From a virus, in IMG/VR virus record IMGVR_UViG_3300030104_004642, positions 1-64,000 of that record: a stretch of DNA of 64,000 bases. One strand, given 5' to 3'. A program made the position numbers and the translations under genes. This document shows positions 1 through 64,000 of this stretch, one piece after another (positions within the stretch are counted from its first letter, which is position 1; each line of letters begins with the position of its first letter). A model generated the notes under the pieces. The model saw only the letters and a list, made by a program, of their open reading frames with translations, made no database searches and was not told the DNA's origin.

Positions 1-303
1 AATAATAATATCTCCGTCACCACAGTGTAATAGTAACTCATTAAGTGTTTCCTCAACTGTTTCAGCAGGTATTGCCATTATAAAAATACCAGTTCCAGGG
101 TTGTCATACATACCCCAACCAGTCTTTACTTGTGAGACAAGTTCCTTAATTCCAGTGGTTACTCCATCAACAAAATCATTTTCATATGCCTCTTGGGCTT
201 TTTCATAATTTCTTCTGTAACCCCATACCACAATCTCTTGTTTCATGAGAAGACGAGACATGTTAAGTCCAACCTTCCCCAGACCAATCATTCCAACCTT
301 CAT
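1..303 (-). CDS. gnd: 6-phosphogluconate dehydrogenase, N-terminal part (runs off the window edge)
   Basis: Manual translation from ATG at 303: MKVGMIGLGKVGLNMSRLLMKQEIVVWGYRRNYEKAQEAYE...GIFIMAIPAETVEETLNELL...GDIII; Rossmann GxGxxG N-terminus of short-type Gnd. Not in the ORF track. Confidence 0.85.
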   Translation of the reverse strand, partial: MKVGMIGLGKVGLNMSRLLMKQEIVVWGYRRNYEKAQEAYENDFVDGVTTGIKELVSQVKTGWGMYDNPGTGIFIMAIPAETVEETLNELLLHCGDGDIII

Positions 304-539
304 GTAAGTTTCTCCACTATGCCTTTGATAATGTCAATGTCAATGCCCAAAAATGGTGGCACTATACCAAGTAATCTTAATAAACCATCAAGAAACAAGG
401 CAAGCACTATTGAACCTAGAATCATACTAATGATAGAGGCATTGTGATTGTGTTGTTTGATAGCAGCAGCAATCATAACCTCAACCTCATGTTTAGAGAC
501 GGTATGAGATGGTTTAATCTCATCAAATCTGTGAGTCAT
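300..539 (-). CDS. hypothetical membrane protein
   Basis: 79 aa ORF with a hydrophobic segment; ATGA overlap with gnd start. Confidence 0.7.
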   Translation of the reverse strand: MTHRFDEIKPSHTVSKHEVEVMIAAAIKQHNHNASIISMILGSIVLALFLDGLLRLLGIVPPFLGIDIDIIKGIVEKLT

Positions 540-579
540 TAGTAGAAAAAAATTGTTTCAGTTAGATTTATGTATGTGA

Positions 580-1026
580 CTACATTTTGAACTTTTCATC
601 AGATTGTGGGACAATGCTGACAGGTGCTTGTTCAATTCTAATTACCTGATGAGGTGCTGTCTGAGCAGCTTTCTCAATCAGTTTTTCCATCTGCTCCTTG
701 GTGATTCCACCACCTGGACCACCATTAGCACCATTTTTTTTAGCAGTCTGGACACCAAAAGTAGCTAAAACCCCTGTGAAAACTGAGGCTATGAAGGTTG
801 GGTCTAGTTTCTGCTCAGGAATACCTAATGCTGCTGGTAGTTTGATGTAAGCAAGGGTGAGGATACCCCCACTCCATACTAGTATTCCAAGTCTAACAAA
901 TGTTGAGAGGATTGCAAGTTGTTCCTCTTTATCATCTGTAGCTTCTTTGAGTTTTGATAGTATTCCTTTTTTCTTGGGTTCCTCTTTAGGTTCCTCTTTC
1001 TTAACATCCTTGACTTCTTCTGGCAT
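580..1026 (-). CDS. conserved cyanophage two-TM membrane protein
   Basis: Likely start MPEEVK at 1026; two hydrophobic helices; CTAAATA late-type promoter just upstream (~1047-1053). Confidence 0.7.
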   Translation of the reverse strand: MPEEVKDVKKEEPKEEPKKKGILSKLKEATDDKEEQLAILSTFVRLGILVWSGGILTLAYIKLPAALGIPEQKLDPTFIASVFTGVLATFGVQTAKKNGANGGPGGGITKEQMEKLIEKAAQTAPHQVIRIEQAPVSIVPQSDEKFKM

Positions 1027-1053
1027 CTTAAGAAAGCAGTTAATAATATTTAG

Positions 1054-1078
1054 AAAAAAAGGGACCTTTTCAGGCCCC
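1054..1078 (-). terminator. rho-independent terminator
   Basis: Minus strand GGGGCCT-GAAA-AGGTCCC followed by T7. Confidence 0.75.
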
Positions 1079-1213
1079 TGCACCCTGATAAACAGGTGTC
1101 ATTATTCCACCATCTGGTGGACCATCATTATCATCATCTGTTTCAACCAACAGTAGCATAAAGAAGAATGGTGTGAGAAAAAAGATAATAGTCTGTGACC
1201 ATTCAAAACTCAT
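1070..1213 (-). CDS. small membrane protein
   Basis: MSFEWSQTIIFFLTPFFFMLLLVETDDDNDGPPDGGIMTPVYQGAGA; one TM plus acidic tail; ATGA coupling to upstream ORF. Confidence 0.6.
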   Translation of the reverse strand: MSFEWSQTIIFFLTPFFFMLLLVETDDDNDGPPDGGIMTPVYQGAGA

Positions 1214-1308
1214 GACTCTTGACCTTGAGTGTGTTCCCTTGTAGCACATGCGGCAGCACCTAATGGTAATAGGAGTAATACTGCTGCCACGTAAAAACCC
1301 CAAGCCAT
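1210..1308 (-). CDS. small hydrophobic peptide (32 aa)
   Basis: MAWGFYVAAVLLLLPLGAAACATREHTQGQES; TGATG overlap with hli stop and ATGA overlap with next ORF. Confidence 0.5.
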   Translation of the reverse strand: MAWGFYVAAVLLLLPLGAAACATREHTQGQES

Positions 1309-1415
1309 CACCAGATACCAGGAATCAGTTGACCTGTTGCTGCATAGGATCCCATTGCTGCAATGACTCCAATCATTGCTGCCCAACCGTTGATGCGTTC
1401 TGCTTTTTCGTTCAT
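1308..1415 (-). CDS. hli: high-light inducible protein (35 aa)
   Basis: MNEKAERINGWAAMIGVIAAMGSYAATGQLIPGIW: AExxNGxxAMIG and TGQxIPG motifs. Below the ORF-track length cutoff. Confidence 0.92.
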   Translation of the reverse strand: MNEKAERINGWAAMIGVIAAMGSYAATGQLIPGIW

Positions 1416-1419
1416 TGTT

Positions 1420-1683
1420 TTATACCTTAGAGAGATTTAAGTATGCTTTTGTGGTGTCACTTGGTGTGTTTTCATAGGTAGATGTGTCACCATAGATTTT
1501 GTGATCACTGTACCCAACCATTGCTCCTTTGGTGCGTTGAAGTGCTGCCATAAAAGCAATGAAAAGAAACACACTTGGTGCTCCAATAATAAGTGCTGCT
1601 CCAAACACATAACCCACAAGGAATTCTGCGATTGTATGATTAGCAGTCCAGGCAAACTCAGTTTGCGTCAAAAGTTCAATCAT
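1420..1683 (-). CDS. hypothetical membrane protein
   Basis: 87 aa ORF with a TM segment, between two hli genes. Confidence 0.65.
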   Translation of the reverse strand: MIELLTQTEFAWTANHTIAEFLVGYVFGAALIIGAPSVFLFIAFMAALQRTKGAMVGYSDHKIYGDTSTYENTPSDTTKAYLNLSKV

Positions 1684-1691
1684 TAATTAGT

Positions 1692-1925
1692 TCAGGCGAG
1701 GAAGGTTCCTGCATTGCGAAGAAGACCAAAGAAGAATACATCACCAGTGGATGCATATGATAACAGTGCTGCAACAAATCCAATCATTGCAACCCTACCA
1801 TTCAGTTTTTCAGCCCTCTCATTATGGGTGACATACCCATAACGCTCAGCCTCTGAATCATAGTACATTCTGGGCTCTTTTGCCCACATATTCGTTTGTC
1901 CAAATTCATTAGTTGTTACAGTCAT
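1692..1925 (-). CDS. hli: high-light inducible protein
   Basis: AEKLNGRVAMIGF chlorophyll-binding motif; N-terminal N(M)WAKEPRMY typical of phage-type Hli. Confidence 0.92.
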   Translation of the reverse strand: MTVTTNEFGQTNMWAKEPRMYYDSEAERYGYVTHNERAEKLNGRVAMIGFVAALLSYASTGDVFFFGLLRNAGTFLA

Positions 1926-1951
1926 TTACCTAATGTAATGATTCTTTACAT

Positions 1952-1980
1952 ACTATATATGTTTTCTTAACTTTTGTCAA
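1952..1980 (-). promoter_or_regulatory. sigma70-type promoter for hli cluster
   Basis: TTGACA-17 nt-TATAGT on the minus strand. Confidence 0.7.
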
Positions 1981-2194
1981 GCTGTTCACTTCTAAGACTG
2001 GCCACCTCCCTGATCAGATCATTATAATCCCTGACCAGTAGCATATGTTCATTCTCAAGATCCTCCACACGATATTGAAGTCTCTCTATCAGGTCATATA
2101 GATTCCTACAACGTTCAACATTGTCTGCTCCCCTATCTGTACTGGTGAAGAACCACTTAAAAAAGTTCTTCTTTTTCTTCTTACTCTTTTTCAT
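1967..2194 (-). CDS. hypothetical coiled-coil protein
   Basis: Start MKKSKKKKK, overlaps the pstS stop region. Confidence 0.55.
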   Translation of the reverse strand: MKKSKKKKKNFFKWFFTSTDRGADNVERCRNLYDLIERLQYRVEDLENEHMLLVRDYNDLIREVASLRSEQLDKS

Positions 2195-3149
2195 TGATGG
2201 TCTCCACTGCAGCAAGTGCTTTCAGTCTCACACTCTCAGGCAGGGCAACATAACCCATCCTTTCAGATTCATTCTGTGCCTCTTCACTCAATATAAAGTT
2301 AAGGGTTTCCTTAACACCAGGTCTTGATTCAGGGTAAGCAAGTATCCAGGTCAGTGAGACAATGGGATAGGAAATCTCACCAGCAGGATTGGGGTCAGTT
2401 CCCCTCAGTTTGTCATCAAGATTGATATTAGCAAGACCATGAGCAGTGGTTGTTGGGTTTGCTTTGAGAAACACACCCTCCTTATTCTGTAATGAGACCT
2501 GCTCCAACTTAGAGGTCATCACATAGTTATAGTTCAGATAACCAATAGAACCCTCTACTTGGAGCATCTGTGCAGCAACACCAGAGTTACCCTTTGCCCC
2601 TACACCCACAGGCCACTTAACTGTTTTTGCTGTGCCATACTTACTCTTCCATTCAGGGGAGAATGCTGACAGTGAGTTGGTAAATCCATAGGTTGTTCCA
2701 GCACCATCAGCACGATACACAACCATGATGGGCACATTACCACAACCAAACTCATTCCAGTTGTGAATCTTACCCATGAAGACATCAGCGAGTTGTGTCT
2801 GTGTCATCTTCACCTCACACCCTGGCACATTGAATGCTGGGACTATGGCACCCCCTGTGACAGGAATCTGAACCATACCACCCTCAGGTATCTTTGAGTC
2901 CTTTACAGAGGCATCTGAGGCACCAAAGTCAACTGTCTGCTTTACAAACTGTCTAACACCTGCACCACTACCAACTGCTTGATAGTTGACCTGATGACCA
3001 GTCTTGGAGGAAAACTTAGCAAACCAAGCCTGATAAAGTGGTGCTGGGAATGTTGCTCCTGCCCCTGAGATCTTAAAAACATCCTTCTTTTCTCCACAGG
3101 ATGCAAGGAGGGGTGCTACCAGGGCAGCAACGATAAATGCTTTTTTCAT
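2181..3149 (-). CDS. pstS: phosphate ABC transporter substrate-binding protein
   Basis: Lipoprotein signal (LLASC); GAGATFPAPLY, YQAVGSGAG, DFGASD, RADGAGTT, YPIVSLTW motifs. Confidence 0.96.
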   Translation of the reverse strand: MKKAFIVAALVAPLLASCGEKKDVFKISGAGATFPAPLYQAWFAKFSSKTGHQVNYQAVGSGAGVRQFVKQTVDFGASDASVKDSKIPEGGMVQIPVTGGAIVPAFNVPGCEVKMTQTQLADVFMGKIHNWNEFGCGNVPIMVVYRADGAGTTYGFTNSLSAFSPEWKSKYGTAKTVKWPVGVGAKGNSGVAAQMLQVEGSIGYLNYNYVMTSKLEQVSLQNKEGVFLKANPTTTAHGLANINLDDKLRGTDPNPAGEISYPIVSLTWILAYPESRPGVKETLNFILSEEAQNESERMGYVALPESVRLKALAAVETINEKE

Positions 3150-3173
3150 ATTAGGTCTAAATGACATCACTAT

Positions 3174-3201
3174 TTTAACAGATTTAATCTATTTTTAACC
3201 A
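3174..3201. promoter_or_regulatory. putative pho box (PhoB/SphR site) upstream of pstS
   Basis: TTTAATCT (3183) and TTTAACCA (3194) with 11-bp periodicity, plus TTTAACAG (3174); fit the cyanobacterial PyTTAAPyPy(T/A) consensus. Confidence 0.6.
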
Positions 3202-3202
3202 T

Positions 3203-3230
3203 AAAAAAAGGACCCCAGTTAGGAGTCCTT
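3203..3230 (-). terminator. rho-independent terminator
   Basis: AAGGACTCC-TAACT-GGGGTCCTT followed by a T-run; separates the OMP gene from pstS. Confidence 0.75.
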
Positions 3231-3250
3231 AACATGATTAGATCAGGTTA

Positions 3251-3616
3251 TCAGAAGCTGTACTTAAGACCCAGCTTACCACCCAGACCAAAATCATCAT
3301 CATCTTCAGCAGTCAGGAAAGAAACCTCACCATAGACGCCAATGGCATCAGAGACAGGGATACCCAGACCAGCCTTACCAGAGAACTGTGTGTCAGTATC
3401 CTCACCATCAACTGCTACAATGGCAGGACCAGCCTGAACATAGTAGGAAGCATCGCCTGCGTTTCCTTCGTAACCAACATGGATGTCAGTGGTTGCTCCA
3501 GAATAGTCATCACCAACCCAACCAGCGTTGGTTTCTACGTTTACATAGGGACCTGCAACAGCAGCGCCAGCAGACAGGGACAGTGCAGCACCAGCTGCGA
3601 ATACAGATTTGATCAT
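3251..3616 (-). CDS. small outer-membrane beta-barrel-like protein
   Basis: Signal peptide (AGAAVA), alternating amphipathic strands, C-terminal GLKYSF ending in Phe. Confidence 0.75.
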   Translation of the reverse strand: MIKSVFAAGAALSLSAGAAVAGPYVNVETNAGWVGDDYSGATTDIHVGYEGNAGDASYYVQAGPAIVAVDGEDTDTQFSGKAGLGIPVSDAIGVYGEVSFLTAEDDDDFGLGGKLGLKYSF

Positions 3617-3730
3617 TAGAAATTACCTCTTTTTACTTGCGGAATGATTACCCGCAGATGAATAGAACCTCGACGTGGTTCTGAAATGTTTCCTTTCGTT
3701 ACTTTAATTACTGAAAGACAAAAGGTTAAG

Positions 3731-3738
3731 TATTTATA
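3731..3738 (-). promoter_or_regulatory. T4-type late promoter
   Basis: TATAAATA on the minus strand upstream of the OMP gene leader. Confidence 0.75.
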
Positions 3739-3760
3739 CTACCAGAGATTTGGTAGTATG

Positions 3761-4561
3761 TCAAGTTGGTGGGGTTTTCCCACCTGATGGTTCAGCAACC
3801 CTGCCCAGGTATGGGTCATAGTTCATCACTTCATCAATGGACAAACTGGCACCTGTTTGTTGCCAGTAGTTCATCTGAGCATCATAGTTCCCTTTGTGAA
3901 ATGCGTCAACGTGCTCAGGGTGGATACTGGAACCCAGTTCAATGCGATAAAGAAGAAGAGGAACAGCATAGGAGTTGCCTGAATTATAGATAAGGTCATC
4001 TGCTACTGGTCTTGGTCTAACTCCATTATCTAGTTTAAACTTGTCACCCCTACAATGTAGATTGATAAGTTTCTTAGCATGATGCCTTGTGATCAGATAA
4101 CAGGCAGTGGAGAACTCATTCACAAATCTCTTGTGGATCTTTGTGTAGATATCACCTGTGCAAATGATAGCAATTTGTACTACATCCCAATCATAGGGCA
4201 ACTTTGCCACCACGTCCTTCCATGTAAAGTTCCAACACTTTACTGTATCAAAGGCACAATCATCCTCCATGATAATCGCATATGGATCATCAGATTCCTC
4301 ATAGAACTTTTTGATTGCTTTAAGGTGTGATGTGGTACAACCCACCTCACCTGGTGACATCATATCAGGGTATCTTCCCTTAAGGATGTGACCCAAATCA
4401 TCATCCCTGCCATCATATCCAGAGATCCTTTGGTAATTATCAACCTGCCAATACTTAAACTGATCCTCAATGTACTTCCATCTCTCTGGTTGCCCATCAA
4501 GATTGATACAATAGATAGGACCCATTTCTTGAAGTTTATATGCTGCCTTGTTCTTATCCAT
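3761..4561 (-). CDS. glycosyltransferase family 25
   Basis: YCINLD..PER, GEVGCTTSH, IIMEDD, STACYLI motifs. Confidence 0.88.
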   Translation of the reverse strand: MDKNKAAYKLQEMGPIYCINLDGQPERWKYIEDQFKYWQVDNYQRISGYDGRDDDLGHILKGRYPDMMSPGEVGCTTSHLKAIKKFYEESDDPYAIIMEDDCAFDTVKCWNFTWKDVVAKLPYDWDVVQIAIICTGDIYTKIHKRFVNEFSTACYLITRHHAKKLINLHCRGDKFKLDNGVRPRPVADDLIYNSGNSYAVPLLLYRIELGSSIHPEHVDAFHKGNYDAQMNYWQQTGASLSIDEVMNYDPYLGRVAEPSGGKTPPT

Positions 4562-5363
4562 TAATCACCTTCCACCCATGACAATACAGGTCCTTAGTAT
4601 TTAAGTGTGCATTATTTGGTCCAAACCATCTACTTGGTGCTATAACCTTCTCACCCTGTCCTAACCATGCTCCCCACCAGGAGAATGAGGAGTTAGCAAT
4701 AATATGATCACTACACTGGGTCATCAGATATAGGTCATGATATGGTCCTGCTGCCTCTGAGACAAGGAATCTATCATCACTGAATAGTTGTTGTTCCATA
4801 CACCACTTAGGATCATCACTGAAAATAATGATCTGCCTTTTGGCATCAATCTTTCCCAATGCCCTCTCATAATATTCAAGTGGTAGATTATGATGATTAC
4901 CAGAGTTGATAAGAAAATCTCCCCTGCGTATATGTAAGGCAACAGGATCCTCAAAACAGGAATCCACAATCTCCCTACACTCATTCACAATCTGTTTCTT
5001 AAATGTGAACTGCTGTCTTACCTCATCCTCACAGTGTTGAAAGTATTTGTCTGTCTGAAAGAATCCATACAGTGTAAAATTCACACTGGGATCTGTTGCA
5101 AAGGCATAACTATTAAACTGAAATCCCTTCTCAGCAAGGACATTCTGTTCCTTCAGCATCCCAATATTATCTGGTTTGATATCAAAACAATCAAACAATT
5201 CTATCCTTAGTTTGTTACCAATACCATCATCAAAGATCTCATCATGATTTGGTATCATAAAAGGCACCCCCAGTTTCCTGGCGATGCCTAATGTTGCTGC
5301 ATACTGAAACATTTGATTTCCAAGTTGTCCCAGTTTGCCAAGATAATTAAATGCTACAGTCAT
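4554..5363 (-). CDS. alpha-1,2-fucosyltransferase (GT11)
   Basis: GQLGNQMFQYA, GFFQ, LHIRRGD, FSDD, IIANSSFSWWGAWL motifs. Confidence 0.92.
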   Translation of the reverse strand: MTVAFNYLGKLGQLGNQMFQYAATLGIARKLGVPFMIPNHDEIFDDGIGNKLRIELFDCFDIKPDNIGMLKEQNVLAEKGFQFNSYAFATDPSVNFTLYGFFQTDKYFQHCEDEVRQQFTFKKQIVNECREIVDSCFEDPVALHIRRGDFLINSGNHHNLPLEYYERALGKIDAKRQIIIFSDDPKWCMEQQLFSDDRFLVSEAAGPYHDLYLMTQCSDHIIANSSFSWWGAWLGQGEKVIAPSRWFGPNNAHLNTKDLYCHGWKVING

Positions 5364-6328
5364 GAAAGAAGTAGATTACAAATTTCTTTTGTCTTGTTTA
5401 TACCCATAAGGGATTCCTCAAGCAGGATGTCCACCTTAGAATTATAATCCACAAAAACCTCATAGTCAACCTGGTTCAGCAGGCAGTCAATCCAGCAACT
5501 GGATGGGTTGGTCACATAATACTTTGACCCAATAGAATATAACTGTGATCTGTTAATTTTATTGTGAACTAACCAGGCATTATCAACCAGATGATTATCA
5601 GGACTTCTTAGAAGAATATACTCAAGTTTAGGATGTAATACTCCACCATTACAGGTTGGATGTCTTACAAAATAGCAAGGACCATGAGATAGATCAGAGA
5701 TCTTATCCCATGTCTCTTCTTTCCACTTCTCTGTATAGATTCCTGCCCACTCCCCACTGTTTGTGTCAAGCTTGATATCCTGAGAGTTTGGTTTATCAAA
5801 TCCATTAGTAAAGAAGAATACCTTACTCCCTTTGATAGGTGGTATCTTTGAGTAGAAATGATTTGGGACACCAACATGTAGAATCTTTTGTTTAGGTGTA
5901 GCAATCTTTGGATTCAGGTAATCCTCTTTGACCCAAGTGATCACATGGTCAGCACTAAAAAAATATTTTGGAAGTCTGGTGAGTGCTTCTTGTGAGATAC
6001 CATGCTGTATAGCATAGGTTTTACACTTCACCTTAGTACAAAGGTTAAAATCATAATGATGATACTGATTGCTTGTGCCAGATGTAACAAGCATGGAGTT
6101 AGCATCCTCTGAGTATTCAATAAGTCTCCTCTCCTCTTTTATGTCAAGGGTATAAAACTTTGAATACCTATCCACATACTCATTTACCTTGTATGCCAGG
6201 GCATCATTACTAAGTTCAGCAAAATTTGTGTAAAGAAGAACCTCATGTCCCCCCTCACACATATTTTTTATCATAGGAATCAAGAACCTTAGATGATTCC
6301 TAGTTGTGGTGCATAATATAACTTTCAT
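5360..6328 (-). CDS. putative GT-B fold transferase (TagF/capsule polymerase-like)
   Basis: IQHG, ADHVITW, VGVP, VRHP and SS motifs in the order typical of CDP-glycerol/capsule transferases. Confidence 0.5.
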   Translation of the reverse strand: MKVILCTTTRNHLRFLIPMIKNMCEGGHEVLLYTNFAELSNDALAYKVNEYVDRYSKFYTLDIKEERRLIEYSEDANSMLVTSGTSNQYHHYDFNLCTKVKCKTYAIQHGISQEALTRLPKYFFSADHVITWVKEDYLNPKIATPKQKILHVGVPNHFYSKIPPIKGSKVFFFTNGFDKPNSQDIKLDTNSGEWAGIYTEKWKEETWDKISDLSHGPCYFVRHPTCNGGVLHPKLEYILLRSPDNHLVDNAWLVHNKINRSQLYSIGSKYYVTNPSSCWIDCLLNQVDYEVFVDYNSKVDILLEESLMGINKTKEICNLLLS

Positions 6329-6957
6329 TACTTAAATGTAATAGCAAATATAAGATCATCATATCTATTTTTGACCTCCCTAAGGTCAACACCCTTACCC
6401 ACATACCTATCACCACCAACCTCTTTCAGTTTCTTATCAAGTGCCTCAAAGTCCTCAACCTTTTGCACATCCTCAATAAACAATGTGCCTCCTTTTTTGA
6501 GCATGGGAAGATAGTATTCAATACACAACACCTGTGATTCTAAGGTATGGGGTCCATCATCAAAGATAATATCAAAACCCTCTGGTCTTACCTTTTTAAC
6601 CTGTGCTGGTGTGTCCTCATCATAGGCATCACAGTTTGCATATGTAAATCTCTTATTGTCCATGATCTCCCAGCATTTTGGATTCATGGTCTCTTGAATA
6701 TCAAGTAGGAGGAGCCTTGATTTGGTCAGATAATCATGCCACAGGATAGCAGAACAACCATAGTTTGTGCCCAGTTCTAAAACTGAAACATCCTTATCCT
6801 TATACTTCTCAAGATTCTCAACATAGAAGTCACAATAACCATGCTCAGCATCCTTGTCAGTTCCCCAACCACCAAGATGCCTTCCCTGACTATCATACTT
6901 ACCACTGAATCCATTCATGTTATACTTTTCAATGATTTCTACTAATTGATTTTTCAT
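6328..6957 (-). CDS. class I SAM-dependent methyltransferase (sugar O-methyltransferase-like)
   Basis: GTDK..H.Y, VLELG, DIIFDDGPH, GGTLFIED motifs; start taken at MKNQ. Confidence 0.8.
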   Translation of the reverse strand: MKNQLVEIIEKYNMNGFSGKYDSQGRHLGGWGTDKDAEHGYCDFYVENLEKYKDKDVSVLELGTNYGCSAILWHDYLTKSRLLLLDIQETMNPKCWEIMDNKRFTYANCDAYDEDTPAQVKKVRPEGFDIIFDDGPHTLESQVLCIEYYLPMLKKGGTLFIEDVQKVEDFEALDKKLKEVGGDRYVGKGVDLREVKNRYDDLIFAITFK

Positions 6958-6961
6958 AATT

Positions 6962-7813
6962 CTAAGTTGGGTACTTTGTTCTTGGTAAATATGCCCTATT
7001 GGGCAAATGCTTTGGATCAATCTTAATATGTTTCTTGTTGCCATTGAGCACAAAGTAATTATAACATAAGACAGATTCTAATTGCGTCTTGATGTCTGCT
7101 CCTTTGCACCTGTTCTCATACTCCTTTGAGGATAGATTCTCATCCTGATAAACCCTGTTGAATACATCCTCCTTTCCAATCTCACACCAGGTCTTCATTG
7201 CCAATGGATCACCAAAGACAACAATATCACTCAGGATCTTATTGAATACACCATTGTCAAGGGTAACAGAGAAGTCATAATCCATACCAAATAGTGTATT
7301 GTTCTCAATAAACTTCTCATAGTAGTTTAGATCCAACTGTGATACCCAGGCATCATATCTTGATTTAATAATCAGATCATAGGTCTCTGGATTCTCAATC
7401 AGTTTGTATGATTTATAAATGTTTCTGACCTGCCCATAGTAACTCCTAAGGGTGGATTCTTCATTCTCAGCACACCCCATCTTGGCAGATTTGCTCTCCA
7501 CAAATCCAGGTGATGACCTAATTAGATGACAATACTTATTGGCAAAGTTACTAATCTCCTCATCCACCATCTCATAGTTTTCAATATTGATACTCTTATA
7601 GTCAAGGTATCTCTCAAAGAATAACCAATCAATCCTTGGTGAGTTTGTATATCCCTTCTTATCAGCAGGTTCCTTATGTGGTGCCCCTATAATATCATAT
7701 GTGTTTGAGTAGATGTCAATCCTATGACCTAAATTTAATTTTTTAAATTTCCAAATCTCCTCAAAATACTTAGTATCCCTTACAAATCCAGGAAGTAGAT
7801 ATGCTACCTTCAT
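6962..7813 (-). CDS. putative glycosyltransferase-like protein
   Basis: MKVAYLLPGFVR N-terminus, YDLIIKSRYD and SDIVVFG motifs; inside the sugar cluster. Confidence 0.45.
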   Translation of the reverse strand: MKVAYLLPGFVRDTKYFEEIWKFKKLNLGHRIDIYSNTYDIIGAPHKEPADKKGYTNSPRIDWLFFERYLDYKSINIENYEMVDEEISNFANKYCHLIRSSPGFVESKSAKMGCAENEESTLRSYYGQVRNIYKSYKLIENPETYDLIIKSRYDAWVSQLDLNYYEKFIENNTLFGMDYDFSVTLDNGVFNKILSDIVVFGDPLAMKTWCEIGKEDVFNRVYQDENLSSKEYENRCKGADIKTQLESVLCYNYFVLNGNKKHIKIDPKHLPNRAYLPRTKYPT

Positions 7814-8502
7814 AGGATACTCCTCAACACATTCTCAACCATCATACCCAGACCCTGTTCCCTTTCTCCACTAGACATAGACATATCCTTTTCAAGATGA
7901 TCAGACACTGTATTTACTGACAGTGCTTTCTTGTTAAATCTATTAGCAATACTATAAAGAACATGGGTCTCCATATCCACTGCCAGGATACCCATATCCC
8001 TCAATGATTTATGCCAATCAAGGTTTGGTTGATAAAAGTAATCATTGGATACCATCTGGCCAACATAAGCAAGAGGATCCACTTTCATATATTTTTCCAA
8101 CATGTAGTAATCACAACAGGGTGATAATCTAAACCCAGGAGCAAGGTTATCTGTCATAGCATTATCAGTGGCAGAACTCATAGCCACTACAATATCACCC
8201 ACCACAACATGGGGCGAGATACCACCACAACTCCCCACCCTTATGATCTTTTTAACATTATACTCTTTGAATAGTTCATGGACATAAATGCCAAGACTTG
8301 CCTGACCCATTCCACTTGCCTGAACAGATACAGGTTTACCCATATATGTGCCACTAAACCCCATACAATTACGTACAGTATTCACAGTTTTGACATTATC
8401 TAAAAACTTACCAGCAATCCACACTGCTCTCAGTGGGTCACCAGGCATGAGAACTATTGGATTGTATTCTCCCTTCTTTGCTTCAATGTGAGGTGTTGGC
8501 AT
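7810..8502 (-). CDS. deoD: purine nucleoside phosphorylase (hexameric DeoD type)
   Basis: TPHI, LMPGDPLRA, VR, GMG, IIRVGSCG, DME, VSDH motifs align with E. coli DeoD. Confidence 0.92.
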   Translation of the reverse strand: MPTPHIEAKKGEYNPIVLMPGDPLRAVWIAGKFLDNVKTVNTVRNCMGFSGTYMGKPVSVQASGMGQASLGIYVHELFKEYNVKKIIRVGSCGGISPHVVVGDIVVAMSSATDNAMTDNLAPGFRLSPCCDYYMLEKYMKVDPLAYVGQMVSNDYFYQPNLDWHKSLRDMGILAVDMETHVLYSIANRFNKKALSVNTVSDHLEKDMSMSSGEREQGLGMMVENVLRSIL

Positions 8503-9070
8503 TAGTTATGATTTGATAAACTTGTTTCCAGTTTTTTACACGAGGTCCATCCCAATCTTGATTGTATGGATGATCTATTAAGACACTTCTGAGACCAACT
8601 CTTTTTCCTGCCTGAGCATGGTTTACAGAATCCTCAATCCAATAATAATCCTTTTCACCATATCTGTCAAGAAGATATTGTTCTTTTCCAACACTAAAAT
8701 CTAAGGCACAATCAATAAAATCAAATACATCTCCAAAAAGATGAATAAGATTATTGCGCCTTAGTCTCTGAGCATACTTATCTTTATCAAGACAACTGAT
8801 AACCTCAAATCTCCATCCCTCCCTATTGAGTCTGGTCACATACTCAACAGAATCCCTGAGAGCAGGGATGAATCCAACACAACCAGATTGATTGAACTCC
8901 CTGGTAAGATAGATTGCTTGGTCCTCAGTAATACCATATCTTATTGATTGTTCATAATACTTGTCAGTATCATCTTGTCTCCTAAAACACTTCTCTGCCA
9001 TCCAGACATCAAAAGCGTATGCCCAATCAAGTAGCACACCATCACAATCAACAATTATTTTCTTTTCCAT
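8483..9070 (-). CDS. HAD-superfamily 5'(3')-nucleotidase-like (T4 gp30.2-like)
   Basis: VDCDGVL motif I, K motif III, WIEDS motif IV, HPYN. Confidence 0.8.
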   Translation of the reverse strand: MEKKIIVDCDGVLLDWAYAFDVWMAEKCFRRQDDTDKYYEQSIRYGITEDQAIYLTREFNQSGCVGFIPALRDSVEYVTRLNREGWRFEVISCLDKDKYAQRLRRNNLIHLFGDVFDFIDCALDFSVGKEQYLLDRYGEKDYYWIEDSVNHAQAGKRVGLRSVLIDHPYNQDWDGPRVKNWKQVYQIITNANTSH

Positions 9071-9788
9071 TTAAGAATTTGTAGATTTGATCCCAGGTTC
9101 CAAGGTCAACATAGTCATCAACTTCAATTGCCTTAGATTTATATATTGGTGTGTCTTTAATCTCCCCTACAAGGAGTCTATGATTCAATGTTGATTTCTC
9201 CATAAACTCAATACAATTATCAAAGACCCTTTTCCTGAAAGCAAAGGCAGTCCAGAAAGCATTAAACCTTTCTAGTTCTTCTTGAGGTTTATCTTCATAC
9301 TCTTCAACCAAATTATCTTGATCAATCCAGAGAGCACCTTTAGTTTTTAACATCTCATCATCATCCATCTCCCTTTTATAGAAGAATGTGAATCCTGTCT
9401 CATTCAAACTATCACCAACAAGACTCACAATGTCCTGAGATGATTTAAGTTTTAGAAAGGTATCAGGTAGAAGCACAAGATTCTTCTCACCAAACAGATG
9501 CTTGGCACTCTTAATTGATCCTGTATATTCAGTCTCTGCTGGATTGAAGAATGTGAATGAGATATTAAATCTTGTTTTATATCTACTCAGATACTTGATT
9601 AATTCAGTCTTATTCTCATTCAATGTCACAACAAATTGAACATCCCTTCTACCATAGTTCTGAAATAGATCAAAACTATAATCAATCAGTGACTTATTCT
9701 TTTCAATAGAGTGAATCTCTTTTGGATAGGGAAGGGATAATCTGGTTCCCTCACCAGCACAAGGAAGTATAACAGTTAGTTCAGACAT
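9048..9788 (-). CDS. sugar-1-phosphate nucleotidyltransferase
   Basis: LPCAGEGTRL..PKE signature, LPD, EDKP, YVDLGT motifs of the RmlA/GalU-like family. Confidence 0.85.
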   Translation of the reverse strand: MSELTVILPCAGEGTRLSLPYPKEIHSIEKNKSLIDYSFDLFQNYGRRDVQFVVTLNENKTELIKYLSRYKTRFNISFTFFNPAETEYTGSIKSAKHLFGEKNLVLLPDTFLKLKSSQDIVSLVGDSLNETGFTFFYKREMDDDEMLKTKGALWIDQDNLVEEYEDKPQEELERFNAFWTAFAFRKRVFDNCIEFMEKSTLNHRLLVGEIKDTPIYKSKAIEVDDYVDLGTWDQIYKFLNGKENNC

Positions 9789-10641
9789 TTTCTAGTGCAA
9801 AGGTCCCATTGCCAAATTCTAGCATGGAATACTGGGAGTACGCAAGGGTGTTCAACCACTGTTTTTTGTATGGATCAGGGGGATAGAAGGGACGTTCAAT
9901 CAAACTAAAATCTGACAATGAGACAGGTGCTGTGGGTGAGTTTTCATCAGTGAATGTAGGGATACCCTCCAAATGAGCAGTGATAGCAGCACAGGATGAG
10001 TGTGTAACCAGTGCCCAACAGTCTTTAAGATCCTCCTCTAATGTGGTCCTGGTTGATGGTGACATGACAGAGTTGATTGCTGGTTTATCCCTGATGACAA
10101 TCTCCCTATCTGTATGTTCCCTAAGGGTTTGTAGGGTTTTAGTTCTCCAATTCTTTTGATCATACAGGGCTAGTACATGCTCTGATGGTGGACATACAAG
10201 GATCTTTGATCCAGTCCTCTTGTACTCCTTACCATATCCATTAAAGTGATCATAGAAATACTTCTTCCATCTTGAACCATCAATGGCAAGGGGACTCTGA
10301 TGAATCTGGTTTTGAACATGACAGTTCTTTGATACCCTGAACCACTCACACTTGAAGGGATTCTTGTTTCCAGTATCCTGTGCATATCCTCTCCAAAAAT
10401 ATGCATGATCAATGTGATAATAATCTAAATTATTCTTCCTTCTATACTTGATAAAGTCATGAGTAAGACTACTGGTGGTCATATCACATAGGATAGGCAC
10501 AGTGTCATCAAATTTAGAATAAGATTCAGGTGATAGTTTTGAATTATTGATTACTTTAAACCCATAGTGATTACAGATATTAGTAATCACATCATTAAAT
10601 CCACCACTCTTCCTTGTGCTTTGAATACCAATATTAGACAT
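9781..10641 (-). CDS. putative GT-B fold / capsule-biosynthesis-like protein
   Basis: IDHAYF, ILVCPPS, IVIRDKP, LVTHSSCAAITAHLEGIP motifs. Confidence 0.5.
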   Translation of the reverse strand: MSNIGIQSTRKSGGFNDVITNICNHYGFKVINNSKLSPESYSKFDDTVPILCDMTTSSLTHDFIKYRRKNNLDYYHIDHAYFWRGYAQDTGNKNPFKCEWFRVSKNCHVQNQIHQSPLAIDGSRWKKYFYDHFNGYGKEYKRTGSKILVCPPSEHVLALYDQKNWRTKTLQTLREHTDREIVIRDKPAINSVMSPSTRTTLEEDLKDCWALVTHSSCAAITAHLEGIPTFTDENSPTAPVSLSDFSLIERPFYPPDPYKKQWLNTLAYSQYSMLEFGNGTFALENV

Positions 10642-11209
10642 AAGCAACCATGTTGCCACCCTCAGCAACTTTAAATTTATAATCCAATCCCAGACTCCTA
10701 ATCAGATCAGTGGTTGGTTGTTGATCCTTTTGCTTTACCTCATAGAACATAACTGGTTTATATTCCTTGATAGTTTGCATACCACCCTGAATAATTTGAA
10801 ACTCACTACCCTCAGTGTCAATCTTGATGAAAGATACATCAGTAAAGTTGTATGAGTCCAGGGTCTTGACAGCAACATCCTTAATTACATATGGATTTTT
10901 ACCCTCATTCTCCCAGAATCCACCCTTCTTAAACCTACTGATACTGGCATGACCAGGGATATCCCTACCATTAGGAAGGATAAGATCAGTGGTGGTCTCA
11001 GTATCACTCAGGGCAACATTATACTTCTCAACATCCTCAGAGAGTTGTTCAAAGGTATATGGATTTGGTTCAAAACAAATTACACGCTCAAAGTCCTTCA
11101 CAAGGGCAGTGGATGTGTCACCATCAAGGGCACCAATATCAATATAGGTGTTAAATTTTTGGATATGTGGATAGGCAGATCTCCTAATCCTTTCAAGATC
11201 AACACTCAT
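10634..11209 (-). CDS. FkbM-family methyltransferase
   Basis: IDIGALDG, FEPNP, NVALS, TLDS, IKIDTEGSE motifs. Confidence 0.9.
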   Translation of the reverse strand: MSVDLERIRRSAYPHIQKFNTYIDIGALDGDTSTALVKDFERVICFEPNPYTFEQLSEDVEKYNVALSDTETTTDLILPNGRDIPGHASISRFKKGGFWENEGKNPYVIKDVAVKTLDSYNFTDVSFIKIDTEGSEFQIIQGGMQTIKEYKPVMFYEVKQKDQQPTTDLIRSLGLDYKFKVAEGGNMVAYV

Positions 11210-11928
11210 TTTAATAACTCTGGACTTCTTTTCATACCCTTTCTACCACCCTTTCTATGGTCAACATAGGGACTCAGGATGGGACACCTTGCCATAACAT
11301 GTCTGTGAAATTCATGATCATTGATGGCATCACCACCACCATGAAACTTTGCTGTTGCCTCAGGGAACATCTCCATCACCCTGTCAAATATGTAGGAGTC
11401 ATTCTGTTGCTTGTAATCAAAGATCTTACCAGTATCATATACCTCCTGAAACTTATCAAAGAATCTTTGAACCACCTCACTCTTACAGTTATAGGTTACA
11501 AATCCAGTCTCAGTGTAATAACTTGGTCTGGGATAGTATGAGAAATCCCTATCACCAATAAAGTTATCATACCATTCCATTGGAATTTGTTTCAGGAAGA
11601 CACAATCAGCATCAATGAAGAACTGCCTATCACCCCATTGTCTACCACCACACTGAGCATATACCTTATATGCAAATCTGACAGCATCCATGATGTAATT
11701 ATCCACATCACCCTTCTGATACTTCTTAATGAAAGCAGCAATGGGGGTCTCCCTAAAAATGTTAAGGTATTTAATTTTTGGATGTTGAGGATAGAGTAGG
11801 ATATTATCCTCCTCCACATAACAATACAATGGGGGATGCTGATGGGTATCAAGATATGTCCTGATCAGATCCTTAGCATACTCATCATAGAGTTTCTTAT
11901 TAAATGTGGTTAAAAAATAATTACTCAT
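11206..11928 (-). CDS. putative GT-A glycosyltransferase
   Basis: AVRFAYKVYA, FIDAD (DxD), ETGF, DSYIFD, H.KG motifs. Confidence 0.6.
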   Translation of the reverse strand: MSNYFLTTFNKKLYDEYAKDLIRTYLDTHQHPPLYCYVEEDNILLYPQHPKIKYLNIFRETPIAAFIKKYQKGDVDNYIMDAVRFAYKVYAQCGGRQWGDRQFFIDADCVFLKQIPMEWYDNFIGDRDFSYYPRPSYYTETGFVTYNCKSEVVQRFFDKFQEVYDTGKIFDYKQQNDSYIFDRVMEMFPEATAKFHGGGDAINDHEFHRHVMARCPILSPYVDHRKGGRKGMKRSPELLK

Positions 11929-12631
11929 GTTTCATTACACAATAATCTACTTCTGCCTGAATGATGTTATCCTTGTTAACATCACTATTGATCTTTGATG
12001 ATAGTTGTTCTGAGTGAACCCTGTTAGTTACAAGGTCATCCATCAGATAAAATGGTTGACCATGATTCTTATCAAGATGATAATAGAACTCAACATCCAT
12101 CATCATCCTAACATTCTCATCAAATCTTTCCACCACCTTATCATTCTTGAATGCCAATACTGATGGAGAACTGATTGAGTTTACACCCCTGATGATATCA
12201 TCATTCCAACCTGGCATCATGGTCCAGTAGAAATCATTACCATCAGTCTGGGTGTGATTGCATCCACATACCAACCAATCCTTATCACTCTCCATCAGGG
12301 ATGTGTATATCTTTTCAAGTGCCTCATCATCATAGAAGAAGTCATCCTGAAATAATACCTTTACGACCTCACCATTACAATGATTGATGGCATTGTTGGC
12401 ATTAAAGGAGATATTTCCCCTCTCTTCCCTGTTTCTGACATACTTGATATTTACACCATTCCTCTCATAATGCTTGACAACATTCTTGACCTCATTACCC
12501 TCACAACTATCAGATACAATTATCTCCCAGTCAGTAAGGGTTTGTATTTGCACTGTGCGCACAAGGTCATCCAGGAACTCAGCACCCCTTCCGTGTGCTT
12601 CCCATGCAGGAACTGCTATTGATACTTTCAT
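11921..12631 (-). CDS. glycosyltransferase family 2
   Basis: KVSIAVP, EIIVSD, N.NNAI, LFQDD, PS, RVH motifs; start taken at MKVS. Confidence 0.88.
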   Translation of the reverse strand: MKVSIAVPAWEAHGRGAEFLDDLVRTVQIQTLTDWEIIVSDSCEGNEVKNVVKHYERNGVNIKYVRNREERGNISFNANNAINHCNGEVVKVLFQDDFFYDDEALEKIYTSLMESDKDWLVCGCNHTQTDGNDFYWTMMPGWNDDIIRGVNSISSPSVLAFKNDKVVERFDENVRMMMDVEFYYHLDKNHGQPFYLMDDLVTNRVHSEQLSSKINSDVNKDNIIQAEVDYCVMKHE

Positions 12632-13627
12632 CACATAGTTCTCATTTGAATTTGCTTTCCAATCCATTTATATGTTGCTGCAATGCCCTCTTCAAGGGTC
12701 ATTGAGTAATCCCAATCAAGTTTTTCCCTGACAAGATCATTGTTAGAGTTACGTCCTCTAACACCAAGGGGTCCATCAATATGAATCTTGCTGACTTCCT
12801 TTTCAGCAACCTTGGCAACAGTGTCAACCAGTTGATTAATTGTGACCATCTCCTCAGAACCAATGTTCAATGAACAGGAAGGAACGAGTTTGTGTGCCAT
12901 CTCCCCACACCTCAATTGCTCCACCCTTCTTTGGAAGGTAGGAGACCTTACGACAGATTGCAGCTGGACTCTTCTCTCTTCCTCCCTCCCAGGTGCCCTC
13001 AGGTCCAAAAATATTATGATACCTGGCAATCCTAACAGGAATAGCATGGTTCCTATTGTAAGCAAGGTAGAGACGCTCAGAGAATAGTTTCTCCCATCCA
13101 TACTCTGAATCTGGTGCTGCTGGATATGCTGATTCTTCACGGCAATCAGGGTTGTCTGGGTCAAGTTGGTTGTACTCAGGGTACATGCAGGCAGAACTGG
13201 AATAGAAGATCTTGGTAGAATTCTTACCCTTCTCCTCATTCATTTTGCGCACACCTTCCAATACATTCAGGTTAATAGAAACTGAATTGTGCATGATATC
13301 TGCATCATTCTCACCTGTAAATACAAAACCAGCACCACCCATATCAGCAGCAAACTGATAGATCTCATCAAATGGCTGAATGTATCTGTAAGGGACAGAG
13401 TTATAGAAGTTACCCCTGTCCCCCTTATATTCCAAACATCTTTCTACAAATCTTGTATCTGTTAGATCCCCAACCACAAATTCATTGGCATGATGATCAC
13501 TAAATTCAGGATATTTTACATCAACACCCCTAACCCAGTATCCATCTTCACGCAGTCTTTTAACCATGTGACTGCCAATGAATCCACCAGCACCCAATAC
13601 GAGTGCCTTCTTTACATATTGAGACAT
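12631..13627 (-). pseudogene. GDP-mannose 3,5-epimerase-like NAD-dependent epimerase with an internal frameshifting deletion
   Basis: GAGGFIG, AADMGG, YGWEK, RYHNIFGP motifs in the 12854..13627 frame; the C-terminus (NIGSEEMVTINQL...GPLGVRGRNSNN) is in another frame; junction TTC ATT G|AAC ATT GGT near 12865-12872. Confidence 0.8.
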
Positions 13628-13650
13628 GATAAATTAAATCCTATACAACT

Positions 13651-13679
13651 ATTATATCAAGCAGAGTATTTTTTGACAA
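13651..13679 (-). promoter_or_regulatory. sigma70-type promoter of the sugar cluster
   Basis: TTGTCA-17 nt-TATAAT. Confidence 0.65.
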
Positions 13680-13884
13680 GTGCATCAAAATTAGGTTCCA
13701 TTGCACTTACAATTTTTCTAAGCAGTGCATCCTCACCACCTGCTGCTGGTGCTGCTGCGTGCTTATGATTCTTGAGTTCTGCTATTGCATTCTCCAGTGC
13801 TTGAAGCCTTGCTTCTACCTCAACATCATACTTGGACATTGATGCCCCACTTGCAGATCTAGCTGCTGATCCTCTTGTTGGCAT
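13657..13884 (-). CDS. conserved small cyanophage protein
   Basis: 75 aa, MSKYDVEVEARL motif; CTAAATA upstream near 13907. Confidence 0.65.
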   Translation of the reverse strand: MPTRGSAARSASGASMSKYDVEVEARLQALENAIAELKNHKHAAAPAAGGEDALLRKIVSAMEPNFDALVKKYSA

Positions 13885-13917
13885 TGTTATAAATTCAGAC
13901 TACCCCTATTTAGAATG

Positions 13918-14481
13918 TCACTTGTCTTCAATAAACCAATCAATACCCTCCCTACTTGCTAGTTTATCCACATCATGAGGATCCATCTCACCCTTTGGCA
14001 AATAAGCAAGTTCTCTCAAAGCATATACTGATGGATCCATAGTAACACTCGTGGGTAATCTACCTAGTGCCACATTATCAAAGTTAAGTTGATGCCTATC
14101 AAATGTAGAGAGTTCATATTCTTCTGTGTGTGATAGACAGTTTGTTGGGCAGTATTCCACACAGTTTCCACAGAATATACAAACCCCAAAATCTATAGAA
14201 TAGTTTCTTAACTCCTTCTTCTTGCTCTTCTTATTCATCACCCAATCAACCACTGGAAGGTTGATTGGACAGACACGAACACAAACCTCACAGGCAATAC
14301 ACTTATCAAACTCATAGTGTATTCTTCCCCTATATCTTTCAGAGGGTATTAGTTTCTCATAGGGATACTGGACAGTGATGGGTCTCCTTTTCATATGATC
14401 AAAGGTGACTGACATCCCCTGAGCCATATATTTGGCAGTATTAACTACCTCTTTTAAGTATCCAAAGATTGAGTTTCCCAT
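13918..14481 (-). CDS. ndhI: NDH-1 complex subunit I (2x[4Fe-4S])
   Basis: [32 protein letters not shown] and [12 protein letters not shown]; cyanobacterial type. Confidence 0.95.
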
Positions 14482-14507
14482 TTTGTTTTGGGTACTGTCC
14501 TATGTAG

Positions 14508-14533
14508 AAAAAAAGCAGGGTGATCACCCTGCT
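14508..14533 (-). terminator. rho-independent terminator
   Basis: Perfect palindrome AGCAGGGTGATCACCCTGCT followed by a T-run. Confidence 0.8.
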
Positions 14534-14550
14534 CAGAAGCACTTGTCAAC

Positions 14551-14594
14551 CATGGCGCGCCAAGTTATTTTTAAAGAGTAATAACTAAATCTCT
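14551..14594 (-). ncRNA. wcaG-like RNA motif (single unit)
   Basis: AGAG-ATTT-AGTTATT-ACTCTTTAAA-AATAACT-TGGCG: 7-bp stem, possible AGAG/CTCT pseudoknot, and UGGYG, as I recall the wcaG motif architecture. Confidence 0.4.
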
Positions 14595-14842
14595 GCTCTT
14601 GCCTTTACTGAATCACCCCTTCTTTCCCTGTAACAGGGCACACCTGCTGGATCTAACCAGAGGGTATAGTCAAAATCTTCCATGGCAGTGAGCAACTGCA
14701 TTTGATTGTCACAAAGATACATGTCTTTGTATTTTCCAGTAATGGAGTCAACCTTTTGAATCCTGTAATCAGGCATACCATTCAGTTCAATGGTGCCCCT
14801 CTCAACATAACGATAGGGAAACTTTTCAAGAAGAATTTTCAT
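14585..14842 (-). CDS. conserved cyanophage hypothetical protein
   Basis: 85 aa ORF, ATGA-coupled to the upstream ORF. Confidence 0.7.
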   Translation of the reverse strand: MKILLEKFPYRYVERGTIELNGMPDYRIQKVDSITGKYKDMYLCDNQMQLLTAMEDFDYTLWLDPAGVPCYRERRGDSVKARAEI

Positions 14843-15048
14843 ACTGCTGTGTTCAGATCAGAGGCAAGATAATCAAGAAGGATGTCATAGTCATCCAGGG
14901 GATCACCTGAAAAAACTACTCCACTGTTCTCATAAAACTTACGAACTTTTTTGTAAAGTTTTGGATTCTTTACATCCAAGAAGAAGTCACCTTTGACAGC
15001 ACTCTGGAGAGTGTTGATGTCCTTTTTGAACTTGGTAGAGATTTGCAT
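14839..15048 (-). CDS. conserved cyanophage hypothetical protein
   Basis: 69 aa ORF directly downstream of a promoter. Confidence 0.7.
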   Translation of the reverse strand: MQISTKFKKDINTLQSAVKGDFFLDVKNPKLYKKVRKFYENSGVVFSGDPLDDYDILLDYLASDLNTAV

Positions 15049-15070
15049 TGCTCTGTTTGATTACCTTTCT

Positions 15071-15122
15071 ATTCTAATGTACCTGACCACAGAGGTCAAG
15101 ATGGACAGTATAAAAACTGTCC
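15071..15122 (-). promoter_or_regulatory. sigma70-type promoter with upstream inverted repeat
   Basis: TTGACC-17 nt-TAGAAT (15071-15099) preceded by GGACAGT-N6-ACTGTCC (15103-15122). Confidence 0.65.
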
Positions 15123-15124
15123 TA

Positions 15125-15197
15125 TGCTTCCTGAGAGGATTGAACTCTCCTTAGGCAAATTATGAGTTTGCTGCATTCACCAGATTGCTAAGGAAGC
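15125..15197 (-). tRNA. tRNA with CAT anticodon (Met or Ile2)
   Basis: GCTTCCT/AGGAAGC acceptor stem; GCAAA-CTCATAA-TTTGC anticodon arm; T-loop GTTCAAT. Confidence 0.85.
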
Positions 15198-15200
15198 AAG

Positions 15201-15272
15201 TAGGACTGCTGGGAATTGAACCCAGTTTGCACCGTTATAAGCAGTGAGCATTAACCAATATGCGACAGTCCC
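15201..15272 (-). tRNA. tRNA-Ile(TAT)
   Basis: GGGACTG/CAGTCCT acceptor; CACTG-CTTATAA-CGGTG anticodon arm; GGTTCAATTCC T-arm. Confidence 0.85.
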
Positions 15273-15446
15273 TCAGGATGCCTCGTTGTTCTGTTCCAGA
15301 TATAACTTCATTATATCATCATCTGCTGGCATCATCACTGCCCTTTCACCACTCTCGTTTTCCACACCTATTGTCTCTCCCTTCTCAACCCTTTCAAGGA
15401 GTTGTTCCCAATTCTTCTGCCAATGTTCCACAGAATAAAATTCCAT
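15273..15446 (-). CDS. small protein resembling the Phd/YefM antitoxin N-terminal domain
   Basis: MEFYSVEHWQKNWEQLLERVEKGETIGVENESGERAVMMPADDDIMKLYLEQNNEAS; below the track cutoff. Confidence 0.55.
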   Translation of the reverse strand: MEFYSVEHWQKNWEQLLERVEKGETIGVENESGERAVMMPADDDIMKLYLEQNNEAS

Positions 15447-15465
15447 TGCTATGAATATATATGGT

Positions 15466-16155
15466 TTAAATAAATGTTTGTAATTTGTGTAAAATTACTT
15501 TATATGCCTCCACTATATCACCCTCATCCAATCTGAACAAGTCCTTATCATACCTCTCCATATCACTCTTTCCCCACAATCTCATTGAGTCAGGTGATAT
15601 CTCATCAGCAAGTAATAGTTCACCATGAGCATCAATACCAAACTCAATCTTGAAGTCAATAACATCAAACCCAATTATGTTGAACATGTTAATGAGATAA
15701 TCATTAATCAACATTGCTTGCTCAACAATTGGAGCAGAGTCATATCCCATCAATTTAACCCTATCCCTTGTGAGTAAAGGGTCATGCTTGCTATCATCCT
15801 TTAAAAAGAATTCTACAATGGCAGGTAGGATTGGTTGACCCTCCTTAAGTGTGGTGGTCTTCACAATAGATCCTGCTGCCCTGTTTCTAACAATTACTTC
15901 CAGTGGAATGATATCCACCTTCTTACACAACATCCTGTTAGGACCAACCTGTGTGATGTAATGATTTCTAACACCAAGATCTGCTAACTTTTCAAAGATA
16001 ATGGATGAGATCTGACAACAAAGTGAACCCTTACCAGCAGGATAATCCTCCTTCTCACCATTTCCAGCAGTAACTTTATCATGATAATGAATCAATACTT
16101 CTTCAGCATTATCAGTATTGAATACTGTTTTTACCTTACCCTCAACAACAAGCAT
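15466..16155 (-). CDS. purC: SAICAR synthetase
   Basis: EGKVK, IPLEVIVRN.AAGS, EFFLKDD..HDP, DFKIEFG, LADEISPDSMRLW, DKDLFR. Confidence 0.95.
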   Translation of the reverse strand: MLVVEGKVKTVFNTDNAEEVLIHYHDKVTAGNGEKEDYPAGKGSLCCQISSIIFEKLADLGVRNHYITQVGPNRMLCKKVDIIPLEVIVRNRAAGSIVKTTTLKEGQPILPAIVEFFLKDDSKHDPLLTRDRVKLMGYDSAPIVEQAMLINDYLINMFNIIGFDVIDFKIEFGIDAHGELLLADEISPDSMRLWGKSDMERYDKDLFRLDEGDIVEAYKVILHKLQTFI

Positions 16156-16403
16156 CAGCGCACCTCAAAGTCTAGTCTTTTAACTTTTCTTTTTCTCCTC
16201 TCTTCCTGGTAGAGTAGTTCTTCCCTTGAGAAGTGACTATCAATCTTTTCTTCAACCTTATTGGTAACCATTACAACCTTATCTAGGTCAATGGCGCCAA
16301 CCTTATTGTCCGCCAATCTCATTTGATTAGCACAACCACAGAACTGAACCTTACTAGTGCTGGTCAGTTCTCTATTACATTCCTTGCATCTAACTGTAAT
16401 CAT
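16155..16403 (-). CDS. conserved Zn-ribbon-like protein
   Basis: Start taken at MITVRCKEC (16403); CxxC...CxC; the longer track ORF overlaps tRNA-Val. Confidence 0.7.
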   Translation of the reverse strand: MITVRCKECNRELTSTSKVQFCGCANQMRLADNKVGAIDLDKVVMVTNKVEEKIDSHFSREELLYQEERRKRKVKRLDFEVR

Positions 16404-16419
16404 TGTTCTGAAAAATAGA

Positions 16420-16491
16420 TGGGAGATACTGGATTTGAACCAGTGACACCCTGCGTGTAAAGCAGACATTCTACCACTGAACTAATCTCCC
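16420..16491 (-). tRNA. tRNA-Val(TAC)
   Basis: GGGAGAT/ATCTCCC acceptor; CTGC-TTTACAC-GCAG anticodon arm; GGTTCAAATCC T-arm. Confidence 0.9.
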
Positions 16492-16673
16492 TTTTCTTTA
16501 TATAAGTGGGGATATTCCTGTTTCAACCAACAGGGTTTACACATGGAACCAACCCAAAGGTATAGTTCCTCATTCCAATATCCAAGTGTAGGACACTTAT
16601 TGGCAGGGGTCATCTGACCACATGCACAACACTCTGTCTCCCACATTTTCCATACTCTATCCTTGTCCAGCAT
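16482..16673 (-). CDS. Cys-rich hypothetical protein
   Basis: 63 aa with CCAC and CKPC. Confidence 0.5.
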   Translation of the reverse strand: MLDKDRVWKMWETECCACGQMTPANKCPTLGYWNEELYLWVGSMCKPCWLKQEYPHLYKEKGD

Positions 16674-16899
16674 TCTTCTCTTCCTTCTTAGTTTTGAAGT
16701 AGAGTTTATAATATCTCTTCTTCATCTCTGCAAGCACTTCCATGTCCTCACCAAATCCCATAAATTTAAGATGTTGATAAGTGCCTTCCATCTCACTGAT
16801 TAGACAGCAAATATTTATAGCACTTTGAGGTCTACCTCCAAAGTCATAGTAAGACATTGGTGGTGGATTGCCTGTTGATGATACAAGAGATTCACTCAT
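16657..16899 (-). CDS. conserved cyanophage hypothetical protein
   Basis: 80 aa ORF downstream of the manA-like RNA. Confidence 0.6.
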   Translation of the reverse strand: MSESLVSSTGNPPPMSYYDFGGRPQSAINICCLISEMEGTYQHLKFMGFGEDMEVLAEMKKRYYKLYFKTKKEEKNAGQG

Positions 16900-16968
16900 A
16901 TGTATGTAGAATAGGTAACCAAGAGGTGTTTAGTTAAGGATTTCCCCAATCTATTCCTCTTGGTTGGT

Positions 16969-17134
16969 TTGGGTGGGTAGAGGGATTTACTTTTCACCCT
17001 CAACAAGATGGTCTCACTAGTAAGATAGTGATCTTGTTCTTTTCAGTCCTCTTGGTTAGAGTTCTGTGTCACCACAGCGGGCACCACCCCTGACTTACTT
17101 CACCATTACAGAGTGCATGACCACATCTGTTTTT
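16969..17134 (-). ncRNA. manA-like structured RNA motif
   Basis: GTCAGGGGTGGTGCCCGCT..AGAACTC..ACCAAGAGG..GAAA..CACTA..ACTAG..GAGGGTGAAAAGTAAATCCCTC.ACCCACC, multi-stem and adjacent to a tRNA; matches my recollection of the manA motif. Boundaries approximate. Confidence 0.7.
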
Positions 17135-17169
17135 CTGGCATACCCTAAGGAGAATGATCAGTTCTCCAA

Positions 17170-17241
17170 CAGGTCCACTAGGAATCGAACCTAGAATAAC
17201 TGCTTAGAAGGCAGTAGTTATATCCGTTTAACTATGGACCC
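17170..17241 (-). tRNA. tRNA-Arg(TCT)
   Basis: GGGTCCA/TGGACCT acceptor; ACTGC-CTTCTAA-GCAGT anticodon arm; GGTTCGATTCC T-arm. Confidence 0.9.
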
Positions 17242-17315
17242 AGATGATGGTTCCTATCGCCGCTAACCCTGAACCACCAAGGGGGTCACCGCAGTGGTCT
17301 CTCAACCACCCTTTA

Positions 17316-17344
17316 ACTATAATACATTGACCAGTCCCTGTCAA
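17316..17344 (-). promoter_or_regulatory. sigma70-type promoter for the tRNA/ncRNA region
   Basis: TTGACA-17 nt-TATAGT. Confidence 0.7.
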
Positions 17345-17589
17345 GGGGTGTCAATCTGAGAACTGGTCAGGTAGTATGCCTCACAGTATTTTACAATACC
17401 TGCTGTATGCATGTTGCCCTGTGAGACCCAATCATTAGCACATTCATAGATTGCTCTTGTGCTGTATTTTGGTAGGGATCCTTCCATTTGTCCACCAAAC
17501 TTAGCAAGCAGAACCTTGAGTGCCTGTTCCCTCACCTTCATTTTTTGATCACTATATCTCCAATCATCCATGGAATTTTTCTGAATCAT
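17341..17589 (-). CDS. conserved cyanophage hypothetical protein
   Basis: 82 aa ORF, ATGA-coupled. Confidence 0.65.
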   Translation of the reverse strand: MIQKNSMDDWRYSDQKMKVREQALKVLLAKFGGQMEGSLPKYSTRAIYECANDWVSQGNMHTAGIVKYCEAYYLTSSQIDTP

Positions 17590-18146
17590 GAGAGGATAAA
17601 TTTTGCTTTATACTCATGTGAATAAATCTCCCTGTTACCCTTGATACCCCATCCTAACCAGTAGTATGCAGGAGCCATATACTGAGAGATAGAGAATCCA
17701 TGTCCTTCAAACTCAGGGAGGTATTTCTGAAAGATTGGTTCATTAATCATGTATCTGGTTTGACACTTGAATTCACTAGGATCACAACCATACTTCTTAG
17801 CAAAGAGTCCAAGTCCTTTGTGTCTACCTATTGAGGTCCACTGAATAATCCCATAGCCACCACTATGGCAATCGAGGTAAGAAACTCTGCTCCCTCCCTC
17901 GCATATGTTGGAAATAAACTTGCTCTCCTGTTTAATATTGCCCATGATCGCAGCAAGGGCATTAGGATCACTAATCTTTGTTTTTTCTTGGAGTTGTTCC
18001 AGGACATGTTTTTCTTCTGGTGTGCAACTTGGACACTTCCAAGTTTCTACATAAGGTTCTACAACAACCTCTATTGGTTCTACAGACCTCTGCTCTTCTA
18101 AGGATTGAGGCAGACCTGCCAATAGTGTAAAAAGTTCAAGAATCAT
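17586..18146 (-). CDS. phage tail-lysozyme-like domain protein
   Basis: AAIMGNIKQES and GYGIIQWT motifs; start taken at MILE. Confidence 0.7.
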   Translation of the reverse strand: MILELFTLLAGLPQSLEEQRSVEPIEVVVEPYVETWKCPSCTPEEKHVLEQLQEKTKISDPNALAAIMGNIKQESKFISNICEGGSRVSYLDCHSGGYGIIQWTSIGRHKGLGLFAKKYGCDPSEFKCQTRYMINEPIFQKYLPEFEGHGFSISQYMAPAYYWLGWGIKGNREIYSHEYKAKFILS

Positions 18147-18600
18147 GGGGGAAATAATCTTTGCGGTAATAACGACCAAGGATGTTGCTATTATAAAAGG
18201 CAGGCGTCCCATCTGTCAAGCTCTCAACTAAGACATTATTTAGGAACAGCTGCCTGGTTTCCTCATAGTTGACCTTGCCAGGGGTCAGATGTAGGGAGAG
18301 GATAGTTCTGCTAAAGGAACTACGTCCAAACTTTTCAACATCTTGCTTAAGCTCTGGACAACTTCCATAGTAGAGGCGCCAGTTACTTTCAGACGTAACT
18401 CTTGTCCTTCGTTTATTTTTAGCAGTATTTCTAGGCTTTCGTTTTTGCCAAAAATACTTTCTCCCAATGTACTGTCGTTGGTTCTGGAGATTGGTAATGT
18501 TATAAACAAACCCATAGTGGTCCCCAACATCGCTCCCACCAAAGCAGGTGCCCATATAGATCCAGGGATTTTCATACTCAGACTCCTTACTCTCTTCCAC
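18136..18600 (-). CDS. GIY-YIG family endonuclease
   Basis: GFVYNITN...YIGRK, YYGS, E and YN motifs. Confidence 0.8.
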   Translation of the reverse strand: MEESKESEYENPWIYMGTCFGGSDVGDHYGFVYNITNLQNQRQYIGRKYFWQKRKPRNTAKNKRRTRVTSESNWRLYYGSCPELKQDVEKFGRSSFSRTILSLHLTPGKVNYEETRQLFLNNVLVESLTDGTPAFYNSNILGRYYRKDYFPHDS

Positions 18601-18737
18601 ATAATTTTTTCATTTCAGTTTTATATATATCATTCTCATGGAAATGATAATCATCAATCTTTTTTGCTTTTACTTTTTGATTAAATCCATTGAAGGGAGT
18701 AAGAGGTTCAATCTCCTCCATCTCCCACCAAATCTGC

Positions 18738-19934
18738 TCAAAGCTTGAATCCTGAGAAGGTGTCTTTCTTGACATCCTGCTTGATTCCTCCAACAACATA
18801 ACTCTCTACCTCTGTCTCTTGTGGTGCTACCTGAAGACCCTTGGAGGAGATCCAGTGTTGGGTCCATGGTAATGGATTAGCATTAGCTGCTACATCATAC
18901 ATGGGTTTCATACCAAGTGCCTTAAGTCTGCGGTTAGCAGTCCACTCAACATACTTCTTAAGGAGTGCATCATTGAGACCAATCATACTACCATCCCTGA
19001 ACAGGTAGTCTGCCCATGCCCTCTCCTCATTGACTGCCCTATCAAACATGGCATAAACATTCTCTACCTCTTCCTGAGCAATCTCCTTCATCATAGGATC
19101 ATCACCCTCTCTCCACTTCTTCAAAATGTTTTGGGTGATGGCAAGGTGTTGGTTCTCGTCTCTTGCAATAAGGGAGATAATCTTTGCTGATCCCTCCATA
19201 AGCTTAAGTTCACCAAAGGCAAAACTACAAGCAAAAGAAACATAAAACCTAATACCTTCCAGTATGTTGACATTAGCAACTGCCCTGTAAAGTTTTCTCT
19301 TGACCTCTTTGAGTTCAATCTGACCCATGATGTGTCCTTCATTATTCATCTCCCACATGGTACTAGTACCATATTCTTGGGCAGCATTAATGAACTCATC
19401 ATAGGCACCAGTCACACTAGCAGCACGCTCAAGGATGCGTTCATCATAAAGGATCTTATCAAAGACCTCTGCTGGATCAGGATAAACATTCTTGATGATA
19501 TATGTGTATGACCTGCTATGGATCATTTCCATAAATCCCCAAACTTCCATGCAAGATTCAAGCTCAGGTAGTGAACAGTATGGAATGAAAGCCATACCAG
19601 GACCACGACCTTGTACGGAGTCCAGGAGGATCTGGTACTTAAGGTTGCTGGTATAAATGTGTTTTTGTTCTGGTCTGAGCGTTTGGTAGTCTCCACGATC
19701 TTTCTGCAGTGAAACTTCTTCAGGTCTCCAAAAGTATCCCAACTGTTGAGTTGTTAGTTTCTCAAAGATGGGATACTTATAGGAGTCATATCTTTGGACA
19801 CCAAGTGGCTGTCCAAAGAACATTGGTTGCTTTTTGTAGTCATGGGGAGTGCTGTTAAAGACAGTCATTCCCTTGACTTTCCTATCCTCTTTAGTTGTAC
19901 TGTTCATGCTTACCTTAAACTGCACAGGATTCAC
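18738..19934 (-). CDS. nrdB: ribonucleotide reductase class Ia beta subunit
   Basis: FWRPEEV, DSVQGR, EMIHSRSY, EGIRFYVSFACSFAF, RDENQH, VAPQETE. Confidence 0.97.
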   Translation of the reverse strand: MNPVQFKVSMNSTTKEDRKVKGMTVFNSTPHDYKKQPMFFGQPLGVQRYDSYKYPIFEKLTTQQLGYFWRPEEVSLQKDRGDYQTLRPEQKHIYTSNLKYQILLDSVQGRGPGMAFIPYCSLPELESCMEVWGFMEMIHSRSYTYIIKNVYPDPAEVFDKILYDERILERAASVTGAYDEFINAAQEYGTSTMWEMNNEGHIMGQIELKEVKRKLYRAVANVNILEGIRFYVSFACSFAFGELKLMEGSAKIISLIARDENQHLAITQNILKKWREGDDPMMKEIAQEEVENVYAMFDRAVNEERAWADYLFRDGSMIGLNDALLKKYVEWTANRRLKALGMKPMYDVAANANPLPWTQHWISSKGLQVAPQETEVESYVVGGIKQDVKKDTFSGFKL

Positions 19935-22215
19935 ACTCCCCCTCCTCTACTTGTTCTAATTCGTTTAGTAGACTATTTAGATTTGCTGAATTGTCCTCCT
20001 CAACCTCATCACTCTTCATGTCATGAGTATTCTGATAGTAGGAGGTCTTCCAACCATACTTGTAAGTGGTCAGCAGATCATTTGCCATCTGGGATACGGG
20101 CACTTCATTGTCTGGGTAGTCCTCTGGATTATAGGACCAATTACCTGAGATTGCTTGGTCAAAAAACTTTTGCATCACAGAAACGATATTGATGTAACCC
20201 TCATTACCACCCATTTCCCACAGCAGGGTGTAGCTATTTTTCAGGGTTGTATAAGATGGTACAATCTGTTTAAGAGGCCCCTTCTTGGACTTCTTGATTG
20301 ACAGGAAGTCTCTGGGTGGTTCAATTCCATTGGTGGCGTTTGAGACAACACTGCTGCTCTCTGATGGCATTTGTGCTGAGAGCGTTGAGTGTCTAAGACC
20401 ATACTCTGAGATAGAATTACGTAAGCCATCCCAATCATGTTGCAACTCCTGAGATGAAATCTCATCCACATCCTTCTTGTATGTATCAATTGGTAGGATA
20501 CCATCAGAATATTTTGTTCTACCAAAGTATTCACAATGTCCCTTCTCCTGTGCCAGTTGGTTTGAGGATTTCAACAGATAATACTGGAAGGATTCAGACA
20601 ATCCATGAACAGCATCCCATGCCTCCTGTGAACCATAAGAATATCCAAGTTTAGCAAGGTAGTGTGCCAGTCCAATAAATCCAATTCCAAGGGATCTACG
20701 TGCCTTTGTAGCAACCTCAGCAGCAGTAACAGGATATTCCTGGTAGTCAATCAGTTCTTCTAGTCCTCTCACTGCCAGATCACAAAGATCCTCAAGTTCA
20801 TCATCATTTCTCACCTTACCAACATTGATGGCAGATAAGATGCAAAGGGCAATCTCACCTGTATGATCATCAATATGCTGTAAGGGGTAGGTAGGAAGTG
20901 TGATTTCCTGACACAGATTACTCATCTCAACCTTGTCCTTGAAGGATGAGTGTGAGTTACAGTGATCAATGTTCATCAGATAGAGACGACCTGTCTCTGC
21001 CCTTTCCTTCAGTAGATTAAGAAAGAGTTCCTGAGCTCCCACAGTTTTTCTTGGTACAGATTCATCTGCCTCATAGCGTGTATAAAGCTCATCGAACCTA
21101 TCAGTACCAAAAGCATCAAAAAGCCCAGGCACATCATGAGGACTGAATAGGGATATCTCTCCGTTTTGGATGAATCTTTCGTAAAATAGTTTTGAAAGTT
21201 GAATTGAGTAGTCAAGTTTTCTTACCCTGTTATCTTCTGTTCCCTTATTATTCTTCAGAACAATAATATCTTCTATCTCCTGATGCCAGATGGGGAAGTG
21301 TACTGTTGCTGATCCACCTCTGATTCCGTTTTGCGTGCAGCATCGTACAGTAGATTCAAATTTTTTAAGGAAAGGAACAACACCAGTGTGTTGAACTTCT
21401 CCACCTCTGATTTTACTGTTGATGCCACGGATTCTCCCTGCGTTGATACCAATTCCAGCCCTCTGTGCAACATAACGACCAATGGCCATATCAGAACTAA
21501 AAATGCTATCCAGGGTGTCATCAACATCAACGAGAACACAACTCGCAAATTGACGCAAGGGCGTTCTAACTCCCGCCATGATTGGGGTTGGAATGTTGAG
21601 TTTGTGTTTACTGATTGCGTCATAGTACCTCTTAACGTATGACATTCTGGTTGCTTTGGGATAGTCCCTGAAAATAGTCAGGGCAATCATCATATACATG
21701 AACTGGGGTGTCTCAAATACCTCGCTAGAACTTCTATCCTGCACTAGGTATTTATCCACAACCTGCCTAAGACCAGCGTATGTGAACAGGAAATCCCTAT
21801 CATGATCAATGAATATATCTGCTTTTTCAATCTCTTCTTTGGAATACTTTACAAAGATATCCTTGTCATACAGATCATCATATGCTTTCTCTGTAATATG
21901 ATCAATCAATGAGGGTAGTGTTCTCATTCTGCCATACATCTGCTTCCTTATAGCAAACAGGAGGAGTCTGGCAGCAACAAATTGATAGTTAGGATGTTCC
22001 AGATCAATCAGGTCAGAAGCACTCTTGATCAGGATTTCCTGAATTTCATTTGTGGTAATACCATCATAAAATTGGATACCAGAAGTCATCTCCACTTGAC
22101 TGGCAGAGACCCCTGAAAGACCCTTGGTTGCCTCTTCAACCATCAAATGCATCTTATCTAGGTCAAGAGGTTCAACTCTACCATCTCTTTTTTTAACCTT
22201 AGTGCCATTACTCAT
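19915..22215 (-). CDS. nrdA: ribonucleotide reductase class Ia alpha subunit
   Basis: ATP cone (VKKRDG), PTPIMAG, SCVL, SNLCQEI, TSYY, C-terminal CESC. Confidence 0.97.
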   Translation of the reverse strand: MSNGTKVKKRDGRVEPLDLDKMHLMVEEATKGLSGVSASQVEMTSGIQFYDGITTNEIQEILIKSASDLIDLEHPNYQFVAARLLLFAIRKQMYGRMRTLPSLIDHITEKAYDDLYDKDIFVKYSKEEIEKADIFIDHDRDFLFTYAGLRQVVDKYLVQDRSSSEVFETPQFMYMMIALTIFRDYPKATRMSYVKRYYDAISKHKLNIPTPIMAGVRTPLRQFASCVLVDVDDTLDSIFSSDMAIGRYVAQRAGIGINAGRIRGINSKIRGGEVQHTGVVPFLKKFESTVRCCTQNGIRGGSATVHFPIWHQEIEDIIVLKNNKGTEDNRVRKLDYSIQLSKLFYERFIQNGEISLFSPHDVPGLFDAFGTDRFDELYTRYEADESVPRKTVGAQELFLNLLKERAETGRLYLMNIDHCNSHSSFKDKVEMSNLCQEITLPTYPLQHIDDHTGEIALCILSAINVGKVRNDDELEDLCDLAVRGLEELIDYQEYPVTAAEVATKARRSLGIGFIGLAHYLAKLGYSYGSQEAWDAVHGLSESFQYYLLKSSNQLAQEKGHCEYFGRTKYSDGILPIDTYKKDVDEISSQELQHDWDGLRNSISEYGLRHSTLSAQMPSESSSVVSNATNGIEPPRDFLSIKKSKKGPLKQIVPSYTTLKNSYTLLWEMGGNEGYINIVSVMQKFFDQAISGNWSYNPEDYPDNEVPVSQMANDLLTTYKYGWKTSYYQNTHDMKSDEVEEDNSANLNSLLNELEQVEEGECESCAV

Positions 22216-23198
22216 ATTTTTTTCCAGGTGTTGAATTTAAGTTTTGCTTGTAGACCTGTATATGTGTTTGATTCTACTACTTTCTGAACATTGTGTCCAG
22301 CAAGAACCATATCATTTAGGTCTTTTTCATGAATGTCAGAAGGCCAGATAACTACCTTCTCCCCTCTCTCAATGACGTCACTGATCCTTCTTGTAATCTC
22401 TCTACTACGGGGTTCGTTATCAAATACCCAACAGCAATCGTTGATACCCCAATCACGCTGAACAAGATCAGCTCCACACATAGCAATCGCATTAGAAAGG
22501 AACGTTGAGTCAAACGGTCCTTCAGTGATATAGACAGTAGATTCTGAGTCAGCATTGTCAAGTCCATAAATTTTGGGGGCATCATCATCTAACATGATGG
22601 TTAAGTATTTAATAGGGTTGGAAGATAGTGCTCTTCCCTGAACCCCTATAAGTTGTTCATCCCTGACAAGAGGGATAACAATTCTTGGTTCACCAAATCT
22701 GGTGTCATCAAATGAGTTGGGTTTAATTTTATTGGCAAATTCCTGGAAGTTTTCAGCATAATAAAACTTACCATCAAATATTGCTCTGCTGGTCAAGTAG
22801 TGTTTTGATTTCTCCACAGAAAATGCTGATGGAAGATCAATCATAGACTTCTTGAATACAGGTTTCTTAGATAATCTATTGAAGATATCTTCTGGTTCTT
22901 CTGTTTGGAAGTTCTTTCCAGCATGTCCTTCCTTGAACTTCTCAAAGACATAATGCTTATGACTCTGAGGGTCAATCTGCTTCAAGAAGTTGTTAAAGGA
23001 CATATTCACACCACAATTATGACACTTGTAGTTGGTGTTATTCTTTATCCTGTAAAGATAACCACGTGCCTTGTTCTTGTTCTTCTGTGAGTCACCACAT
23101 ATGGGACACCTTAGATTATAAAGATGTGGTTTTACCTTTTTAAACTTCTGGAATCTTGATGATATCAGATTGATATATTTGATATCAATGAAATCCAT
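22212..23198 (-). CDS. gp61: DNA primase
   Basis: RCPICGDS, CHNCG zinc finger; TEGPFDS, FDNEPR, KDLND TOPRIM motifs. Confidence 0.95.
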   Translation of the reverse strand: MDFIDIKYINLISSRFQKFKKVKPHLYNLRCPICGDSQKNKNKARGYLYRIKNNTNYKCHNCGVNMSFNNFLKQIDPQSHKHYVFEKFKEGHAGKNFQTEEPEDIFNRLSKKPVFKKSMIDLPSAFSVEKSKHYLTSRAIFDGKFYYAENFQEFANKIKPNSFDDTRFGEPRIVIPLVRDEQLIGVQGRALSSNPIKYLTIMLDDDAPKIYGLDNADSESTVYITEGPFDSTFLSNAIAMCGADLVQRDWGINDCCWVFDNEPRSREITRRISDVIERGEKVVIWPSDIHEKDLNDMVLAGHNVQKVVESNTYTGLQAKLKFNTWKKI

Positions 23199-23587
23199 TA
23201 ACTACCAGTAGCACCTCTCTGTATTGTAGGTGGTTCTGGTGCTGGTGTCAAGATCTTACTGACAATTCCATTGTTGTTAAAGACAAAAGTGAGAACAGCA
23301 AGACCTCCCACAGCCATCCAAACCCTCTTCTCTAATCCACGTAATCTTGACAGCACACTGTCATGATCTGCGTCCATTTTATCACGCAGTTTGTCAATCT
23401 TTGTAAAGAGTACAGTGTCAATTTCTTCTTGTTTAGTAATTCGTTCTTCATGGACAGCAAGCATTCTGCTAACTGTTGTATTTACCTCAGATAATTTCTC
23501 TATTGCGGCATCAATCCTGAGGACAATGGGTTTCAAATCCTCAATCTTCTGCTCTAAAACTGCCAGTTTAACTTGATTTTCTTCCAC
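23198..23587 (-). CDS. coiled-coil protein with C-terminal TM
   Basis: 129 aa, GTG start; MLAVHEERI motif; TM near the C-terminus. Confidence 0.7.
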   Translation of the reverse strand: MEENQVKLAVLEQKIEDLKPIVLRIDAAIEKLSEVNTTVSRMLAVHEERITKQEEIDTVLFTKIDKLRDKMDADHDSVLSRLRGLEKRVWMAVGGLAVLTFVFNNNGIVSKILTPAPEPPTIQRGATGS

Positions 23588-23771
23588 TTGGAGTCCAGTT
23601 TTTTCTTAATCCCCTTTGGAAAATATATCTCTTCTTCTTTCTCACTGGTGGATCATCACCTGCCTCAACAGATCCAGCAATCTTTCCACCACTAATATTA
23701 TTGGCTGGCATACCAACTGCATCTTCTTTAAGAGATCTTACAATATCAATAATCCTATCAATCCTTTGCAT
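23568..23771 (-). CDS. small conserved hypothetical protein
   Basis: Start MQRIDRII; LKE motif followed by PANN..G.IAG. Confidence 0.6.
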   Translation of the reverse strand: MQRIDRIIDIVRSLKEDAVGMPANNISGGKIAGSVEAGDDPPVRKKKRYIFQRGLRKNWTPSGRKSS

Positions 23772-24144
23772 TTGTAATCCTCTTGAGTTCTTTGAGACAG
23801 TTCTCATCAATATCTAAATCATGAATATATGAGTGTGGATGATCAGGCAATCTATTCAAAAAACATATGAAAGTTTTGATTACATCCCAGTAATCTCTTT
23901 CAATCTTATAGAACAGCATAGGTGTTGCTGCTTCACCAAACAAATTGTACAAAATTATGAAGTGATTTATAAGCAAATGAGACCTCAAATCCCCATTGTT
24001 GCGATACCTTTTGAGCAATCTTTTGATGTACTTAAAGTGATTTAAGTCCTTATCAAAATCCTCTCTGGTTACAGCATGGGGATTTTCATAATGTTTAATT
24101 GCAAAGATGAGAAAGTTTTTCTCATTCAACTCAGTAAATCTCAT
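23758..24144 (-). CDS. conserved T4-like hypothetical protein
   Basis: F..L.E.NFLIFAIKHYENP...FKYIKRL...LINH. Confidence 0.8.
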   Translation of the reverse strand: MRFTELNEKNFLIFAIKHYENPHAVTREDFDKDLNHFKYIKRLLKRYRNNGDLRSHLLINHFIILYNLFGEAATPMLFYKIERDYWDVIKTFICFLNRLPDHPHSYIHDLDIDENCLKELKRITNAKD

Positions 24145-24150
24145 AACCCA

Positions 24151-24687
24151 TTATGAAGGCAATACAGAACCAGTTGCTTGAGTGTTGGTGCTAATACCAG
24201 ACATTGCTACCAATACTTCACTCTTAACTCTAAGGTTACCATGAGCATCCATATAGGTCTGAATGCCAACCCAACCAGCATGAGCAGGAGCATACTGGGT
24301 GCCAGCTCTTGCTGCTTGAATATCCTCATTTACACCATATACCTTGGAGGTATAATCTCTCTCAGCATTGGAGGATGTAGGAGCAAATTCAGGATCAACA
24401 ATGTTGGATACAGGTCTGTCACCAACAATGAAGGCATCAGCAGAACCCAGATGAGTATTTGTTGCCTGCTCCACTGAAGGAGTAGTAATAGTCATGGCAG
24501 TATCACTTGTGATTTCTGTGATTACACCAAAACCAGAAGTCATACCAACACCAAGTGTCAAGGTTTGACCCACACTGTAATTAGTGAAAGTAGTGCCAGT
24601 TCCAGTTACAGCTCCAGTAACGCCATTTACAGATACTTGACCACCGCTAGCAGTCAATACATTATCATTATTACCCCATAAAGCCAT
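24151..24687 (-). CDS. putative virion structural protein
   Basis: MALWG start, HAGWV and RVKSEVLVAM motifs; late promoter upstream. Confidence 0.7.
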   Translation of the reverse strand: MALWGNNDNVLTASGGQVSVNGVTGAVTGTGTTFTNYSVGQTLTLGVGMTSGFGVITEITSDTAMTITTPSVEQATNTHLGSADAFIVGDRPVSNIVDPEFAPTSSNAERDYTSKVYGVNEDIQAARAGTQYAPAHAGWVGIQTYMDAHGNLRVKSEVLVAMSGISTNTQATGSVLPS

Positions 24688-24717
24688 GTGACTTACCCTG
24701 AATTTCTTGTATAAAGA

Positions 24718-24725
24718 TATTTATA
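24718..24725 (-). promoter_or_regulatory. T4-type late promoter
   Basis: TATAAATA. Confidence 0.75.
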
Positions 24726-24728
24726 AAA

Positions 24729-24929
24729 TCATTCCTCTCTTGCTTTGATTGCCTTTGTGACAACTTCAAGCAGTTGATCATCCATATCAGTCTTTGTCAA
24801 CTTAACAGCCTTAGCAAGAATAGCAAGACAGATCTCAACCATTTTCTCACCAAGTTCTTCATTCTCAGGAATTTTTTCAACAGCTTCTTTGATAATCTTG
24901 GAAGCCAGGGGAAGCAGAAATGAAAGCAT
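24729..24929 (-). CDS. conserved small hypothetical protein
   Basis: 66 aa helical ORF. Confidence 0.65.
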   Translation of the reverse strand: MLSFLLPLASKIIKEAVEKIPENEELGEKMVEICLAILAKAVKLTKTDMDDQLLEVVTKAIKAREE

Positions 24930-24947
24930 AATAGTGGTGCTACTGCA

Positions 24948-25148
24948 CTATATATGATTCATAAACTCCTTAAATGTTTTCTTCTCAGGAAGTTTCTTGT
25001 GCTTGGTAGAAGCAAAGTCCTTAGCATCTTTCTTCTTAATTGATGCTGCTGCCTTAGCAACCTCAGGTGATGGGTTAGTCATCTCACCTTTCTTGGTGGC
25101 ATAGACCATACCCATAAACCTTTGTTGCGCCTTAGATACGGCAGGCAT
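24948..25148 (-). CDS. small basic protein (DUF3008-like)
   Basis: MPAVSKAQQRFMG...DFASTKHKKLPEKK. Confidence 0.65.
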   Translation of the reverse strand: MPAVSKAQQRFMGMVYATKKGEMTNPSPEVAKAAASIKKKDAKDFASTKHKKLPEKKTFKEFMNHI

Positions 25149-26359
25149 TACTTTTTCTTGGTATTAATCAAGGCACCTTTGCCATATCTTTTGATAATGT
25201 CATCCCTAACCTTATCTACAGCCCTTTGTTTTGCCTTGGGATCAGATGGTTTCTTACCAAATGTGTTGGGTTTACCAGGTGCTCTCTTGTAATCTACATT
25301 ACCATCAACACCACCCCTCTCCATCCTTCTATCCTTCATTGCATCTGATGCTTCCTCAGAGGCAAACTCTTCCTTACGGGTATCACCTCTTAGGGGTTTT
25401 TCTCCCATCCTACGACGTGCCTTGTTTCCAGCGCCCTGATCACCATATCCTGCATATCTGGCACCCTTTCCACCAGTTGATTTCTTTTCATAAGAATCAG
25501 TTCCAGGTCCATCATTACGGACTGCCACATTATGTGCAGTTGCACGATCTCTGGCAGATGCGTTTTGATCATACTGCTTTTGTGCTATTTTTCTCTGACG
25601 TGGACCAGGACGCATTGCCTCATCAACCTCATCCTCTTGTAATGAATGGGGGATCTTGGCATTAAATGCCTTTCTGAAGAATTCATCCATACTCTTTTTG
25701 GTCTCCTTATCAAGACCTTCCTTCATTCTTGCTTCCCTTTTTGCCTTTGTCTTGGCAAGTAATCTTGCTTTAGCGGCATCCTGTTCCTTCTTTGGAATAG
25801 GAGTAACAGCACCAACTTTCTGATCAATTTCACCCATACCATAACCCTCACCAACTGCTTTGGTAGGAGCATCTTTATTTTTATCAGTAGATGCCTTAGC
25901 AACCTCCCTCCTTCTATCCCTTGCAATCTGCATATCAATCTGGGATCTTCTTTTTTGAAGTTGAATCTCCTTAGGACTCATGGATTCATCAACCTCTACC
26001 TCCTCAACCATCTCAACAATCTCACCACCAAGCGCTTCAATTGCCTCTTTCATCCCAATAGTTGGGTTGATAGTAATCTTATTCTTTACTTTCTTTTCCT
26101 TGATAGTCTTCTCATTAGTTTCACCATCAACAACCTCACTAATTTCTGATCTCCAATCAGACTTAGGAGTTCTCCACTTATTCTCAGACAACCCAAGTGA
26201 ACTCTTTACAGCAGATCTTTCAGTGGCACTAATACCAGACTGACTTCCCATGAAGTCATTAAATGCCTTCATCAGATTGCCCTCTTTGCGTGCCTTATAT
26301 CTGATGGATTTGGTCATTGATCTGACCCTACCCTTCACAGCTTCTGGGGAGTTATCCAT
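25148..26359 (-). CDS. charged modular protein, possible internal head protein
   Basis: 403 aa, K/E-rich, short modules separated by [LIVM]xE motifs. Confidence 0.6.
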   Translation of the reverse strand: MDNSPEAVKGRVRSMTKSIRYKARKEGNLMKAFNDFMGSQSGISATERSAVKSSLGLSENKWRTPKSDWRSEISEVVDGETNEKTIKEKKVKNKITINPTIGMKEAIEALGGEIVEMVEEVEVDESMSPKEIQLQKRRSQIDMQIARDRRREVAKASTDKNKDAPTKAVGEGYGMGEIDQKVGAVTPIPKKEQDAAKARLLAKTKAKREARMKEGLDKETKKSMDEFFRKAFNAKIPHSLQEDEVDEAMRPGPRQRKIAQKQYDQNASARDRATAHNVAVRNDGPGTDSYEKKSTGGKGARYAGYGDQGAGNKARRRMGEKPLRGDTRKEEFASEEASDAMKDRRMERGGVDGNVDYKRAPGKPNTFGKKPSDPKAKQRAVDKVRDDIIKRYGKGALINTKKK

Positions 26360-26371
26360 AAGTCTAGAAAT

Positions 26372-27637
26372 TTACTTCTTTTTCTTATGTTTATTTATGA
26401 AATTCTTTAAACCTTCACCCGTCATCCTTGCCACATAGTTTCTGTGTGAGTCTGTTCCTACCTCTCTTTCACTGGCAGGCACTCCACTTGGACCAGGATA
26501 GTTGACAACTGTCTCTTGAACATCCCTCAACCATGACTTGAACATGATATTGTCCTCAGTCACAGCAATCACATAGTTGGTTCCCCTTCTAATAATTTTA
26601 CCTATCAAACCATGATTAAGGTTCTCAATTATGGAATCCTTTCTAAAAATATTGTTTGTTACATAGTTTTCCCTAAGGTTTTTCCAATCAAACTTAGGTG
26701 CAATCTCCCACAGACTCCATCCTTCCTTGATACCTAACTTCTGACGCAGTTTATTAAAGTTGATTTTTGCTGTTTTATCATCAACAACATTAGGAATACC
26801 ACTCCTATATGTCTTAAAATCATTCTCTGCTGCTGCCTTTCTCATCTTAGAGGCAGACATTCCCTCTACCCCCTCAGCGTCTGGATCTCTGTCTCCAGCA
26901 GATACAATCTCCACACCAGAAAAATCATACAGTTGGCCATTGTAGTCTCCTGATAGTTTGGCAAATTCTTTGACCCTATCAGCACCAACCACAATTTTAA
27001 CACTTGAATGTCCATCATCATACCCCTGCTTCAAAACATCAAAAATGGTCCTTGAGTTAGGATCATTTACAATATCAGCAGCATAATCAGGCATTTGCTG
27101 CTTCATGAGTTCAATCTTTTCATCAGCATCATATGGATTCTTCTTATTATCCTGTGTTCTTGATGGATATATCTTTAATCTTCCCTTTCCTGCTGCTTTT
27201 TTAGCAGCATCCAACAGTTTTTGATGCCCAACAGTGGGTGGGTTAAACCTACCAAATACTACTGTGAGATCTCCAAGGTCTTCTTTAGGAGTGCCATCTG
27301 CTCTCGTAGGCATTGGCATTCTCCTTGGAGTTCCATCTCCAAATGCTCCAAATTCTCCTTGCTGCACAGGTTGTTGCTGTTGTTGCTGTGCATCTTGTTG
27401 TGAATTTGTTGATTTAGGTTGCTCTTTTTCTGCTGAAGAGTCATCTTGTTCCTCCCCCTTCTTAGTAACTTCCTTCTTAGGAAGCATTTCAAGTTTACCT
27501 TTCTTGGTTACAGCAACCCTATTTCCATCCTTATCAAACCAATTTCCATGACCATCTCCCTGCAGATTCTGGCGTGCTGCCTGATCTGCTGCAACTGATG
27601 CCTTAGCCTCTGTTAGGAAGTGTAAGAACGATTTCAT
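26372..27637 (-). CDS. cytidyltransferase-like protein
   Basis: FGRFNPPTVGH, VGADR, SAGDRDPDAEG, MSASKMR. Confidence 0.88.
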   Translation of the reverse strand: MKSFLHFLTEAKASVAADQAARQNLQGDGHGNWFDKDGNRVAVTKKGKLEMLPKKEVTKKGEEQDDSSAEKEQPKSTNSQQDAQQQQQQPVQQGEFGAFGDGTPRRMPMPTRADGTPKEDLGDLTVVFGRFNPPTVGHQKLLDAAKKAAGKGRLKIYPSRTQDNKKNPYDADEKIELMKQQMPDYAADIVNDPNSRTIFDVLKQGYDDGHSSVKIVVGADRVKEFAKLSGDYNGQLYDFSGVEIVSAGDRDPDAEGVEGMSASKMRKAAAENDFKTYRSGIPNVVDDKTAKINFNKLRQKLGIKEGWSLWEIAPKFDWKNLRENYVTNNIFRKDSIIENLNHGLIGKIIRRGTNYVIAVTEDNIMFKSWLRDVQETVVNYPGPSGVPASEREVGTDSHRNYVARMTGEGLKNFINKHKKKK

Positions 27638-27664
27638 TAGGTATAACTTTCCTTCATCAAGTAT

Positions 27665-28435
27665 TTAGGAACTTGCCAGACTGAATACATCTGAGTCACT
27701 TGTTGCAGCAACACCTGTCTCCTGTTGAAACTTTTTCAGGTCACCTTTTGATGGATTAGCAAACCTTTCTCTTGCCATATCATGATATTCATCTGACAGA
27801 TCAAACCCAATATAGTCATGACCAAGCAGGGTGGCAGCAAGACCAGTGGTGCCTGACCCACTGTAAGGGTCAAAGACCAGACCAGGCGCCTGCATCACTG
27901 CCTGTATGCACCTGGCAGGCAGGAATATGGGGTATGGAGCAGGGTGGGGGTTGTTCATGTCAGGGGCAAACTGCCAGACACTGTTCCAGTTGGCAGACCT
28001 TCTAGGCAATCTAGGATGCTTCTTACCCTTACACAACCAGTAGATCCTTTCATCAGTTTGGATGAATCTATATCCAGAAATCTCAGGTCCACTACCCCTG
28101 CTCCACACAATCTCCTCTCTGATATTCCACTTTGTCTTGGTCAACCACTCCCATGGTGAGATAGAATCACCATCAAGATACCTGACTTTATGATTATAGA
28201 ACAGAGAACCACCAGGTTTTGTCTTATCACAGATGATATCTAACAGTTCAATCTGCTGTTCCTGGTACTCATCCTCTGGCAGTGTGTCATCAAAGTCTTG
28301 ATATTCAATCTTACGAAACAATCCACCACCAACACCCCTCTTATTATAGGGAGGAGAAGTAACAGTGCAGTCAATGGAATTATCTTCAAGATCAAGTGCC
28401 ATGTTCAGGCAGTTACCAGTTCTGAGTTCAATCAT
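27665..28435 (-). CDS. beta-class N4-cytosine/N6-adenine DNA methyltransferase
   Basis: TSPPY catalytic motif precedes HPAPYP and DPYSGSGTT SAM-binding motif. Confidence 0.9.
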   Translation of the reverse strand: MIELRTGNCLNMALDLEDNSIDCTVTSPPYNKRGVGGGLFRKIEYQDFDDTLPEDEYQEQQIELLDIICDKTKPGGSLFYNHKVRYLDGDSISPWEWLTKTKWNIREEIVWSRGSGPEISGYRFIQTDERIYWLCKGKKHPRLPRRSANWNSVWQFAPDMNNPHPAPYPIFLPARCIQAVMQAPGLVFDPYSGSGTTGLAATLLGHDYIGFDLSDEYHDMARERFANPSKGDLKKFQQETGVAATSDSDVFSLASS

Positions 28436-28455
28436 AGGGGGAATAATTTGGTTGT

Positions 28456-28484
28456 ATTATAACAGATTTATTGGACTTTGACAA
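28456..28484 (-). promoter_or_regulatory. sigma70-type promoter dedicated to the methyltransferase
   Basis: TTGTCA-17 nt-TATAAT overlapping the end of the upstream gene. Confidence 0.65.
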
Positions 28485-29733
28485 ATGGACCAGCAAGGTC
28501 AGCCTGTGATATATTCATTTTTGATGATAGGAAGTATGCATGAGCAATTAGTTCTCCCAATTTCCCTTGTTGTTTGGCCTTTATGAACATATTAATATAT
28601 CTTAGATGTCTTAATTTTGCTCTAATCTTGGTGGCAAAGTTTTTTCCAGAGGGCACACCACTATCCATGGTCAACATACCCTTAATAAAATCCTCAGGTG
28701 ACATGGATTTTTTATCAATCTCTGGACCAACAATATCAATTGGAACTTGATTTGAATTCAAAACTTTTTTATAATACGCTTGCCAGTATTTAATTTGAGC
28801 AGGAGTTGCTTTCCCACTCATAGGAATATTGAGATTTAAATCCTCTCCTGTGTATTCTTTAACAAGTTTTGCCAACTCTGGTCCAGGAATTGATCCATTT
28901 CTTGCAGCAGCAGTGACAAATTTACCCTTATTGCTAACTGCTCTGTCCCTTGGTTCAGTCACATCAGCAGTTTTACTACCTGCTTTTGTTTCCCAGGTGT
29001 ATCTTTTCTTGTATGCTCCTGCCTCAAACTCCAATTCAAACCTCAAAGAGTTTCCAACAAAGTCCATATCATTTGCCCTTCTACCAGAACTTATTTGAAA
29101 TCTGGTATTCATTGCAGTAACAAAATTTCCAGATTCAACTTTCAATCCATCTGGTCCAAGGGCAATATTTGTTGGAGTAATCTTGACACCAACATTCTTT
29201 GTCTTCTGTTTGAGAGATATGGGGACAAGTATTTTATTCTCTAACAGATCAGACATCAATCTGTTCACTGTACCAATGTAAATTGCTGGATCTAAATCAT
29301 CAAAAGACTCTTTCAGAGTATCTACTTGTCTTCTAATTTCAATTTCTTTATTCTTTTTGACCATGTAGACATCAGCAGTGTCCCATGAGTCCTTCTTACC
29401 AGAAAATATTTTTTTTTGATCTTTATTAAAAGAGTCCCAAATGTAATTTAAAATATCAGTTGTTGCTGCTGCTGGAATGGATTTTGTTCTTCCATCATAA
29501 TGAGCATACTTCCATGAAGTATCCTTAGATCCAGGTCTATGTCCAAGATAATTCATCAATGCTTCTGTCCCAGCAAGAATACCCTCCCTCCATTCACTGG
29601 ACATAGAGGGATATTCTTCATCCATAGCATTTGTCATATCAGGATCAGCACCAGGAACTGCTGATGCCCCATTATTAATTGCCTGATAGTATGATGCTAT
29701 GGATGCTGCCTCAAACTTTGCAGTGTCTGCCAT
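28468..29733 (-). CDS. putative PD-(D/E)xK-like endonuclease
   Basis: N-terminal E helix, WDTADVYMV and ISLKQ motifs. Confidence 0.5.
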   Translation of the reverse strand: MADTAKFEAASIASYYQAINNGASAVPGADPDMTNAMDEEYPSMSSEWREGILAGTEALMNYLGHRPGSKDTSWKYAHYDGRTKSIPAAATTDILNYIWDSFNKDQKKIFSGKKDSWDTADVYMVKKNKEIEIRRQVDTLKESFDDLDPAIYIGTVNRLMSDLLENKILVPISLKQKTKNVGVKITPTNIALGPDGLKVESGNFVTAMNTRFQISSGRRANDMDFVGNSLRFELEFEAGAYKKRYTWETKAGSKTADVTEPRDRAVSNKGKFVTAAARNGSIPGPELAKLVKEYTGEDLNLNIPMSGKATPAQIKYWQAYYKKVLNSNQVPIDIVGPEIDKKSMSPEDFIKGMLTMDSGVPSGKNFATKIRAKLRHLRYINMFIKAKQQGKLGELIAHAYFLSSKMNISQADLAGPFVKVQ

Positions 29734-29739
29734 TTAAGA

Positions 29740-30627
29740 TCAGAGTGATGCCAGAATCTTAAGGATTTCAGATTCTGAGAACTTACCAGTTGCTTCTAAC
29801 TGTTCCTTCATATCTTTACCTTTCTTCTTATCCTTAAGAGCCTTCTTCATTGACTCTTTCTCATTACCATCACCATCAAAGTCAAGGTAGTCAGGTTTAG
29901 CACCCTTCTTTTCTGCTACAAACTCCTCTTTCTTCATCTCTTTCTCCTTACGGAGTGCAACAGATGACTTTTTCTTGGGCATGTTGGGATAATAAGTCTT
30001 ACCAACCTCTGCCTTATCTACAACCTCACCAGTCTTAGCGTCCTTGTGCATTCCATATGCTTCATTGGCAGGTACACAGTTAGGGACTTGCTTACCACCC
30101 TTTTTCTTCATACCAACCTGCTTGTAACCAACCCAGCAGGGGTCACCTTTCTTCTTCTCAAAGAGACCAAGAAGACCTCTCTTGATTGTCTCCTTATCCT
30201 CAGCAATCACTGTGCTGTGAACTCTTGCTACTCTCTTATCTTGATTATGTCTAGCAGACCAGGTTTCTTCCAGTCTTTTCTTCTGTCTATACTTAGCAAA
30301 CTCTTCCATCTGACCTGCTTGGTTCTTCAGTCTAATCTTACTGAAGGTTTCACCAAAAGCAGCATAGATTCTATCCAACTTTTCTTCCCTACCAACAATG
30401 TTGGACTCAGGGATCATATTGAAGATGATGTCCTCTGCTTCTTTAACAGTAGAGTTCTTGAATACTTCTTCAAGCACTTCTTCTGCCAGTTCACGGAGAT
30501 CGTTATCCTGGAGTCTACCAGTATTCATTTCACTGATAGGATCTCTCTGAGATTCAAGTTCTTCCTTTGCTTCTTTACTATGGACTGCACTGTATGCATC
30601 CATAAAGTTACGCATTGATGAGGACAT
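29740..30627 (-). CDS. charged modular protein, possible internal head protein
   Basis: Modules CWVGYKQVGMKKKGGKQVPNCVP and KPDYLDFDGDGNEKESMKKA; late promoter upstream. Confidence 0.6.
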   Translation of the reverse strand: MSSSMRNFMDAYSAVHSKEAKEELESQRDPISEMNTGRLQDNDLRELAEEVLEEVFKNSTVKEAEDIIFNMIPESNIVGREEKLDRIYAAFGETFSKIRLKNQAGQMEEFAKYRQKKRLEETWSARHNQDKRVARVHSTVIAEDKETIKRGLLGLFEKKKGDPCWVGYKQVGMKKKGGKQVPNCVPANEAYGMHKDAKTGEVVDKAEVGKTYYPNMPKKKSSVALRKEKEMKKEEFVAEKKGAKPDYLDFDGDGNEKESMKKALKDKKKGKDMKEQLEATGKFSESEILKILASL

Positions 30628-30648
30628 CTCTACAATTACTACATTTCT

Positions 30649-30885
30649 TTATGTATTTATATCCTCTTTTTCTTCTGACTTCTTATTAAAACCAAAAGGT
30701 CCAACATCACCTTTGTCAAAAGAACGTCTCTTCTGTGCCATGGTGCATACAGTTTCCATCACCTTGATTGTATCCTCTACTGTGCAGTTCTCAGGCATCT
30801 GACGGTGAACAATATCAAACATAGGAAAGAATTCCTTTGCTGCTTCATTTACTTCTTCAACAGTAAGTGGATCATACTCAGTCAT
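30649..30885 (-). CDS. hypothetical protein
   Basis: 78 aa ORF in the operon. Confidence 0.65.
   Translation of the reverse strand: MTEYDPLTVEEVNEAAKEFFPMFDIVHRQMPENCTVEDTIKVMETVCTMAQKRRSFDKGDVGPFGFNKKSEEKEDINT
30654..30661 (-). promoter_or_regulatory. T4-type late promoter
   Basis: TATAAATA, 27 nt upstream of the 30627 start. Confidence 0.7.
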
Positions 30886-31063
30886 TGTTTAACTCCTTTT
30901 TAAGTTCATCTTCAATCTGTTCATCAATATCAACAATCACATTTCTAAGTTCAACAACTCTTGGTGGAACACATGTAGGGTCATATGTATAAAGTTTAGT
31001 GTCTTGAAACAATGATGCACGAACAGCAGCTGCTGTCCTGACATCCATATTAAGTGTAATCAC
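30878..31063 (-). CDS. hypothetical protein
   Basis: 61 aa ORF, GTGA overlap with mazG stop. Confidence 0.6.
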   Translation of the reverse strand: MITLNMDVRTAAAVRASLFQDTKLYTYDPTCVPPRVVELRNVIVDIDEQIEDELKKELNND

Positions 31064-31464
31064 AGGTCTCCCTCCTTTCTATTTTCAGATTTATGCACAT
31101 CAAAACTACCACCAGGGTAACGTGCTTGAAGTTTATCAACATTCATCTCAATAACCTCATCAAATGTGGTTTCAAGAGCCATACATGCCTGAGCAAGATA
31201 CCAACAGATATCACCTAGTTCACGCTTCATGTGAAAGACATTATCTTCATTGTAGGGTTTGCCCTGGAAGATAATCTTTTTAACAACCTCAGTAAACTCA
31301 CCAGATTCTGCTGTCAGTCCAAGAGCAGCAGTGAGTAGTTGTGAGGTATTAGTTCCACCTGCTTCCAGTTCAGCAAATCTGGTTGCCATGACTGCATAAT
31401 CAAGACTGGGATCACTAGTAACTCCTTTTACAAAGTCAAGATACTTTTCTGTGTCTACTGTCAT
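31060..31464 (-). CDS. mazG: MazG nucleotide pyrophosphohydrolase
   Basis: GLTAESGEFTEVVKK, ELGDICWY, NVDKL.ARYP; start at MTVD. Confidence 0.92.
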   Translation of the reverse strand: MTVDTEKYLDFVKGVTSDPSLDYAVMATRFAELEAGGTNTSQLLTAALGLTAESGEFTEVVKKIIFQGKPYNEDNVFHMKRELGDICWYLAQACMALETTFDEVIEMNVDKLQARYPGGSFDVHKSENRKEGDL

Positions 31465-31465
31465 T

Positions 31466-32842
31466 TTAAAATTTAAATCCCTCAAATGATTTTTTAGGTT
31501 TCTCCTCTGGATCATACTCCTGATCCTTGCCATTGTCAAGGATGTCATCCTGAGCAGACTGTTCACAATCATACAGTCTCATCTTTGCCCTGTCAACACC
31601 AACCACAAACCTCTTGAAGATTGTTGGGTCATTGTATCTGTTCTTCAATTGCTTCACCATAATCTGTCCAAGCCCCTCAAGGTCATCAGTTGAAATAAGG
31701 GCAAACATAAGATCAGCAGTAGCAGGGAGACCAAAGGACTCAGAAGTGTCAGTAAGCTCAACATCAGAGCTACCATAACCAGAACGAGTGGTCTGCGTGG
31801 CAGAAACGATAGGGACGTTTGCTTCAACAGCCAACCCTCTAAGTTCCTCAGCAATTGCTTTGACAACTGTATATGAATTGACATTGCTGCCTGCGCGATA
31901 CCTGCTGGAAGAACATATATTAAGGTAATCAATGAAAATAATATCAGGTCTAAATGATTTCTTAAGGGCAAGTTCATTAAGAAGTGACCTGAAGTGACCA
32001 GCATGGGCAGAAGCAGTAGGATACTCCTTAATAATTAGAGTGCCTTGGGTCTTCTGGGCAATGTTATTAACTTTTGTCTCAAACATTTGTTTTGGAAGAC
32101 CAGCAATATCCTGTATGTTTATATTCAGTAGATTAGCATCAATTCTTTCTGCAATTCTTTCTTCAGCCATTTCAAGCGTGATGTATAGTACATTCTTGTT
32201 CTGTAATAGGACACTACTTGCGACATGACACATGAACAAAGACTTACCAACACCAGTGCCAGCAAGAGCAATATTGAGTGTTTTATTTGGAAGGCCACCC
32301 TTTGTAATCTTGTTAAAGAATTCAAGGTCAAACTCAATCCTTTCTTCCTTCTTGTTGTATAAGTCAAACCTTTCTGCATAATCTTGAAGATAATCGTGTC
32401 CTACATTGTTATCAAAAGAAACAGCAAGGGCGTCAGAAAGTATAGAAGGAATTGCATCAGGTTGCTTCTTCTCATCCTGTCCATCTGCAATTGAGATTGA
32501 CTCCATGAGTGCCATGTAAATGGCACGTTCCCTACACCACTTTTCTGTGGTATTTTCTAACCACCCCTCCTCTGCTGGTTCATCATCAAGATAACTGATA
32601 AGTTTTGAGATCTCTTGATAGGATGTGTCGTTAATATCCTTCCTTTTTTCTACCTCAATACTAAGAACCTCCTTTGTGGGAGATTCATTATACTCAGATA
32701 CAAAAGATGCTATCTCCTCAAACACAATCTTCTGATTTGTGTCCTGAAAATAATCTGCTTTGATGAATGGAATAACCTTTCTTAGATATTCCTCATTATG
32801 TAAAAGGTTCCTAAGAACCAAGAATTCAATTTTATCCATCAA
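31466..32842 (-). CDS. gp41: replicative DNA helicase
   Basis: AGTGVGKS Walker A, TLEMAEE, IDYLNI, ATQTTRSG, SESFGLPATAD, KQLKNRY. Confidence 0.96.
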   Translation of the reverse strand: MMDKIEFLVLRNLLHNEEYLRKVIPFIKADYFQDTNQKIVFEEIASFVSEYNESPTKEVLSIEVEKRKDINDTSYQEISKLISYLDDEPAEEGWLENTTEKWCRERAIYMALMESISIADGQDEKKQPDAIPSILSDALAVSFDNNVGHDYLQDYAERFDLYNKKEERIEFDLEFFNKITKGGLPNKTLNIALAGTGVGKSLFMCHVASSVLLQNKNVLYITLEMAEERIAERIDANLLNINIQDIAGLPKQMFETKVNNIAQKTQGTLIIKEYPTASAHAGHFRSLLNELALKKSFRPDIIFIDYLNICSSSRYRAGSNVNSYTVVKAIAEELRGLAVEANVPIVSATQTTRSGYGSSDVELTDTSESFGLPATADLMFALISTDDLEGLGQIMVKQLKNRYNDPTIFKRFVVGVDRAKMRLYDCEQSAQDDILDNGKDQEYDPEEKPKKSFEGFKF

Positions 32843-33843
32843 TTACCATATGAGAATTCTTGCTGTGCAATTTGATCCAATTTTTCCATTACTTCTGGTG
32901 TGAAGTATGACTCTGGGTCCTTGTAGATTGCCTTGGCATAGACTTTCTTGCCATCAATCTCATAGCGTCCTGCTACATTCTTCCATAGTCCTCCTATCTC
33001 ACCCAACTCCAGGAGACCATAATACCTATCAAGACCCCGCTCATCATAATAAAGGCGTACTGTGACATCTTTGTTCTCCTTACTCAAACGCGACTTGTGA
33101 GTCTTAGCCTTGATAAGATTGCCAATGACTTCTGTGCCATCTTTCTCTTTTTTCTTGCTAAGATAGATGATTGTACTTGCTGCATACTTGAGTCCACTAC
33201 CTCCTCCCATCTCTTTAGTTGGTACGTAAGCTCCAATGACATCGTATGTGTGATTTGTGACAATGAGCGGTACATTTGCTTGTCCTAGTTTTAGTGTTAG
33301 CATTCTAAATGCTCCCTTGACCAACTGTGATTTGGTCATGTCCCTGACTTGCTTATCATCAAGGGCATCCCTGATCTCTTTCTCAGTGGATAGCATACCC
33401 AGTGAGTCTAACACAAACATGCATGGTTTGCGTTCCTCTTCAGGTTTTTTTAAGTATAGATCAACTGCCCTGAGTGCCTTTGATCTGAACTCCTCAATGG
33501 TTACTACATTGATGACAACCAATCTGGTACAGTCAATCCCTCTACTTGTGAGAAGACCCTTATTAACAGCTGCTTCAGTATCAAAATATAGGCAATACCC
33601 ATCAGGGTTAGAGTCCAGAAAGTTTTTGACAACGGCAAGTGAGAAAAAAGTTTTTCCAGTGCTAGACTCACCAGCAATGGCAGTAATCTTATTCCTAGAT
33701 ACACCACCAAATAAAGAACCTGAAACAACTCCATTAAAGATGTAAGAACCTGTGTCCACAAATTCTTCAGTTTCATCAATGTCTGAGGCGAGTTGGGTGT
33801 ATTCATCTCCAATCTCTTTTACTATGTCTTTTAAAAAATCCAT
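32839..33843 (-). CDS. uvsX: RecA-like recombinase
   Basis: AGESSTGKT, FDTE, LDSLGML, TNHTY, GGGSG. Confidence 0.95.
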   Translation of the reverse strand: MDFLKDIVKEIGDEYTQLASDIDETEEFVDTGSYIFNGVVSGSLFGGVSRNKITAIAGESSTGKTFFSLAVVKNFLDSNPDGYCLYFDTEAAVNKGLLTSRGIDCTRLVVINVVTIEEFRSKALRAVDLYLKKPEEERKPCMFVLDSLGMLSTEKEIRDALDDKQVRDMTKSQLVKGAFRMLTLKLGQANVPLIVTNHTYDVIGAYVPTKEMGGGSGLKYAASTIIYLSKKKEKDGTEVIGNLIKAKTHKSRLSKENKDVTVRLYYDERGLDRYYGLLELGEIGGLWKNVAGRYEIDGKKVYAKAIYKDPESYFTPEVMEKLDQIAQQEFSYGN

Positions 33844-34013
33844 TACAGGTTAAATCCAAATTGTTCACGAGCAATCTTCTTGTAAGGTCCACCAGGATTA
33901 GCATCCCTAATCTCCTTAATTCTTACAAGTTTTTGATACAAGGCAGCATCCCCACCAAGGCGGAGAGCACTGACAATTGTAGCAAGTTCTTTGTCATTAA
34001 TAGGAAGGTCCAT
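33843..34013 (-). CDS. small hypothetical protein (56 aa)
   Basis: MDLPINDKELATIVSALRLGGDAALYQKL...; TAATG overlaps at both ends. Confidence 0.7.
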   Translation of the reverse strand: MDLPINDKELATIVSALRLGGDAALYQKLVRIKEIRDANPGGPYKKIAREQFGFNL

Positions 34014-36508
34014 TATCCAAAAAATAGTTCCAGGTTTACAACTTTCTCAACATTCCAACCAATGGCATCAAGAATGACTTTGACAGGTTCCAAGAAGGCT
34101 TTGTCAAATTGTAGGTCATAGTCAATGTACTTGTCAACACCAAGTTCCATTGGAAAATCTGAGATGAATGAAATAACATTCTCCCTGATTGGATTTGCTT
34201 TTTTCAGGTAGAGAAACTTGATCTTCTCTCCATTGTTGATGAGTGAATATTTAGTATCAAGATTCTTCTCCTTGATATAGTGATTATACAGAAGGGCACC
34301 CCTACAATGAATGGGAGTTCCCTTGGCATAGATTGTAGAATAACTCTTATGTTTATTCACATCACTCACAGTCCTTGGGAAGGCAATGTCCTCTGGGGGC
34401 ATCTTCTTAAACTTTGCCCTGGCATCATCAATGAAGTCAATAACATCATCCTCAGTGCCACCCATCATCAGGTTGAGAGCATCCTTAATCATCTTCCTAC
34501 ATGGAGCAGGGGTGGATGATTTGACTGCCTCAATACCCATTATCTTGAGTTTTGCTTCCTCATATCTTACACCCTCACTGTCCCAGACATTGAGAATATA
34601 TCTTTTCTTTGCTGTCCAGATGCCCCTATCTGCAATATTCTCCCTCTTCATCTGCATCTTCTGAGCATATGCGTTTACATACGTCGCAAGATCTTGGTAA
34701 CTCTTCTCAATGAATGGTTCCAACTTCTCTTGGCAGATCTTGTCAAGTATGGTAACAAGTTTAGCCTTGTCACTAGACTTGCTACTAAAAAATTTATCAA
34801 CAAGAGGTCCAAAGTTAATATAGATTGAGTCAGTGTCAGATGCGATAACATAATCTACATCTTTTGTCTGTAACAGATTATTTAGGTATTCATTCATCTT
34901 GTTTTCAATCCACCTGATAGATGTCTGTCCTGACAGGGTGATTGCCTCTGCATTGGCAAGTTTGTAGTACCTAAAATACTGGTTACCGATAGCGCCATAA
35001 GCAGAGTTAAGAGAGATCTTCTTAGCCATTTGGATATTGTTGCACCTGGCAATCTCTTTCTCCAGTGCTTTACTTGGTGTCTTTTCATACTCCTGTTTTG
35101 CTTGAAGCATTCTTTTCTTAAAGATCACCCTCTCAGCATACATCTTCTCCATCAGTTCAGGGAGAAATCCCTTTACATCCTTCCTATACATTGCGCCATT
35201 AGCGCACACAGAATTATCCTTATACAACTCAAAACTTATCTCTTGATTAAGAATTCTATCAACTGTGGCTGCTGGATGTTTCTCTGGAAGGAGGGTCTCT
35301 GGGGAAATGTTATATTGCATAATAAGATGAGGATAGAGACTGTTAAGGTCAAAAGAGACCACCCAATCATACTTTCCTGGTTTCGGTTCCTTGACATAGG
35401 CACCTGCGAATTTAGAGTCCTTCTCTGATCTATCCTTGGGAGGAATAACAATGTTTCTCCTCTTTAAATAGTTATAAATTATGGTATCCCACATGCGAAC
35501 CTGATACATCACATCCACATAGTTGACCTTTGCAGTATAGGCCATAGTCAATGCAAGTTCAATCAGTTTCATCTTGTCTTCCAGACGGTCAACAAGTTCC
35601 ACGTCAATGATGTTGTAATCTACAAACTTCTTCCAGTTTCCCCTATAAAAATCTTTGAAGGTATCAAACTCACTGTGATCAAGTTTCTTCTGACCCAACT
35701 CCACCTGAGCAATATAGTCCAGTCTGTATGACTCCTGTGCCTTGTAGGTGAACTTCTTGTATAGTTCAAGATAGTCCAGTGTTGTAAGTCCAGCAATATC
35801 AAAGACATTAAACTTCCTACCAGAAATATATGCCTCATCCTGAGATACAAGACCCCAAGGTGAAAGAAGTTTCATCTTCTTCTCGCCCATTATCCTACTG
35901 ATCCTTCCACAAAGATATGGAATATCATACAGTCTTACATTCCACCCTGTAATAACATCAGGGGTATTGTTACTCCACCAATAAAGGAATGCGTTAAGCA
36001 TTGCTACCTCATCACTGTAATAATGATAGGTAACATTCTTCTGTGTAACCTGGTAGGGTTTTCTGCCCCAGGTGATGATCTCCTTGGTGGCATTATCCTG
36101 AATAGAGATAGTCAACATCTCCTCAGAACAAGATTCAGGGTCAGGGAATCCATTCTCTGCCTGAACCTCAATGTCCATTGTTACCAGGGAGATCTTTGAG
36201 ATATCAAATTTAATCTCTTCCCCTGGATACTTATCAGAAATATATTGATAGACATACCTCTCATTACCATAAATGGGAAAACCATCCACACCCTCATACT
36301 TCTTATAGAACTCCCTACAATCCCTAATGGTGCCTGGTTGGATAGGTTCTACATTATCACCTTCAAGGGTTTTCCACTTGGATTCTTTTTTAGATTTTAC
36401 AAATAGAGTTGGTTGATACTCCTCCTTATAGATTTTCTTTTGACCATTCTCATATTCACGAACCAGAAAGTTGTTGCCAACCATCTGGATGTTTGTGTAA
36501 AACCTCAT
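34013..36508 (-). CDS. gp43: family B DNA polymerase
   Basis: DIEV exo I, SFDLNSLYPH, KISLNSAYG, SDTDS, KKRY. Confidence 0.97.
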   Translation of the reverse strand: MRFYTNIQMVGNNFLVREYENGQKKIYKEEYQPTLFVKSKKESKWKTLEGDNVEPIQPGTIRDCREFYKKYEGVDGFPIYGNERYVYQYISDKYPGEEIKFDISKISLVTMDIEVQAENGFPDPESCSEEMLTISIQDNATKEIITWGRKPYQVTQKNVTYHYYSDEVAMLNAFLYWWSNNTPDVITGWNVRLYDIPYLCGRISRIMGEKKMKLLSPWGLVSQDEAYISGRKFNVFDIAGLTTLDYLELYKKFTYKAQESYRLDYIAQVELGQKKLDHSEFDTFKDFYRGNWKKFVDYNIIDVELVDRLEDKMKLIELALTMAYTAKVNYVDVMYQVRMWDTIIYNYLKRRNIVIPPKDRSEKDSKFAGAYVKEPKPGKYDWVVSFDLNSLYPHLIMQYNISPETLLPEKHPAATVDRILNQEISFELYKDNSVCANGAMYRKDVKGFLPELMEKMYAERVIFKKRMLQAKQEYEKTPSKALEKEIARCNNIQMAKKISLNSAYGAIGNQYFRYYKLANAEAITLSGQTSIRWIENKMNEYLNNLLQTKDVDYVIASDTDSIYINFGPLVDKFFSSKSSDKAKLVTILDKICQEKLEPFIEKSYQDLATYVNAYAQKMQMKRENIADRGIWTAKKRYILNVWDSEGVRYEEAKLKIMGIEAVKSSTPAPCRKMIKDALNLMMGGTEDDVIDFIDDARAKFKKMPPEDIAFPRTVSDVNKHKSYSTIYAKGTPIHCRGALLYNHYIKEKNLDTKYSLINNGEKIKFLYLKKANPIRENVISFISDFPMELGVDKYIDYDLQFDKAFLEPVKVILDAIGWNVEKVVNLELFFG

Positions 36509-36759
36509 GCTTTCACCAGACTTTCATACTTTTCTTTAAGTTTACTATTGGGTTCAGCAATAGTCAAGATCTTATCAGAATGAATCATAAAAACATTCTG
36601 ACTGGTAACATCAACCAACCATGGAGAGAGGGTATCCTGCTCTCCTAATACCATTGGTTCAGTCAGTTTACAATCTGGGGAACCAAGTTCCCCAGCAACC
36701 TCATCAATCTGTGTGATGAGTGAATAGTTCTGAAAGATCAATACCTTTACATTATCCAT
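36505..36759 (-). CDS. conserved hypothetical protein
   Basis: 84 aa ORF directly upstream of gp43. Confidence 0.7.
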   Translation of the reverse strand: MDNVKVLIFQNYSLITQIDEVAGELGSPDCKLTEPMVLGEQDTLSPWLVDVTSQNVFMIHSDKILTIAEPNSKLKEKYESLVKA

Positions 36760-37054
36760 CTGTTACCTTTGCCTCTACTTTTGCTTTTGCTTCAACCTTC
36801 TTCACCACTGGGGGTTCAGGAATAGGACGATAATTTCTCCATCTAGCAATCTCAACAGTCTCAAATGTTTCTGTTGGATTTCCCCTGTCAATCTTCTTAC
36901 GAGTTACAATGACCTCATCATAGGGATCCTCCTGAACATCAGGGTAATCCATATGAGCGTTGAGTCTGACCTGACGATCAAGTTCAACATACTCCACAAA
37001 TTTTGTGGATTTGGGTTCCACAATAACTGGATACTCTTTCTTTTTGGGTGCCAT
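36752..37054 (-). CDS. hypothetical protein
   Basis: 100 aa ORF in the operon. Confidence 0.65.
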   Translation of the reverse strand: MAPKKKEYPVIVEPKSTKFVEYVELDRQVRLNAHMDYPDVQEDPYDEVIVTRKKIDRGNPTETFETVEIARWRNYRPIPEPPVVKKVEAKAKVEAKVTDG

Positions 37055-37056
37055 GA

Positions 37057-37218
37057 TCAGAAGGATTTGGTGTGGATGTCAAGTTCGCCATCATCAATAT
37101 GGGCGTGGTCAATATGTTCAATATGACCATGCACCATATTTATTGTAATGGTCCCACTCTCCAATGCCTTTGCTATCCTATCTAAGGAGTCTGCTATCCT
37201 GAATAAGCTGTTGTCCAT
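37057..37218 (-). CDS. small His-containing hypothetical protein
   Basis: MDNSLFRIADSLDRIAKALE...HGHIEHIDHAHID. Confidence 0.6.
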   Translation of the reverse strand: MDNSLFRIADSLDRIAKALESGTITINMVHGHIEHIDHAHIDDGELDIHTKSF

Positions 37219-37240
37219 GATGAAGAGGTTCTGTCCCCAT

Positions 37241-37269
37241 AGTATAGGCGAAAAAAAGGGGGGTGTCAA
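37241..37269 (-). promoter_or_regulatory. sigma70-type promoter of the gp43 operon, embedded in a terminator
   Basis: TTGACA-17 nt-TATACT. Confidence 0.7.
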
Positions 37270-37291
37270 CTGGATTGTGCCAGTTCCCCCC
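37251..37291 (-). terminator. terminator hairpin downstream of hsp20
   Basis: GGGGGG-AACTGG-CACAAT-CCAGTT-GACA-CCCCCC followed by T7. Confidence 0.75.
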
Positions 37292-37324
37292 TGTGCCCAT
37301 AGGGCGGCGACGATACAATCCTAT

Positions 37325-37762
37325 TTAGAACCACTCTTTTCTTCTATGAGAATCAGGGACAATCCTACCCAGTGTGATGGTTAGCAACCCATTCTCAAAT
37401 TCAACTGATCTAACTTCCGTTTCATCTGAGAGGCTCCAAGTTCTGGTGAAAGATCGTTGAGCCAGTCCTCTATGGACATATGTTTTGCCTGATCCTTCGT
37501 CATCTTCCTTCTTGCCTTCAACGAAGAGTTTTCCGTCTTCTGTGTAGACTGTGACATCTTTTTTTGAAAATCCTGCTAGTGCTAGCTCAAGTAAGGATTC
37601 GCTGCTACTTACTTCAACTAGGTTATAGGGAGGGAAGTTTGACTGTGTTTCTTGTAGTTTAAACAACTTGTCAAAGTATTGATCCATCCCAATACTATTC
37701 TTATTTATACGATCCATCAACGCAGGAAGGTCTGACGCACCATATCTGGTAAGGTTACCCAT
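37325..37762 (-). CDS. hsp20: small heat shock protein
   Basis: FPPYNL, ELALAGF, HRGLAQRSF, NGLLTI, IVPD; IbpA-like. Confidence 0.95.
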   Translation of the reverse strand: MGNLTRYGASDLPALMDRINKNSIGMDQYFDKLFKLQETQSNFPPYNLVEVSSSESLLELALAGFSKKDVTVYTEDGKLFVEGKKEDDEGSGKTYVHRGLAQRSFTRTWSLSDETEVRSVEFENGLLTITLGRIVPDSHRRKEWF

Positions 37763-37820
37763 TATTCTAGCTCCTATAAAAGCGAGTTTGTTTTGTGTGG
37801 ACCCCTAAGGCATCCAATCA

Positions 37821-37828
37821 TATTTATA
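37821..37828 (-). promoter_or_regulatory. T4-type late promoter for hsp20
   Basis: TATAAATA. Confidence 0.7.
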
Positions 37829-37862
37829 ACACACTTCTAAAAAAATGTCAGTAGGGTTATCC

Positions 37863-37985
37863 CTAATCGTGATTGTGTTCATCAAAAGAATCTGTCAAGT
37901 CCTTGGAAGGTGGTCCAAAGGACAAGTATATCCCATAGGATGTAAGTATGGCAAGACTCAGCATGATGATTACAATCAGATTCAT
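37863..37985 (-). CDS. psbN: photosystem II assembly factor PsbN (40 aa)
   Basis: MNLIVIIMLSLAILTSYGIYLSFGPPSKDLTDSFDEHNHD: TM plus Y.IY..FGPPSK.L.D.F.EH signature; ATGA overlap with regA stop; below the track cutoff. Confidence 0.85.
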   Translation of the reverse strand: MNLIVIIMLSLAILTSYGIYLSFGPPSKDLTDSFDEHNHD

Positions 37986-38419
37986 TCTGCTTCCTGAGTC
38001 TTTCCTTTCTTACCAATATTATACTTCTGCTCCAGGGTCCAATCGTTCTTATCCCTGTATGGCAGGACTTTGATCTGATTCAATGGAGCAATATCCATGA
38101 TTGAATCTTCCTTCACCACACTAATGAGGCCCCAGTCAGCAAGAAGGCGAGTAATACGATTCCTACGCTGAACGTCGTTAACAGTAATGTTAGCGTATTT
38201 GCCATCAAGAGCAAACAACTCCTTAAAATGCACTATGTAATATTTACCTTGCTTGTGCAAAATATGGCAGGATTGATAAAGTTTTTTCTCTTTTCGTGAA
38301 GCTACACCAATTCTTGTTAAGGTTTCCCTTACTTTGAGGAAGTCATCTGGTTCATTCAATATAATCTCAATCATTTTATCCTGAGACCAATGAACCTGAG
38401 GTTCAGTAGTTTGATTCAT
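37982..38419 (-). CDS. regA: translational repressor RegA
   Basis: DDFLKVRETLTRIG, LYQSCHILHKQG.YYIVHFKELF.LDG. Confidence 0.96.
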   Translation of the reverse strand: MNQTTEPQVHWSQDKMIEIILNEPDDFLKVRETLTRIGVASRKEKKLYQSCHILHKQGKYYIVHFKELFALDGKYANITVNDVQRRNRITRLLADWGLISVVKEDSIMDIAPLNQIKVLPYRDKNDWTLEQKYNIGKKGKTQEAE

Positions 38420-38784
38420 CTTTTACCACCAGTGTCAAGTTTTTGTTTAATAAAGAGTAATTGTTCATTGGACAAGATTTTCAAAACTTGTGCTGCCTTC
38501 TCATTACTATAACCATAGTATTTTTTGACAAACTCAAGGTCTGAGACCTTTTCTTTACGAACCCAAGGAGAGAATCTCTTCCTCTTTCTCAGTGTATTTA
38601 TGTAAAAATTATATTGCATGTCTTTATCTAAGAAATGATACTTGTTCATCTCATTAGCAAACAAAACACAATCCAGATGTCCAGATAGACACCTGTTCAC
38701 AATGTATGGTGGATACTCCTTAATGTCCTCACTAAGATCTTCCTTAGTAAAGTTGATAGAATTCAACCAGTCTTTCAGTTCCAA
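38416..38784 (-). CDS. gp62: clamp loader small subunit
   Basis: LKDWLNSIN, YPPYIVNRCLS, ANEMN, RKRFSPW, YYGYS. Confidence 0.92.
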   Translation of the reverse strand: MELKDWLNSINFTKEDLSEDIKEYPPYIVNRCLSGHLDCVLFANEMNKYHFLDKDMQYNFYINTLRKRKRFSPWVRKEKVSDLEFVKKYYGYSNEKAAQVLKILSNEQLLFIKQKLDTGGKR

Positions 38785-38939
38785 TGCCTAATCACCCCTG
38801 CAATAATAAAACAGTTAGTCGCCAAATAAGTAAAGAATATAAAAGTACGAAGAATAGCAACAGCATTATCGTATCTTTTCGTCTTGACATCAGAGAAACT
38901 ACCCAGTGTGTACTTCCACAGTCTCCATAATCTCTTCAT
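38775..38939 (-). CDS. small membrane protein (54 aa)
   Basis: MKRLWRLWKYTLGSFSD...NCFIIAGVIRHWN, manual translation. Confidence 0.6.
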   Translation of the reverse strand: MKRLWRLWKYTLGSFSDVKTKRYDNAVAILRTFIFFTYLATNCFIIAGVIRHWN

Positions 38940-39318
38940 TGATATACCTCAAAAGTTCCTTGTCTTCAACATCATTTGGAATATCATTCTTATAGAAGAT
39001 CCTGTAACTATCAGAACCATACTTACCAATACCAAAGAGTTTGGTGGCATCCTCACCATCCCACTTAAGTATATCATGGGTCATACGCATGATACGATGT
39101 GCCCTGATGTTGAACATACCAAGTGGTTTGATAAAGTCAGAGAGACTATCATGCTGCCACACTTTAAGGAACTCCTCTGGTGTGGGTGTTATCTTGAATA
39201 GTTCTGTAAGGATTGGTTTTACCTGATTGCGTGATGTAAGGTTAAGACAGATGACACCAACCATGTGCTGCCATACATTATCAACCTGTTGTTGAACCAT
39301 CAGTTCTTCAACCATCAA
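38899..39318 (-). CDS. HhH-GPD DNA glycosylase, MBD4 catalytic-domain-like
   Basis: VQQ..W..MVGVICLNLTS, PLGM...RA, L.GIGKYGSDSYRIF closely parallels MBD4 (LHGIGKYGNDSYRIF), with the catalytic Asp retained. Confidence 0.8.
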   Translation of the reverse strand: MMVEELMVQQQVDNVWQHMVGVICLNLTSRNQVKPILTELFKITPTPEEFLKVWQHDSLSDFIKPLGMFNIRAHRIMRMTHDILKWDGEDATKLFGIGKYGSDSYRIFYKNDIPNDVEDKELLRYINEEIMETVEVHTG

Positions 39319-40216
39319 CCAGACCCTCCTTTTTCAATCTATTGAAATTGTAGCATCCTTCAAAGGTAAGTTGAACCTTTGGTTTCTTACCATAATTCAT
39401 AAGCAGAAGTTCTTTTCTTTCCTTCTGCTCTCTCATATATTTACCAACAGACCTGAGTGTATATGTATGTTCAAACTCTGCCATATTCCATTCCTGGAAT
39501 CTATCCTTTACTAACTGTCCTGAGTTGTAGGAGACAAGCATATTGATACTACAATCAGAGCAATCACGAGAAAAAGTGTCATGGTTGAATCCTTTATGCA
39601 TACTTCCTTTTTTTCCATATAAACTATCCTTAATGGCATAGGGTGGGTCCAGATAGATGAATGACTTCCTCTCAGAGTATTCATCCATTAATGCTTCATA
39701 GGACAGGTTTGTGATATTCCAGTTTTCAATAATCTTCTGGAAACCTGGAAGTCTATCAATACCCCTCTGAGTAAAATTGTTTTGTGATGCCATCTTAGAG
39801 AAGGAAGATGACTCAGTTAGACCAGAAAAAGAGCACTTATTTACAATATAAAATGCACATGCCTTGGCAAAATCATTAACACTATCATCATTAAGATGAC
39901 CCTTTGATGAATTGAATAACAACTTACACTTGTCAGGGTTATCATGAAACCTTTTAAGTGAACCAAGAAAATCCCTCATCTCATCACCTTTCTCCTGGAG
40001 TTGTTGCCAGAAGTTGGTTAGTGGTTTATATAAATCATTGACCCAGATGTTCAAATGAGGATACATCTTAGTCAAATGAATTGCTACTGAACCACCACCT
40101 AAAAATGGTTCCCTATATTCTTGATAATCAGTTAGATCAGGAATGTGGGGAACAATTTTAGTGAGAGCACGTGACTTACCACCAGGATAACGAAGAGGGG
40201 TTTTCAAAGATTTCAT
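39308..40216 (-). CDS. dam: alpha-class (D12) DNA adenine methyltransferase
   Basis: LRYPGGKS, EPFLGGGSV, ND, YLDPPY motifs; target specificity not verified. Confidence 0.88.
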   Translation of the reverse strand: MKSLKTPLRYPGGKSRALTKIVPHIPDLTDYQEYREPFLGGGSVAIHLTKMYPHLNIWVNDLYKPLTNFWQQLQEKGDEMRDFLGSLKRFHDNPDKCKLLFNSSKGHLNDDSVNDFAKACAFYIVNKCSFSGLTESSSFSKMASQNNFTQRGIDRLPGFQKIIENWNITNLSYEALMDEYSERKSFIYLDPPYAIKDSLYGKKGSMHKGFNHDTFSRDCSDCSINMLVSYNSGQLVKDRFQEWNMAEFEHTYTLRSVGKYMREQKERKELLLMNYGKKPKVQLTFEGCYNFNRLKKEGLVDG

Positions 40217-40218
40217 AA

Positions 40219-40485
40219 TCAGTGGATATAGTATTCAAAATTAAAGAAAGAGGAACTATGCATGAAACTTGTGCCATGATGCCCAAAACCTGATCCCCCA
40301 TGGGTGTGCTTATGGTAGTGGCAGTATCCCCTGTTTCTATGGCAGTGATGATGCTTGTGAGATGGCATCCAGTTGCGATGGGTGTGTGGGCGATGGGGAT
40401 GATGTTTATATCTATTTGCCTTGTGTGCCATGGCTGGTGTGCTAAGAAGCATACTACCAGCTAATACCAAGAGTAACTTTTTCAC
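40219..40485 (-). CDS. secreted His-rich protein
   Basis: Signal peptide (PAMA) followed by a His/Arg-rich region. Confidence 0.65.
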   Translation of the reverse strand: MKKLLLVLAGSMLLSTPAMAHKANRYKHHPHRPHTHRNWMPSHKHHHCHRNRGYCHYHKHTHGGSGFGHHGTSFMHSSSFFNFEYYIH

Positions 40486-40646
40486 TCAATTACCTCTAAT
40501 AAATTGTTTACAGAATTGGACAGTGATCTATATCCTGTGCCAACATAAATCTGACCTACCACCACTGAAACAGTAGCAACACTCCAGAATATGTAGTACC
40601 ACCTACTCTTGACTTGATGTTTTTTGCCTTGTTTCTTCGTCTTCAT
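40482..40646 (-). CDS. small membrane protein (54 aa)
   Basis: MKTKKQGKKHQVKSRWYYIFWSVATVSVVVGQIYVGTGY..., manual translation. Confidence 0.55.
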   Translation of the reverse strand: MKTKKQGKKHQVKSRWYYIFWSVATVSVVVGQIYVGTGYRSLSNSVNNLLEVIE

Positions 40647-40791
40647 AAGTAATGGAAATTCTTTTTTTCACATATCCCTTAGAGTCTATCACAAGACACT
40701 TATTAATACAACAGTTGTCAAGTGCCTCTTCAATATTCTGTAACTGCATATGCAGCATCAGATTCCTATCATGCTCACTCAGTCTTTTCAT
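40603..40791 (-). CDS. hypothetical protein
   Basis: 62 aa ORF in the operon. Confidence 0.5.
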   Translation of the reverse strand: MKRLSEHDRNLMLHMQLQNIEEALDNCCINKCLVIDSKGYVKKRISITYEDEETRQKTSSQE

Positions 40792-40975
40792 TGTAGTATG
40801 CTATGGTTTTGTGGAACTCTTCCAGTGGATCAGGATATTTATCAGGATATTGAATCCTGTTTATCCTATCCTTGAACTCTTTTAGTTCTGGGATATGCAT
40901 GTACCCAAGAACATCAATGAGTGCTATAAGTTCATCTTCATCCAACTGGATGTTACGAATGCCATAGTGTTTCAT
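40775..40975 (-). CDS. hypothetical protein
   Basis: 66 aa ORF, ATGA overlap with purS. Confidence 0.55.
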   Translation of the reverse strand: MKHYGIRNIQLDEDELIALIDVLGYMHIPELKEFKDRINRIQYPDKYPDPLEEFHKTIAYYNEKTE

Positions 40976-41247
40976 TTAACCCCCTGAGGCCATTCTTCAA
41001 TCTCCACCAAATCATAATCCCAATCCTCAATAACAGGATTAGCATACAGACGATCAGAAAGAAGGTCCAGTTCTTTTCTTGCTATCTCCTCAGTCTCTGC
41101 TTCCAACCAAACATCAATCACCTTACCCAGTCTAAGCTTCTTGATATTCAAATCAGACAGTCTTCTTGATGCATCCCTCACAGCATTGCCTGGTGAATCA
41201 TCAACCTGTGATCTCAAACGAATAAACACCAACCCTTTAAACTTCAT
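40972..41247 (-). CDS. purS: FGAM synthase subunit PurS
   Basis: LR..V.D.PG.AV, LRLGKVI, LYANPVIE. Confidence 0.88.
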   Translation of the reverse strand: MKFKGLVFIRLRSQVDDSPGNAVRDASRRLSDLNIKKLRLGKVIDVWLEAETEEIARKELDLLSDRLYANPVIEDWDYDLVEIEEWPQGVK

Positions 41248-41407
41248 TCTCTAACTCCTGGATGATTCTTGCTACTTGTTTTTTATTTGTTCCAGAAGGC
41301 GCATTATGCAGACAGATGAGAATACATTCTTTATCAGTGATGGGTGGTTTCATTGTCCACCCATTCTCATCAAGTAGAACCTCTGGTGCCTCAACATTTT
41401 CTGTCAA
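41237..41407 (-). CDS. small hypothetical protein (56 aa)
   Basis: TTG start; ...DENGWTMKPPITDKECILICL.NAP.GT..KQV. Confidence 0.5.
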   Translation of the reverse strand: MTENVEAPEVLLDENGWTMKPPITDKECILICLHNAPSGTNKKQVARIIQELENEV

Positions 41408-41601
41408 AATCCCCCTCCTTTTGATTTTTTCTTCTTTGGTTTTGATTTAGGTAAGATTTTTTTCATTTCCTCTTCTGAGTAATTGGCACAGAGAGAAAGC
41501 ATCTTATCAAGAGCATACTGATACTGAGAACCAGCACTCATCTTACTGAGTAGATGGTGTGCTACATCATACCTTAGTTCTTCAAGTTCTTTTTCATTCA
41601 C
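41404..41601 (-). CDS. hypothetical protein
   Basis: 65 aa ORF ending KKKSKGGGF. Confidence 0.6.
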   Translation of the reverse strand: MNEKELEELRYDVAHHLLSKMSAGSQYQYALDKMLSLCANYSEEEMKKILPKSKPKKKKSKGGGF

Positions 41602-42545
41602 TTGAACTCACACTCCACCATAATCTCAGTGAGACATGCCAGCATGTTTATTTCCTGATCAGCAACGAAAGAAGATTGGTATTGATACTTAGCAATGATA
41701 AGAACAGCAGCAGCAATGCCAGAACCTTCCAAGGACTGATAAGAAGCATCATAAACAGACCTAAGAAGTACAGTAGGATCATTGTCCAGATTATCGACGA
41801 CCCACTTACGTACCTTAGGAAAGTCTTTTTCTTTGAGCGTTTTAAAGAGGTCATCAGTTTTTACATTAGAAAAGGAAGCAAGGATGCCAGAGTCAATACT
41901 ACCACCAGCAGCATATCTCTGACATTCATTAAGAACACGTCTCCAATCAGGAAAGTGTTTCTGAATAAGTTCTACCAGGACCTTGTTATCATATTTAATA
42001 CCTTCTGCATCCAAGATTTCTTGGAGACGTGTGAAGAATGATGCTGCAAGTAACTGCTTTTCTTTTCCTTTGAGGGCAAAGTCAATGACTGAGCATCTGC
42101 TATGAAGGGGTTGAATGATTTTGTTTTTGTAGTTGCAGGTGAAGATGAATCTGCAATTACCAATAAACTCCTCTGTAAACGCCCTAAGGCAGAGTTGAAC
42201 ATCTGGGGTTGTGTTATCTGCCTCATCAATAATGATGACCTTGTGTTTGGCAGAAGAAGATAGCGATACAGTTGAAGCGAAGTTCTTTGCATTATTACGT
42301 ACAGTGTCTAAGAATCTACCCTCATCAGAACCATTGATAACATAGTAATCTGTGCCTAATTCAGCACAGAGTGCCTTAGCAACTGTGGTCTTACCACAAC
42401 CTGGTGGTCCTGATAGGAGAAGGTTAGGAACCTCCCCCTTATCTAGGAAATCAATAAAAGTGCTCTTAATATTTTTAGGAAGAATGCACTCTTCAATTTT
42501 CTTTGGGCGATACTTCTCTACCCAAATAAACTCATCACGACTCAT
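41598..42545 (-). CDS. gp44: clamp loader large subunit
   Basis: WVEKYRP, GPPGCGKTT, IIDEAD, SRC. Confidence 0.96.
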   Translation of the reverse strand: MSRDEFIWVEKYRPKKIEECILPKNIKSTFIDFLDKGEVPNLLLSGPPGCGKTTVAKALCAELGTDYYVINGSDEGRFLDTVRNNAKNFASTVSLSSSAKHKVIIIDEADNTTPDVQLCLRAFTEEFIGNCRFIFTCNYKNKIIQPLHSRCSVIDFALKGKEKQLLAASFFTRLQEILDAEGIKYDNKVLVELIQKHFPDWRRVLNECQRYAAGGSIDSGILASFSNVKTDDLFKTLKEKDFPKVRKWVVDNLDNDPTVLLRSVYDASYQSLEGSGIAAAVLIIAKYQYQSSFVADQEINMLACLTEIMVECEFK

Positions 42546-42648
42546 CTTTCTCCTGTTGTTTTTTCAACCATTCTTTGAACTTTCTCTTACCCTCTACAAC
42601 CTTCCACCAGGGAGCATAAAGGGGTCCATCATAATCTTTTTTCATCAT
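42535..42648 (-). CDS. small hypothetical protein (37 aa)
   Basis: MMKKDYDGPLYAPWWKVVEGKRKFKEWLKKQQEKDES fills the speD-gp44 gap. Confidence 0.5.
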   Translation of the reverse strand: MMKKDYDGPLYAPWWKVVEGKRKFKEWLKKQQEKDES

Positions 42649-42973
42649 ATCTATTAATTACCTGAGAGTCAAGGTCAGTAGCAGCCATTGCTTCATACAT
42701 GTATGAGGCACCTGCCCTTGGACTTGTGTGTTCGCCACAGGTGAATATATCACACACTGCTATTCCACTCTCAGGCCAAGTATGAATGGATATATGGGAC
42801 TCTGCTAATAGTGCAATTCCAGTAACCCCCTGAGGTTCAAATTTGTGAGTTGTAACATTCAACAAATTACTTCTGGATAATGTGGCAGCATTGGCAAGGA
42901 CATTGCGAATGTGTGCCTCATCATCCAAAAAACCATAGGGGCATCCTTTTAGTGTAAAAAGAATGTGTTTCAT
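42629..42973 (-). CDS. speD: pyruvoyl-dependent S-adenosylmethionine decarboxylase-like proenzyme
   Basis: HKFEPQGVT, LLAESHISIHTWPE, CDIFTCG. Confidence 0.9.
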   Translation of the reverse strand: MKHILFTLKGCPYGFLDDEAHIRNVLANAATLSRSNLLNVTTHKFEPQGVTGIALLAESHISIHTWPESGIAVCDIFTCGEHTSPRAGASYMYEAMAATDLDSQVINRYDEKRL

Positions 42974-43635
42974 CCAAAGGTAGAGTCAGGTTCAAGGGCA
43001 ATGAAGTAGGTTACATCAATGTTCTGATTTGTAAAACGTGACAGCAGTTTCTGAGAAACAACCACATCATAGGAACCAGGAACAATTTTCAAATTCTCTT
43101 CTTTGAAATTGAATGTGAACTCTGCATCAGTTTCTCCAACAATAATGGAGAAATCATTAGAGGTGTCATTCTTCTTATCACGAGCAACCAGTTTGATAAC
43201 ACCTGCATCACCAATAGCAGAGATATCAGGGAGTTGATAGATGGATGCTGCCTTCTTCAGTTTTTCCAGTTGTTGACTGGTCAGTTCAAAACAAACATCC
43301 TCTGTGGGAAGAGAGATCTCCTTTTCAGGAGGAGCAACAATGACTGTGGGATCAGCAAAGAAATACTTAGAGCGCATCTTACCCTCTCTGATCATCACAA
43401 AGTCATTGCTCTTGAAGTCAAGTTCAGGACTTGCATGAAGTGACAGACCATTAAGGAACTGGTTCAGGTCATAGATACCAAAATCCCTTGGAAAATCTTC
43501 TTCTACTGTTGCCTCAGCAAGGATGTTCTTCATCACTGAGATAGAACGAAGTTTGTTTCCCTGTTTAAACAGGATAGATTGGTTAATTGAAGAGAAGTTC
43601 TTCAACAGGTTGACAGTGGTATCAGAAAGTTTCAT
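42970..43635 (-). CDS. gp45: sliding clamp
   Basis: MKLS..T..LLKNFSSINQSIL, FGIYDLNQFL, YFIALEPDS. Confidence 0.94.
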   Translation of the reverse strand: MKLSDTTVNLLKNFSSINQSILFKQGNKLRSISVMKNILAEATVEEDFPRDFGIYDLNQFLNGLSLHASPELDFKSNDFVMIREGKMRSKYFFADPTVIVAPPEKEISLPTEDVCFELTSQQLEKLKKAASIYQLPDISAIGDAGVIKLVARDKKNDTSNDFSIIVGETDAEFTFNFKEENLKIVPGSYDVVVSQKLLSRFTNQNIDVTYFIALEPDSTFG

Positions 43636-44179
43636 ATGGTTGAGGGTTGTCATTACAGAGGCCAGCAAAGTGATAGAGAAGAATGCAATAGTGAATTGCT
43701 TTTAGGATGTCTTGCTTAGATTTTCCATCCTTTTTACCAAAACGTGAGAGGTATTTGATAGCATTAGATCTGCAGAATGGTTCTGCATCACCAACAGATT
43801 CAATCAGATCAAGTGTCTGAGTTTTTGATTCAGGAGAAGCATAGTGAGACTTATAGGTGCCACCAAGATACTCCTTAATCTCTTTGAGGATTACATCTTC
43901 ATGATACTTCCAACGTCCATTCTTATTGTCCATGGTTGGAAGGTCAGGAATGTCATAGTTAGGGATATCAAAACTAATAGTATCAGGTGAGCTAGGACTG
44001 AACATATTCATATCCACAGGTCCAGCAGCACCAATAAGATCAGAGGAGAAGGTGATTCTATCATCACCCAATCCTCCTACAATTTTATCATCAAGACCAT
44101 AAATTTTATTGTAGTTTCCTGTGTCAATCATAGTGTCTCCATAAAGTTCATTGTAAAGTAATGACCAAGAGTTTACCAT
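43622..44179 (-). CDS. DUF3310 / T7 gp1.7-like domain protein
   Basis: HY, QTLDLI, FCRSNAIKYLSRFGKK, DILKAIHY. Confidence 0.7.
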   Translation of the reverse strand: MVNSWSLLYNELYGDTMIDTGNYNKIYGLDDKIVGGLGDDRITFSSDLIGAAGPVDMNMFSPSSPDTISFDIPNYDIPDLPTMDNKNGRWKYHEDVILKEIKEYLGGTYKSHYASPESKTQTLDLIESVGDAEPFCRSNAIKYLSRFGKKDGKSKQDILKAIHYCILLYHFAGLCNDNPQPYETF

Positions 44180-44184
44180 CAGTT

Positions 44185-44213
44185 ATTATATCAAACCTCA
44201 CTGATGACGTCAA
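44185..44213 (-). promoter_or_regulatory. sigma70-type promoter
   Basis: TTGACG-17 nt-TATAAT. Confidence 0.65.
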
Positions 44214-45276
44214 CTGAATCAGTCATTACAAAGTCAGCATCAACCTTGTCATACAGTTCAAGGAAGGATGCTTTGGTCTCCTCATCAAAGCGATTGATGC
44301 AGACCTGAATTGCCTTCTCCTTATTATTAAAGATGCTGAAAGCATTGATGATATGAACCAGACGACGTGTGCTGATCACCTCCTCAATACCACCATCATA
44401 GAAGGTCTTGCGAATGATGTCAGCCCAGTCCACAAGGTGCTTACAGAAGGCACGATCCTCAACACCCTGATCCAGTGCTACACCCTCAAGGATCTTCTGC
44501 TCTGTGGCAGCAGAGGGATAGGACTGTTCAAAGGTTACTGGGAATCTTTCAAGGAAGGCTTCATTGAGCACATTAGTTCCAATGAATCTACCATCATCTG
44601 ATCCCTTTCCTTTAGTATTGGCGGTTGCGAATACTTGGAAACCCTTTGTGGGCGCAATGTACTGGCCAGTTTTCTTGAGGAAAATCCCTTTTCCTTCAAG
44701 AATAGATTGGAGGCAAAGAATTTTGTTTGAGGCGAGGTCAATCTCATCAAGGAGCAGGACTGCTCCACGTTGGAGGGCTTCAATGACTGGGCCATTGTGC
44801 CAGACGGTTTCACCATTAACAAGGCGGAAACCACCAATAAGATCATCCTCATCTGTTTCAATAGTGATATTGACACGAATCAGTTCCCTTTTGAGTTGTG
44901 AACAAGCTTGCTCAACACAGAGTGTTTTACCATTACCAGAAAGTCCTGTAATGAAAACAGGATAGAATAGATTGGACTTAATAATTTTCTTAACATCAGT
45001 AAAATTACCAAACTGGACAAAGGTATCATCTTTCTGGGGAATGAGATTTTGCTCAACAGCAGGCATTGCAGAGGGTGCATCATAAGACTGCTCAAGTTTC
45101 TCTTTGACAGTCAGGTTCCACTTACCACGACCAACCTTGAAGGTATCAAGTTTCTTGGTAACAGTCTGATAGGTGGTGCCATTCATAGCACACCAGGCAC
45201 GAACATCAGCAGCAACTACCTCTGATCCATAAAGACTTGTGAGTGATGAGACAACGTATTCAGTGGAGAGTGCCAT
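44191..45276 (-). CDS. cobS: CobS-like MoxR AAA+ ATPase
   Basis: GLSGNGKT, LLLDEID, ATANTKG, NEAFLERF, ISTRRL. Confidence 0.9.
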   Translation of the reverse strand: MALSTEYVVSSLTSLYGSEVVAADVRAWCAMNGTTYQTVTKKLDTFKVGRGKWNLTVKEKLEQSYDAPSAMPAVEQNLIPQKDDTFVQFGNFTDVKKIIKSNLFYPVFITGLSGNGKTLCVEQACSQLKRELIRVNITIETDEDDLIGGFRLVNGETVWHNGPVIEALQRGAVLLLDEIDLASNKILCLQSILEGKGIFLKKTGQYIAPTKGFQVFATANTKGKGSDDGRFIGTNVLNEAFLERFPVTFEQSYPSAATEQKILEGVALDQGVEDRAFCKHLVDWADIIRKTFYDGGIEEVISTRRLVHIINAFSIFNNKEKAIQVCINRFDEETKASFLELYDKVDADFVMTDSVDVISEV

Positions 45277-45330
45277 AGTGGTTTTGTTCAACAGGTTCAT
45301 TATAAAGGATTTTGGGGGGTCAAGGACCCC

Positions 45331-45495
45331 TTAGTGGACAGTTGTGGGAGTGGTTTCCTTGGTTTCTTCCTTGATGGTTACTGAATCAACTAACCCTACA
45401 TCCTTCTGCAATCTCAACTGTGTAGGGCAGGGTTCAGAATGAAATCCACCACCCTCAACCAAGGCCAGTAGTGGAAGCATTAGTAAGAAATTCAT
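45331..45495 (-). CDS. small hypothetical protein (54 aa)
   Basis: MNFLLMLPLLALVEGGGFHSEPCP..., ATGA overlap with the upstream gene. Confidence 0.4.
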   Translation of the reverse strand: MNFLLMLPLLALVEGGGFHSEPCPTQLRLQKDVGLVDSVTIKEETKETTPTTVH

Positions 45496-47597
45496 GCAAC
45501 CAACTCCATAAACTTACCAAGAACTTTCTTATTTAGTGATTTTGTCTTCAAATTTTTGATAAAGGCAGATTTGATTTTTGCTTTGGAAGCACCATCCTCC
45601 ACATTGAAATCAGTATCTTGATTAAGGGCGCCAGTTTGCATAGCAAAGTATGAGGTGTATCCAGAATTCTTGATGTCAAAATACTTGTCCTTCTTGATTC
45701 TCTTCAAATCATCCTCATTTAACCATTGATACTTACGAATGAAGTTGTTCATTTCTCTGGGAGGACAGAGGCGAATACCAATGAAGTTTGTATTGGAGAA
45801 GGTGTCTTTTAGATCCTGCAATAGAACCTCAGTAAAGGAATGATACTCATACCCAAACAGATAGGTAAACCCAGTTTTTCTGTTTCTGAGATAAGAAGAT
45901 CCACCACTGATGTGCTGAGCTCCTTGACCACCATAATAGTTCTCCCTACCAATCATCATACCATTTGCCTCACCATCAGTAAGGACAAAACAATGCACCT
46001 TTTGAAGATCATTGCTCTTCTTAAACTGAGGAATAATCTGCTTCAACATAATGAGTGCCTCATTCAGAGGTGTTCCAGAGAGAGAATACTGACGTGGATA
46101 GGAATAATTCACATACATTCTCATACCAAACACCATCCTGAAAACAGAAAGCATCTGTGCTTCAAGATCTTTCTTCTTAGCAGTGCTGCTCAGAATATTC
46201 ATCAATCCAAAGTCACCACTGATGATGAACTTATTCTCTTCCCAGACAGTTCTATCCCTGAAATTAGGATCAACACTATCAATGTAAGAGTTTGAAAAAG
46301 CATAGACATCAAATGGGATGTTGCACTTACTACAAAACCAGATGAGATTGTAGAGTTGTTTGATTGTTTCAAGGATACAGTTACCCATTGAACCAGACCA
46401 ATCAAGAATAAAGATCAGTCCATGATTTTTACCATCAGCAAGGGTGGTAATTTTTTTGAAAAGATCCTCATTGTACTTGTAAGTGTGGAGTTTGGAACAA
46501 TCAAGCACACCAGTCCTGGCAGTGGATGCACGTGCATAAGAATCTGCTGCCTTCTTACACTCAAACTCTTTCACAAGATAGTTGACTTCCTTCTGAGCAG
46601 ATTTCCTGAATTTTTGATACTCTGAATCCACATGACCAAATATATCCCTGCCACCACCTAACTCTTCAACTGTTTGAAGGTTGAGTTTTTCAGATTCTTG
46701 TAATTCTTTTTGAATCTTAGCAAAAGGAATGATAAAGTTTTTAACATCAAATTCAGGCATCTCATAGTAACCATTCTCATGACCATCAAGATTACCGTTG
46801 AACTCCTCAACACGTTCCTCAAAGGTTTGATCTGTCTGGACTTCTGGTTCTGTTCCAGGTGCCCCATCAGGCGTTTCATCTTGATTCTGGTTTTCACTTT
46901 TTGATTCATTTTGTTGTGCCTCAGGACTTTCATCTTCACTGTCACCAGAGGAAACTGGTGTGTTCTCAGGGAACTGTTGCTGTTCCTGTTGCTCACCACC
47001 ACCCTGACCACCAGATTTTGGTGGTTGAGGCATGGGTTGCTTCTGGGGTTCCTGGTTACCCTTACAATAGGCATAAAGGGTTTTTGCTGCCTCAACAGCC
47101 TCATCAAATGTTTCAGCATCACCAATCTGTTTGATGATGACCATCTCCTCCTCAGTAAAACTGATATTGATAAATCTACCAATCTTGAAGTATAGATTGG
47201 CACGATCTGCCAGGTTCATCTCATCAACATCTTGATCCTCAATACAGAAGAAATCTTGATCTGAAAGTTCCTTATAACCAGAATAAAATGTCTTGTGTAG
47301 ACCAGGATATTTACGTTTCATTAGTTTCTCAATGCGAGCATCCTCAGTCACATTGACAAACTGTTGGGGTACAACTTTTTCCCAACTCCAATCATTAGAG
47401 GTGAACAATGCGTGTCCAACCTCATGACCAACCAGCATATCATATACAGTGCTAGAAGCACGCTTCCACATTGGCAGGGTCAATACCCTTGTCTCAACAT
47501 TGAATTGTGCGGTTGAGACATTTTTGTTTTCAACAATCAAGTCCTCAGTGGCAAGCAATTTTGCCAGCTGGGATTTAACTTCATAGTTGACAGGCAT
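45492..47597 (-). CDS. metallopeptidase-like/VWA domain protein (CobT-like partner of CobS)
   Basis: HEVGH...EDARIE N-domain, acidic linker, MIDAS DWSGSM...GTPL...LTDGE. Confidence 0.85.
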   Translation of the reverse strand: MPVNYEVKSQLAKLLATEDLIVENKNVSTAQFNVETRVLTLPMWKRASSTVYDMLVGHEVGHALFTSNDWSWEKVVPQQFVNVTEDARIEKLMKRKYPGLHKTFYSGYKELSDQDFFCIEDQDVDEMNLADRANLYFKIGRFINISFTEEEMVIIKQIGDAETFDEAVEAAKTLYAYCKGNQEPQKQPMPQPPKSGGQGGGEQQEQQQFPENTPVSSGDSEDESPEAQQNESKSENQNQDETPDGAPGTEPEVQTDQTFEERVEEFNGNLDGHENGYYEMPEFDVKNFIIPFAKIQKELQESEKLNLQTVEELGGGRDIFGHVDSEYQKFRKSAQKEVNYLVKEFECKKAADSYARASTARTGVLDCSKLHTYKYNEDLFKKITTLADGKNHGLIFILDWSGSMGNCILETIKQLYNLIWFCSKCNIPFDVYAFSNSYIDSVDPNFRDRTVWEENKFIISGDFGLMNILSSTAKKKDLEAQMLSVFRMVFGMRMYVNYSYPRQYSLSGTPLNEALIMLKQIIPQFKKSNDLQKVHCFVLTDGEANGMMIGRENYYGGQGAQHISGGSSYLRNRKTGFTYLFGYEYHSFTEVLLQDLKDTFSNTNFIGIRLCPPREMNNFIRKYQWLNEDDLKRIKKDKYFDIKNSGYTSYFAMQTGALNQDTDFNVEDGASKAKIKSAFIKNLKTKSLNKKVLGKFMELVA

Positions 47598-47656
47598 TGG
47601 GTCTCTTGCTTATGTGAATAGTCTACACCCTCTGGCAGGTTTTGAAACCCCTTGCA

Positions 47657-47677
47657 ACCACTTTACAAACTGGCACA
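47657..47677 (-). promoter_or_regulatory. cyanomyovirus early-promoter-type upstream motif
   Basis: GTGCCAGTTTGTAAAGTGG on the minus strand; related elements at 45333-45353 and 15103-15122. Confidence 0.5.
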
Positions 47678-47757
47678 CGCACCAACCCCCCACACTTTTT
47701 TAAGGTGCAGGGGGTTTTGGTCTTGTACTCCAGGTTAAGTGTACCTAAGATTCATTA

Positions 47758-47946
47758 TTAGTCCTCTGTTAGGATGTGTCTACAAAATCTCCTGGCTTGA
47801 TGGTCTACTATACCACATTCTGAAATGCACTGGAAGTAATCGGAAACTTGGTTATTTTTGTCATCCAAATTGTTCTTTTCATCCCACTTCCAAGATGCTA
47901 ACTCATTGTGTGATATCAGGTTATGCATAATGACCTCCTCACTCAC
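47758..47946 (-). CDS. small Cys-containing protein
   Basis: MHNLISHNELASW...DYFQCISEC...C; CTAAATA promoter at ~47952. Confidence 0.6.
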   Translation of the reverse strand: MSEEVIMHNLISHNELASWKWDEKNNLDDKNNQVSDYFQCISECGIVDHQARRFCRHILTED

Positions 47947-47968
47947 TCTACTATTTAGTCTTCGTATG

Positions 47969-48106
47969 CTAACTTAATGACTTTTCAGTTACATTTAACT
48001 TTGTCTTTAAGAATTTTAATGCTTCTTTACGTTGCCTCAGTTTGACTGGTTTCAGATGAATTTTCTGATCCTTTTTTGAGTGATGTTGCCAGTTTGGAAT
48101 ATTCAT
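47969..48106 (-). CDS. small basic protein (45 aa)
   Basis: MNIPNWQHHSKKDQKIHLKPVKLRQRK..., manual translation. Confidence 0.55.
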   Translation of the reverse strand: MNIPNWQHHSKKDQKIHLKPVKLRQRKEALKFLKTKLNVTEKSLS

Positions 48107-48206
48107 TGAGATACCTATCAGATGCTGGGTCAGTGATTAGAGTCATGTTCTGTCTGAACTGATTGCCCATGTCAACAGGGCGCCTAACAAACTTACCGTA
48201 GGTCAT
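48027..48206 (-). CDS. small hypothetical protein (59 aa)
   Basis: MTYGKFVRRPVDMG...TLITDPASDRYL; ATGA overlap with gp46 stop. Confidence 0.45.
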   Translation of the reverse strand: MTYGKFVRRPVDMGNQFRQNMTLITDPASDRYLNEYSKLATSLKKGSENSSETSQTEAT

Positions 48207-49915
48207 GGTTCTATCCTTGAAAAATTACCTTGCTTCTCAAATTTTACCACATTGTCAAACTTGTCTTCAAGCCCCTCCTTGTGAGAGATGACAAAGATGT
48301 TAGCATCTTTAATTACAAACCTAATGATCTTAAGGAACTCCTCTGTACCAAAACCATCAAGGGATGAGTCAAAAACCTCATCCATGATAAGGAGATTGGT
48401 ATTGACAGAGTTCTTCATTCTTGCCACCTCCCTCCAGGTGAAGAGAAGTGCAAGGTCAATTCTCATCTTCTCTCCCTCAGAGAAAGAAGCATAAGAGAAG
48501 TCCTCATGAATGGGAGACTCAATTGTCTCTGTAAACTCCTCATCAAGTTTAAAGTTGATGTAGAAGTCCATCATTTGAAGATACTTATTTGCCTGTTGAT
48601 TGATGATGGGCAGATACTTCTTGATAATCTGACTCTTTACACCACCATCTTTGAGGAGGTTGTAGGTAAAATCAAGGTAAGTAATCTTCTCTTTCTTCTC
48701 ACTTATATTCTCAAAGGTGTCTTGAAGACTGGTTCTGAACTCTTCTAATTTTTCATGTTCAGAATTTCTGTTTGCAATTTGACTGGTAATAGTTTGAATT
48801 TCTTGTTCAAGTCTGCTGATTTGTCTTTGACACCCATTGATTTGAGAATTGTTGTTAGAAATGCCATTAAGAAGTTTACTTAAATCTCCTGATAATTGTT
48901 TAAATTGTGACTCTTTTTCCTGTTCTTTTTGAATTGCATCTTGGAGTTTTTGATACCCCTCAGATAATTCCTCTTCTTTATTTTTGATGTCACTAATTCT
49001 ATTTAATCTAAATCTCTCTTCAATATCCTGAGAGCAGGTAGGGCAAACAGTATTTTTTTCAAAGAACTGATGATCTTTAAGGCAATTGCCAATCTTCATT
49101 GTCAACTTACCCTCAAAGGCAAGAAATTCTTTCAGTCTTTTTGAAGCATTATTATATTCTGTCAGTTGAAGTTGAACTTGTTTTGTCTCAATATCCAAAT
49201 CATCATTCTTCTTGACATAACCAGATATCTCCTCCATCAGGTTAGTAACAGCGTTATTCTTTCTATCCACATCCCCCTTACTCTGTTCCTCTATCTGTTT
49301 GATAAAGTCTCTCTGCATATCAACCTTATCTTTCAAACTCTCTTTCTTCAATTCAAGTGTTCTGACCTCATCCCTAACAACACGAGTTCTTGATTTCACA
49401 ATCTCATTCATTGAGGAAAAGATCTTGATATCCAATAGATCCTCAACAACCTCCCTCCTACTATTGGTAGGAAGTTGCATAAAGGGAACAAAGGAACTAC
49501 TACCCAGGATCACAATCTGGGTGAATGATTTGTAGTTCATCTTCAAGACATTTTGCTCTAACCACTTCTGCTGATCAATGGCAGATGCACTCTGATCAAG
49601 TTCCTTTCCATCCCTATAAATCTTAAAGATATTGGGTTTAATACCCCTCTCTACCCTCCACTCAACACTATTACAGGTGAATACAATATCCACCAGACAA
49701 TTCTTCTCATTGGTTGTATTGATGAGTTGTCCCTTGTTAATCTTCCTGAATGATTTTCCATACAGGGAGAATGTCAGGGCATCAAGGATTGTTGACTTAC
49801 CAGCACCATTTGATCCAATGATCAATGTTGTTGAGTCACTATCAAGACTTACAGTTGTGGGGTGATTACCAGTTGATAAAAAATTCTTCCAGGTAATTGT
49901 TTTAAAAGTTATCAT
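48203..49915 (-). CDS. gp46: recombination endonuclease subunit (Rad50-like)
   Basis: KNFLSTGN, GSNGAGKST, CPTC hook, FSEGEK, LIMDEVFD, VISH. Confidence 0.96.
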   Translation of the reverse strand: MITFKTITWKNFLSTGNHPTTVSLDSDSTTLIIGSNGAGKSTILDALTFSLYGKSFRKINKGQLINTTNEKNCLVDIVFTCNSVEWRVERGIKPNIFKIYRDGKELDQSASAIDQQKWLEQNVLKMNYKSFTQIVILGSSSFVPFMQLPTNSRREVVEDLLDIKIFSSMNEIVKSRTRVVRDEVRTLELKKESLKDKVDMQRDFIKQIEEQSKGDVDRKNNAVTNLMEEISGYVKKNDDLDIETKQVQLQLTEYNNASKRLKEFLAFEGKLTMKIGNCLKDHQFFEKNTVCPTCSQDIEERFRLNRISDIKNKEEELSEGYQKLQDAIQKEQEKESQFKQLSGDLSKLLNGISNNNSQINGCQRQISRLEQEIQTITSQIANRNSEHEKLEEFRTSLQDTFENISEKKEKITYLDFTYNLLKDGGVKSQIIKKYLPIINQQANKYLQMMDFYINFKLDEEFTETIESPIHEDFSYASFSEGEKMRIDLALLFTWREVARMKNSVNTNLLIMDEVFDSSLDGFGTEEFLKIIRFVIKDANIFVISHKEGLEDKFDNVVKFEKQGNFSRIEP

Positions 49916-50174
49916 CAGATTTATCAGGTGGAATCACAATGTCATTTTTTGATATAATAGCATACCTGTGACCATGTGTCTCACAGGTATGAATCATTAG
50001 GTCACTCTCAATTTCAATTACATGCATGGTTGGATACTCAAGTTCTTCCAATTGCATGGAATATCTTATAGCATCATCCTGTTCCTCAAAGATGTAAAGG
50101 ACCTGTTCTCCCTCATCATCTACAACAGAATATGCTCCTTCTTTTTCTCTCCCTTCTACTGTAATAATAAACAT
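49902..50174 (-). CDS. conserved hypothetical protein
   Basis: 90 aa ORF between gp47 and gp46. Confidence 0.75.
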   Translation of the reverse strand: MFIITVEGREKEGAYSVVDDEGEQVLYIFEEQDDAIRYSMQLEELEYPTMHVIEIESDLMIHTCETHGHRYAIISKNDIVIPPDKSDDNF

Positions 50175-51223
50175 CAGACTAGCTCACAAGCTTCCTCATA
50201 GACACTCATGATCAGAGATTTTACCTGTGATTTATCCAGGGCAAACTCTGCTTCTTCAATATATCTATTCAAGATGGAGAAGGTATCTTCTGTCTCTACA
50301 TCCTCATTTTGATCAACCCATCCATTATTGAAATCATAGTTCTCAATAATTTTAAGGTCTGCCACTTTGGCATCATAGAGTTTATCAATAAACTTCTCAA
50401 AGGAAGCAGCATCTGATTTAGATTTTACAATTACCTTGATAATCTTATTATGATAGGGGGTTGCATCAAACATCTGATGAGGGGTATCCTCATAATAGAT
50501 GTTATGAAACAGGTGATATGGGTTATCAACATACTCAAAACTCATATCATCAGTTTCCATGAAGACAAATCCCCTGGTGTCATTCACATCATTCCAGAAC
50601 ATTTCATAGGGATTTCCCAGATAGTAAATCTTACCATCATCAGATCTTGTATGATAGTGACCAGAGAATACCTTCTTGAACTTCTGATATTGATTTGTTT
50701 CAGCACCATGATCCATCACACATCCCCTATGTGCCCTGAATCCATTCAGTTCAAGGTGACCCATAGCATAATCACAGGTTGATTCTGCAATAATCCTTGA
50801 TGTCTCTTCCCTATTCTCATCATTGATCCAGGGGATGAATAGGATGGGTGTCTTATCAATGGTGACCTCAGTTGCTACTGAGGAGTATGTGAATACATTA
50901 TCATACTCATTCAATAGCAGGTCATTAGAGTTGATATCATTGGTATTCTTGTAATAGGCATCATGATTACCACACATCAGGTGCATGGTAATACCCATCT
51001 CTTTCAGGGGATTGAAGAATACCCTCTTTGCCCATTCCAGGGATTTAAAATCAATACCCTTACGAACATCAAAGGCATCACCCATGTGAATCACAGTGGT
51101 GATACCTTCCTCTTTTAGTGATGGAAAGAAGATGTCCTCAAAGAACTTTTCAAAGTAGTCATGAAACAACTTGGAACCTTTTCTTGCTCCAAAGTGTGTA
51201 TCAGTAATAACTGCTACTCGCAT
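50174..51223 (-). CDS. gp47: recombination endonuclease subunit (Mre11-like)
   Basis: TDTHFG, GDAFD, GNHD, GHLE, SGHYH. Confidence 0.96.
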   Translation of the reverse strand: MRVAVITDTHFGARKGSKLFHDYFEKFFEDIFFPSLKEEGITTVIHMGDAFDVRKGIDFKSLEWAKRVFFNPLKEMGITMHLMCGNHDAYYKNTNDINSNDLLLNEYDNVFTYSSVATEVTIDKTPILFIPWINDENREETSRIIAESTCDYAMGHLELNGFRAHRGCVMDHGAETNQYQKFKKVFSGHYHTRSDDGKIYYLGNPYEMFWNDVNDTRGFVFMETDDMSFEYVDNPYHLFHNIYYEDTPHQMFDATPYHNKIIKVIVKSKSDAASFEKFIDKLYDAKVADLKIIENYDFNNGWVDQNEDVETEDTFSILNRYIEEAEFALDKSQVKSLIMSVYEEACELV

Positions 51224-51729
51224 CAGCTCCTCAACTTGCTATGGACAGCATCCTTGATAGAATTGTACTCGCTATAGTTGGTGCTGTCAAGGTCATTGGA
51301 ATCAAAGACCTCATCAAAGTTGGTTTTCTCCAGAATCTTGTTCTTGATTTCCAGTTGCTTCTTCTCCTGCTGGATCCTTCTCAGGAATGCGTAGTAAATG
51401 ATTTGGGTGAAATAGGCAAATGGATTCTTGGATTTCTCTGGATTAAAGTTATGGATATATCTTACACAGTTCTCAATACCATCACAGATCATATCATCCT
51501 TAAACATGTAGTTCACAAAGTTAGGCTTATATGATAGGTGGTTAGCAATCTTCAGGAAGCACTCACCAATATATCTGGGGATCTGTGGTTTAGGATTACC
51601 CCTCTCCTTTGCCCTTGCAACATCAATAGCATACTGTTCAAGGGCTGCTAAGAAGTCCTTATTGTTTACATAGTGTTCTGACTTCTTAGGTCTTGGCATA
51701 GTCGTATAAGAGAAGGGCATAATAATCAT
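51223..51729 (-). CDS. gp55: late transcription sigma factor
   Basis: HYVNNKDFL, NFVNYMF..DMI.DGIEN, NPFAYFTQI.YYAFLRRI. Confidence 0.95.
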   Translation of the reverse strand: MIIMPFSYTTMPRPKKSEHYVNNKDFLAALEQYAIDVARAKERGNPKPQIPRYIGECFLKIANHLSYKPNFVNYMFKDDMICDGIENCVRYIHNFNPEKSKNPFAYFTQIIYYAFLRRIQQEKKQLEIKNKILEKTNFDEVFDSNDLDSTNYSEYNSIKDAVHSKLRS

Positions 51730-51744
51730 TTATCTACTGGAATT

Positions 51745-51773
51745 ATTATAACAGGAAAACAAAACGTTGACAA
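51745..51773 (-). promoter_or_regulatory. sigma70-type promoter of gp55
   Basis: TTGTCA-17 nt-TATAAT. Confidence 0.65.
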
Positions 51774-51822
51774 CTATACACTTTACCAGTAGACTAGGTT
51801 TGTTGCCTTTGAAGGATCAGCC

Positions 51823-52209
51823 TTAGCTAGATTTATAGAGTTTCTCTAAGACCTCCTTAGCATCCTGAACAGATGAAAGATATCCCATCTTCCTATCTAT
51901 CTGAGCATGATTACCCTTATGCATCTTTCTGATGTAATCCTGATAATAAAGGATCATCTCAATATCCTCTGATTCAGACATTGTAAGAACATCATCCATA
52001 TTGACCATAAACATATCATCCTTACTTGACTTAAGCCAGGGTTCAAACTTATGTCCTACAACTGTTCCCCTAACCTTAACCTCCTCTACAACAATAGGGT
52101 TAGAGATTAAAAGCATGGTCCTATCATCATCCACATCTGCTGCTACCTTGGCAAAGATCTCATCCCCACCCTTAAACTTGATTGTACAATAGAAATCATC
52201 TTCCAGCAT
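51823..52209 (-). CDS. conserved hypothetical protein
   Basis: 128 aa ORF between uvsW and gp55. Confidence 0.75.
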   Translation of the reverse strand: MLEDDFYCTIKFKGGDEIFAKVAADVDDDRTMLLISNPIVVEEVKVRGTVVGHKFEPWLKSSKDDMFMVNMDDVLTMSESEDIEMILYYQDYIRKMHKGNHAQIDRKMGYLSSVQDAKEVLEKLYKSS

Positions 52210-52218
52210 ACACTCCTC

Positions 52219-53682
52219 CTACTCTTTTATGTTGATTGATATGATGTCATAATTGAATTGCTCTTGAACATAAATCTTCACCCTCTCAATGAAATGATTC
52301 AGTGTATAATTCTTTCTTGATCCTAAGGTAAGATCATCAGCAATATCATATAGTTTTGCTTTCACCTTGTTTTTGCCTTTTCTAAGGACTCTACCAATGC
52401 TCTGTAAATTCCTAATACGAGACTTTGATGGAGAGGCAAAGATTACATTGTGTAGATTTTTAATATTAATTCCTGTACTGAATGTTCCATAAGAGGCAAC
52501 AATGATTGCATCATTCTGTTGCTCTGTGATTTCCCTTACCTGTTCCCTGTCTTCAGCATCTACACCGCCATGAACAAAGAAGACTTGTCTCCCTTCCCTG
52601 ACCTTGTTATTTATCATTTCGTAAAGTATGGCACCATGTGCCTCAACCCTACTGAATAGGATAAGACTGTTACCCTTCAGATCAACAGCAAGGTTGGTGA
52701 TGAACCTGTTCCTTTTTTCATTACCAATCAGGAATTGAATCTCATCCTCATAGGTATCAAACTTCTTAGGTTTGTATTTTAGAACAAGGCATTGGATATC
52801 CAGTGTTGCAAGGTGACCCTCATCAATTAGTTTCTTGGTTTGGGTTACCTTGTATGATGGTCCAAACAATCCCTCTAAGACCCATTTATGGGTCTGTGTG
52901 CCATCTAAAGTACCTGTAAACCCATATCTATACTTTGCATGGTGTAACTTGTCCATGATACAGATGAGGGACTTACTCTTAAAAAGGTGCGCCTCATCAC
53001 CAATGATGACATCATACTCCTCAAAGAATGACCTATCCAGTTGATAAACAGATTGCCAGGTGGTGATGGTCACCTCATTGGTATTGACCCTCTCCCTGCC
53101 AGCATAGATCCTGTGACAGTGATTCTCAGCATCCCAACCATAATCCTGAAAATCCTTAAACATCTGCTCCACAAGTGATGTGGTTGGAACCACAAGTAGG
53201 ATCTTCCTACCAGCATTCACATGGAACCTGACAATGGTGTAAATCATGAATGACTTACCAGATGCTGTTGGTGAGATCAACAACTTCCTGTTATATCTCA
53301 GGGCATCATGAACAGCATCAATCTGATAGTCCCTTGGTTTTATTGGTGTGATTGCTTTCATAAAGTCCTTCACACCCTCCTCTGAGATCATCTCATTGAC
53401 CTCAAATGGTGGACCATAGAACTTATTGTCCACAAACTCATAGGTGTATCCTGATGTCTCACAGAACGCAACAACCTTATCAAGAAGACCCACATAGATC
53501 CTCTTGGTCTTCATGTTGAATAGATGTACATATCCATCCCAATACTTACTCCTGTATTGGGGCATGAATTTCTTATTTGGTACTTCAAAAGTGAATCTAT
53601 CCCTTAACTCATATTCAATATGAGGTTCAGTTTTAACTTGCAGATAGACCTCGTTAATCTTCTGAATACTCAGATCTGCCAT
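52219..53682 (-). CDS. uvsW: SF2 RNA-DNA/DNA helicase
   Basis: PRDYQ, SPTASGKS, DEAH, TGT, QSIGRVLR. Confidence 0.96.
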   Translation of the reverse strand: MADLSIQKINEVYLQVKTEPHIEYELRDRFTFEVPNKKFMPQYRSKYWDGYVHLFNMKTKRIYVGLLDKVVAFCETSGYTYEFVDNKFYGPPFEVNEMISEEGVKDFMKAITPIKPRDYQIDAVHDALRYNRKLLISPTASGKSFMIYTIVRFHVNAGRKILLVVPTTSLVEQMFKDFQDYGWDAENHCHRIYAGRERVNTNEVTITTWQSVYQLDRSFFEEYDVIIGDEAHLFKSKSLICIMDKLHHAKYRYGFTGTLDGTQTHKWVLEGLFGPSYKVTQTKKLIDEGHLATLDIQCLVLKYKPKKFDTYEDEIQFLIGNEKRNRFITNLAVDLKGNSLILFSRVEAHGAILYEMINNKVREGRQVFFVHGGVDAEDREQVREITEQQNDAIIVASYGTFSTGINIKNLHNVIFASPSKSRIRNLQSIGRVLRKGKNKVKAKLYDIADDLTLGSRKNYTLNHFIERVKIYVQEQFNYDIISINIKE

Positions 53683-53708
53683 AATGAAATCTCACCTGGC
53701 ACTATTTA

Positions 53709-53912
53709 TTACATGGTATTGAAGGTGTGCTCTAATAATATTTTCTTTGTCCAATCCCTTGCCTGCCAAAGATACTCCTGTTCTTCTGTTGGTCTAGCAG
53801 GTGCTCCTGGCCAGTTTTTAATTGCTTCACTTATTGCATAATGTAGTACCCTTACATCATTTATTCCAAGTGTAACATCATAAAAAATGTCCTGGTGCTC
53901 TTCTGAGTTCAT
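53709..53912 (-). CDS. hypothetical protein
   Basis: 67 aa ORF with WPG.P.RP.EEQE. Confidence 0.6.
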   Translation of the reverse strand: MNSEEHQDIFYDVTLGINDVRVLHYAISEAIKNWPGAPARPTEEQEYLWQARDWTKKILLEHTFNTM

Positions 53913-54343
53913 CCTATTCCTGAGGTGAAACGTAAAAATTCTATTGAGTTTTTAATTTGATATGTTCTATTAGTTATCTGTTTAAGTATTTCTTCCAAAT
54001 ACCTTAACATAGTTTCATAGTAGTCAATCTTTAGCGAAACTCCTGAGAGTTTCTCATCTGCATCCAAATATTTTTGCATAGTTTCCTTATCCCTAATTTT
54101 TTTAGGAAAGGGATTCTCAACATATACTTCTGGTTCAGCTTTACCAGAAAAATATTCATAGCGTTCGTGTCTGATGTTTTTTCTCTGTTGTTCTGCTTTC
54201 TTTCTCAGCAGATAAATGTTATTATATATCTCATAATATTTAGAGTGTAGAACTGGAATATTCAGGGACTCAGTATGAAGATTATCTGGGTCCATCTTTG
54301 CATCCCTTTCCCACATCTCTTGAATCTTATCAAGAGTGATCAT
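53909..54343 (-). CDS. uvsY: recombination mediator
   Basis: W..D...D..NL..ESL.IP.LHSKY, RTYQIKN.IEF.RF..G. Confidence 0.9.
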   Translation of the reverse strand: MITLDKIQEMWERDAKMDPDNLHTESLNIPVLHSKYYEIYNNIYLLRKKAEQQRKNIRHERYEYFSGKAEPEVYVENPFPKKIRDKETMQKYLDADEKLSGVSLKIDYYETMLRYLEEILKQITNRTYQIKNSIEFLRFTSGIG

Positions 54344-54936
54344 ACAAATCCACTTCCCTTAACAATAGTATAATTCAAATACTTAAATGAAACCTGAGCA
54401 GTAAAGTATTCTGTATCCTGCATTGTAGCATCAAATTGAATGGTTGACAAGGAAAATGGGAACATATCCTGAAACTTCACCTTGAAATTTTCATTCTGCA
54501 TGGCATCAAGGATAGTCAATGTTCCATCTGAAAAGAGGTTCATTGTTCCACTATTATCCCTTACTGTACCAACCTTCTCATCCTGAAACTCGTATATTTC
54601 TTCAAGACTCTCAGGAAAACCTATACCCCTGATCCAATTCTGAATTTCAATATAGTTTTGAAGTTCTTCATCAACAAGAAAATTAAGTGTAAGATCCTCA
54701 AAATCAATAATCTCACCAGGCACAGGAATATCCCTCAATCCAGCGGTTGGTTGAATTGTGGTTCTCAAAGTCATACCAGGTATATTCACAGCATTTCCAA
54801 AGAATGATACCTTTGGTGCCCTTGCTATTGAAAATCTAAACCCTTGTGGTTGTAAAAAGTTTCTATTTTGAATAGGGGGTACACCAACAACTGCTGGTGT
54901 GCTCTGGGTTGCTTGTCTTGTCCTTACATCAGCCAT
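54340..54936 (-). CDS. gp3: tail completion / sheath stabilizer
   Basis: NFLQPQGFRF, NIPG, PGE, FLVDE.LQNY.EI.NW, F.D.FP..LS. Confidence 0.85.
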   Translation of the reverse strand: MADVRTRQATQSTPAVVGVPPIQNRNFLQPQGFRFSIARAPKVSFFGNAVNIPGMTLRTTIQPTAGLRDIPVPGEIIDFEDLTLNFLVDEELQNYIEIQNWIRGIGFPESLEEIYEFQDEKVGTVRDNSGTMNLFSDGTLTILDAMQNENFKVKFQDMFPFSLSTIQFDATMQDTEYFTAQVSFKYLNYTIVKGSGFV

Positions 54937-54965
54937 TATGTTTTTTGATTATTTATCCTCATAAC

Positions 54966-54991
54966 AAAAAAAGGCACCCCTGAGGGTGCCT
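54966..54991 (-). terminator. rho-independent terminator after gp23
   Basis: GGCACCC-TCAG-GGGTGCC followed by a T-run. Confidence 0.8.
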
Positions 54992-55015
54992 GTAAATCCC
55001 AGATATGGGGAAGAA

Positions 55016-56467
55016 TCACATGAGGTTTTTGACCAGGACTCTTCTGTAGTATCTGTTGCTGTTGACTCTGAGTCTTCCCAGACCCTGAGTTGTGCCTTCT
55101 GCAAAGGGGTTGGCAACCAGACCATATCTGGTCTTGAAGCCAATCTTGGGTTGGAAGGTGTTCTCTCCAACTGCACGTACCATCTGCAGGGGTACATAGG
55201 GGCAGTAGAACAGACCTGCATCATAAGGGGAAGAACCCTTATAACCAACAACATAATACTGGTTACCAGAGTTGCTAGCAGAGTTGTTAGCAGCCAGGTT
55301 AGCAGAATAGGGGTCAATGTAAACTCTGAACTTACCATTGATGGTGCCAGCAAAGGTGTTGCCAGTGTCATCAACATTCAGGTTTGCATTCAGGGCAGGG
55401 GTATAATCCAGGATACCAGCCATGGTCAGTGCAGATGCTACATCAGCAGAGCACATGACAATGTTGCCCTTTCCTCTTCTTGTTCTTTGAGCGATTGCAT
55501 TAGCATCTCTCTCAATTTGGAACAGAAGACCCTTGAACTTCTCAACAGACCATCTGCCATTAGAGTCAACATCCAGGTCAAACTGACCAGCAGTTGCTAC
55601 ATTAGAGGCAGCGCCTTGCTCAGCAGACTTGTAGATAGTTCTGATAACTTCTCTGTTGATCTCAGCAAGGATCTCAGTGGAGAGAATGTTAGCAAGTTCT
55701 GCTTCAGCATTCAGGCCATGAATTGCTTTCAGGTCCTGAGCAAGTTCAAGACTGTACTCAGCCTTCAGTGCTCTAGACTTAGCAGTAACAGTGACTTTCT
55801 CAATAGAGAATGCCATCTCATTGAACTGATTGCCTGTGCCATTGCCCAGGTTCTCAGCATCACCAGTTGCCATGCCCTGACCAACTGTGTAACCAGTTGA
55901 AGAGGCAGAACCAACAGGGTTAAGTACAGAAGGATTATCACCATTCTGTGCAGTAGTACCAAGACCAGCAGCGACATCAGCCATGCCACCAGTCAGGTTG
56001 AAGCCATCATCCTGACCAGAGAAGGCAGAATCAACTTCATTGTAGAATGCTTCAGTACCAGATTGATCAGTGTATCTGGAACGCATTGCAAAGATCAGTC
56101 CAGTAGGACCAGACATTGGCTGAACACCAGCCAGATCATATGCAACCAGGTTAGGCATTGCACGTCTGATCAGGGAGATCAGAACAGGGTCAAAACCAGC
56201 AACAGGACCAGCAGCGGTTGCATTAGCACCAAAGCCAGCAGTTGTAGCGGGGTTGCCAGTAGGTTGACCAGCAGCGTTACCACCCATGGTGGGCGTTTCC
56301 ATCAGGTTGATACCCTGACTAAACGCAGCTTCTTCTCTCAGAAACTTTTCTTGGTTTTCCAGCAGGACAGCAGTAACAGCTCTTCTATGGTTATCCTTGA
56401 TACCATCAAGACCTTCATAGTCTAGGAGAGGTGCCCACTTTTCCTGCAGATGTTCAGATTGAAACAT
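55016..56467 (-). CDS. gp23: major capsid protein
   Basis: LLENQE, LISLIRRAMPNL, GVQPMSGPTGLIFAMR, LAQDLKAIHGL, FQPKIGFKTRYG. Confidence 0.98.
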   Translation of the reverse strand: MFQSEHLQEKWAPLLDYEGLDGIKDNHRRAVTAVLLENQEKFLREEAAFSQGINLMETPTMGGNAAGQPTGNPATTAGFGANATAAGPVAGFDPVLISLIRRAMPNLVAYDLAGVQPMSGPTGLIFAMRSRYTDQSGTEAFYNEVDSAFSGQDDGFNLTGGMADVAAGLGTTAQNGDNPSVLNPVGSASSTGYTVGQGMATGDAENLGNGTGNQFNEMAFSIEKVTVTAKSRALKAEYSLELAQDLKAIHGLNAEAELANILSTEILAEINREVIRTIYKSAEQGAASNVATAGQFDLDVDSNGRWSVEKFKGLLFQIERDANAIAQRTRRGKGNIVMCSADVASALTMAGILDYTPALNANLNVDDTGNTFAGTINGKFRVYIDPYSANLAANNSASNSGNQYYVVGYKGSSPYDAGLFYCPYVPLQMVRAVGENTFQPKIGFKTRYGLVANPFAEGTTQGLGRLRVNSNRYYRRVLVKNLM

Positions 56468-56512
56468 TTGCTTTTCCTTAAAATGGATTGTTTACAGTTT
56501 GAATTAATTAAT

Positions 56513-57586
56513 TCAGTTTTGCTTGAAAGCACCCAGAGATCTCAGATAGGTCTCCATGGTGGAAGATGTGGCAGCAGTAGTGCTGTCTACACCCTCAGAA
56601 AGAGTCTGAGTTGAGGTTGCTTTAGCAGCAGGAGTTGATCTAGAGAAGTATGACTCCTTTAGAGTCTCCAACTTTTCACGATATTCGTCTTCACTTTCAA
56701 ACTCTACACTCTCAGCAAGTGAAGCGAGCTTTTCCTTCTGGGTCTCAGCAAGACCTGAGGAAACTTGAGTCAGAACGTCTTGAGCAGAGGACTCAGCGAG
56801 TCTCTTATTCAGACCAATGTTCTTATCAATTTGCTCATTGAGCTTGGTCTCCATGTCATCAAGTTTTTCTACCATGCTTTCCAGCACATCATATTTATCT
56901 TCAGGGATGGTTACATAATGTTCTTCAAAAAGTTCCTTCATGCCTGAGAGGAAACTCTCAGTCATTTCAGATTTAATACCATGTTCTACTGCCAGTTCAT
57001 TCTCAGTCATCCACTCTTCGCAGACATACTCGAGATAGGCATCTACTCTTTCTTGAAGTGAGGTCTTGAGTTCTTCTCTTGCCTCATCAAGTTGAGCAGC
57101 ATATTGTGTTTCCAGGGTTTCCTGGATTTCTTTTACTTTGGAATTTAGAGCAGCTTCAAAGACAACCTTTGCTTTTTCTCTAAACTCCTCAGAGAGTTCT
57201 TCACCACCAAGGAGAGCATTGACATCTTCATCCATGTCATATGCTTCTGTTGTCTCTTCAGATTCAGCAACTACTTCCTCAGTAGTTACTTCCTCTTCTG
57301 CTACAACTTCCTCAGTTGCTTCTGCTTCTTCTTTGGCCATTTTCTGCATACCATCAGCTTTTTTGGCACCCTTGTTGACTACATCAGCCACTGTCTTAAT
57401 CTTGGGTTCTCTGAGTTTAGCAGAATCATCATCTGCCTTATAATTCTCAGGGGTAGGACCACCAAGATCCTCATAGGAACCTGCACCTGATGAATCCATA
57501 GGGTCTCCAGCCTTAGCACCAGAATTAACCGCAGTTTTGGATTGTGCTGTCTTTACTTCCATTTCTTGTAGATCTCCACGAGACAT
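56513..57586 (-). CDS. gp22: prohead core scaffold protein
   Basis: Acidic coiled coil with LSEEF..KA..FEAA and VDAYLEYV..EW. Confidence 0.92.
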   Translation of the reverse strand: MSRGDLQEMEVKTAQSKTAVNSGAKAGDPMDSSGAGSYEDLGGPTPENYKADDDSAKLREPKIKTVADVVNKGAKKADGMQKMAKEEAEATEEVVAEEEVTTEEVVAESEETTEAYDMDEDVNALLGGEELSEEFREKAKVVFEAALNSKVKEIQETLETQYAAQLDEAREELKTSLQERVDAYLEYVCEEWMTENELAVEHGIKSEMTESFLSGMKELFEEHYVTIPEDKYDVLESMVEKLDDMETKLNEQIDKNIGLNKRLAESSAQDVLTQVSSGLAETQKEKLASLAESVEFESEDEYREKLETLKESYFSRSTPAAKATSTQTLSEGVDSTTAATSSTMETYLRSLGAFKQN

Positions 57587-57620
57587 TTGAACTCTCCGAT
57601 TGCCTTTTTTAAACTATATT

Positions 57621-57628
57621 TATTTATA
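57621..57628 (-). promoter_or_regulatory. T4-type late promoter for gp22/gp23
   Basis: TATAAATA. Confidence 0.8.
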
Positions 57629-57645
57629 AATTAAAACCTTTGATA

Positions 57646-58296
57646 TCAAAGGTTATTCAGGAAATAATTAAATACTTCCAGTTTTTTCTCATCCAGTTGC
57701 TTTTGATCAACCAGAGTATTAATCTCTTTGTAGGTTTTGGCAGCAAGTTGTTCCCTAAGGACACCACCATCCCATACCCATTCCTTTCCTTCCATAATAC
57801 CTTCAACAAAGGCATCAGGAGCAGAGGGATCAGCAACAATGTCAGCAGCAGTTGCCAACATGAAGTCATCACCTACAATGTTTACTCCCTCTCTGGTTGG
57901 TTTCAGTGAACCAATACCTCTGGATGAAACACCAAGTTTGACACCTTCTCCAATAAGTGAAGAGGCAATCTTACCCATAGGGGTGCTCAGGAGTTTTGCC
58001 TTACCAATAAAGTTTGAACCACTCTCTTTGAGTGACACAATTTTATGGGATACCCTATCCAGGTTTACAGTTGGTCCTTCTGGATGACCCAGTTCTCCCA
58101 ATGCTCTACCTGCTTGTACGTGGTTTTCATTGTATCTTTGAACTTCCTTTCTCAGGACGCTCATAGGATACATTCTACCATTTCTGTTTTGAAGGTCTCC
58201 CTGTAGGAAGATTCCCTCAATAAACATTGACTTCTTTCCACCAACGCTTTCTACAATGAAGTCAACAGTTTCTATTTCTTCTCTGATTAGTTTCAT
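57646..58296 (-). CDS. gp21: prohead protease
   Basis: IEGIFLQ, NRNGRMY, GELGHP, GVSSRG.GS, ADIVADPSAPDAFV. Confidence 0.96.
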   Translation of the reverse strand: MKLIREEIETVDFIVESVGGKKSMFIEGIFLQGDLQNRNGRMYPMSVLRKEVQRYNENHVQAGRALGELGHPEGPTVNLDRVSHKIVSLKESGSNFIGKAKLLSTPMGKIASSLIGEGVKLGVSSRGIGSLKPTREGVNIVGDDFMLATAADIVADPSAPDAFVEGIMEGKEWVWDGGVLREQLAAKTYKEINTLVDQKQLDEKKLEVFNYFLNNL

Positions 58297-58304
58297 TTGT
58301 GACC

Positions 58305-58859
58305 TCAGGAGACTTGAACTTGTTGGATGAATGCTTTGCCAGTGCTGGCATTTGTAATAACAGAAACTTTCAATGACCTTCTCAATTCAGCATATGGTGT
58401 GTTGAAGGTCTCAGAAACAGAAGAAGAGTTGTTATCAACAACAATCCTTGTACTGAAAAAACCACCAACATCAGAAGATGTATCAATGCTGGTAATTTCT
58501 TTATGAGTAAAATTATATGTTGATGCAGTTCCCTGCACAGTTAGTGAAACAAAGTCACCAACAGCAAAGGGACAACCTGTTCCTTCAGGAAAATCAAGAG
58601 TTGTGGTAGCACCCTTGGTCAAACCAACAACCCTTTGAGCAGCAACAGGTCCCATACTGATTTCTTCAGAACCACCAGAAGTGCCAACATAAATGTTAGA
58701 TGTGGTGGCAGTTGGATTACCTGCTACAGCAACATGACATCCAGCACCCTCAGCAACAACCCTTAGAGTATCAGACTGTTGATTAAATGCTGCTGATGAT
58801 GCAGCAGATGTACTAGTTGCTAGGACCTGCCCAGTTCCAACTGCTTTTAGTGCGCTCAT
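58305..58859 (-). CDS. conserved hypothetical (likely virion) protein
   Basis: 184 aa, beta-rich, in the head module. Confidence 0.7.
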   Translation of the reverse strand: MSALKAVGTGQVLATSTSAASSAAFNQQSDTLRVVAEGAGCHVAVAGNPTATTSNIYVGTSGGSEEISMGPVAAQRVVGLTKGATTTLDFPEGTGCPFAVGDFVSLTVQGTASTYNFTHKEITSIDTSSDVGGFFSTRIVVDNNSSSVSETFNTPYAELRRSLKVSVITNASTGKAFIQQVQVS

Positions 58860-58894
58860 TTTCCTTGAATTACAATGTACCTGTTAATATGTAT

Positions 58895-59125
58895 TTAGAC
58901 CTGTTCTTCTTCTGGTTCAACTTCTGGTTCAACCTCAGATTCAACTTCCTGTTCAACATCCACCTCAGCAGATGCCTCAGTTTCATTATCAAAAATTGAT
59001 TGTGAAATGTGGGGTGTTACAGTAGAAACTTTTTCAGCTGTTTTAGCATATAGCAATTCCTTAATAGCATCACTAATTTGATTAGGTGATTCATCCTTCA
59101 CCAAAAGATCCATTAATTCGTCCAT
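58895..59125 (-). CDS. small acidic prohead core-like protein
   Basis: 76 aa downstream of the portal gene, acidic tail. Confidence 0.65.
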   Translation of the reverse strand: MDELMDLLVKDESPNQISDAIKELLYAKTAEKVSTVTPHISQSIFDNETEASAEVDVEQEVESEVEPEVEPEEEQV

Positions 59126-59160
59126 ATTGTATAGATATTGTATAGGTTACAATGTTTTAT

Positions 59161-60810
59161 TTATATTTCCCCACCCTTGGGTGTTTCAAATTTGGTCTCA
59201 TCAACCTCAGGTGCTTGGGGAGTAGCACCCAATAAACCACCTGTTGTATCACCAGGTGCAGGTGCGATTGGTTGTCCAGTAGCAGGATCAACATCCATCT
59301 GACTTGGATCAGGGATTACACCATCCTTGATTTCCTTCTCAATCAGTGCGTCCTGTTCCTCAATCTCAATATCAGTCTGTCTCAGAATCTTACGTCTTAC
59401 AAAATCATTAGAGTAATACTTACCAACATATGGTTCAGCAAGTGCTGCAAGATTGAGTCTTTCAGTGGTAAGTTCTGCCTCTTTGAGTTCAGCAAAGTGA
59501 TTATCATAGAGGAAGTCATACTGAATATGATCAGACATCTTCTCCCAATCTTCTGGGGTGCAGACATTTTTCAGAAGAAGTTGTGTTTTCAGAAGATCCT
59601 GGAACATATGAGAGAATCTCTTTCTCATTCTTCCAACAAACTTGGAGAACTTGATCTCATCCCTCAGGATCTCTGATGATCTGCCCAGTGAGAAACCACC
59701 CTCTCCCTGAATTCTTGTTTCAGGAACATTCAGGGATCTGTACAACTTCTGTTGAAAGTAGTTGATGTCAGTGATCTCTCCAAGATTCTGACCACCAGGA
59801 AGTGTGGTGATTTCAGTGCCCCTGCCACCCTCTCTTCTTGGCAACCAGAAGTCCTCCATCATGGACATATGCTTCTTATCATCCCTTATCTCACCAGTGT
59901 TGGAGTCATACACCAACTTGTTTCTATAACGCATCATCACATCACGCAGGTATTGCTCTGCTTTTACCTTGGGCAGGTTACCAACATCAATGTAGAAGAT
60001 TCTTCTTTCTGGTGCCCTTGAAAGTCTGTAGATAACAAGAGAGTCCTCAATCATCATCAACTGATTAAGAGGTTTGATTGCTTTGTGCATCCAAGAGAGT
60101 GTTGCTCCCTTGTTTCTATCCACCAGTCCTGAGGTGCAATAGCAGATTGAATCCCTAGTAAGTTTTACACCACCTGCCCTTTGCTGTGTGCCATATCCAG
60201 TCTGCTTACCTCCATCAGTATAGACAAAGTATTCTTCAATAGGTGGGAATTGGAATCCATCATCACCTTGTTTGATGTATATTCCATCACCTTTCTTTTT
60301 GACAATCTGTCTTACATAACGCATCTTAGATGCATCAATGTATCTCAGTTCTTGAATACCATCCTCTGGTTTCTTCTGATCAATGACCTTATTGTAGTAC
60401 AGTCTTCCATCAATATACCAATTCCTGAAAATCTCATGTGCCTTGGTGTCAAAATCAAGGAGATCAAGAATATATCTAAACTCTTCTCTAATTTTTTTCT
60501 TGATGCCATCACTAGCATTTAAATTTGATAGTTCAATCTCAACAGGTGAATCATTAGTATCAGAAACAATTGCTTCATTAACAATATCCTCAATAGCACT
60601 ATCACATTCAGGATACAATGACATGGACCTGTATCTTCTGATCAGATCATTCTCATTCTTATAGATTCCTTCAATATCTACATAAGAGCCAAAAAAACCA
60701 GAGCTAATATAGTTCTCTGACCCATCCTGATTATTGGGGGGTACAGGAGATACTAGCCCTGGTGGTTGCTTCTCAGAATCTTCAATTGAGAAACCAAATA
60801 ATCTTGCCAT
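59161..60810 (-). CDS. gp20: portal vertex protein
   Basis: WYIDGR, IYRLSRAPERRIFYIDVGNLPK, EDFWLPRREGGRGTEITTLPGG. Confidence 0.98.
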   Translation of the reverse strand: MARLFGFSIEDSEKQPPGLVSPVPPNNQDGSENYISSGFFGSYVDIEGIYKNENDLIRRYRSMSLYPECDSAIEDIVNEAIVSDTNDSPVEIELSNLNASDGIKKKIREEFRYILDLLDFDTKAHEIFRNWYIDGRLYYNKVIDQKKPEDGIQELRYIDASKMRYVRQIVKKKGDGIYIKQGDDGFQFPPIEEYFVYTDGGKQTGYGTQQRAGGVKLTRDSICYCTSGLVDRNKGATLSWMHKAIKPLNQLMMIEDSLVIYRLSRAPERRIFYIDVGNLPKVKAEQYLRDVMMRYRNKLVYDSNTGEIRDDKKHMSMMEDFWLPRREGGRGTEITTLPGGQNLGEITDINYFQQKLYRSLNVPETRIQGEGGFSLGRSSEILRDEIKFSKFVGRMRKRFSHMFQDLLKTQLLLKNVCTPEDWEKMSDHIQYDFLYDNHFAELKEAELTTERLNLAALAEPYVGKYYSNDFVRRKILRQTDIEIEEQDALIEKEIKDGVIPDPSQMDVDPATGQPIAPAPGDTTGGLLGATPQAPEVDETKFETPKGGEI

Positions 60811-60859
60811 TATTATATACTAGGAGTCTTGTGCTCCTAGTATTTATTAACTTAAAATA

Positions 60860-61504
60860 TCATGCCAATGTGGGAGTAGCATTTCCATCATCTCTTCCCT
60901 GCTCATTCTTACCAATTCTGAAGTCCTGTACCTGGAAGGTTACAGTGAATTCTTCAATGGTATCAGTGGAATCATAACTCAGGTCAATGGCAGAAACTTC
61001 TGTTGGGAAGATGCCACTGAATTTATATGATCTCAGGATAATCTGCTCTTTGTTATCAGCAGGGTGCTTATCACCATTTCTGTTCTTACCTCTACCCAGT
61101 TGACTTACATAAGCACTAGTCATGTAAGAACTGGGATTAGCAAGACCAGTGCCATGTGAAAGGTCACTGATGGTGTTCATCCAACCTTCAAAAGCAGATC
61201 TCAGGTTGAAATCCTCATCATTGATGATTGTAATGGTCCAAGGTTCAAATGTTCTGTCACCAGCAACTTTCAGGATTCTACCCCTGAAAGGAACTGGAAT
61301 TTCAGCAACAGTTGAAGCAGGAAGCTGAGCAGCCTTGCAAAGGAATCTCAGATCATTCCGTGTTTCTTTTGACCACAAAGTTCCTTTATCTGAGATACCT
61401 GCAGGAAATGATGGAATAGAAACCTCAAATAGGTTGGGGCGGGCGCCCCCACCTTTTAGTCTATTCTTAAAACCTTCAATGTTCTTTGTGTTAATCTTTG
61501 ACAT
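60860..61504 (-). CDS. gp19: tail tube protein
   Basis: GGARPNLFEV, CKAAQLPAS, FRGR.LKVAGDRTF.PW, IEEFTVTF. Confidence 0.95.
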   Translation of the reverse strand: MSKINTKNIEGFKNRLKGGGARPNLFEVSIPSFPAGISDKGTLWSKETRNDLRFLCKAAQLPASTVAEIPVPFRGRILKVAGDRTFEPWTITIINDEDFNLRSAFEGWMNTISDLSHGTGLANPSSYMTSAYVSQLGRGKNRNGDKHPADNKEQIILRSYKFSGIFPTEVSAIDLSYDSTDTIEEFTVTFQVQDFRIGKNEQGRDDGNATPTLA

Positions 61505-61541
61505 GTTTGTTTACCTCTTGGTGTTATTGCTAGAATTATGA

Positions 61542-63752
61542 TCAGGAACCAGTAACTTCAGAGAAGCTAATGCCACCTCTTGTAGCAACAAAGGTAAGAG
61601 TTACAAAGTTGATTGATCTTGCAGGTTGAATGAAGATGTCAGCTCTAAACTCATTATTATCAACAATATCAGGTGTGTTGTTAGTATCATCACAAATAAC
61701 TCTAAAGTCTTCAATACCTCTCTGTGCCTGAATATCAGTCAGGAAAGGTTCAACAATATTGATAAAGTTTGCTCTGGTTGCAGCATCATTGAGTTCAAAC
61801 AGTTGATCATTAGCAGCATCTTCAAGCGCTTGTTCAACAACAAGGAACAGTCTTCTGACATTGATTCTGTCAAAAGCAGACTTGTAACTGAGAGCAGTTT
61901 TATCACCAAACAGAATTGTGCCAGCAGCATTTTGATTTACAACTGGGTTAATTCTATTGCTATAAAGTTGATCTCTCTGTGCTTTGTTGGGGTTGTATGC
62001 CAACTTGACAACATTATTCAGTGTTCCTCTTGCCTGACCAGCAGGTGAGAACCAGGGCAGGAATACAGAATTGTTTCTTGCCATGATACCAGCAATGTCA
62101 CCATTCAGAGGAATAAATCTGAACTCATTGTTGAATCTGTCAAAGACATACTTATAACCACTATCAAATACAGCAAAGGATGATCCTGTAAGTTGTCCAT
62201 AATACTTCAGGACATTATTAGTAGCAGTAGTGGAGTTAGTTACATTAACCACATTTGCTCTATGGGGGGAGATAACTGCCTGACAATCCTTTCTTTGATC
62301 AGCAATAGAAATCAGAAGATTTGCTTTTGCTTGAGTAGAAAGTTCATCATTCATTGAACCACCCATAAGCAGGAAGTCCAGTGCTACCTCATCCTTATTA
62401 TCAAACAGGTTATATCCATTAAGGATGTCACCAAGGGCAGCTGCCATTCCACCAGTAGCAGAATAATCTTGACCACCAGTCAGTGAGTATGAGATATTAC
62501 CAATAAGGTTAAACTTGACATTCTGTGCATTTACACCCCATGCACCATCACCTGCTGTGACAGGAGCAAATCCAGAGGAGAAACCACCAGCAACAGCGTT
62601 TCTTCCATTAGGAACATCTGTGTTGTTACCAGCAGCAGCACCAGCAAAGATATACTGTGAGTTATTTGCCAAGAAGTTCTTATAGTAGTTCTTGACAGGT
62701 GCATTTCCATCCTCTTCAGAATCCTTTGCCTTAGAAAGGAAGAAGTTAGTTTCAAGGATGTTTCCATTGACTCCTGTTACAGCACCCTCATCATCAACAA
62801 CCACTACGTGATAGGCATCACCAGTAGCGTTTCTGGTTGAAGCATAGTTGTTGTCAACAGGCTTGGGAGCAAGAGTCTTCCAGAAGATTGTGCTGTTATC
62901 CAGTGCCAGTTTCTGTTGATCATACCAGTCAACAGATGATACTGTTGTGATTTGAGCACCAACACCAGTGCTACCACCAGTGTTAATACCAGCACTATTA
63001 ACTAAGAAGATACCCTTTGAAGCACCAATGGATTTGAGATCACTTGAACTCTCATAGGTGCAAGCATATTCAGTTCCTGCATCTGTTGTAGCAGCAGAAA
63101 CCTGAGAAATGATCCTAACATCAATTGTGCTCAGTGCATTGGAAGAGGAATCAGTTGAGACACCAGTGATTATTGCTTTCAGATGACCAGCAAATGCTGT
63201 TGTTGTACCAGCACCAGGGACTGCTCCACTGATTGCCATGGTAACACCATGACCAACAACTGCACCAAAGGCAGAAAGGTCAGTGGTGGTAATACCAATA
63301 GTTTGGTCTGCCTGGTTATCAATAGTACAGACTTTTAGTTTATTATTGATTTCTCCTGCCTCTCTTGAAGCAAAGAACCAATCAGAGGCACTGGAATGAT
63401 TTGCCTCATAATCATCATAATTTTTAATTTTAACATCTGTTGCTGCAATTGCTACACCAGCATTTGCATTCTTCAGGTTTGTACCATCAATTCTAACCAC
63501 CTGGAGTGATCCACCATAGGTGAGGAATTCAGATGCAACCATCCAATCCTCATATTGATTATCGTTGTCCTGAGGTCTACCAAAGATCTCAAGCAATTGA
63601 CTCTGATTTGTAATCAGAACAGATTCTTCAATTGGTCCACTTTTAAATGGTGCAGCAATAGCACCAATATTATCAAGAACATTATCAGGTCTACCAACTG
63701 TAAGGTCTACTTCCCTGACCAATACACCTGGAGATAATTGAGGAGTTGCCAT
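61542..63752 (-). CDS. gp18: tail sheath protein
   Basis: LSPGVLVREVDLT, PWFSPAG..RG, FDRINVRRLF, P.RSINF..L.FVATR. Confidence 0.97.
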   Translation of the reverse strand: MATPQLSPGVLVREVDLTVGRPDNVLDNIGAIAAPFKSGPIEESVLITNQSQLLEIFGRPQDNDNQYEDWMVASEFLTYGGSLQVVRIDGTNLKNANAGVAIAATDVKIKNYDDYEANHSSASDWFFASREAGEINNKLKVCTIDNQADQTIGITTTDLSAFGAVVGHGVTMAISGAVPGAGTTTAFAGHLKAIITGVSTDSSSNALSTIDVRIISQVSAATTDAGTEYACTYESSSDLKSIGASKGIFLVNSAGINTGGSTGVGAQITTVSSVDWYDQQKLALDNSTIFWKTLAPKPVDNNYASTRNATGDAYHVVVVDDEGAVTGVNGNILETNFFLSKAKDSEEDGNAPVKNYYKNFLANNSQYIFAGAAAGNNTDVPNGRNAVAGGFSSGFAPVTAGDGAWGVNAQNVKFNLIGNISYSLTGGQDYSATGGMAAALGDILNGYNLFDNKDEVALDFLLMGGSMNDELSTQAKANLLISIADQRKDCQAVISPHRANVVNVTNSTTATNNVLKYYGQLTGSSFAVFDSGYKYVFDRFNNEFRFIPLNGDIAGIMARNNSVFLPWFSPAGQARGTLNNVVKLAYNPNKAQRDQLYSNRINPVVNQNAAGTILFGDKTALSYKSAFDRINVRRLFLVVEQALEDAANDQLFELNDAATRANFINIVEPFLTDIQAQRGIEDFRVICDDTNNTPDIVDNNEFRADIFIQPARSINFVTLTFVATRGGISFSEVTGS

Positions 63753-63834
63753 TAAATTACTCTCCTTAAGTTCTCATTATTGACTGAAATTATTTAGATT
63801 TTTCGAGTGTTTCAGTGGGGAAATAGGAAGTGAA

Positions 63835-64000
63835 CTACCAATCTGGATACTGCCAATCAACAAATGGTGTCTTTTTCTTTCTTGACTCTATGATTCTATT
63901 AATAGTACATCCCTTACATTCATAAGAATAGGAGGACGCCACAGGTCCTCTATCTTTTCTTGTCCTGTAAAAACTATCTACTAAATTCATCTCCTTCTCA
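63835..64000 (-). CDS. C-terminal part of a small Zn-ribbon-like protein (partial)
   Basis: ...NLVDSFYRTRKDRG..SSYSYECKGC...WQYPDW stop; runs off the window edge. Confidence 0.6.
   Translation of the reverse strand, partial: EKEMNLVDSFYRTRKDRGPVASSYSYECKGCTINRIIESRKKKTPFVDWQYPDW

Follow-up and report, generated by a model that had tools for sequence, protein, structure and literature searches.

CpG depletion in a T4-like cyanomyovirus goes with an N4-cytosine methylase cassette and points to selection against CG

A drop of the dinucleotide CG to an observed-to-expected ratio (o/e) of about 0.1 is known from textbooks as a sign of vertebrate genomes, and the usual explanation for it is 5mC decay. 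Avoidance of restriction sites, reportedly surveyed in virulent dsDNA phages by Rusinov et al. in 2018, usually hits specific sites of 4-6 bp. Chloroviruses have restriction-modification systems of their own, for example R.CviJI/M.CviJI and CviAII, with methyltransferases and, in some cases, frequent-cutting nucleases that are used on host DNA; they are not known to purge the target word from their own genomes. In Mollicutes, CpG under-representation has been linked to a CpG-specific methyltransferase, M.MpeI in Mycoplasma penetrans and M.SssI in Spiroplasma (Wojciechowski et al. 2013, in the summary given by PMC11282364). In the rotifer Adineta vaga, the enzyme N4CMT methylates both strands of CpG sites and favours certain flanks, its preferred word being (a/c)CG(t/c/a) (PMC10406627); it clusters with phage methyltransferases of unassigned specificity, and its nearest bacterial relatives are TCGA and CCSGG enzymes (PMC8885841).

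The window, the whole stretch of 64,000 nucleotides analysed here (1..64000), belongs to a contig of 115,002 bases that is 60% complete. It is CpG-depleted phage DNA holding the replication/recombination and head/tail module of a T4-like cyanomyovirus, with nearly all genes on the minus strand; gp23, gp20, gp18, gp43, UvsW, gp46/47 and NrdA/B were identified with Pfam. The contig comes from a P-TIM68-like, T4-like cyanomyovirus, and the closest cultured relatives of the virus are S-B43 and P-TIM68.

The window contains 387 CG, where its base composition (G+C 0.400) predicts 2,515. The symmetrised ratios are 0.151 for CpG, 1.33 for TpG/CpA and 0.78 for GpC; over the 115-kb contig, CpG o/e is 0.122, ranging from 0.02 to 0.25 per 5 kb, and TpG/CpA is 1.37. 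About 85-90% of the CG dinucleotides are gone from the genome of this virus. An initial annotation, made from the letters alone, had noticed an extreme depletion across the window, and every one of its counts is correct: there is no CG, against 46 GC, in 5,290-7,080, which lies in the longest CG-free stretch of the window (5283..7084, a run of 1,803 bp bounded by CGs at 5282 and 7085), and there are two in 4,561-5,340, at 4927 and 5282. Arginine is, as it stated, chiefly AGA/AGG even in gp23 (55,016-56,467, minus strand), which uses 20 AGA and 3 CGT and has 11 CG for 88 GC. Among the four tRNA genes found by ARAGORN (15124..17242, minus strand), those for Met, Ile and Val have the T-loop TTCAA that it had reported for three of the four, and that for Arg-TCT has TTCGA; they contain 0, 2, 1 and 2 CG, respectively.

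At the three codon junctions of the contig, CpG o/e is 0.24 (positions 1-2), 0.08 (2-3) and 0.11 (3-1, a check that the initial annotation had proposed), and it is 0.15 between genes. C makes up 1.1% of four-fold third positions before G, against 22-24% before A or T. Since the depletion is found at every codon position, in spacers and at four-fold sites, codon or amino-acid usage does not explain it: it acts at the DNA level. A second layer appears when flanks are considered. The words CCGG, TCGA and CCGA/TCGG have o/e of 0.01-0.02, and all other NCGN words 0.10-0.21; the motif YCGR is left with just 16 sites in the 115-kb contig. A short word far below its compositional expectation, rewritten synonymously, in genes and spacers alike, is the pattern of restriction-site avoidance.

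A comparison with related cyanomyoviruses was also proposed at the outset. The cultured phage P-TIM68, at 0.108, is as depleted as the contig; the others lie within 0.40-0.75, with 0.403 for P-SSM2, 0.502 for S-B43, 0.54 for S-SCSM1, 0.591 for S-SM2 and 0.72 for S-CAM9. Avoidance of particular words is found outside the depleted group too: CCGG and GCGC are nearly lost in P-SSM2, P-HM1 and S-B43, and P-HM1, which has a CpG o/e of 0.43 and no ortholog of the methylase described below, nevertheless partly avoids TCGA (0.15) and CCGA (0.25). The host of P-HM1, MED4, is one that we take to be of the same high-light clade as MIT9515, the host of P-TIM68; P-HM1 not being depleted, mimicry of host composition is unlikely.

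The initial annotation overlooked one gene of the window that tracks the depletion among relatives. It lies at 27665..28435 on the minus strand and encodes a stand-alone beta-class N4-cytosine DNA methyltransferase of 256 aa. The protein matches PF01555 at 107.9 bits (cut-off 26.7) over profile positions 1-220 of 221, and N4CMT (PDB 8S9M/8S9N) with an E-value of 5.4e-44 over residues 15-228, the entire catalytic domain being about 45% identical. Nine orthologs carry, without variation, TSPPYN towards the N-terminal end and DPYSGSGTT towards the C-terminal end; SPPY, unlike the DPPY of N6A enzymes, precedes the SAM-binding GxG motif, and by rule denotes the N4C type (PMC8885841). The P-TIM68 ortholog is 80% identical, in the same gene order, and the gene itself retains only 2 CG (o/e 0.05). 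The enzyme thus probably produces 4mC at CG, a target suggested by its 45% identity to the CpG-methylating N4CMT and by CG being the avoided word. The window also encodes a Dam-like, D12-class N6-adenine methyltransferase (39308..40216, minus strand; PF02086, E 2.3e-31), which is not CG-related and has orthologs in P-TIM68, P-SSM2 and S-SCSM1, depleted or not alike. The initial annotation saw no C5 methyltransferase in the window and supposed that one would have to lie elsewhere in the genome or in the host; a search for PF00145, which did find one in S-B43, gave none in the 115-kb contig, 60% complete, or in P-TIM68, whose genome is complete.

The methylase sits in a slot of conserved layout. 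At its downstream edge is a cytidylyltransferase-like gene (26372..27637, minus strand; PF01467, phrog_395), in the same order in P-TIM68 and in all loci that carry the methylase (MT+); the corresponding slot of S-SM2 has no methylase. Directly upstream is up421 (phrog_1462; 28468..29733, minus strand), a fast-evolving gene and, by its position in MT+ loci, a candidate partner: it is found there in about 70 of some 80 such loci, at 29-86% identity. An unrelated gene, alt335, takes its place in 8 others, so that one or the other is present in about 78 of the 80.

Depletion goes with this cassette of methylase and upstream gene, a link of which we found no published account. All of the roughly 75 contigs that have a methylase ortholog and the variable upstream gene are depleted, with CpG o/e of 0.09-0.33. 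In the same gene neighbourhood, 27 distinct MT+ contigs span 0.09-0.33 and 18 contigs without methylase (MT-) span 0.44-0.64; a further 46 MT+ loci all fall within 0.115-0.29, and the ranges of the 73 MT+ and 18 MT- contigs do not overlap. Among the individual relatives compared, P-TIM68 has the ortholog, and S-B43, S-SM2, P-SSM2, S-SCSM1 and S-CAM9 do not. Two MT+ contigs that lack the upstream partner are not strongly depleted: L134, with an intact homolog, is at 0.73, and G024, whose 84%-identical methylase has been carried long-term (the gene is itself at 0.41), is at 0.40.

The number of independent events behind this association may be small. On the gp41 tree, well-supported branches force one change, and the best tree has four; on the portal tree the depleted phages are scattered, at least three changes are forced by supported branches, and three separate depleted lineages were confirmed to be MT+. 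A rival account is that cassette and low CG were simply co-inherited in a few lineages, the cause lying elsewhere, in mimicry of a CG-poor host, in a replication or repair bias, or in DNA structure. The single transition forced by well-supported branches of the gp41 tree favours such a coincidence, as does the fact that non-depleted cyanomyoviruses are already at 0.4-0.7. The absence of overlap between 73 and 18 contigs, the repeated changes on the portal tree and the case of P-HM1, with its host presumably of the same clade, argue against it, and we find it distinctly improbable.

The origin of the deficit can be read in the substitutions, which we counted in 9 genes of 55 depleted loci, over five bins of branch length. 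Changes that create a CpG are rare: T>C before G was observed 262 times for 1,302 expected, a ratio of 0.20, and the ratios of the remaining changes are 0.19 for A>C, 0.20 for G>C, 0.26 for A>G after C, 0.13 for T>G and 0.08 for C>G. New CGs are thus suppressed 4-12 fold, transitions and transversions equally. Existing CGs are lost at an ordinary pace: C>T at CpG occurs 76 times for 71.1 expected, or 1.07 times the non-CpG rate, and G>A 24 times for 18.2 expected, or 1.32 times. Loss ratios stay within 0-1.4 in all five bins, gain is suppressed at every branch length, and on the shortest branches 0 of 342 CpG sites were altered. That all CpG-creating changes are suppressed, transversions as much as transitions, points to purifying selection against newly arising CGs, and not to faster decay of old ones; a mutational bias, as the coincidental reading might invoke, would not suppress exactly these six changes. 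Relative to control, gain is 0.42 for RCGY, 0.25 for RCGR, 0.15 for YCGY and 0.10 for YCGR, in agreement with the composition, where YCGR (0.01-0.02) falls below all other words (0.10-0.21). Non-depleted cyanomyoviruses have the same pattern of suppressed gain and neutral loss in a milder form, which again speaks for a cause independent of the cassette.

These counts bear directly on the main one of two readings offered by the initial annotation, long-term deamination of 5mC at CG. In this model a phage or host enzyme methylates CG, and the 5mC then turns CG into TG/CA, the course of events known for vertebrates and for the M.MpeI carrier Mycoplasma penetrans. The TpG/CpA excess of 1.33-1.37 that this model predicts is indeed present, but a selective purge by transitions yields the same excess. 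T makes up 0.67 of the bases other than C at four-fold sites that precede G, somewhat more than its proportional share, compared with 0.61-0.62 in relatives that are not depleted; this too leans towards deamination. The transition rates at CpG, however, are barely above control where a 5- to 20-fold increase is needed, no site was lost on the shortest branches, and CpG-creating transversions are suppressed as much as transitions. PF00145 is missing from the contig, 60% complete, and from P-TIM68, while S-B43, which has it, is only at 0.50; the sole methylase of CG type belongs to the N4 class, and deamination of 4mC gives uracil, which is then repaired. The 5mC model is close to refuted, and we regard it as very improbable indeed. 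The second reading, escape from a nuclease that targets CG, fits both the selection signature and the loss of YCGR.

The explanation we favour, to which as a whole we give an even chance, develops this second reading. A DNA-cutting enzyme would target unmethylated CG words, YCGR most of all; 4mC would mark and protect the CGs still present in the phage genome, and the least-protected ones would be shed. Protection by 4mC and a nuclease as the selective agent are both what we infer from the pattern, and the scheme requires that protection be incomplete: a phage that fully methylates its CGs has no reason to shed them. Several further observations count against it. The published flank preferences of N4CMT would not lead one to expect TCGA and CCGA to be lost in particular; G024 has long carried its methylase and is still at 0.40; and a 23%-identical relative of up421 occupies the same site in the CG-normal, methylase-free phages L205-207. 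The small number of changes forced on the gp41 tree also weighs against it, as does the failure to recognise a nuclease.

The nuclease might come, tentatively, from the phage itself, the upstream gene of the cassette then being a weapon of restriction type, aimed at the DNA of hosts or rivals; that the hosts supply it is slightly less likely. The contig yielded no recognisable nuclease. AF2 models up421 confidently, at a pLDDT of 90, and a search for structural neighbours gave none at Z of 5 or more; up421 and alt335 had no significant match, and up421 in particular none to any nuclease by sequence or fold. There are leads, to be taken as such: for both proteins, the named Atlas clusters that lie closest, at 0.85-0.87, are those of the endonucleases HpaII, HaeIII and MspI (for up421, HpaII at 0.87 and HaeIII at 0.85); VIA scores MspI and HinP1I at Z 3.4 each; and each family has invariant D...(S/T)xK residues. 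It is rather doubtful, although conceivable, that methylase and upstream gene together form a phage-borne, restriction-modification-like weapon, in which up421 and alt335 would be nucleases cutting unmethylated CG or YCGR in the DNA of hosts or rival phages, the phage itself surviving by 4mC and CG deletion. If so, they would represent new restriction-enzyme folds with a CG specificity of 2-4 bp, and this would be the first virus to rewrite its entire genome around a dinucleotide in order to tolerate its own nuclease.

The methylated CG could conversely be a liability: each 4mCpG would have a cost, because a methylation-dependent (Type IV) nuclease of the host attacks it or because it slows down replication, transcription or packaging, so that CGs are trimmed and the methylase is kept for another benefit. 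McrBC prefers the context R-mC; the CGs kept by the phage are those of RCGY, the opposite of what this account expects, and ACGT, the favoured core of N4CMT, is among the best-kept words. The liability account is consistent with the confinement of depletion to methylase carriers, with a per-site selection that looks weak, gain being suppressed and loss neutral, and with the fact that McrBC also cleaves 4mC DNA (PMC8885841). Two methylase carriers fit it poorly, L134 with its intact homolog at 0.73 and G024, whose methylase gene is already at 0.41 in a genome still at 0.40. We consider this account improbable.

Under the favoured explanation of a purge under nuclease attack, P-TIM68 on Prochlorococcus MIT9515 is predicted to have a natural CpG-specific 4mC methyltransferase, a useful tool enzyme, and a new nuclease reading unmethylated CG or YCGR is predicted in marine cyanobacteria or their phages. 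Marine metagenomes commonly contain the methylase family, whose clusters have hundreds of members, and the trait thus extends to a considerable part of cyanophage diversity; CG loss on the vertebrate scale occurs in abundant ocean phages. Found here with an N4 methylase and selection-type substitutions, dinucleotide depletion cannot serve as evidence for 5mC: a deficit of this kind can be selected for and go with a single gene cassette.

How, then, does this phage compare with the systems described at the beginning? With Mollicutes it shares a genome-wide loss of CG and an encoded methyltransferase that, in the phage, presumably acts on bare CG. In the cited summary, the Mollicutes enzymes are of the C5 type, the CG deficit is put down to deamination of 5mC and the carriers are cellular; the phage is lytic, with an N4 (SPPY) enzyme, CpG that is not hypermutable and a signature of selection. 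N4CMT (PDB 8S9M/8S9N/8S9O) is the best solved relative, with the SPPY and GSGTT motifs in the same order, but it has a chromodomain and works in chromatin, whereas the phage enzyme stands alone; the rotifer genome, unlike that of the phage, has no CpG deficit (PMC8885841), and the best-kept words of the phage, RCGY, match the preferred word of N4CMT only partly. As in restriction-site avoidance, short palindromic words are almost totally lost by silent rewriting; unlike the usual cases, a dinucleotide is avoided in every context, with a stronger second layer on the degenerate YCGR, for which we know of no restriction enzyme. Chloroviruses, finally, are also lytic viruses of phototrophs with methyltransferases of their own; their DNA is protected by methylation, and in some cases they have the nucleases, where none is recognised in the phage cassette.

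The depletion described in the initial annotation holds up in every count: the window contains 387 CG dinucleotides where 2,515 are expected, with none in 5,290-7,080 and two in 4,561-5,340, the arginine codons of gp23 are biased towards AGA (20 AGA, 3 CGT), and three of the four tRNAs carry the T-loop TTCAA. The symmetrised observed/expected ratios (o/e) of the window are 0.151 for CpG, 1.33 for TpG/CpA and 0.78 for GpC. The window makes up the initial 64 kb of an IMG/VR contig of 115,002 bases rated 60% complete, which is poorer still beyond the window, with a CpG o/e of 0.08, and stands at 0.122 as a whole. Codon or amino-acid usage is rejected as the cause, because the loss is no weaker across codon boundaries (positions 3-1) or between genes: the ratio is 0.24 at positions 1-2, 0.08 at 2-3, 0.11 at 3-1 and 0.15 in spacers. 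At four-fold degenerate third positions, C accounts for 1.1% before G versus 22-24% before A or T. Since the loss extends across codon positions, four-fold sites and spacers, it is a feature of the DNA and not of codon choice.

According to Pfam, the window carries T4-type gp23, gp20, gp18, gp43, UvsW, gp46/47 and a class I ribonucleotide reductase, almost every one of them on the minus strand; its UvsW shares 84% identity with the proteins of S-B43 and S-B05, both Synechococcus phages, and 82% with the one from P-TIM68, a cultured Prochlorococcus phage. Within the window CG is scarcest at 3761-13627 (minus strand, o/e 0.05), a run of about twelve genes of 190-320 amino acids without counterpart in the compared regions of relatives, starting with a glycosyltransferase-like gene and ending with an NAD-dependent epimerase/dehydratase. 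Beyond the window, two giant open reading frames (2,529 and 3,994 amino acids, minus strand, contig positions 82591-103761) lie in a part of the contig where the CpG o/e is only 0.02-0.06. Three minus-strand genes are host-like: PstS, a phosphate-binding protein (2181-3167), whose closest relatives in a large protein set lie on phage-sized contigs; PurC, the SAICAR synthetase (15466-16155, E 2e-66); and NdhI (13918-14481), the ferredoxin-like subunit I of the cyanobacterial NDH-1 complex and an auxiliary metabolic gene, which matches PDB 6HUM chain I (E 1e-93), is 77% identical in P-TIM68, and is absent from S-SM2, P-SSM2 and S-B43.

Over whole genomes, CpG o/e is 0.108 in P-TIM68, 0.591 in S-SM2, 0.403 in P-SSM2 and 0.502 in S-B43. 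Among 80 portal-anchored IMG/VR loci the distribution is bimodal: eight loci do not exceed 0.19, five have values of 0.29-0.35, and all others span 0.40-0.75. Depleted phages are dispersed over the portal tree: the best tree needs five changes of state, of which at least three are required by well-supported branches. Phage P-HM1, isolated on MED4, which belongs to the same high-light clade as MIT9515, the host of P-TIM68, is at 0.43 over 25 kb, which makes host mimicry unlikely. P-HM1 partly avoids TCGA (0.15) and CCGA (0.25). No published account of the depletion was found in the literature on CpG in cyanophages and Prochlorococcus, on under-representation in bacteriophages, or on P-TIM68.

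The initial annotation saw no C5 methyltransferase in the window, and the search for PF00145 extends this to the whole contig; the complete P-TIM68 genome has none either. The window does encode an N4-cytosine methylase (27,665-28,435, minus strand, PF01555), with the motifs SPPY and GSGTT, that matches PDB 8S9M/8S9N, the rotifer enzyme N4CMT, at E 5e-44. P-TIM68 has an ortholog, 80% identical and in the same gene order; none was found in S-B43, S-SM2, P-SSM2, S-SCSM1 or S-CAM9, and the slot is empty in S-SM2. We compared contigs anchored on the neighbouring gp41 gene, counting as negative those that cover the slot but lack the ortholog: the 27 distinct contigs with the methylase have a CpG o/e of 0.09-0.33, against 0.44-0.64 for the 18 without, with no overlap. 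All of 46 further loci with the methylase fall within 0.115-0.29, and three separate depleted portal lineages were confirmed to carry it. The independent events are few, since the best gp41 tree has four changes of state and well-supported branches force only one. Homologs at least 57% identical to the methylase occur on virus-sized contigs only, and the genes common only to the contig and P-TIM68 (NdhI, the gene directly upstream of the methylase, and one partial match) include no further DNA enzyme. A Dam-like methylase (39,308-40,216) was ruled out as relevant because non-depleted phages have it as well. Between it and gp62 lies an open reading frame of 139 amino acids (38899-39318, minus strand, TTG start), with a weak match to the base-excision glycosylase family HhH-GPD (E 1e-4, below the cut-off); it has no PHROG, and P-TIM68 lacks a counterpart.

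One explanation offered for the depletion in the initial annotation was long-term deamination of 5-methylcytosine, in which case CG loss should be 5-20-fold faster and CG gain near normal on short branches. Substitutions were counted by parsimony at synonymous third positions, using nine gene trees drawn from 55 depleted loci. Neither expectation is borne out, and deamination-driven decay is therefore rejected: losses are close to expectation (C>T, 76 versus 71; G>A, 24 versus 18), all 342 CG sites stayed unchanged where branches were shorter than 0.01, and T>C changes that create CG before G number 262 versus 1,302 expected (0.20). The other CG-creating changes are suppressed too, with ratios of 0.19 for A>C, 0.20 for G>C, 0.26 for A>G after C, 0.13 for T>G and 0.08 for C>G, while control changes in the same contexts are at 0.77-1.07. 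Suppressed gain and unaccelerated loss are seen in every branch-length class, a combination consistent with selection that is strong at the majority of potential sites while a few sites are tolerated.

Not all CG words are lost to the same degree. The 115 kb contain just 16 copies of CCGG, TCGA and CCGA/TCGG combined (o/e 0.01-0.02), and the remaining NCGN words have an o/e of 0.10-0.21; P-TIM68 has the same pattern. Surviving CGs favour a purine at -1 and a pyrimidine at +1, these two positions being the only ones that matter: no longer motif was found around them. The rate of CG gain tracks this composition, from 0.42 in RCGY, the highest, down to 0.10 in YCGR. Elsewhere, the loci of P-SSM2, P-HM1, S-B43, S-RIM12 and S-CAM22 have little or no CCGG, and those of P-SSM2 and P-HM1 have no GCGC either, a case of classic palindrome avoidance that does not depend on the general purge of CG.

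The methylase belongs to a cassette of conserved order: gp41, mazG, a gene of 295 amino acids, a gene that we call up421 (28,468-29,733, minus strand), the methylase, and a cytidylyltransferase. In about 70 loci up421 is the gene immediately upstream of the methylase. Its slot is hypervariable: phages with methylases 80-97% identical share only 29-86% identity in up421, and in eight loci (for example L106:5255-6259) an unrelated protein of 335 amino acids, alt335, takes its place. The type of upstream gene is rejected as the determinant of the contexts purged, the YCGR pattern being identical in seven up421 subgroups and with alt335. Two contigs have the methylase without any such partner, and neither is depleted like the others: G024 (99 kb), whose methylase is 84% identical to the enzymes of depleted phages, has a CpG o/e of 0.40 as a whole and 0.41 in the methylase gene itself, without the YCGR purge; and L134, an IMG/VR cyanomyovirus with a methylase 66% identical, is at 0.73. 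These two lineages suggest that the partner matters for depletion. Against a specific partnership of up421 and methylase, three near-identical contigs that are not depleted and have no methylase carry a relative of up421, 23% identical, in the corresponding place. In L134 the methylase homolog is intact, has a 16-residue insert after SPPYNK, and lies between the two halves of a split gp43 (8436-12353), an arrangement that resembles a mobile insertion.

The AF2 model of up421 is confident (pLDDT 90), but Pfam, PDB sequence and profile searches, Foldseek against PDB and VIA-align gave no significant match: Foldseek and the wide VIA-align search, with a second look, found no structural neighbour at Z of at least 5, and domain 64-283 modelled alone (pLDDT 75) had no significant structural match. 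PHROGs lists it as phrog_1462, of unknown function. Among 1.8 billion proteins a profile search picked out 427 relatives, in some of which the domain is fused to the uninformative DUF6267, and the S-SM2 gene at the same position has only the motif ISLKK in common with it. No Pfam or PDB match was found for alt335, nor any relation between it and up421. Weak structural matches of up421 (among them MspI, HinP1I and a Cas4-family nuclease, Z 3.4-3.7) are a lead, not evidence, as are the invariant D...(S/T)xK residues of both families, which resemble those of Cfr10I/NgoMIV-type enzymes. Also no more than a lead, the nearest named Atlas clusters of both proteins are HpaII, HaeIII or MspI endonucleases, at 0.85-0.87, below the trustworthy level.

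An extreme, genome-wide purge of CG, kept by selection, thus travels with the N4 methylase cassette. We infer that the methylase places 4mC on CpG and that this mark would shield the DNA from a nuclease, the phage's own or its hosts', which would read unmethylated CG words, most strictly YCGR, and act as the selective agent. Distant homologs of the methylase (36-41% identity) in S-RIM12, S-CAM22 and a 735-kb uncultured phage probably have other specificities, since these phages are not CpG-depleted but lack CCGG. N4CMT of rotifers, the structural match of the window's methylase, modifies CpG in both strands, with a preference for (a/c)CG(t/c/a) and a bias against ACGG (PMC10406627). It groups with phage enzymes whose specificity its discoverers called unknown, and its nearest bacterial relatives are named as TCGA and CCSGG methylases (PMC8885841).

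Follow-up and report, generated by a model that had tools for sequence, protein, structure and literature searches.

A co-inherited cassette of nucleotidyltransferase, HAD phosphatase and DeoD genes in marine cyanophages: a candidate route from purine nucleotides to NDP-pentofuranose

Why would a phage carry genes for a predicted sugar-1-phosphate nucleotidyltransferase (NTase), a HAD phosphatase and a purine nucleoside phosphorylase as an overlapping trio in the middle of a glycan island? The arrangement was found in a 64,000-nt stretch of DNA (the window; positions 1 to 64,000 of IMG/VR record IMGVR_UViG_3300030104_004642), which stems from an uncultured ocean cyanophage. An earlier reading of the letters without database searches (the sequence-only reading) had described three overlapping genes and proposed that they form a linear pathway from nucleotides to an activated pentose. 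The three ORFs were located exactly where that reading had placed them, with overlaps of 23 and 20 nt (Table 1), and alignments showed that the start sites of all three match those of homologues.

Table 1. Coordinates of the cassette, the surrounding island and nearby signals within the window.
Feature	Position	Strand	Basis
NTase-HAD-DeoD cassette	9788-7810	-	ORF check
Sugar-1-phosphate nucleotidyltransferase (NTase), predicted, 246 aa	9048..9788	-	PF00483, AF2 model, fold match, family motifs
HAD-superfamily phosphatase, proposed nucleotidase, 195 aa	8483..9070	-	PF06941, PF00702, phrog_420, AF2 model
DeoD-type (hexameric-class) purine nucleoside phosphorylase, predicted, 230 aa	7810..8502	-	PF01048, NF004489
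13-gene glycan island	3761..13627	-	Pfam families around cassette
SDR epimerase, broken	12631-13627	-	Pfam
GT2	11921-12667	-	Pfam
Family-less ORF	11206-11928		no Pfam, NCBIfam or PHROG family
FkbM methyltransferase	10634-11209	-	Pfam
295-aa ORF (cluster c16), directly upstream of NTase	9781..10668	-	no Pfam, NCBIfam or PHROG match
283-aa ORF, directly downstream of DeoD	6962..7813	-	no family match; slot variable elsewhere
Methyltransf_24	6328-7053	-	Pfam
Family-less ORF	5360-6328		no Pfam, NCBIfam or PHROG family
GT11	4554-5363	-	Pfam
GT25	3761-4561	-	Pfam
Sigma-70-like promoter match, TTGTCA-17-TATAAT, TG-extended, 11/12	13651..13679	-	consensus scan only
Terminator-like hairpin	14513-14534		
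Terminator-like hairpin	3208-3230		

The order of genes in the island is broken SDR epimerase, GT2, family-less ORF, FkbM methyltransferase, family-less ORF, cassette, family-less ORF, methyltransferase, family-less ORF, GT11 and GT25. The families detected agree with the earlier description of a cassette embedded among GT-like and methyltransferase genes. A similar setting was seen in about 70 cyanophage-type contigs, in which GT2, GT6, GT11, GT25, SDR and methyltransferase genes surround the cassette, and the families recurring near it in other contigs were SDR (36), GT11 (30), GT6 (18), GT25 (13) and FkbM (13). The sigma-70-like match lies just upstream of the first island gene, and the two terminator-like hairpins bracket the island, within which no TATAAATA late-promoter motif was found.

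The four family-less ORFs had been taken for transferases, an assignment that found no backing in Pfam, NCBIfam or PHROG; they are real conserved viral genes. Homologues of the c16 ORF adjoin the NTase gene in five other loci, and because the same position is kept in a second phage clade (see below), this ORF is a candidate partner of the cassette, perhaps a transferase. PDB profile searches with c16 and with c20, one of the genes found after deoD elsewhere, gave no match. Weak Atlas leads were PF05159 (Capsule_synth), present on 17% of a cluster near c16, and DUF7796, present on 11%, for the family-less ORFs. Homologues of the ORF directly downstream of DeoD were restricted to two near-identical loci among those fetched. 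The genes in this slot (c9, c20, c47, the ORF at 6962 and others) showed no mutual homology in hhalign and thus no conserved fourth gene; they also showed no kinship with a LipN-like glycosyltransferase, and no dedicated transferase is conserved beside the cassette.

The trio itself is strikingly constant. The order NTase-HAD-DeoD was retained in 41-42 of 43 other IMG/VR contigs, on the same strand and mostly with overlaps, and a metagenome scan revealed it in about 35 more contigs. Since the same order recurs in all these contigs, the clustering is far beyond chance, and the synteny that the sequence-only reading had proposed to check across phage contigs is well documented. In total, the block occurs on about 80 other phage DNA pieces. 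Across the IMG/VR contigs the identity of the cassette ranges from 53 to 98%, with 53-63% at the low end, and the flanking genes are shuffled while the order of the trio is invariant. The pairwise-distance matrices of the three proteins correlate with r values of 0.83-0.88 overall and of 0.76-0.80 within the cyanophage clade. The invariant order despite shuffled flanks, together with the correlated matrices, supports the view that the three genes are co-inherited as a unit.

A tblastn search of 50,697 phage records did not detect the NTase in cultured-phage records, and the DeoD matches among these records were bacterial-like sequences with 40% identity. A scan of cellular genome contigs yielded two MAG matches. 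The first holds the whole cassette and is probably of phage origin and mis-binned; in the second, from Acidobacteria, an NTase gene is located after a trans-AT PKS, and HAD and DeoD were not found in that genome. A distant metagenomic lineage (L121/L122) has a DeoD-like gene (38% identity) near an NTase of the family (30% identity) in a different arrangement.

A second clade of the cassette was found in phages of roughly 360 kb, where it adjoins replication genes. On one side it has DNA Pol III alpha/DnaB or terminase/gp32/RecA, on the other radical-SAM genes, and classical glycosyltransferases do not surround it. A T4-type DNA polymerase was looked for in these contigs and not found; they belong to a different kind of phage. 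The proposed setting in a glycosylation operon therefore holds for the cyanophage contigs but is not exclusive. Homologues of two family-less island ORFs (c15 and c16) and FkbM accompany the cassette in this clade as well.

By its modelled fold, the first gene product is a sugar-1-phosphate NTase. It passed the Pfam gathering score for PF00483 (NTP_transferase; 29.8 bits, cutoff 21.2), and its AF2 model (pLDDT 88) aligned with GalU, RmlA, GlmU-N, AGPase and GMPP at Z scores of 19-20.7 and an rmsd of about 3 Å, all tied, over 218-230 (about 225) of its 246 residues. The N-terminal loop G12-x-G14-x-R16-L17 and K23 are invariant in homologues, and D166-K167-P168 (the (E/D)KP sugar-phosphate motif, here with Asp for Glu), D109 and D228 are conserved; we take these latter residues to correspond to the sugar-phosphate/metal-binding residues of RmlA by motif, not by superposed coordinates. 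In a search of the NTase profile against the PDB, RmlA, GalU and GlmU were not matched at E<=1. An IspD/TarI-type cytidylyltransferase (CDP-ribitol-like) was considered and rejected: the match is limited to the N-terminal 50-70 residues, and the whole-domain fold is that of sugar-1-phosphate NTases.

The NTase profile, with the subfamily signature PCAGxGxRLxLPxPKE / E[YW]xG[SA][IV]xSA / LLPD / DKP / YxDLGTW, retrieved just 439 clusters among 1.84 billion representatives. What is new here is that sequence comparison places the phage NTase in a narrow subfamily that includes the NTases of Lip-like Streptomyces clusters. The NTase of S. clavuligerus pSCL3 aligned over its full length (hhalign 99.6%, E 1.2e-23, 231 columns, 30% identity), and a Sphaerisporangium protein was among the 439 clusters (E 6e-30). 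Next to the pSCL3 NTase gene are genes for a class-III aminotransferase, a GT4-like protein, a TauD dioxygenase and a threonine-transaldolase-like SHMT, a layout repeated on a second Streptomyces plasmid. This set of enzymes is that of the LipO/LipM/LipN/LipL/LipK pathway, so that the Streptomyces NTases may correspond to LipM, as judged by gene neighbourhood. The Streptomyces loci have no annotated phosphorylase. Other relatives accompany a kinase (on a Bacillus megaplasmid) or a PKS, or are fused to a radical-SAM domain (P0190, a fusion not found in the viral contig collection); hence the family is not tied to phosphorylases. In cellular genomes, a glycosyltransferase gene typically follows that of the NTase.

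The second gene product most resembles 5'(3')-deoxyribonucleotidases and is regarded as a putative nucleotidase. Its full-length match to PF06941 (NT5C) scored 23.4 bits, just below the gathering cutoff of 24.8; PF00702 scored 23.9 bits, and phrog_420 was matched at 3.8e-28. Motif I reads DCDGVLLDW, and DxDGVLxDW, D97-K98 and E146-D147 are invariant across homologues. For the AF2 model (pLDDT 92.5) the best structural match was the deoxyribonucleotidase-like protein 3bwv (Z 18.7, 2.6 above the next), followed by GmhB (Z 16.1) and mdN/cdN (Z 15.4-15.8, about 178 residues aligned).

The third gene is predicted to encode an intact DeoD-type purine nucleoside phosphorylase. The protein exceeded the cutoff of NCBIfam NF004489 (250.7 bits versus 230), fell just under that of TIGR00107 (225.4 versus 232.25 bits) and matched Bacillus PNP 2ac7 at 1.6e-56. 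In 32 viral sequences the equivalents of E. coli His4, Arg24, Arg43, Met64, Arg87, Met180-Glu181, Asp204 and Arg217 show no variation; we take these to be the residues of the phosphate, ribose and base sites. An identity as MTA/SAH nucleosidase was rejected, as the Pfs models gave at most 57 bits compared to 250 for the DeoD model.

Since the three genes are co-inherited and keep their catalytic residues, and since the NTase has the fold of sugar-1-phosphate NTases and belongs to the Lip-like subfamily, their best reading is a route from NMP via nucleoside and (deoxy)ribose-1-phosphate to an NDP-pentofuranose used by the glycosyltransferases of the island. We hold this reading to be somewhat probable. 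The HAD protein would strip a purine (d)NMP of its phosphate to leave the nucleoside, the DeoD-type phosphorylase would convert nucleoside and phosphate to free base and alpha-(deoxy)ribose-1-phosphate, and the NTase would form NDP-pentofuranose and pyrophosphate from this sugar-1-phosphate and an NTP. Phosphorolysis of nucleosides is unfavourable in thermodynamic terms, and flux would be drawn through it by the irreversible steps on either side (push-pull). The glycosyltransferases of the variable island would then use the NDP-pentofuranose to decorate a glycan, and co-occurring SDR enzymes may epimerise the donor before transfer. The HAD protein may alternatively act like GmhB and remove the 5-phosphate after phosphorolysis, which would leave the net product unchanged. 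We infer what each of the three enzymes acts on, the order of the steps, the nucleotide used and the acceptor. Several points count against this route: sugar specificity is not readable from sequence, the HAD protein scores below the NT5C cutoff with GmhB as second structural neighbour, the cassette has no conserved dedicated transferase, and other members of the NTase family have a kinase, PKS or radical-SAM partner, so that the family is not bound to phosphorylases. Furthermore, GT11 enzymes classically use GDP-fucose, and NDP-(2-deoxy)ribofuranose is expected to be chemically labile.

The linear route of the sequence-only reading thus stands as the best explanation, but its chemistry has a precedent. 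In the aminoribosyl pathway of A-90289, LipP makes 5-amino-5-deoxyribose-1-phosphate, which LipM activates (PMC4902027). LipP/LipM/LipN of A-90289, caprazamycin and muraymycin follow the same logic, from a phosphorylase via pentofuranose-1-phosphate and a small NTase to an NDP-pentose and a glycosyltransferase. The phage cassette differs by its DeoD-type purine phosphorylase and its proposed nucleotidase, has neither a dioxygenase nor an aminotransferase for modification of C5' beforehand, lacks a LipN-like glycosyltransferase, and resides in a viral glycan island instead of an antibiotic cluster.

Ribofuranose in bacterial polysaccharides can also originate from PRPP, either by gPRT and a HAD phosphoribose phosphatase or by a polyprenyl-phosphoribose synthase, a flippase and a GT-C enzyme (PMC11127046). 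As in the proposed phage route, a pentofuranose reaches a surface glycan, a HAD phosphatase takes part, and the pentose can be varied by SDR epimerases. These systems, however, start from PRPP in place of an NDP-sugar and depend on a phosphoribosyltransferase, a family that was found in no ORF of the island; the phage HAD protein is a stand-alone enzyme accompanied by an NTase and a nucleoside phosphorylase. The nucleotide-heptose pathway (kinase, GmhB, HddC/HldE) likewise places a HAD phosphatase just before a sugar-1-phosphate NTase. The phage has no isomerase or kinase for it, the anomeric phosphate would come from the phosphorylase in place of the kinase, and deoxyribonucleotidases give a better and fuller alignment with the phage HAD protein than GmhB does. 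Bacterial deo-type nucleoside catabolism shares the DeoD class with identical catalytic residues and a nucleotidase feeding DeoD, but the phage lacks phosphopentomutase and aldolase, and ribose-1-phosphate is apparently passed to the NTase and not to central metabolism.

Among the alternatives, the one that survives best has the NTase activating an ordinary sugar-1-phosphate, for instance fucose-1-phosphate for GT11, while HAD and DeoD clear and recycle the nucleotide by-product (NDP/NMP to nucleoside to base), thereby relieving product inhibition and salvaging purines. DeoD and NT5C-type HAD proteins are classical salvage and catabolic enzymes, purC is about 6 kb from the cassette, and GT11 is often, in about 30 contigs, encoded directly upstream of the NTase. 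The cassette persists, however, where GT11 is absent or distant (the present window, the clade of about 360 kb and locus L053), and no kinase or other source of hexose-1-phosphate is conserved with it. In addition, the NTase subfamily is distinct from hexose-1-phosphate NTases and groups with those of Lip-like clusters, and host NDP kinase already recycles NDPs. We consider such a by-product role unlikely.

Phosphorolysis by DeoD of 5'-deoxyadenosine or methylthioadenosine, released by nearby radical-SAM enzymes or methyltransferases, could also provide a 5-modified ribose for an NDP-5-deoxy- or NDP-5-methylthio-pentose. Cyanophage islands contain methyltransferases alongside the cassette, in locus L013 it is followed by two radical-SAM/SPASM genes, the NTase family includes one radical-SAM fusion, and in the Lip pathway, the characterised precedent, the ribose is 5-modified (PMC4902027). 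This source of the sugar is nonetheless quite improbable: the equivalent of His4, the residue that touches the 5'-OH of ribose in E. coli PNP, is invariant; the protein is recognised as DeoD, with far lower scores for the MTA/SAH nucleosidase and MTA phosphorylase models; methyltransferases release SAH and not MTA; and the nucleotidase would have no role. A device acting on the nucleotide pool, on DNA modification or in counter-defence, which might provide the sugar of hypermodified DNA or eliminate or convert a nucleotide signal, accords with the replication and radical-SAM neighbours in the second clade and with the occurrence of phrog_420 HAD proteins without their partners in many large phages, but has an equally small chance given the glycan-gene surroundings in about 70 cyanophage-type contigs, the c15, c16 and FkbM companions even in the second clade, and the glycosyltransferases that typically follow the NTase family in cellular genomes.

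To our knowledge, formation of an NDP-pentofuranose via a nucleoside phosphorylase is documented solely for aminoribosyl antibiotics, and no relevant paper emerged from literature searches for a nucleotide-to-pentose pathway in phages or for NDP/UDP-ribose donors. According to the current view, PRPP-derived donors are the sole source of ribofuranose in bacterial glycans (PMC11127046). It is conceivable, if slightly less than an even prospect, that phages use host purine nucleotides directly to make true NDP-ribofuranose, or by SDR epimerisation NDP-xylo- or NDP-arabinofuranose. Pentofuranosyl glycans would then have a third source in addition to the two PRPP-based ones, and the conversion of pool nucleotides into a building block for glycans would be a new class of viral auxiliary metabolism, one that is widespread among marine cyanophages and phages of about 360 kb. 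If true, viral and bacterial glycobiology would gain a new sugar nucleotide, and three small enzymes would become available for one-pot NDP-pentose synthesis. For the phages themselves, nucleotide scavenging during infection would be tied to glycosylation of the surface or the virion, and the question of what cyanophages build with their hypervariable glycan islands would become approachable.

The NTase, HAD and DeoD genes of the cassette are encoded on the minus strand, which carries nearly every gene of the window, and their reading frames overlap by 23 nt and 20 nt. The surrounding island additionally encodes members of the SDR epimerase, GT2, FkbM methyltransferase, Methyltransf_24 methyltransferase, GT11 and GT25 families. 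The sequence-only reading had placed the trio among glycosyltransferase and methyltransferase genes, and this is borne out by ORF coordinates, overlaps, family matches and island content. It had also taken four flanking ORFs for uncharacterised transferases; family searches detected no family for any of the four. The island is neighboured by usual cyanophage genes (pstS, cyanophage OMP, purC, nrdA, g43), and the flanking DNA resembles that of T4-like Synechococcus and Prochlorococcus myoviruses. The IMG/VR record has a length of 115 kb, of which the window covers the first 64 kb. A 56-nt deletion relative to contig locus L002 (93% identical), where the SDR gene is intact (350 aa), splits the SDR gene of the window into two overlapping frames; either the gene is a pseudogene, or the assembly is in error here. 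A promoter match precedes the island, and a consensus scan found no late TATAAATA motif within it, which hints at early expression, as judged from consensus matches only.

Features of the cassette, the island and its flanks (window coordinates)
Feature	Coordinates	Strand	Size	Remarks
PstS	2181-3170	-		flanking auxiliary gene
Terminator-like hairpin	3208-3230	-		strong; brackets island
Cyanophage outer-membrane beta-barrel protein	3251-3616	-		PF24653; flanking auxiliary gene
T4-type late motif TATAAATA, nearest copy	3731-3738	-		past last island gene, before cyanophage OMP gene
Island	3761-13627	-		contains the cassette
DeoD	7810-8502	-	230 aa	third ORF of trio; NCBIfam NF004489 (DeoD-type purine nucleoside phosphorylase), 250.7 bits vs cutoff 230
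HAD	8483-9070	-	195 aa	second ORF of trio; PF06941 (5'(3')-deoxyribonucleotidase, NT5C) full-length, just sub-threshold; phrog_420 strong
NTase	9048-9788	-	246 aa	first ORF of trio; PF00483 (NTP_transferase) above gathering score
c16	9781-10668			ORF cluster
c15	11206-11928			ORF cluster
SDR epimerase/dehydratase	12631-13627	-		two overlapping frames
Sigma-70-like promoter match	13651-13679	-		11/12, TG-extended; consensus match only; ahead of island
2x[4Fe-4S] ferredoxin-domain protein	13918-14481	-		flanking auxiliary gene
Terminator-like hairpin	14513-14534	-		strong; brackets island
PurC	15466-16155	-		flanking auxiliary gene

IMG/VR searches using DeoD and the NTase as queries yielded 51 loci on 43 contigs. 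Clustering of all ORFs in these contigs revealed HAD and DeoD in 42 of the 43 each and the NTase in 41, and the few missing members are consistent with contig ends (e.g., L005, L011, L015, L030, L040). The sequence-only reading had called for synteny to be compared across phage contigs: the order NTase-HAD-DeoD on a single strand is invariant across the IMG/VR contigs, in which identity to the window proteins drops to 53–63%, and it recurs in ~35 further contigs from a metagenome scan. Only rarely is the trio interrupted by an inserted gene (L007, L012 and several metagenome-scan loci). The flanking genes are reshuffled between the IMG/VR contigs: after the trio, the commonest neighbours are SDR enzymes in 36 contigs, GT11 in 30 (often immediately upstream of the NTase), GT6 in 18, a GT25-like family in 17, GT25 itself in 13 and FkbM methyltransferases in 13. 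For the three proteins, the matrices of pairwise distances were correlated overall (r 0.83–0.88) and within the cyanophage clade (r 0.76–0.80; permutation p ≤ 0.001 for both), as is expected anyway for linked genes of related genomes. More telling than this correlation is that the trio stays together despite changed surroundings. The NTase was absent from the 50,697 deposited phage genomes searched, so the cassette is known from uncultured viruses only.

Several related cyanophage islands (L003, L022, L026, L031, L035, L042 and others) combine GT25 with GT6, the blood-group A/B transferase family, and GT11, the H-antigen fucosyltransferase family, which suggests histo-blood-group-like oligosaccharides as putative products.

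Ten contigs (L013, L014, L016-L018, L020, L021, L023, L047 and L050) form a divergent clade, and these phages are of a different type from the cyanophages. CheckV completeness of the five contigs checked was 12–31%, corresponding to whole genomes of ~360 kb in four cases and ~150 kb for L047. The clade encodes DNA Pol III alpha, DnaB, a T4-type terminase, and gp32-like and RecA-like proteins. Its cassette adjoins replication genes. Next comes the conserved gene c20, whose N-terminal motifs IPSRGRP and DDD/GDE appear GT-A-like; one contig has a pair of radical-SAM/SPASM genes downstream as well. Homologues of c16, c15 and FkbM are likewise found near the cassette. Since c16 is positioned immediately upstream of the NTase in this clade and in the window alike, it is the best candidate for a functional partner of the cassette; searches assigned no fold to it. 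In L050 a second, divergent HAD paralogue (positions 7363-8004, 34% identity) directly precedes the NTase, giving the order HAD-NTase-HAD-DeoD. A 19-kb contig (L053) from a 2-Mb alphaproteobacterial MAG labelled Rickettsiales (G007, NZHE01000028.1) carries the full cassette and c20, 75–79% identical to those of the second-clade phages; it is likely to be a phage contig binned in error or a prophage.

The window DeoD is ~42–45% identical to Bacillus purine nucleoside phosphorylases. Residues corresponding to E. coli His4, Arg24, Arg43, Met64, Arg87, Met180/Glu181, Asp204 and Arg217 are invariant among 32 viral DeoD sequences, and this favours an ordinary purine (deoxy)ribonucleoside with a free 5'-OH as the likely substrate. 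In the HAD protein all catalytic motifs are kept, and motif I (DCDGVLLDW) is similar to the mdN/cdN form. Its AF2 model (pLDDT 92.5) is nearest to the deoxyribonucleotidase-like structure 3bwv (Z 18.7), with GmhB second (Z 16.1, 149 residues aligned) and mdN/cdN at Z 15.4–15.8 (~178 residues aligned).

The AF2 model of the NTase (pLDDT 88) superposes on GalU, RmlA, GlmU-N, AGPase and GMPP with Z 19–20.7. The enzyme retains the GxGTRL loop, Lys23, Asp109, a DKP motif, which is EKP in RmlA/GalU-type enzymes, and Asp228. At E ≤ 1 its profile found no RmlA, GalU or GlmU chain in the PDB. When 1.84 billion representatives were searched exhaustively, only 439 clusters matched the profile at E ≤ 1e-3, and these have a clear common signature. 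Among the members that carry a name are one protein from a megaplasmid of the Bacillus cereus group and one from Sphaerisporangium. At the Bacillus locus an APH-family kinase is encoded upstream of the NTase, which is followed by a protein homologous to the GT4-like protein of the Streptomyces loci described below (32% identity, E 2e-73) and a Cof-type HAD. Judged by the gene contexts of its members, the subfamily appears to make NDP-sugars for dedicated GTs. A distant metagenomic lineage has a DeoD-like gene (38% identity) two genes from a subfamily NTase (30% identity) in a different arrangement. The 566-aa JGI metagenome protein P0190 is a natural fusion of radical-SAM/SPASM (1-300) to a subfamily NTase (310-556). 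An Acidobacteria MAG (CAIMWE010000174.1; L054:45-6729, native 69% GC) encodes an NTase that shares 62% identity with that of the phage, 25 nt downstream of a 1976-aa trans-AT-type PKS gene (KS, DH, KR, ACP); this MAG yielded no homologue of HAD or DeoD.

Two Streptomyces plasmids, S. clavuligerus pSCL3 (L059) and that of Streptomyces sp. NBC_01244 (L060), carry a subfamily NTase with four flanking genes, which encode an aminotransferase of class III, a GT4-like protein (413 aa), a dioxygenase of the TauD type and an SHMT-like protein; the last of these scored highest as fluorothreonine transaldolase. NRPS genes come next, the loci also contain a HAD-methyltransferase fusion, and no phosphorylase is annotated in them. 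A homologous GT4-like protein of ~413 aa always follows the NTase in L059, L060 and B. thuringiensis pBTKNU07-01 (L058). The phage NTase profile matched the S. clavuligerus NTase with 99.6% probability (hhalign; E 1.2e-23, 30% identity, 231 columns). In the Lip pathway of A-90289 the dioxygenase, transaldolase and aminotransferase are LipL, LipK and LipO, respectively; the phosphorylase LipP yields 5-amino-5-deoxyribose-1-P, the NTase LipM converts it to NDP-aminoribose, and LipN is the GT (PMC4902027). A Sphaerisporangium strain has a LipK homologue (PMC4902027). By neighbourhood, which provides the link to LipM, the Streptomyces NTase gene set matches this pathway, and both appear to be uncharacterised clusters for nucleoside antibiotics of the GlyU/aminoribosyl type. 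The Lip type is the only characterised-pathway layout among the NTase-containing clusters and would point to a phosphorylase-made pentofuranose-1-P.

In the proposed pathway HAD would convert NMP to the nucleoside, DeoD would cleave this with Pi into base and pentose-1-P, and the NTase would form NDP-pentose and PPi from pentose-1-P and NTP. From known thermodynamics, the irreversible steps on either side would drive the unfavourable phosphorolysis. A GmhB-like order, with phosphorolysis preceding 5-phosphate removal, may apply instead and would leave the product unchanged. We lean slightly towards the cassette being an NDP-pentose route. Trio identity, co-inheritance and the Lip-like kin of the NTase partly support the sequence-only proposal of a route to NDP-(deoxy)ribose for flanking transferases; its transferase part is weakened by the four family-less ORFs. 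Epimerisation of the pentose by the SDRs that occur with the cassette is conceivable, by analogy with that of undP-Ribf to undP-Xylf (PMC11127046).

The ribofuranose of bacterial polysaccharides is reported to derive from PRPP, by gPRT and a HAD phosphatase or via polyprenyl-phosphoribose (PMC11127046). Whereas these systems need a phosphoribosyltransferase, none is present among the island ORFs. Our literature search found neither a description of the cassette in phages nor NDP-ribofuranose as a glycan donor. The closest known system is LipP/LipM/LipN, from which the phage cassette differs by a purine DeoD-type phosphorylase, an additional nucleotidase, the absence of C5' tailoring enzymes and its location in viral glycan islands.

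Follow-up and report, generated by a model that had tools for sequence, protein, structure and literature searches.

A gene in the replication region of the window (the whole 64,000-nucleotide stretch analysed, part of a 115-kb contig) encodes, by sequence and by fold, an MBD4-type HhH-GPD DNA glycosylase domain. The predicted protein is probably a functional, monofunctional glycosylase made up of the catalytic domain only, and its gene a mobile accessory cassette that would limit C→T changes during replication, most likely by starting the repair of G:U and G:T mismatches produced by deamination. No mechanistic link joins the glycosylase to the methylase whose gene it overlaps, and the CpG purge seen in this genome is neither caused by the glycosylase nor bound to go with it. 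The main value of the analysis for the window is corrective: the eukaryote-like story of CpG methylation and repair told in a first-pass annotation fails, and the purge goes with a gene for an N4CMT-like methylase.

The gene encodes a stand-alone MBD4-type glycosylase domain

The open reading frame drawn by the first-pass annotation at 38899..39318 on the minus strand is real and contains VQQ..W, LNLTS, PLGM and GIGKYGSDSYRIF. In homologues and in the public gene call (P0001, 138 aa) the start is placed at ATG 39315, the codon next after the TTG, and this ATG is likely the true start, giving a gene at 38899..39315 (−) with a product of 138 aa (139 aa from TTG 39318). A phmmer search of the PDB showed that the 15 best matches were the MBD4 glycosylase domain (E 5.7e-15 to 8.4e-14, query residues 12–125), bearing out the resemblance noticed earlier, and that Endonuclease III was a far weaker match (E 1e-3). 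With a profile of 25 homologues the MBD4 match improved to E 2e-21. The Pfam HhH-GPD model scored 22.9 bits, under its cut-off of 26.2, and the PHROGs search assigned no family. An AF2 model was obtained with a pLDDT of 87.7. Structure comparison by Foldseek returned MBD4 for all of the top 16 matches (TM 0.69–0.81, probability 1.0), followed by MIG (1KEA), MutY and EndoIII.

Residue roles were taken from work on MBD4, in which the catalytic Asp is D560 within ..HPED.. (PMC3479182). The result showed that D119 of the phage protein, in VEDK, aligns with D560 and is invariant in 77/77 family representatives. The earlier statement that the catalytic Asp is kept therefore stands for D119, but not for the Asp of GSDSYRIF (D103), which is kept in 73/77 representatives. 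The HhH hairpin reads G96-I-G-K-Y100-G, with Y100 (equivalent to Y540) present in 76/77, and W16 (77/77), N26 (76/77) and the glycine of PLG (77/77) are also kept. The replacement of the Arg in the NRTS motif was read correctly, as MBD4 Arg468 corresponds to Leu27. The plug residue at this position varies across the 77 representatives (Q in 28, K in 17, L in 12 and R in 12), so that Leu27 is no defect. Given this variation, and given that the guanine contacts in MBD4 come from main-chain carbonyls (PMC3479182), the Arg468 plug marks vertebrate MBD4, not the wider family.

The N-terminal segment M7-V-Q-Q-Q-V12 is invariant in the marine clade and reads L-[IL]-Q-E elsewhere in the family. In a gapless alignment, MBD4 Gln449, which is essential for activity (Q449A is inactive; PMC3479182), falls on Val8 with Gln9–11 next to it; HMMER and hhalign leave the MVQQQ segment unaligned, and the AF2 confidence is poor at this end (mean pLDDT 53 for residues 1–10). 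Because this base-recognition segment differs, the specificity of the phage glycosylase could differ as well. There is no N-terminal methyl-CpG-binding domain: the ORF of 138–139 aa holds the glycosylase domain only, and the methylase is encoded separately by the gene upstream. A C-terminal 4Fe-4S loop is also missing, as the protein stops about 20 residues past the catalytic Asp. Membership of the Endonuclease III, MutY or MIG branch is ruled out by the missing 4Fe-4S loop and the short length (less than about 210 aa), and the TIGR01083 nth model scored 25.9 bits against a cut-off of 211.7.

The glycosylase gene is a mobile cassette in the replication block

As the first-pass annotation had placed it, the gene sits in the replication operon, within a T4-type block of the order gp43 - regA - gp62 - (orf54, glycosylase, methylase, small ORFs) - gp44 - speD - gp45. 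One edge of the variable insertion region is formed by gp62, encoding a clamp-loader subunit (38416..38784, −; PF16790, phrog_225), and the other by the clamp-loader gene gp44, identified in the ORF list (41598..42545, −). A 54-aa ORF, orf54 (38775..38939, −), shares 41 nt with the 3′ end of the glycosylase gene; in some relatives it lies upstream of gp62, together with the glycosylase gene (L003–L005) or without it (L121, L149, L151). At the other end, the start codon region of the glycosylase gene overlaps the methylase stop. The overlap of 11 nt reported earlier applies if TTG is the start, and ATG 39315 gives 8 nt (ATGGTTGA). A promoter and terminator scan of positions 37900–42700 yielded promoters no better than shuffles and nothing between the glycosylase and methylase genes. 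The glycosylase gene is under purifying selection (dN/dS 0.09–0.11 against six relatives), and a dN/dS of about 0.1 rules out a pseudogene or decaying gene.

The glycosylase family is large and viral, with 5569 clusters at E ≤ 1e-3 and members on 117 IMG/VR contigs, and Uroviricota make up 100% of the nearest ESM-Atlas clusters. A narrow-alignment profile search of genome contigs returned a single contig of a Chloroflexota MAG, a search that is pattern-limited and cannot show absence from bacteria. Most T4-like cyanophages are without the gene; it was absent from all 80 IMG/VR loci chosen by gp44, whose gp44 homologues are 75–91% identical. For metagenomic homologues the gene surroundings were taken from IMG/VR loci. 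Of the 46 larger marine loci, 23 have folE and a radical-SAM QueE-like gene near the glycosylase gene, but the marine loci represent one related phage group, so these are not 23 independent events. The literature searched held nothing relevant on phage MBD4-like enzymes.

The gene behaves as a laterally mobile accessory cassette. Its dS to L006 and L008 is 0.39–0.50, compared with 1.3–2.5 for flanking core genes, and its position differs in L008, where it adjoins gp43, and in S-TIM54. When the same relatives were compared, dS was 1.3–2.3 for the methylase and 0.3 for the glycosylase, implying that the overlapping pair do not share one history. Of the 29 spanning loci with the methylase, 27 lack the glycosylase, as does P-TIM68, which also has the methylase; in L008 and S-TIM54 the glycosylase is present and the methylase is not. 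A module of the dcm-vsr or M.MthTI-Mig type was rejected because the genes are not inherited together and there is no C5 partner (PF00145) in 115 kb. Within the cyanomyovirus clade the glycosylase gene is itself CpG-poor (o/e 0.13–0.33), even in unpurged backbones, which suggests long residence in purged genomes.

The overlapping methylase is probably an N4-cytosine enzyme

The overlapping gene (39308..40216, −) encodes a 302-aa alpha-class (D12, DPPY) amino-methyltransferase (PF02086, 2.3e-31), in agreement with the earlier view that it is neither a C5 enzyme nor the source of 5mC. Its best PDB match is 7M6B (E 6.2e-45; DpnM, 1e-9), which is M.CbeI, an alpha-class N4-cytosine methyltransferase for GGCC, and the TIGR00571 dam model gave 91.1 bits, under its cut-off of 114.85. 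With M.CbeI as the closest solved relative and a dam score below the cut-off, the label 'Dam-like' that it had been given is doubtful, and the protein is probably an N4-cytosine (GGCC) enzyme of the M.CbeI/DmtB family and not Dam. Loci with this methylase have a GGCC o/e of 0.11, those without it 0.43.

CpG depletion follows an N4CMT-like methylase

The source phage is an uncultured ocean cyanophage. Its CpG depletion was confirmed, with an o/e of 0.122 over the 115-kb contig (537 CpG) and a TpG/CpA ratio of 1.37. The tRNA-Arg(UCU) linked to it earlier is also present (17169..17242, −; ARAGORN); it reads AGA, in keeping with an Arg codon usage that has moved from CGN (166) towards AGR (1150). 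Comparison with L006 showed that the loss is directional, with 229 CG sites found only in the relative and 30 only in the window, mostly with TG/CA instead. The o/e is as low as 0.02–0.04 over tens of kb, and the depletion is graded by context (YCGR 0.01–0.02, RCGY 0.17–0.21). A depletion this deep and context-graded looks like selection, not deamination decay. The literature searched held nothing relevant on CpG depletion in cyanophages.

A beta-class SPPY cytosine-N4 methyltransferase like the CpG-specific rotifer N4CMT is encoded at 27665..28435 (−; PF01555, 6.7e-32), 10 kb from the glycosylase gene and not part of its locus. It matches PDB 8S9M/8S9N with an E of 5.5e-44 and is 80% identical to AIR93494.1 of P-TIM68. 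All 37 loci with a homologue of at least 73% identity have a CpG o/e of 0.12–0.39, and the residual CpGs sit in the favoured contexts of the enzyme. The purge tracks the N4CMT-like methylase, not the glycosylase, and looks like selection against unprotected CG sites. The DPPY methylase was also considered as the cause, its gene being present in 6/6 purged spanning loci, and was rejected because equally close copies occur in unpurged loci (77% in L146, 72% in L128) and the N4CMT-like gene tracks the purge much better.

Role of the glycosylase

By homology to MBD4 (28–32% identity), from which both substrate and biological role are predicted, the HhH hairpin (GIGKYG) and two loops would bind and bend DNA, U or T opposite G would be flipped into a pocket of the VQQ segment, Tyr100 and Asp119, the gap in the helix would be plugged by Leu27, and the glycosidic bond would be cut by a water molecule that Asp119 activates. 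As Tyr occupies the position of the Lys that forms the Schiff base in Endonuclease III, the enzyme is not expected to act as a lyase. Its abasic product would pass to a host AP endonuclease and then to polymerase and ligase; neither an AP endonuclease nor a UDG was found in the 115-kb contig (only about 60% of the genome), which would leave the pathway reliant on the host. The cassette would have been inserted into the variable stretch that gp44 and gp62 border, and its product would limit C→T mutations from cytosine deamination in replication.

The first-pass annotation had proposed instead that the DNA carries 5-methyl-CpG, that the MBD4-like enzyme repairs the resulting T:G, and that this regime explains the CpG depletion. 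Such a regime accords with the o/e of 0.12, the TpG/CpA ratio, the directional loss of CG, mostly to TG/CA, and the MBD4 type of the enzyme, but it is highly improbable. No C5-MTase (PF00145), ThyA or ThyX was found in the 115-kb contig, nor was any of them found in five large contigs of other glycosylase-carrying phages. The gene is common in phages of normal CpG content, the outcome that the first-pass annotation had named as refuting its model: about 75 phage loci that carry it show ordinary CpG (most of L009–L082 have an o/e of 0.6–0.88), and it is present in the unpurged S-TIM54 (1.02) and Xp12 (1.01), and it is absent from the purged relatives P-TIM68 (cultured, complete genome, o/e 0.12), G006 and G008 and from the purged spanning loci L084, L089, L101, L111, L137 and L157. 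The purge follows an N4-cytosine methylase, its depth and context grading look like selection, and repair that works would hold back the loss of CpG and not bring it about. It is also unlikely that the glycosylase is functionally tied to the N4-cytosine methylases (the CpG-type N4CMT-like enzyme and the probable GGCC enzyme like M.CbeI), forming with them a 4mC counterpart of dcm-vsr or M.MthTI-Mig. In such a system it would remove U derived from C or 4mC at the small number of sites that are retained, methylated and under functional constraint. The closeness of the overlapping methylase to a GGCC N4-cytosine enzyme, the CpG-type N4 methylase 10 kb away, the CpG-poor glycosylase clade in unpurged backbones and a start/stop codon overlap that may couple translation are consistent with such a tie, whereas the discordant dS, the lack of the glycosylase in most phages with either methylase and its presence without both in S-TIM54 and L008 argue against it. 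Moreover, 4mC deaminates to U, which is handled by ordinary UDGs, and has been reported to resist deamination.

Counter-defence or an altered specificity, in which another base is removed, damage from a host defence of the DNA-deaminase type is undone, or host or competitor DNA is acted on, appears quite unlikely. The idea starts from the changed MVQQQV pocket segment and the Leu/Gln plug. The invariance of that segment in the marine clade, unlike the family consensus, and the recurrence of the gene with base modification (5mC in Xp12) or modification genes (folE and the QueE-like gene in 23/46 larger marine loci) would fit it. However, the remaining pocket and catalytic residues all match MBD4, no conserved defence or anti-defence neighbour was found, and the marine loci count as one related phage group. 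A wider reading, offered tentatively and rather unlikely, is that the stand-alone MBD4-type glycosylase may be a 'modified-genome maintenance' enzyme, repeatedly recruited by phages whose bases are modified, as 5mC in Xp12-like phages, probably as 7-deazaguanine in the large marine group and as 4mC at CpG/GGCC in the cyanophage. If this were true, host repair could not read or correct deamination products in modified genomes, and the cyanophage glycosylase would protect what few methylated CpG/GGCC sites have been retained.

MBD4-type glycosylases have so far been studied almost only as a eukaryotic guard against 5mC deamination. The present family is a large, purely viral one of minimal stand-alone versions, spread over thousands of marine metagenome clusters and the 5mC phage Xp12, and no paper describing it was found in the literature searched. 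These glycosylases are small and easily expressed, and their Q/K/L/R plug variation is handy for studies of mismatch recognition or for tools.

Comparison with known systems

The mammalian MBD4 glycosylase domain (PDB 4E9E, 6VJW, 7KZ0, 1NGN) has the same fold as the phage glycosylase (TM 0.69–0.81) at 28–32% identity. The two share the GIGKYG hairpin with Tyr for the lyase Lys, D560/D119, W457/W16 and N467/N26, and both are about 140 aa long and without an Fe-S cluster. Unlike MBD4, the phage protein has no methyl-CpG-binding domain, has Leu for the Arg468 plug and reads MVQQQV at the Val448/Gln449 segment, in an uncertain register; its carrier is a bacteriophage and its function is predicted.

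The homologues of Xp12-like phages (Xp12 QNN97216.1; the 'ENDO3c domain-containing protein' of AXL_1), siphoviruses of Xanthomonas, Stenotrophomonas and Janthinobacterium, belong to the same stand-alone family (E 5e-9 to 4e-8, 29–32% identity with about 89% of the query aligned) and lie within a replication/nucleotide module, adjoining thymidylate-synthase-like and dCMP deaminase genes. In Xp12 DNA, 5mC replaces C (PMC7653180), so a G:T glycosylase is most needed there and has an obvious rationale; the modification is known for Xp12 and would be hypothetical for the cyanophage.

The T:G glycosylase Mig.MthI/MIG (1KEA) is also an HhH-GPD protein, placed at rank 17 by Foldseek (E 1.1e-3) and matched by the profile at E 1.2e-5. 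Its gene adjoins that of the GGCC cytosine methylase M.MthTI, a prokaryotic precedent for a pair of methylase and mismatch glycosylase. MIG is about 220 aa long, has an Fe-S cluster domain and is paired with a C5-methylase, which makes T:G the lesion; in contrast, the phage glycosylase has an amino-methylase as its neighbour, and the two are not inherited together. In dcm-vsr of E. coli, the repair gene overlaps the end of the cytosine methylase gene and targets deamination products, and the phage glycosylase gene likewise overlaps the end of a methylase gene. Vsr, however, is an endonuclease and not a glycosylase, dcm makes 5mC, and the two genes are stably linked, whereas the linkage of glycosylase and methylase in the phage is recent and facultative.

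The glycosylase gene and its locus

The MBD4-type glycosylase ORF at 38899..39318 (minus strand) was confirmed in the ORF list. Because homologues and the public gene call P0001 start one codon further in, at ATG 39315, which gives 138 aa, the overlap with the stop of the upstream methylase gene is present but most likely 8 nt (ATGGTTGA) rather than the 11 nt of the first-pass annotation. Around it the genes form a replication block of T4 type, in the order gp43 (34013-36508), regA, gp62 (38416-38784), orf54, glycosylase, DPPY methylase (39308-40216, minus strand), several small ORFs, gp44 (41598-42545), speD and gp45. The window covers the initial 64 kb of an IMG/VR contig of 115,002 bp, estimated to be about 60% complete; all 99 long ORFs of the contig (G000, 1-115002) are on the minus strand. 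An 88-aa ORF at 40219-40485 (minus strand), with a signal-peptide-like N-terminus (MKKLLLVLAGSMLLSTPAMA), an extremely His-rich tail and no Pfam or PHROG match, may encode a secreted metal-binding peptide.

Identity of the glycosylase and the overlapping methylase

A phmmer search of all PDB chains showed that the 15 best matches of the glycosylase were the MBD4 glycosylase domain (E 5.7e-15 to 8.4e-14), followed by endonuclease III (E 1e-3), and a 25-sequence glycosylase profile matched MBD4 at E 2e-21. The score was slightly under the cut-off of Pfam HhH-GPD and far under that of NCBIfam nth. When an alignment-based AlphaFold model (pLDDT 87.7) was compared with PDB structures by Foldseek, the first 16 matches were all MBD4 (TM 0.69-0.81), followed by MIG (1KEA), MutY and EndoIII. 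The MBD4-type assignment holds by sequence and by fold. Residue roles were taken from work on MBD4 (Morera et al., 2012; PMC3479182). The catalytic Asp, MBD4 D560, aligns with D119 in VEDK, conserved in 77 of 77 representatives, and not with the Asp in GSDSY that had been named as catalytic, although the latter is conserved too. The pocket residue Y540 corresponds to Y100 (76/77), and the plug R468 to L27, a position variable among the 77 (Q in 28, K in 17, L in 12, R in 12). Since MBD4 contacts the orphan guanine via main-chain carbonyls (PMC3479182), the Leu27 plug is not a defect. The segment that would hold the counterpart of the essential Gln449 of MBD4 is MVQQQV in the window's clade versus L-[IL]-Q-E across the remaining family, a segment for which alignments gave no fixed register and the AlphaFold model is weak.

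The best solved relative of the 39308-40216 product was 7M6B (E 6.2e-45), with DpnM at only 1e-9. 7M6B is M.CbeI, an alpha-class GGCC N4-cytosine methylase with 57% identity to cyanobacterial DmtB (PMC8616854, PMC3425538). The product also missed the dam model cut-off, and GGCC o/e was 0.11 in related loci with the M.CbeI-like gene versus 0.43 in those without, a difference that is suggestive only, as AGCT is lower too. Taken together, these results indicate that the gene earlier labelled "Dam-like" probably encodes a cytosine-N4 methylase and not Dam.

Mobility of the glycosylase

The dN/dS of the glycosylase against six relatives was 0.09-0.11. Against two of the compared loci, L006 and L008, its dS was 0.39-0.50, whereas that of flanking gp43, gp44 and gp62 was 1.3-2.5; against loci L003-L005 it was 0.3, versus 1.3-2.2 for the adjoining methylase. 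In L008 the gene lies beside gp43, and in phage S-TIM54 its neighbours are small hypothetical genes. By its discordant dS and shifting position, the glycosylase is a mobile accessory cassette, recently placed beside the methylase. The copies at L006:10001-10390 and L008:2536-2916 are 92-93% identical to that in the window, in backbones only about 75% identical, and have a CpG o/e of 0.31-0.33 inside backbones of about 0.6. These cassettes suggest that the gene recently left a CpG-purged lineage by lateral transfer.

CpG depletion and the N4CMT-like methylase

The CpG depletion reported in the first-pass annotation is real and extreme (o/e 0.122 genome-wide, dropping to 0.02-0.04 across 75-105 kb of the contig). 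It extends to all codon positions, with o/e 0.22 (1-2), 0.08 (2-3) and 0.11 (3-1), and 0.17 in non-coding DNA; for Arg, AGR codons numbered 1150 versus 166 CGN, and CpG loss was directional against relatives (sites with CG in the relative alone vs in the window alone: 229 vs 30 for L006, 145 vs 18 for L008). After trinucleotide correction, many 4-bp palindromes were also scarce in the contig (AGCT 0.28, GGCC 0.30, TCGA 0.32, TGCA 0.45, CTAG 0.47, GTAC 0.47). In a subgroup of T4-like cyanophages that are close relatives of one another (L085-L087, L090, L092, L093, L095-L097, L100, L106, L112, L008), GpC falls to roughly 0.5 and CpG stays close to the group background of about 0.6, a GpC loss for which deamination cannot account; its members spanning gp44..gp62 lack the M.CbeI-like methylase.

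The contig also encodes a beta-class (SPPY) N4-cytosine methylase (27665-28435, minus strand; PF01555), whose best solved relative is the CpG-specific rotifer N4CMT (PDB 8S9M/8S9N, E 5.5e-44). It is 80% identical to a gene product of cultured phage P-TIM68, in which CpG o/e was 0.123 over a 41.6-kb stretch and no glycosylase was found (search of 50,697 phage records). CpG o/e was 0.12-0.39 in every one of the 37 IMG/VR loci whose homologue is at least 73% identical, against a background of 0.6-0.75; two of these records, G006 and G008, have gp62 in the interior of the contig and carry no glycosylase. N4CMT prefers ACG/ACGT and disfavours 3' G and 5' T (PMC10406627). The CpGs left in the contig are chiefly ACGT, ACGA/TCGT and ACGC/GCGT (o/e 0.17-0.21), and CCGG, CCGA/TCGG and TCGA are nearly lost (0.01-0.02); the ranking was identical in pooled related loci. 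These contexts fit protective methylation with selection against CpGs poorly protected by the methylase, and not 5mC decay.

The glycosylase had been proposed to belong to a 5mC CpG methylation-plus-repair system. That proposal did not survive the comparison: CpG o/e was mostly 0.6-0.88 in carriers outside the window's lineage (1.02 in S-TIM54, 1.01 in Xp12), the gene was absent from all 80 loci chosen by gp44, six of which, spanning gp44..gp62, are still CpG-purged (0.20-0.34), and no C5-MTase, ThyA or ThyX was found in the 115-kb contig. The glycosylase is neither necessary nor sufficient for CpG depletion. That it is functionally tied to the 4mC methylases of the phage appears rather improbable; the gene overlap might favour such a tie, and the recent date of the adjacency does not.

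Distribution and probable role of the family

The family is large: clustering at 90% identity gives 5569 clusters, a 50% threshold leaves 1130 representatives, and IMG/VR has 117 carrier contigs; the closest ESM-Atlas clusters are 100% tailed phages. Among the 50,697 phage records, the only carriers were S-TIM54 and 13 Xp12-like records (Xanthomonas, Stenotrophomonas and Janthinobacterium phages). In Xp12 (MT664984.1, 46973-47455), whose DNA contains 5mC (PMC7653180), an unannotated member lies directly upstream of genes for a HAD hydrolase, a thymidylate-synthase-like protein and dCMP deaminase. Most remaining marine carriers belong to one large group with the conserved synteny PolB-Exo-cupin-[glycosylase]-epimerase ... 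PRT-HIT-FolE-radical SAM-2OG-FEN (L047:5000-15500, L029:5000-16000 and some 40 loci related to them; the contigs measure 117-182 kb and are put at 33-50% complete). Its FolE and radical-SAM genes hint at DNA modification of the 7-deazaguanine type. That the family recurs in phages with modified DNA offers a lead that can be tested.

Judged from sequence, we consider it fairly likely that this mobile accessory gene encodes a monofunctional glycosylase for G:U/G:T mismatches that depends on the host, and whose predicted excision would leave an AP site to host processing; neither an AP endonuclease nor a UDG was found in the 115-kb contig (about 60% complete). The protein has no Fe-S loop and, unlike MBD4, no MBD domain.
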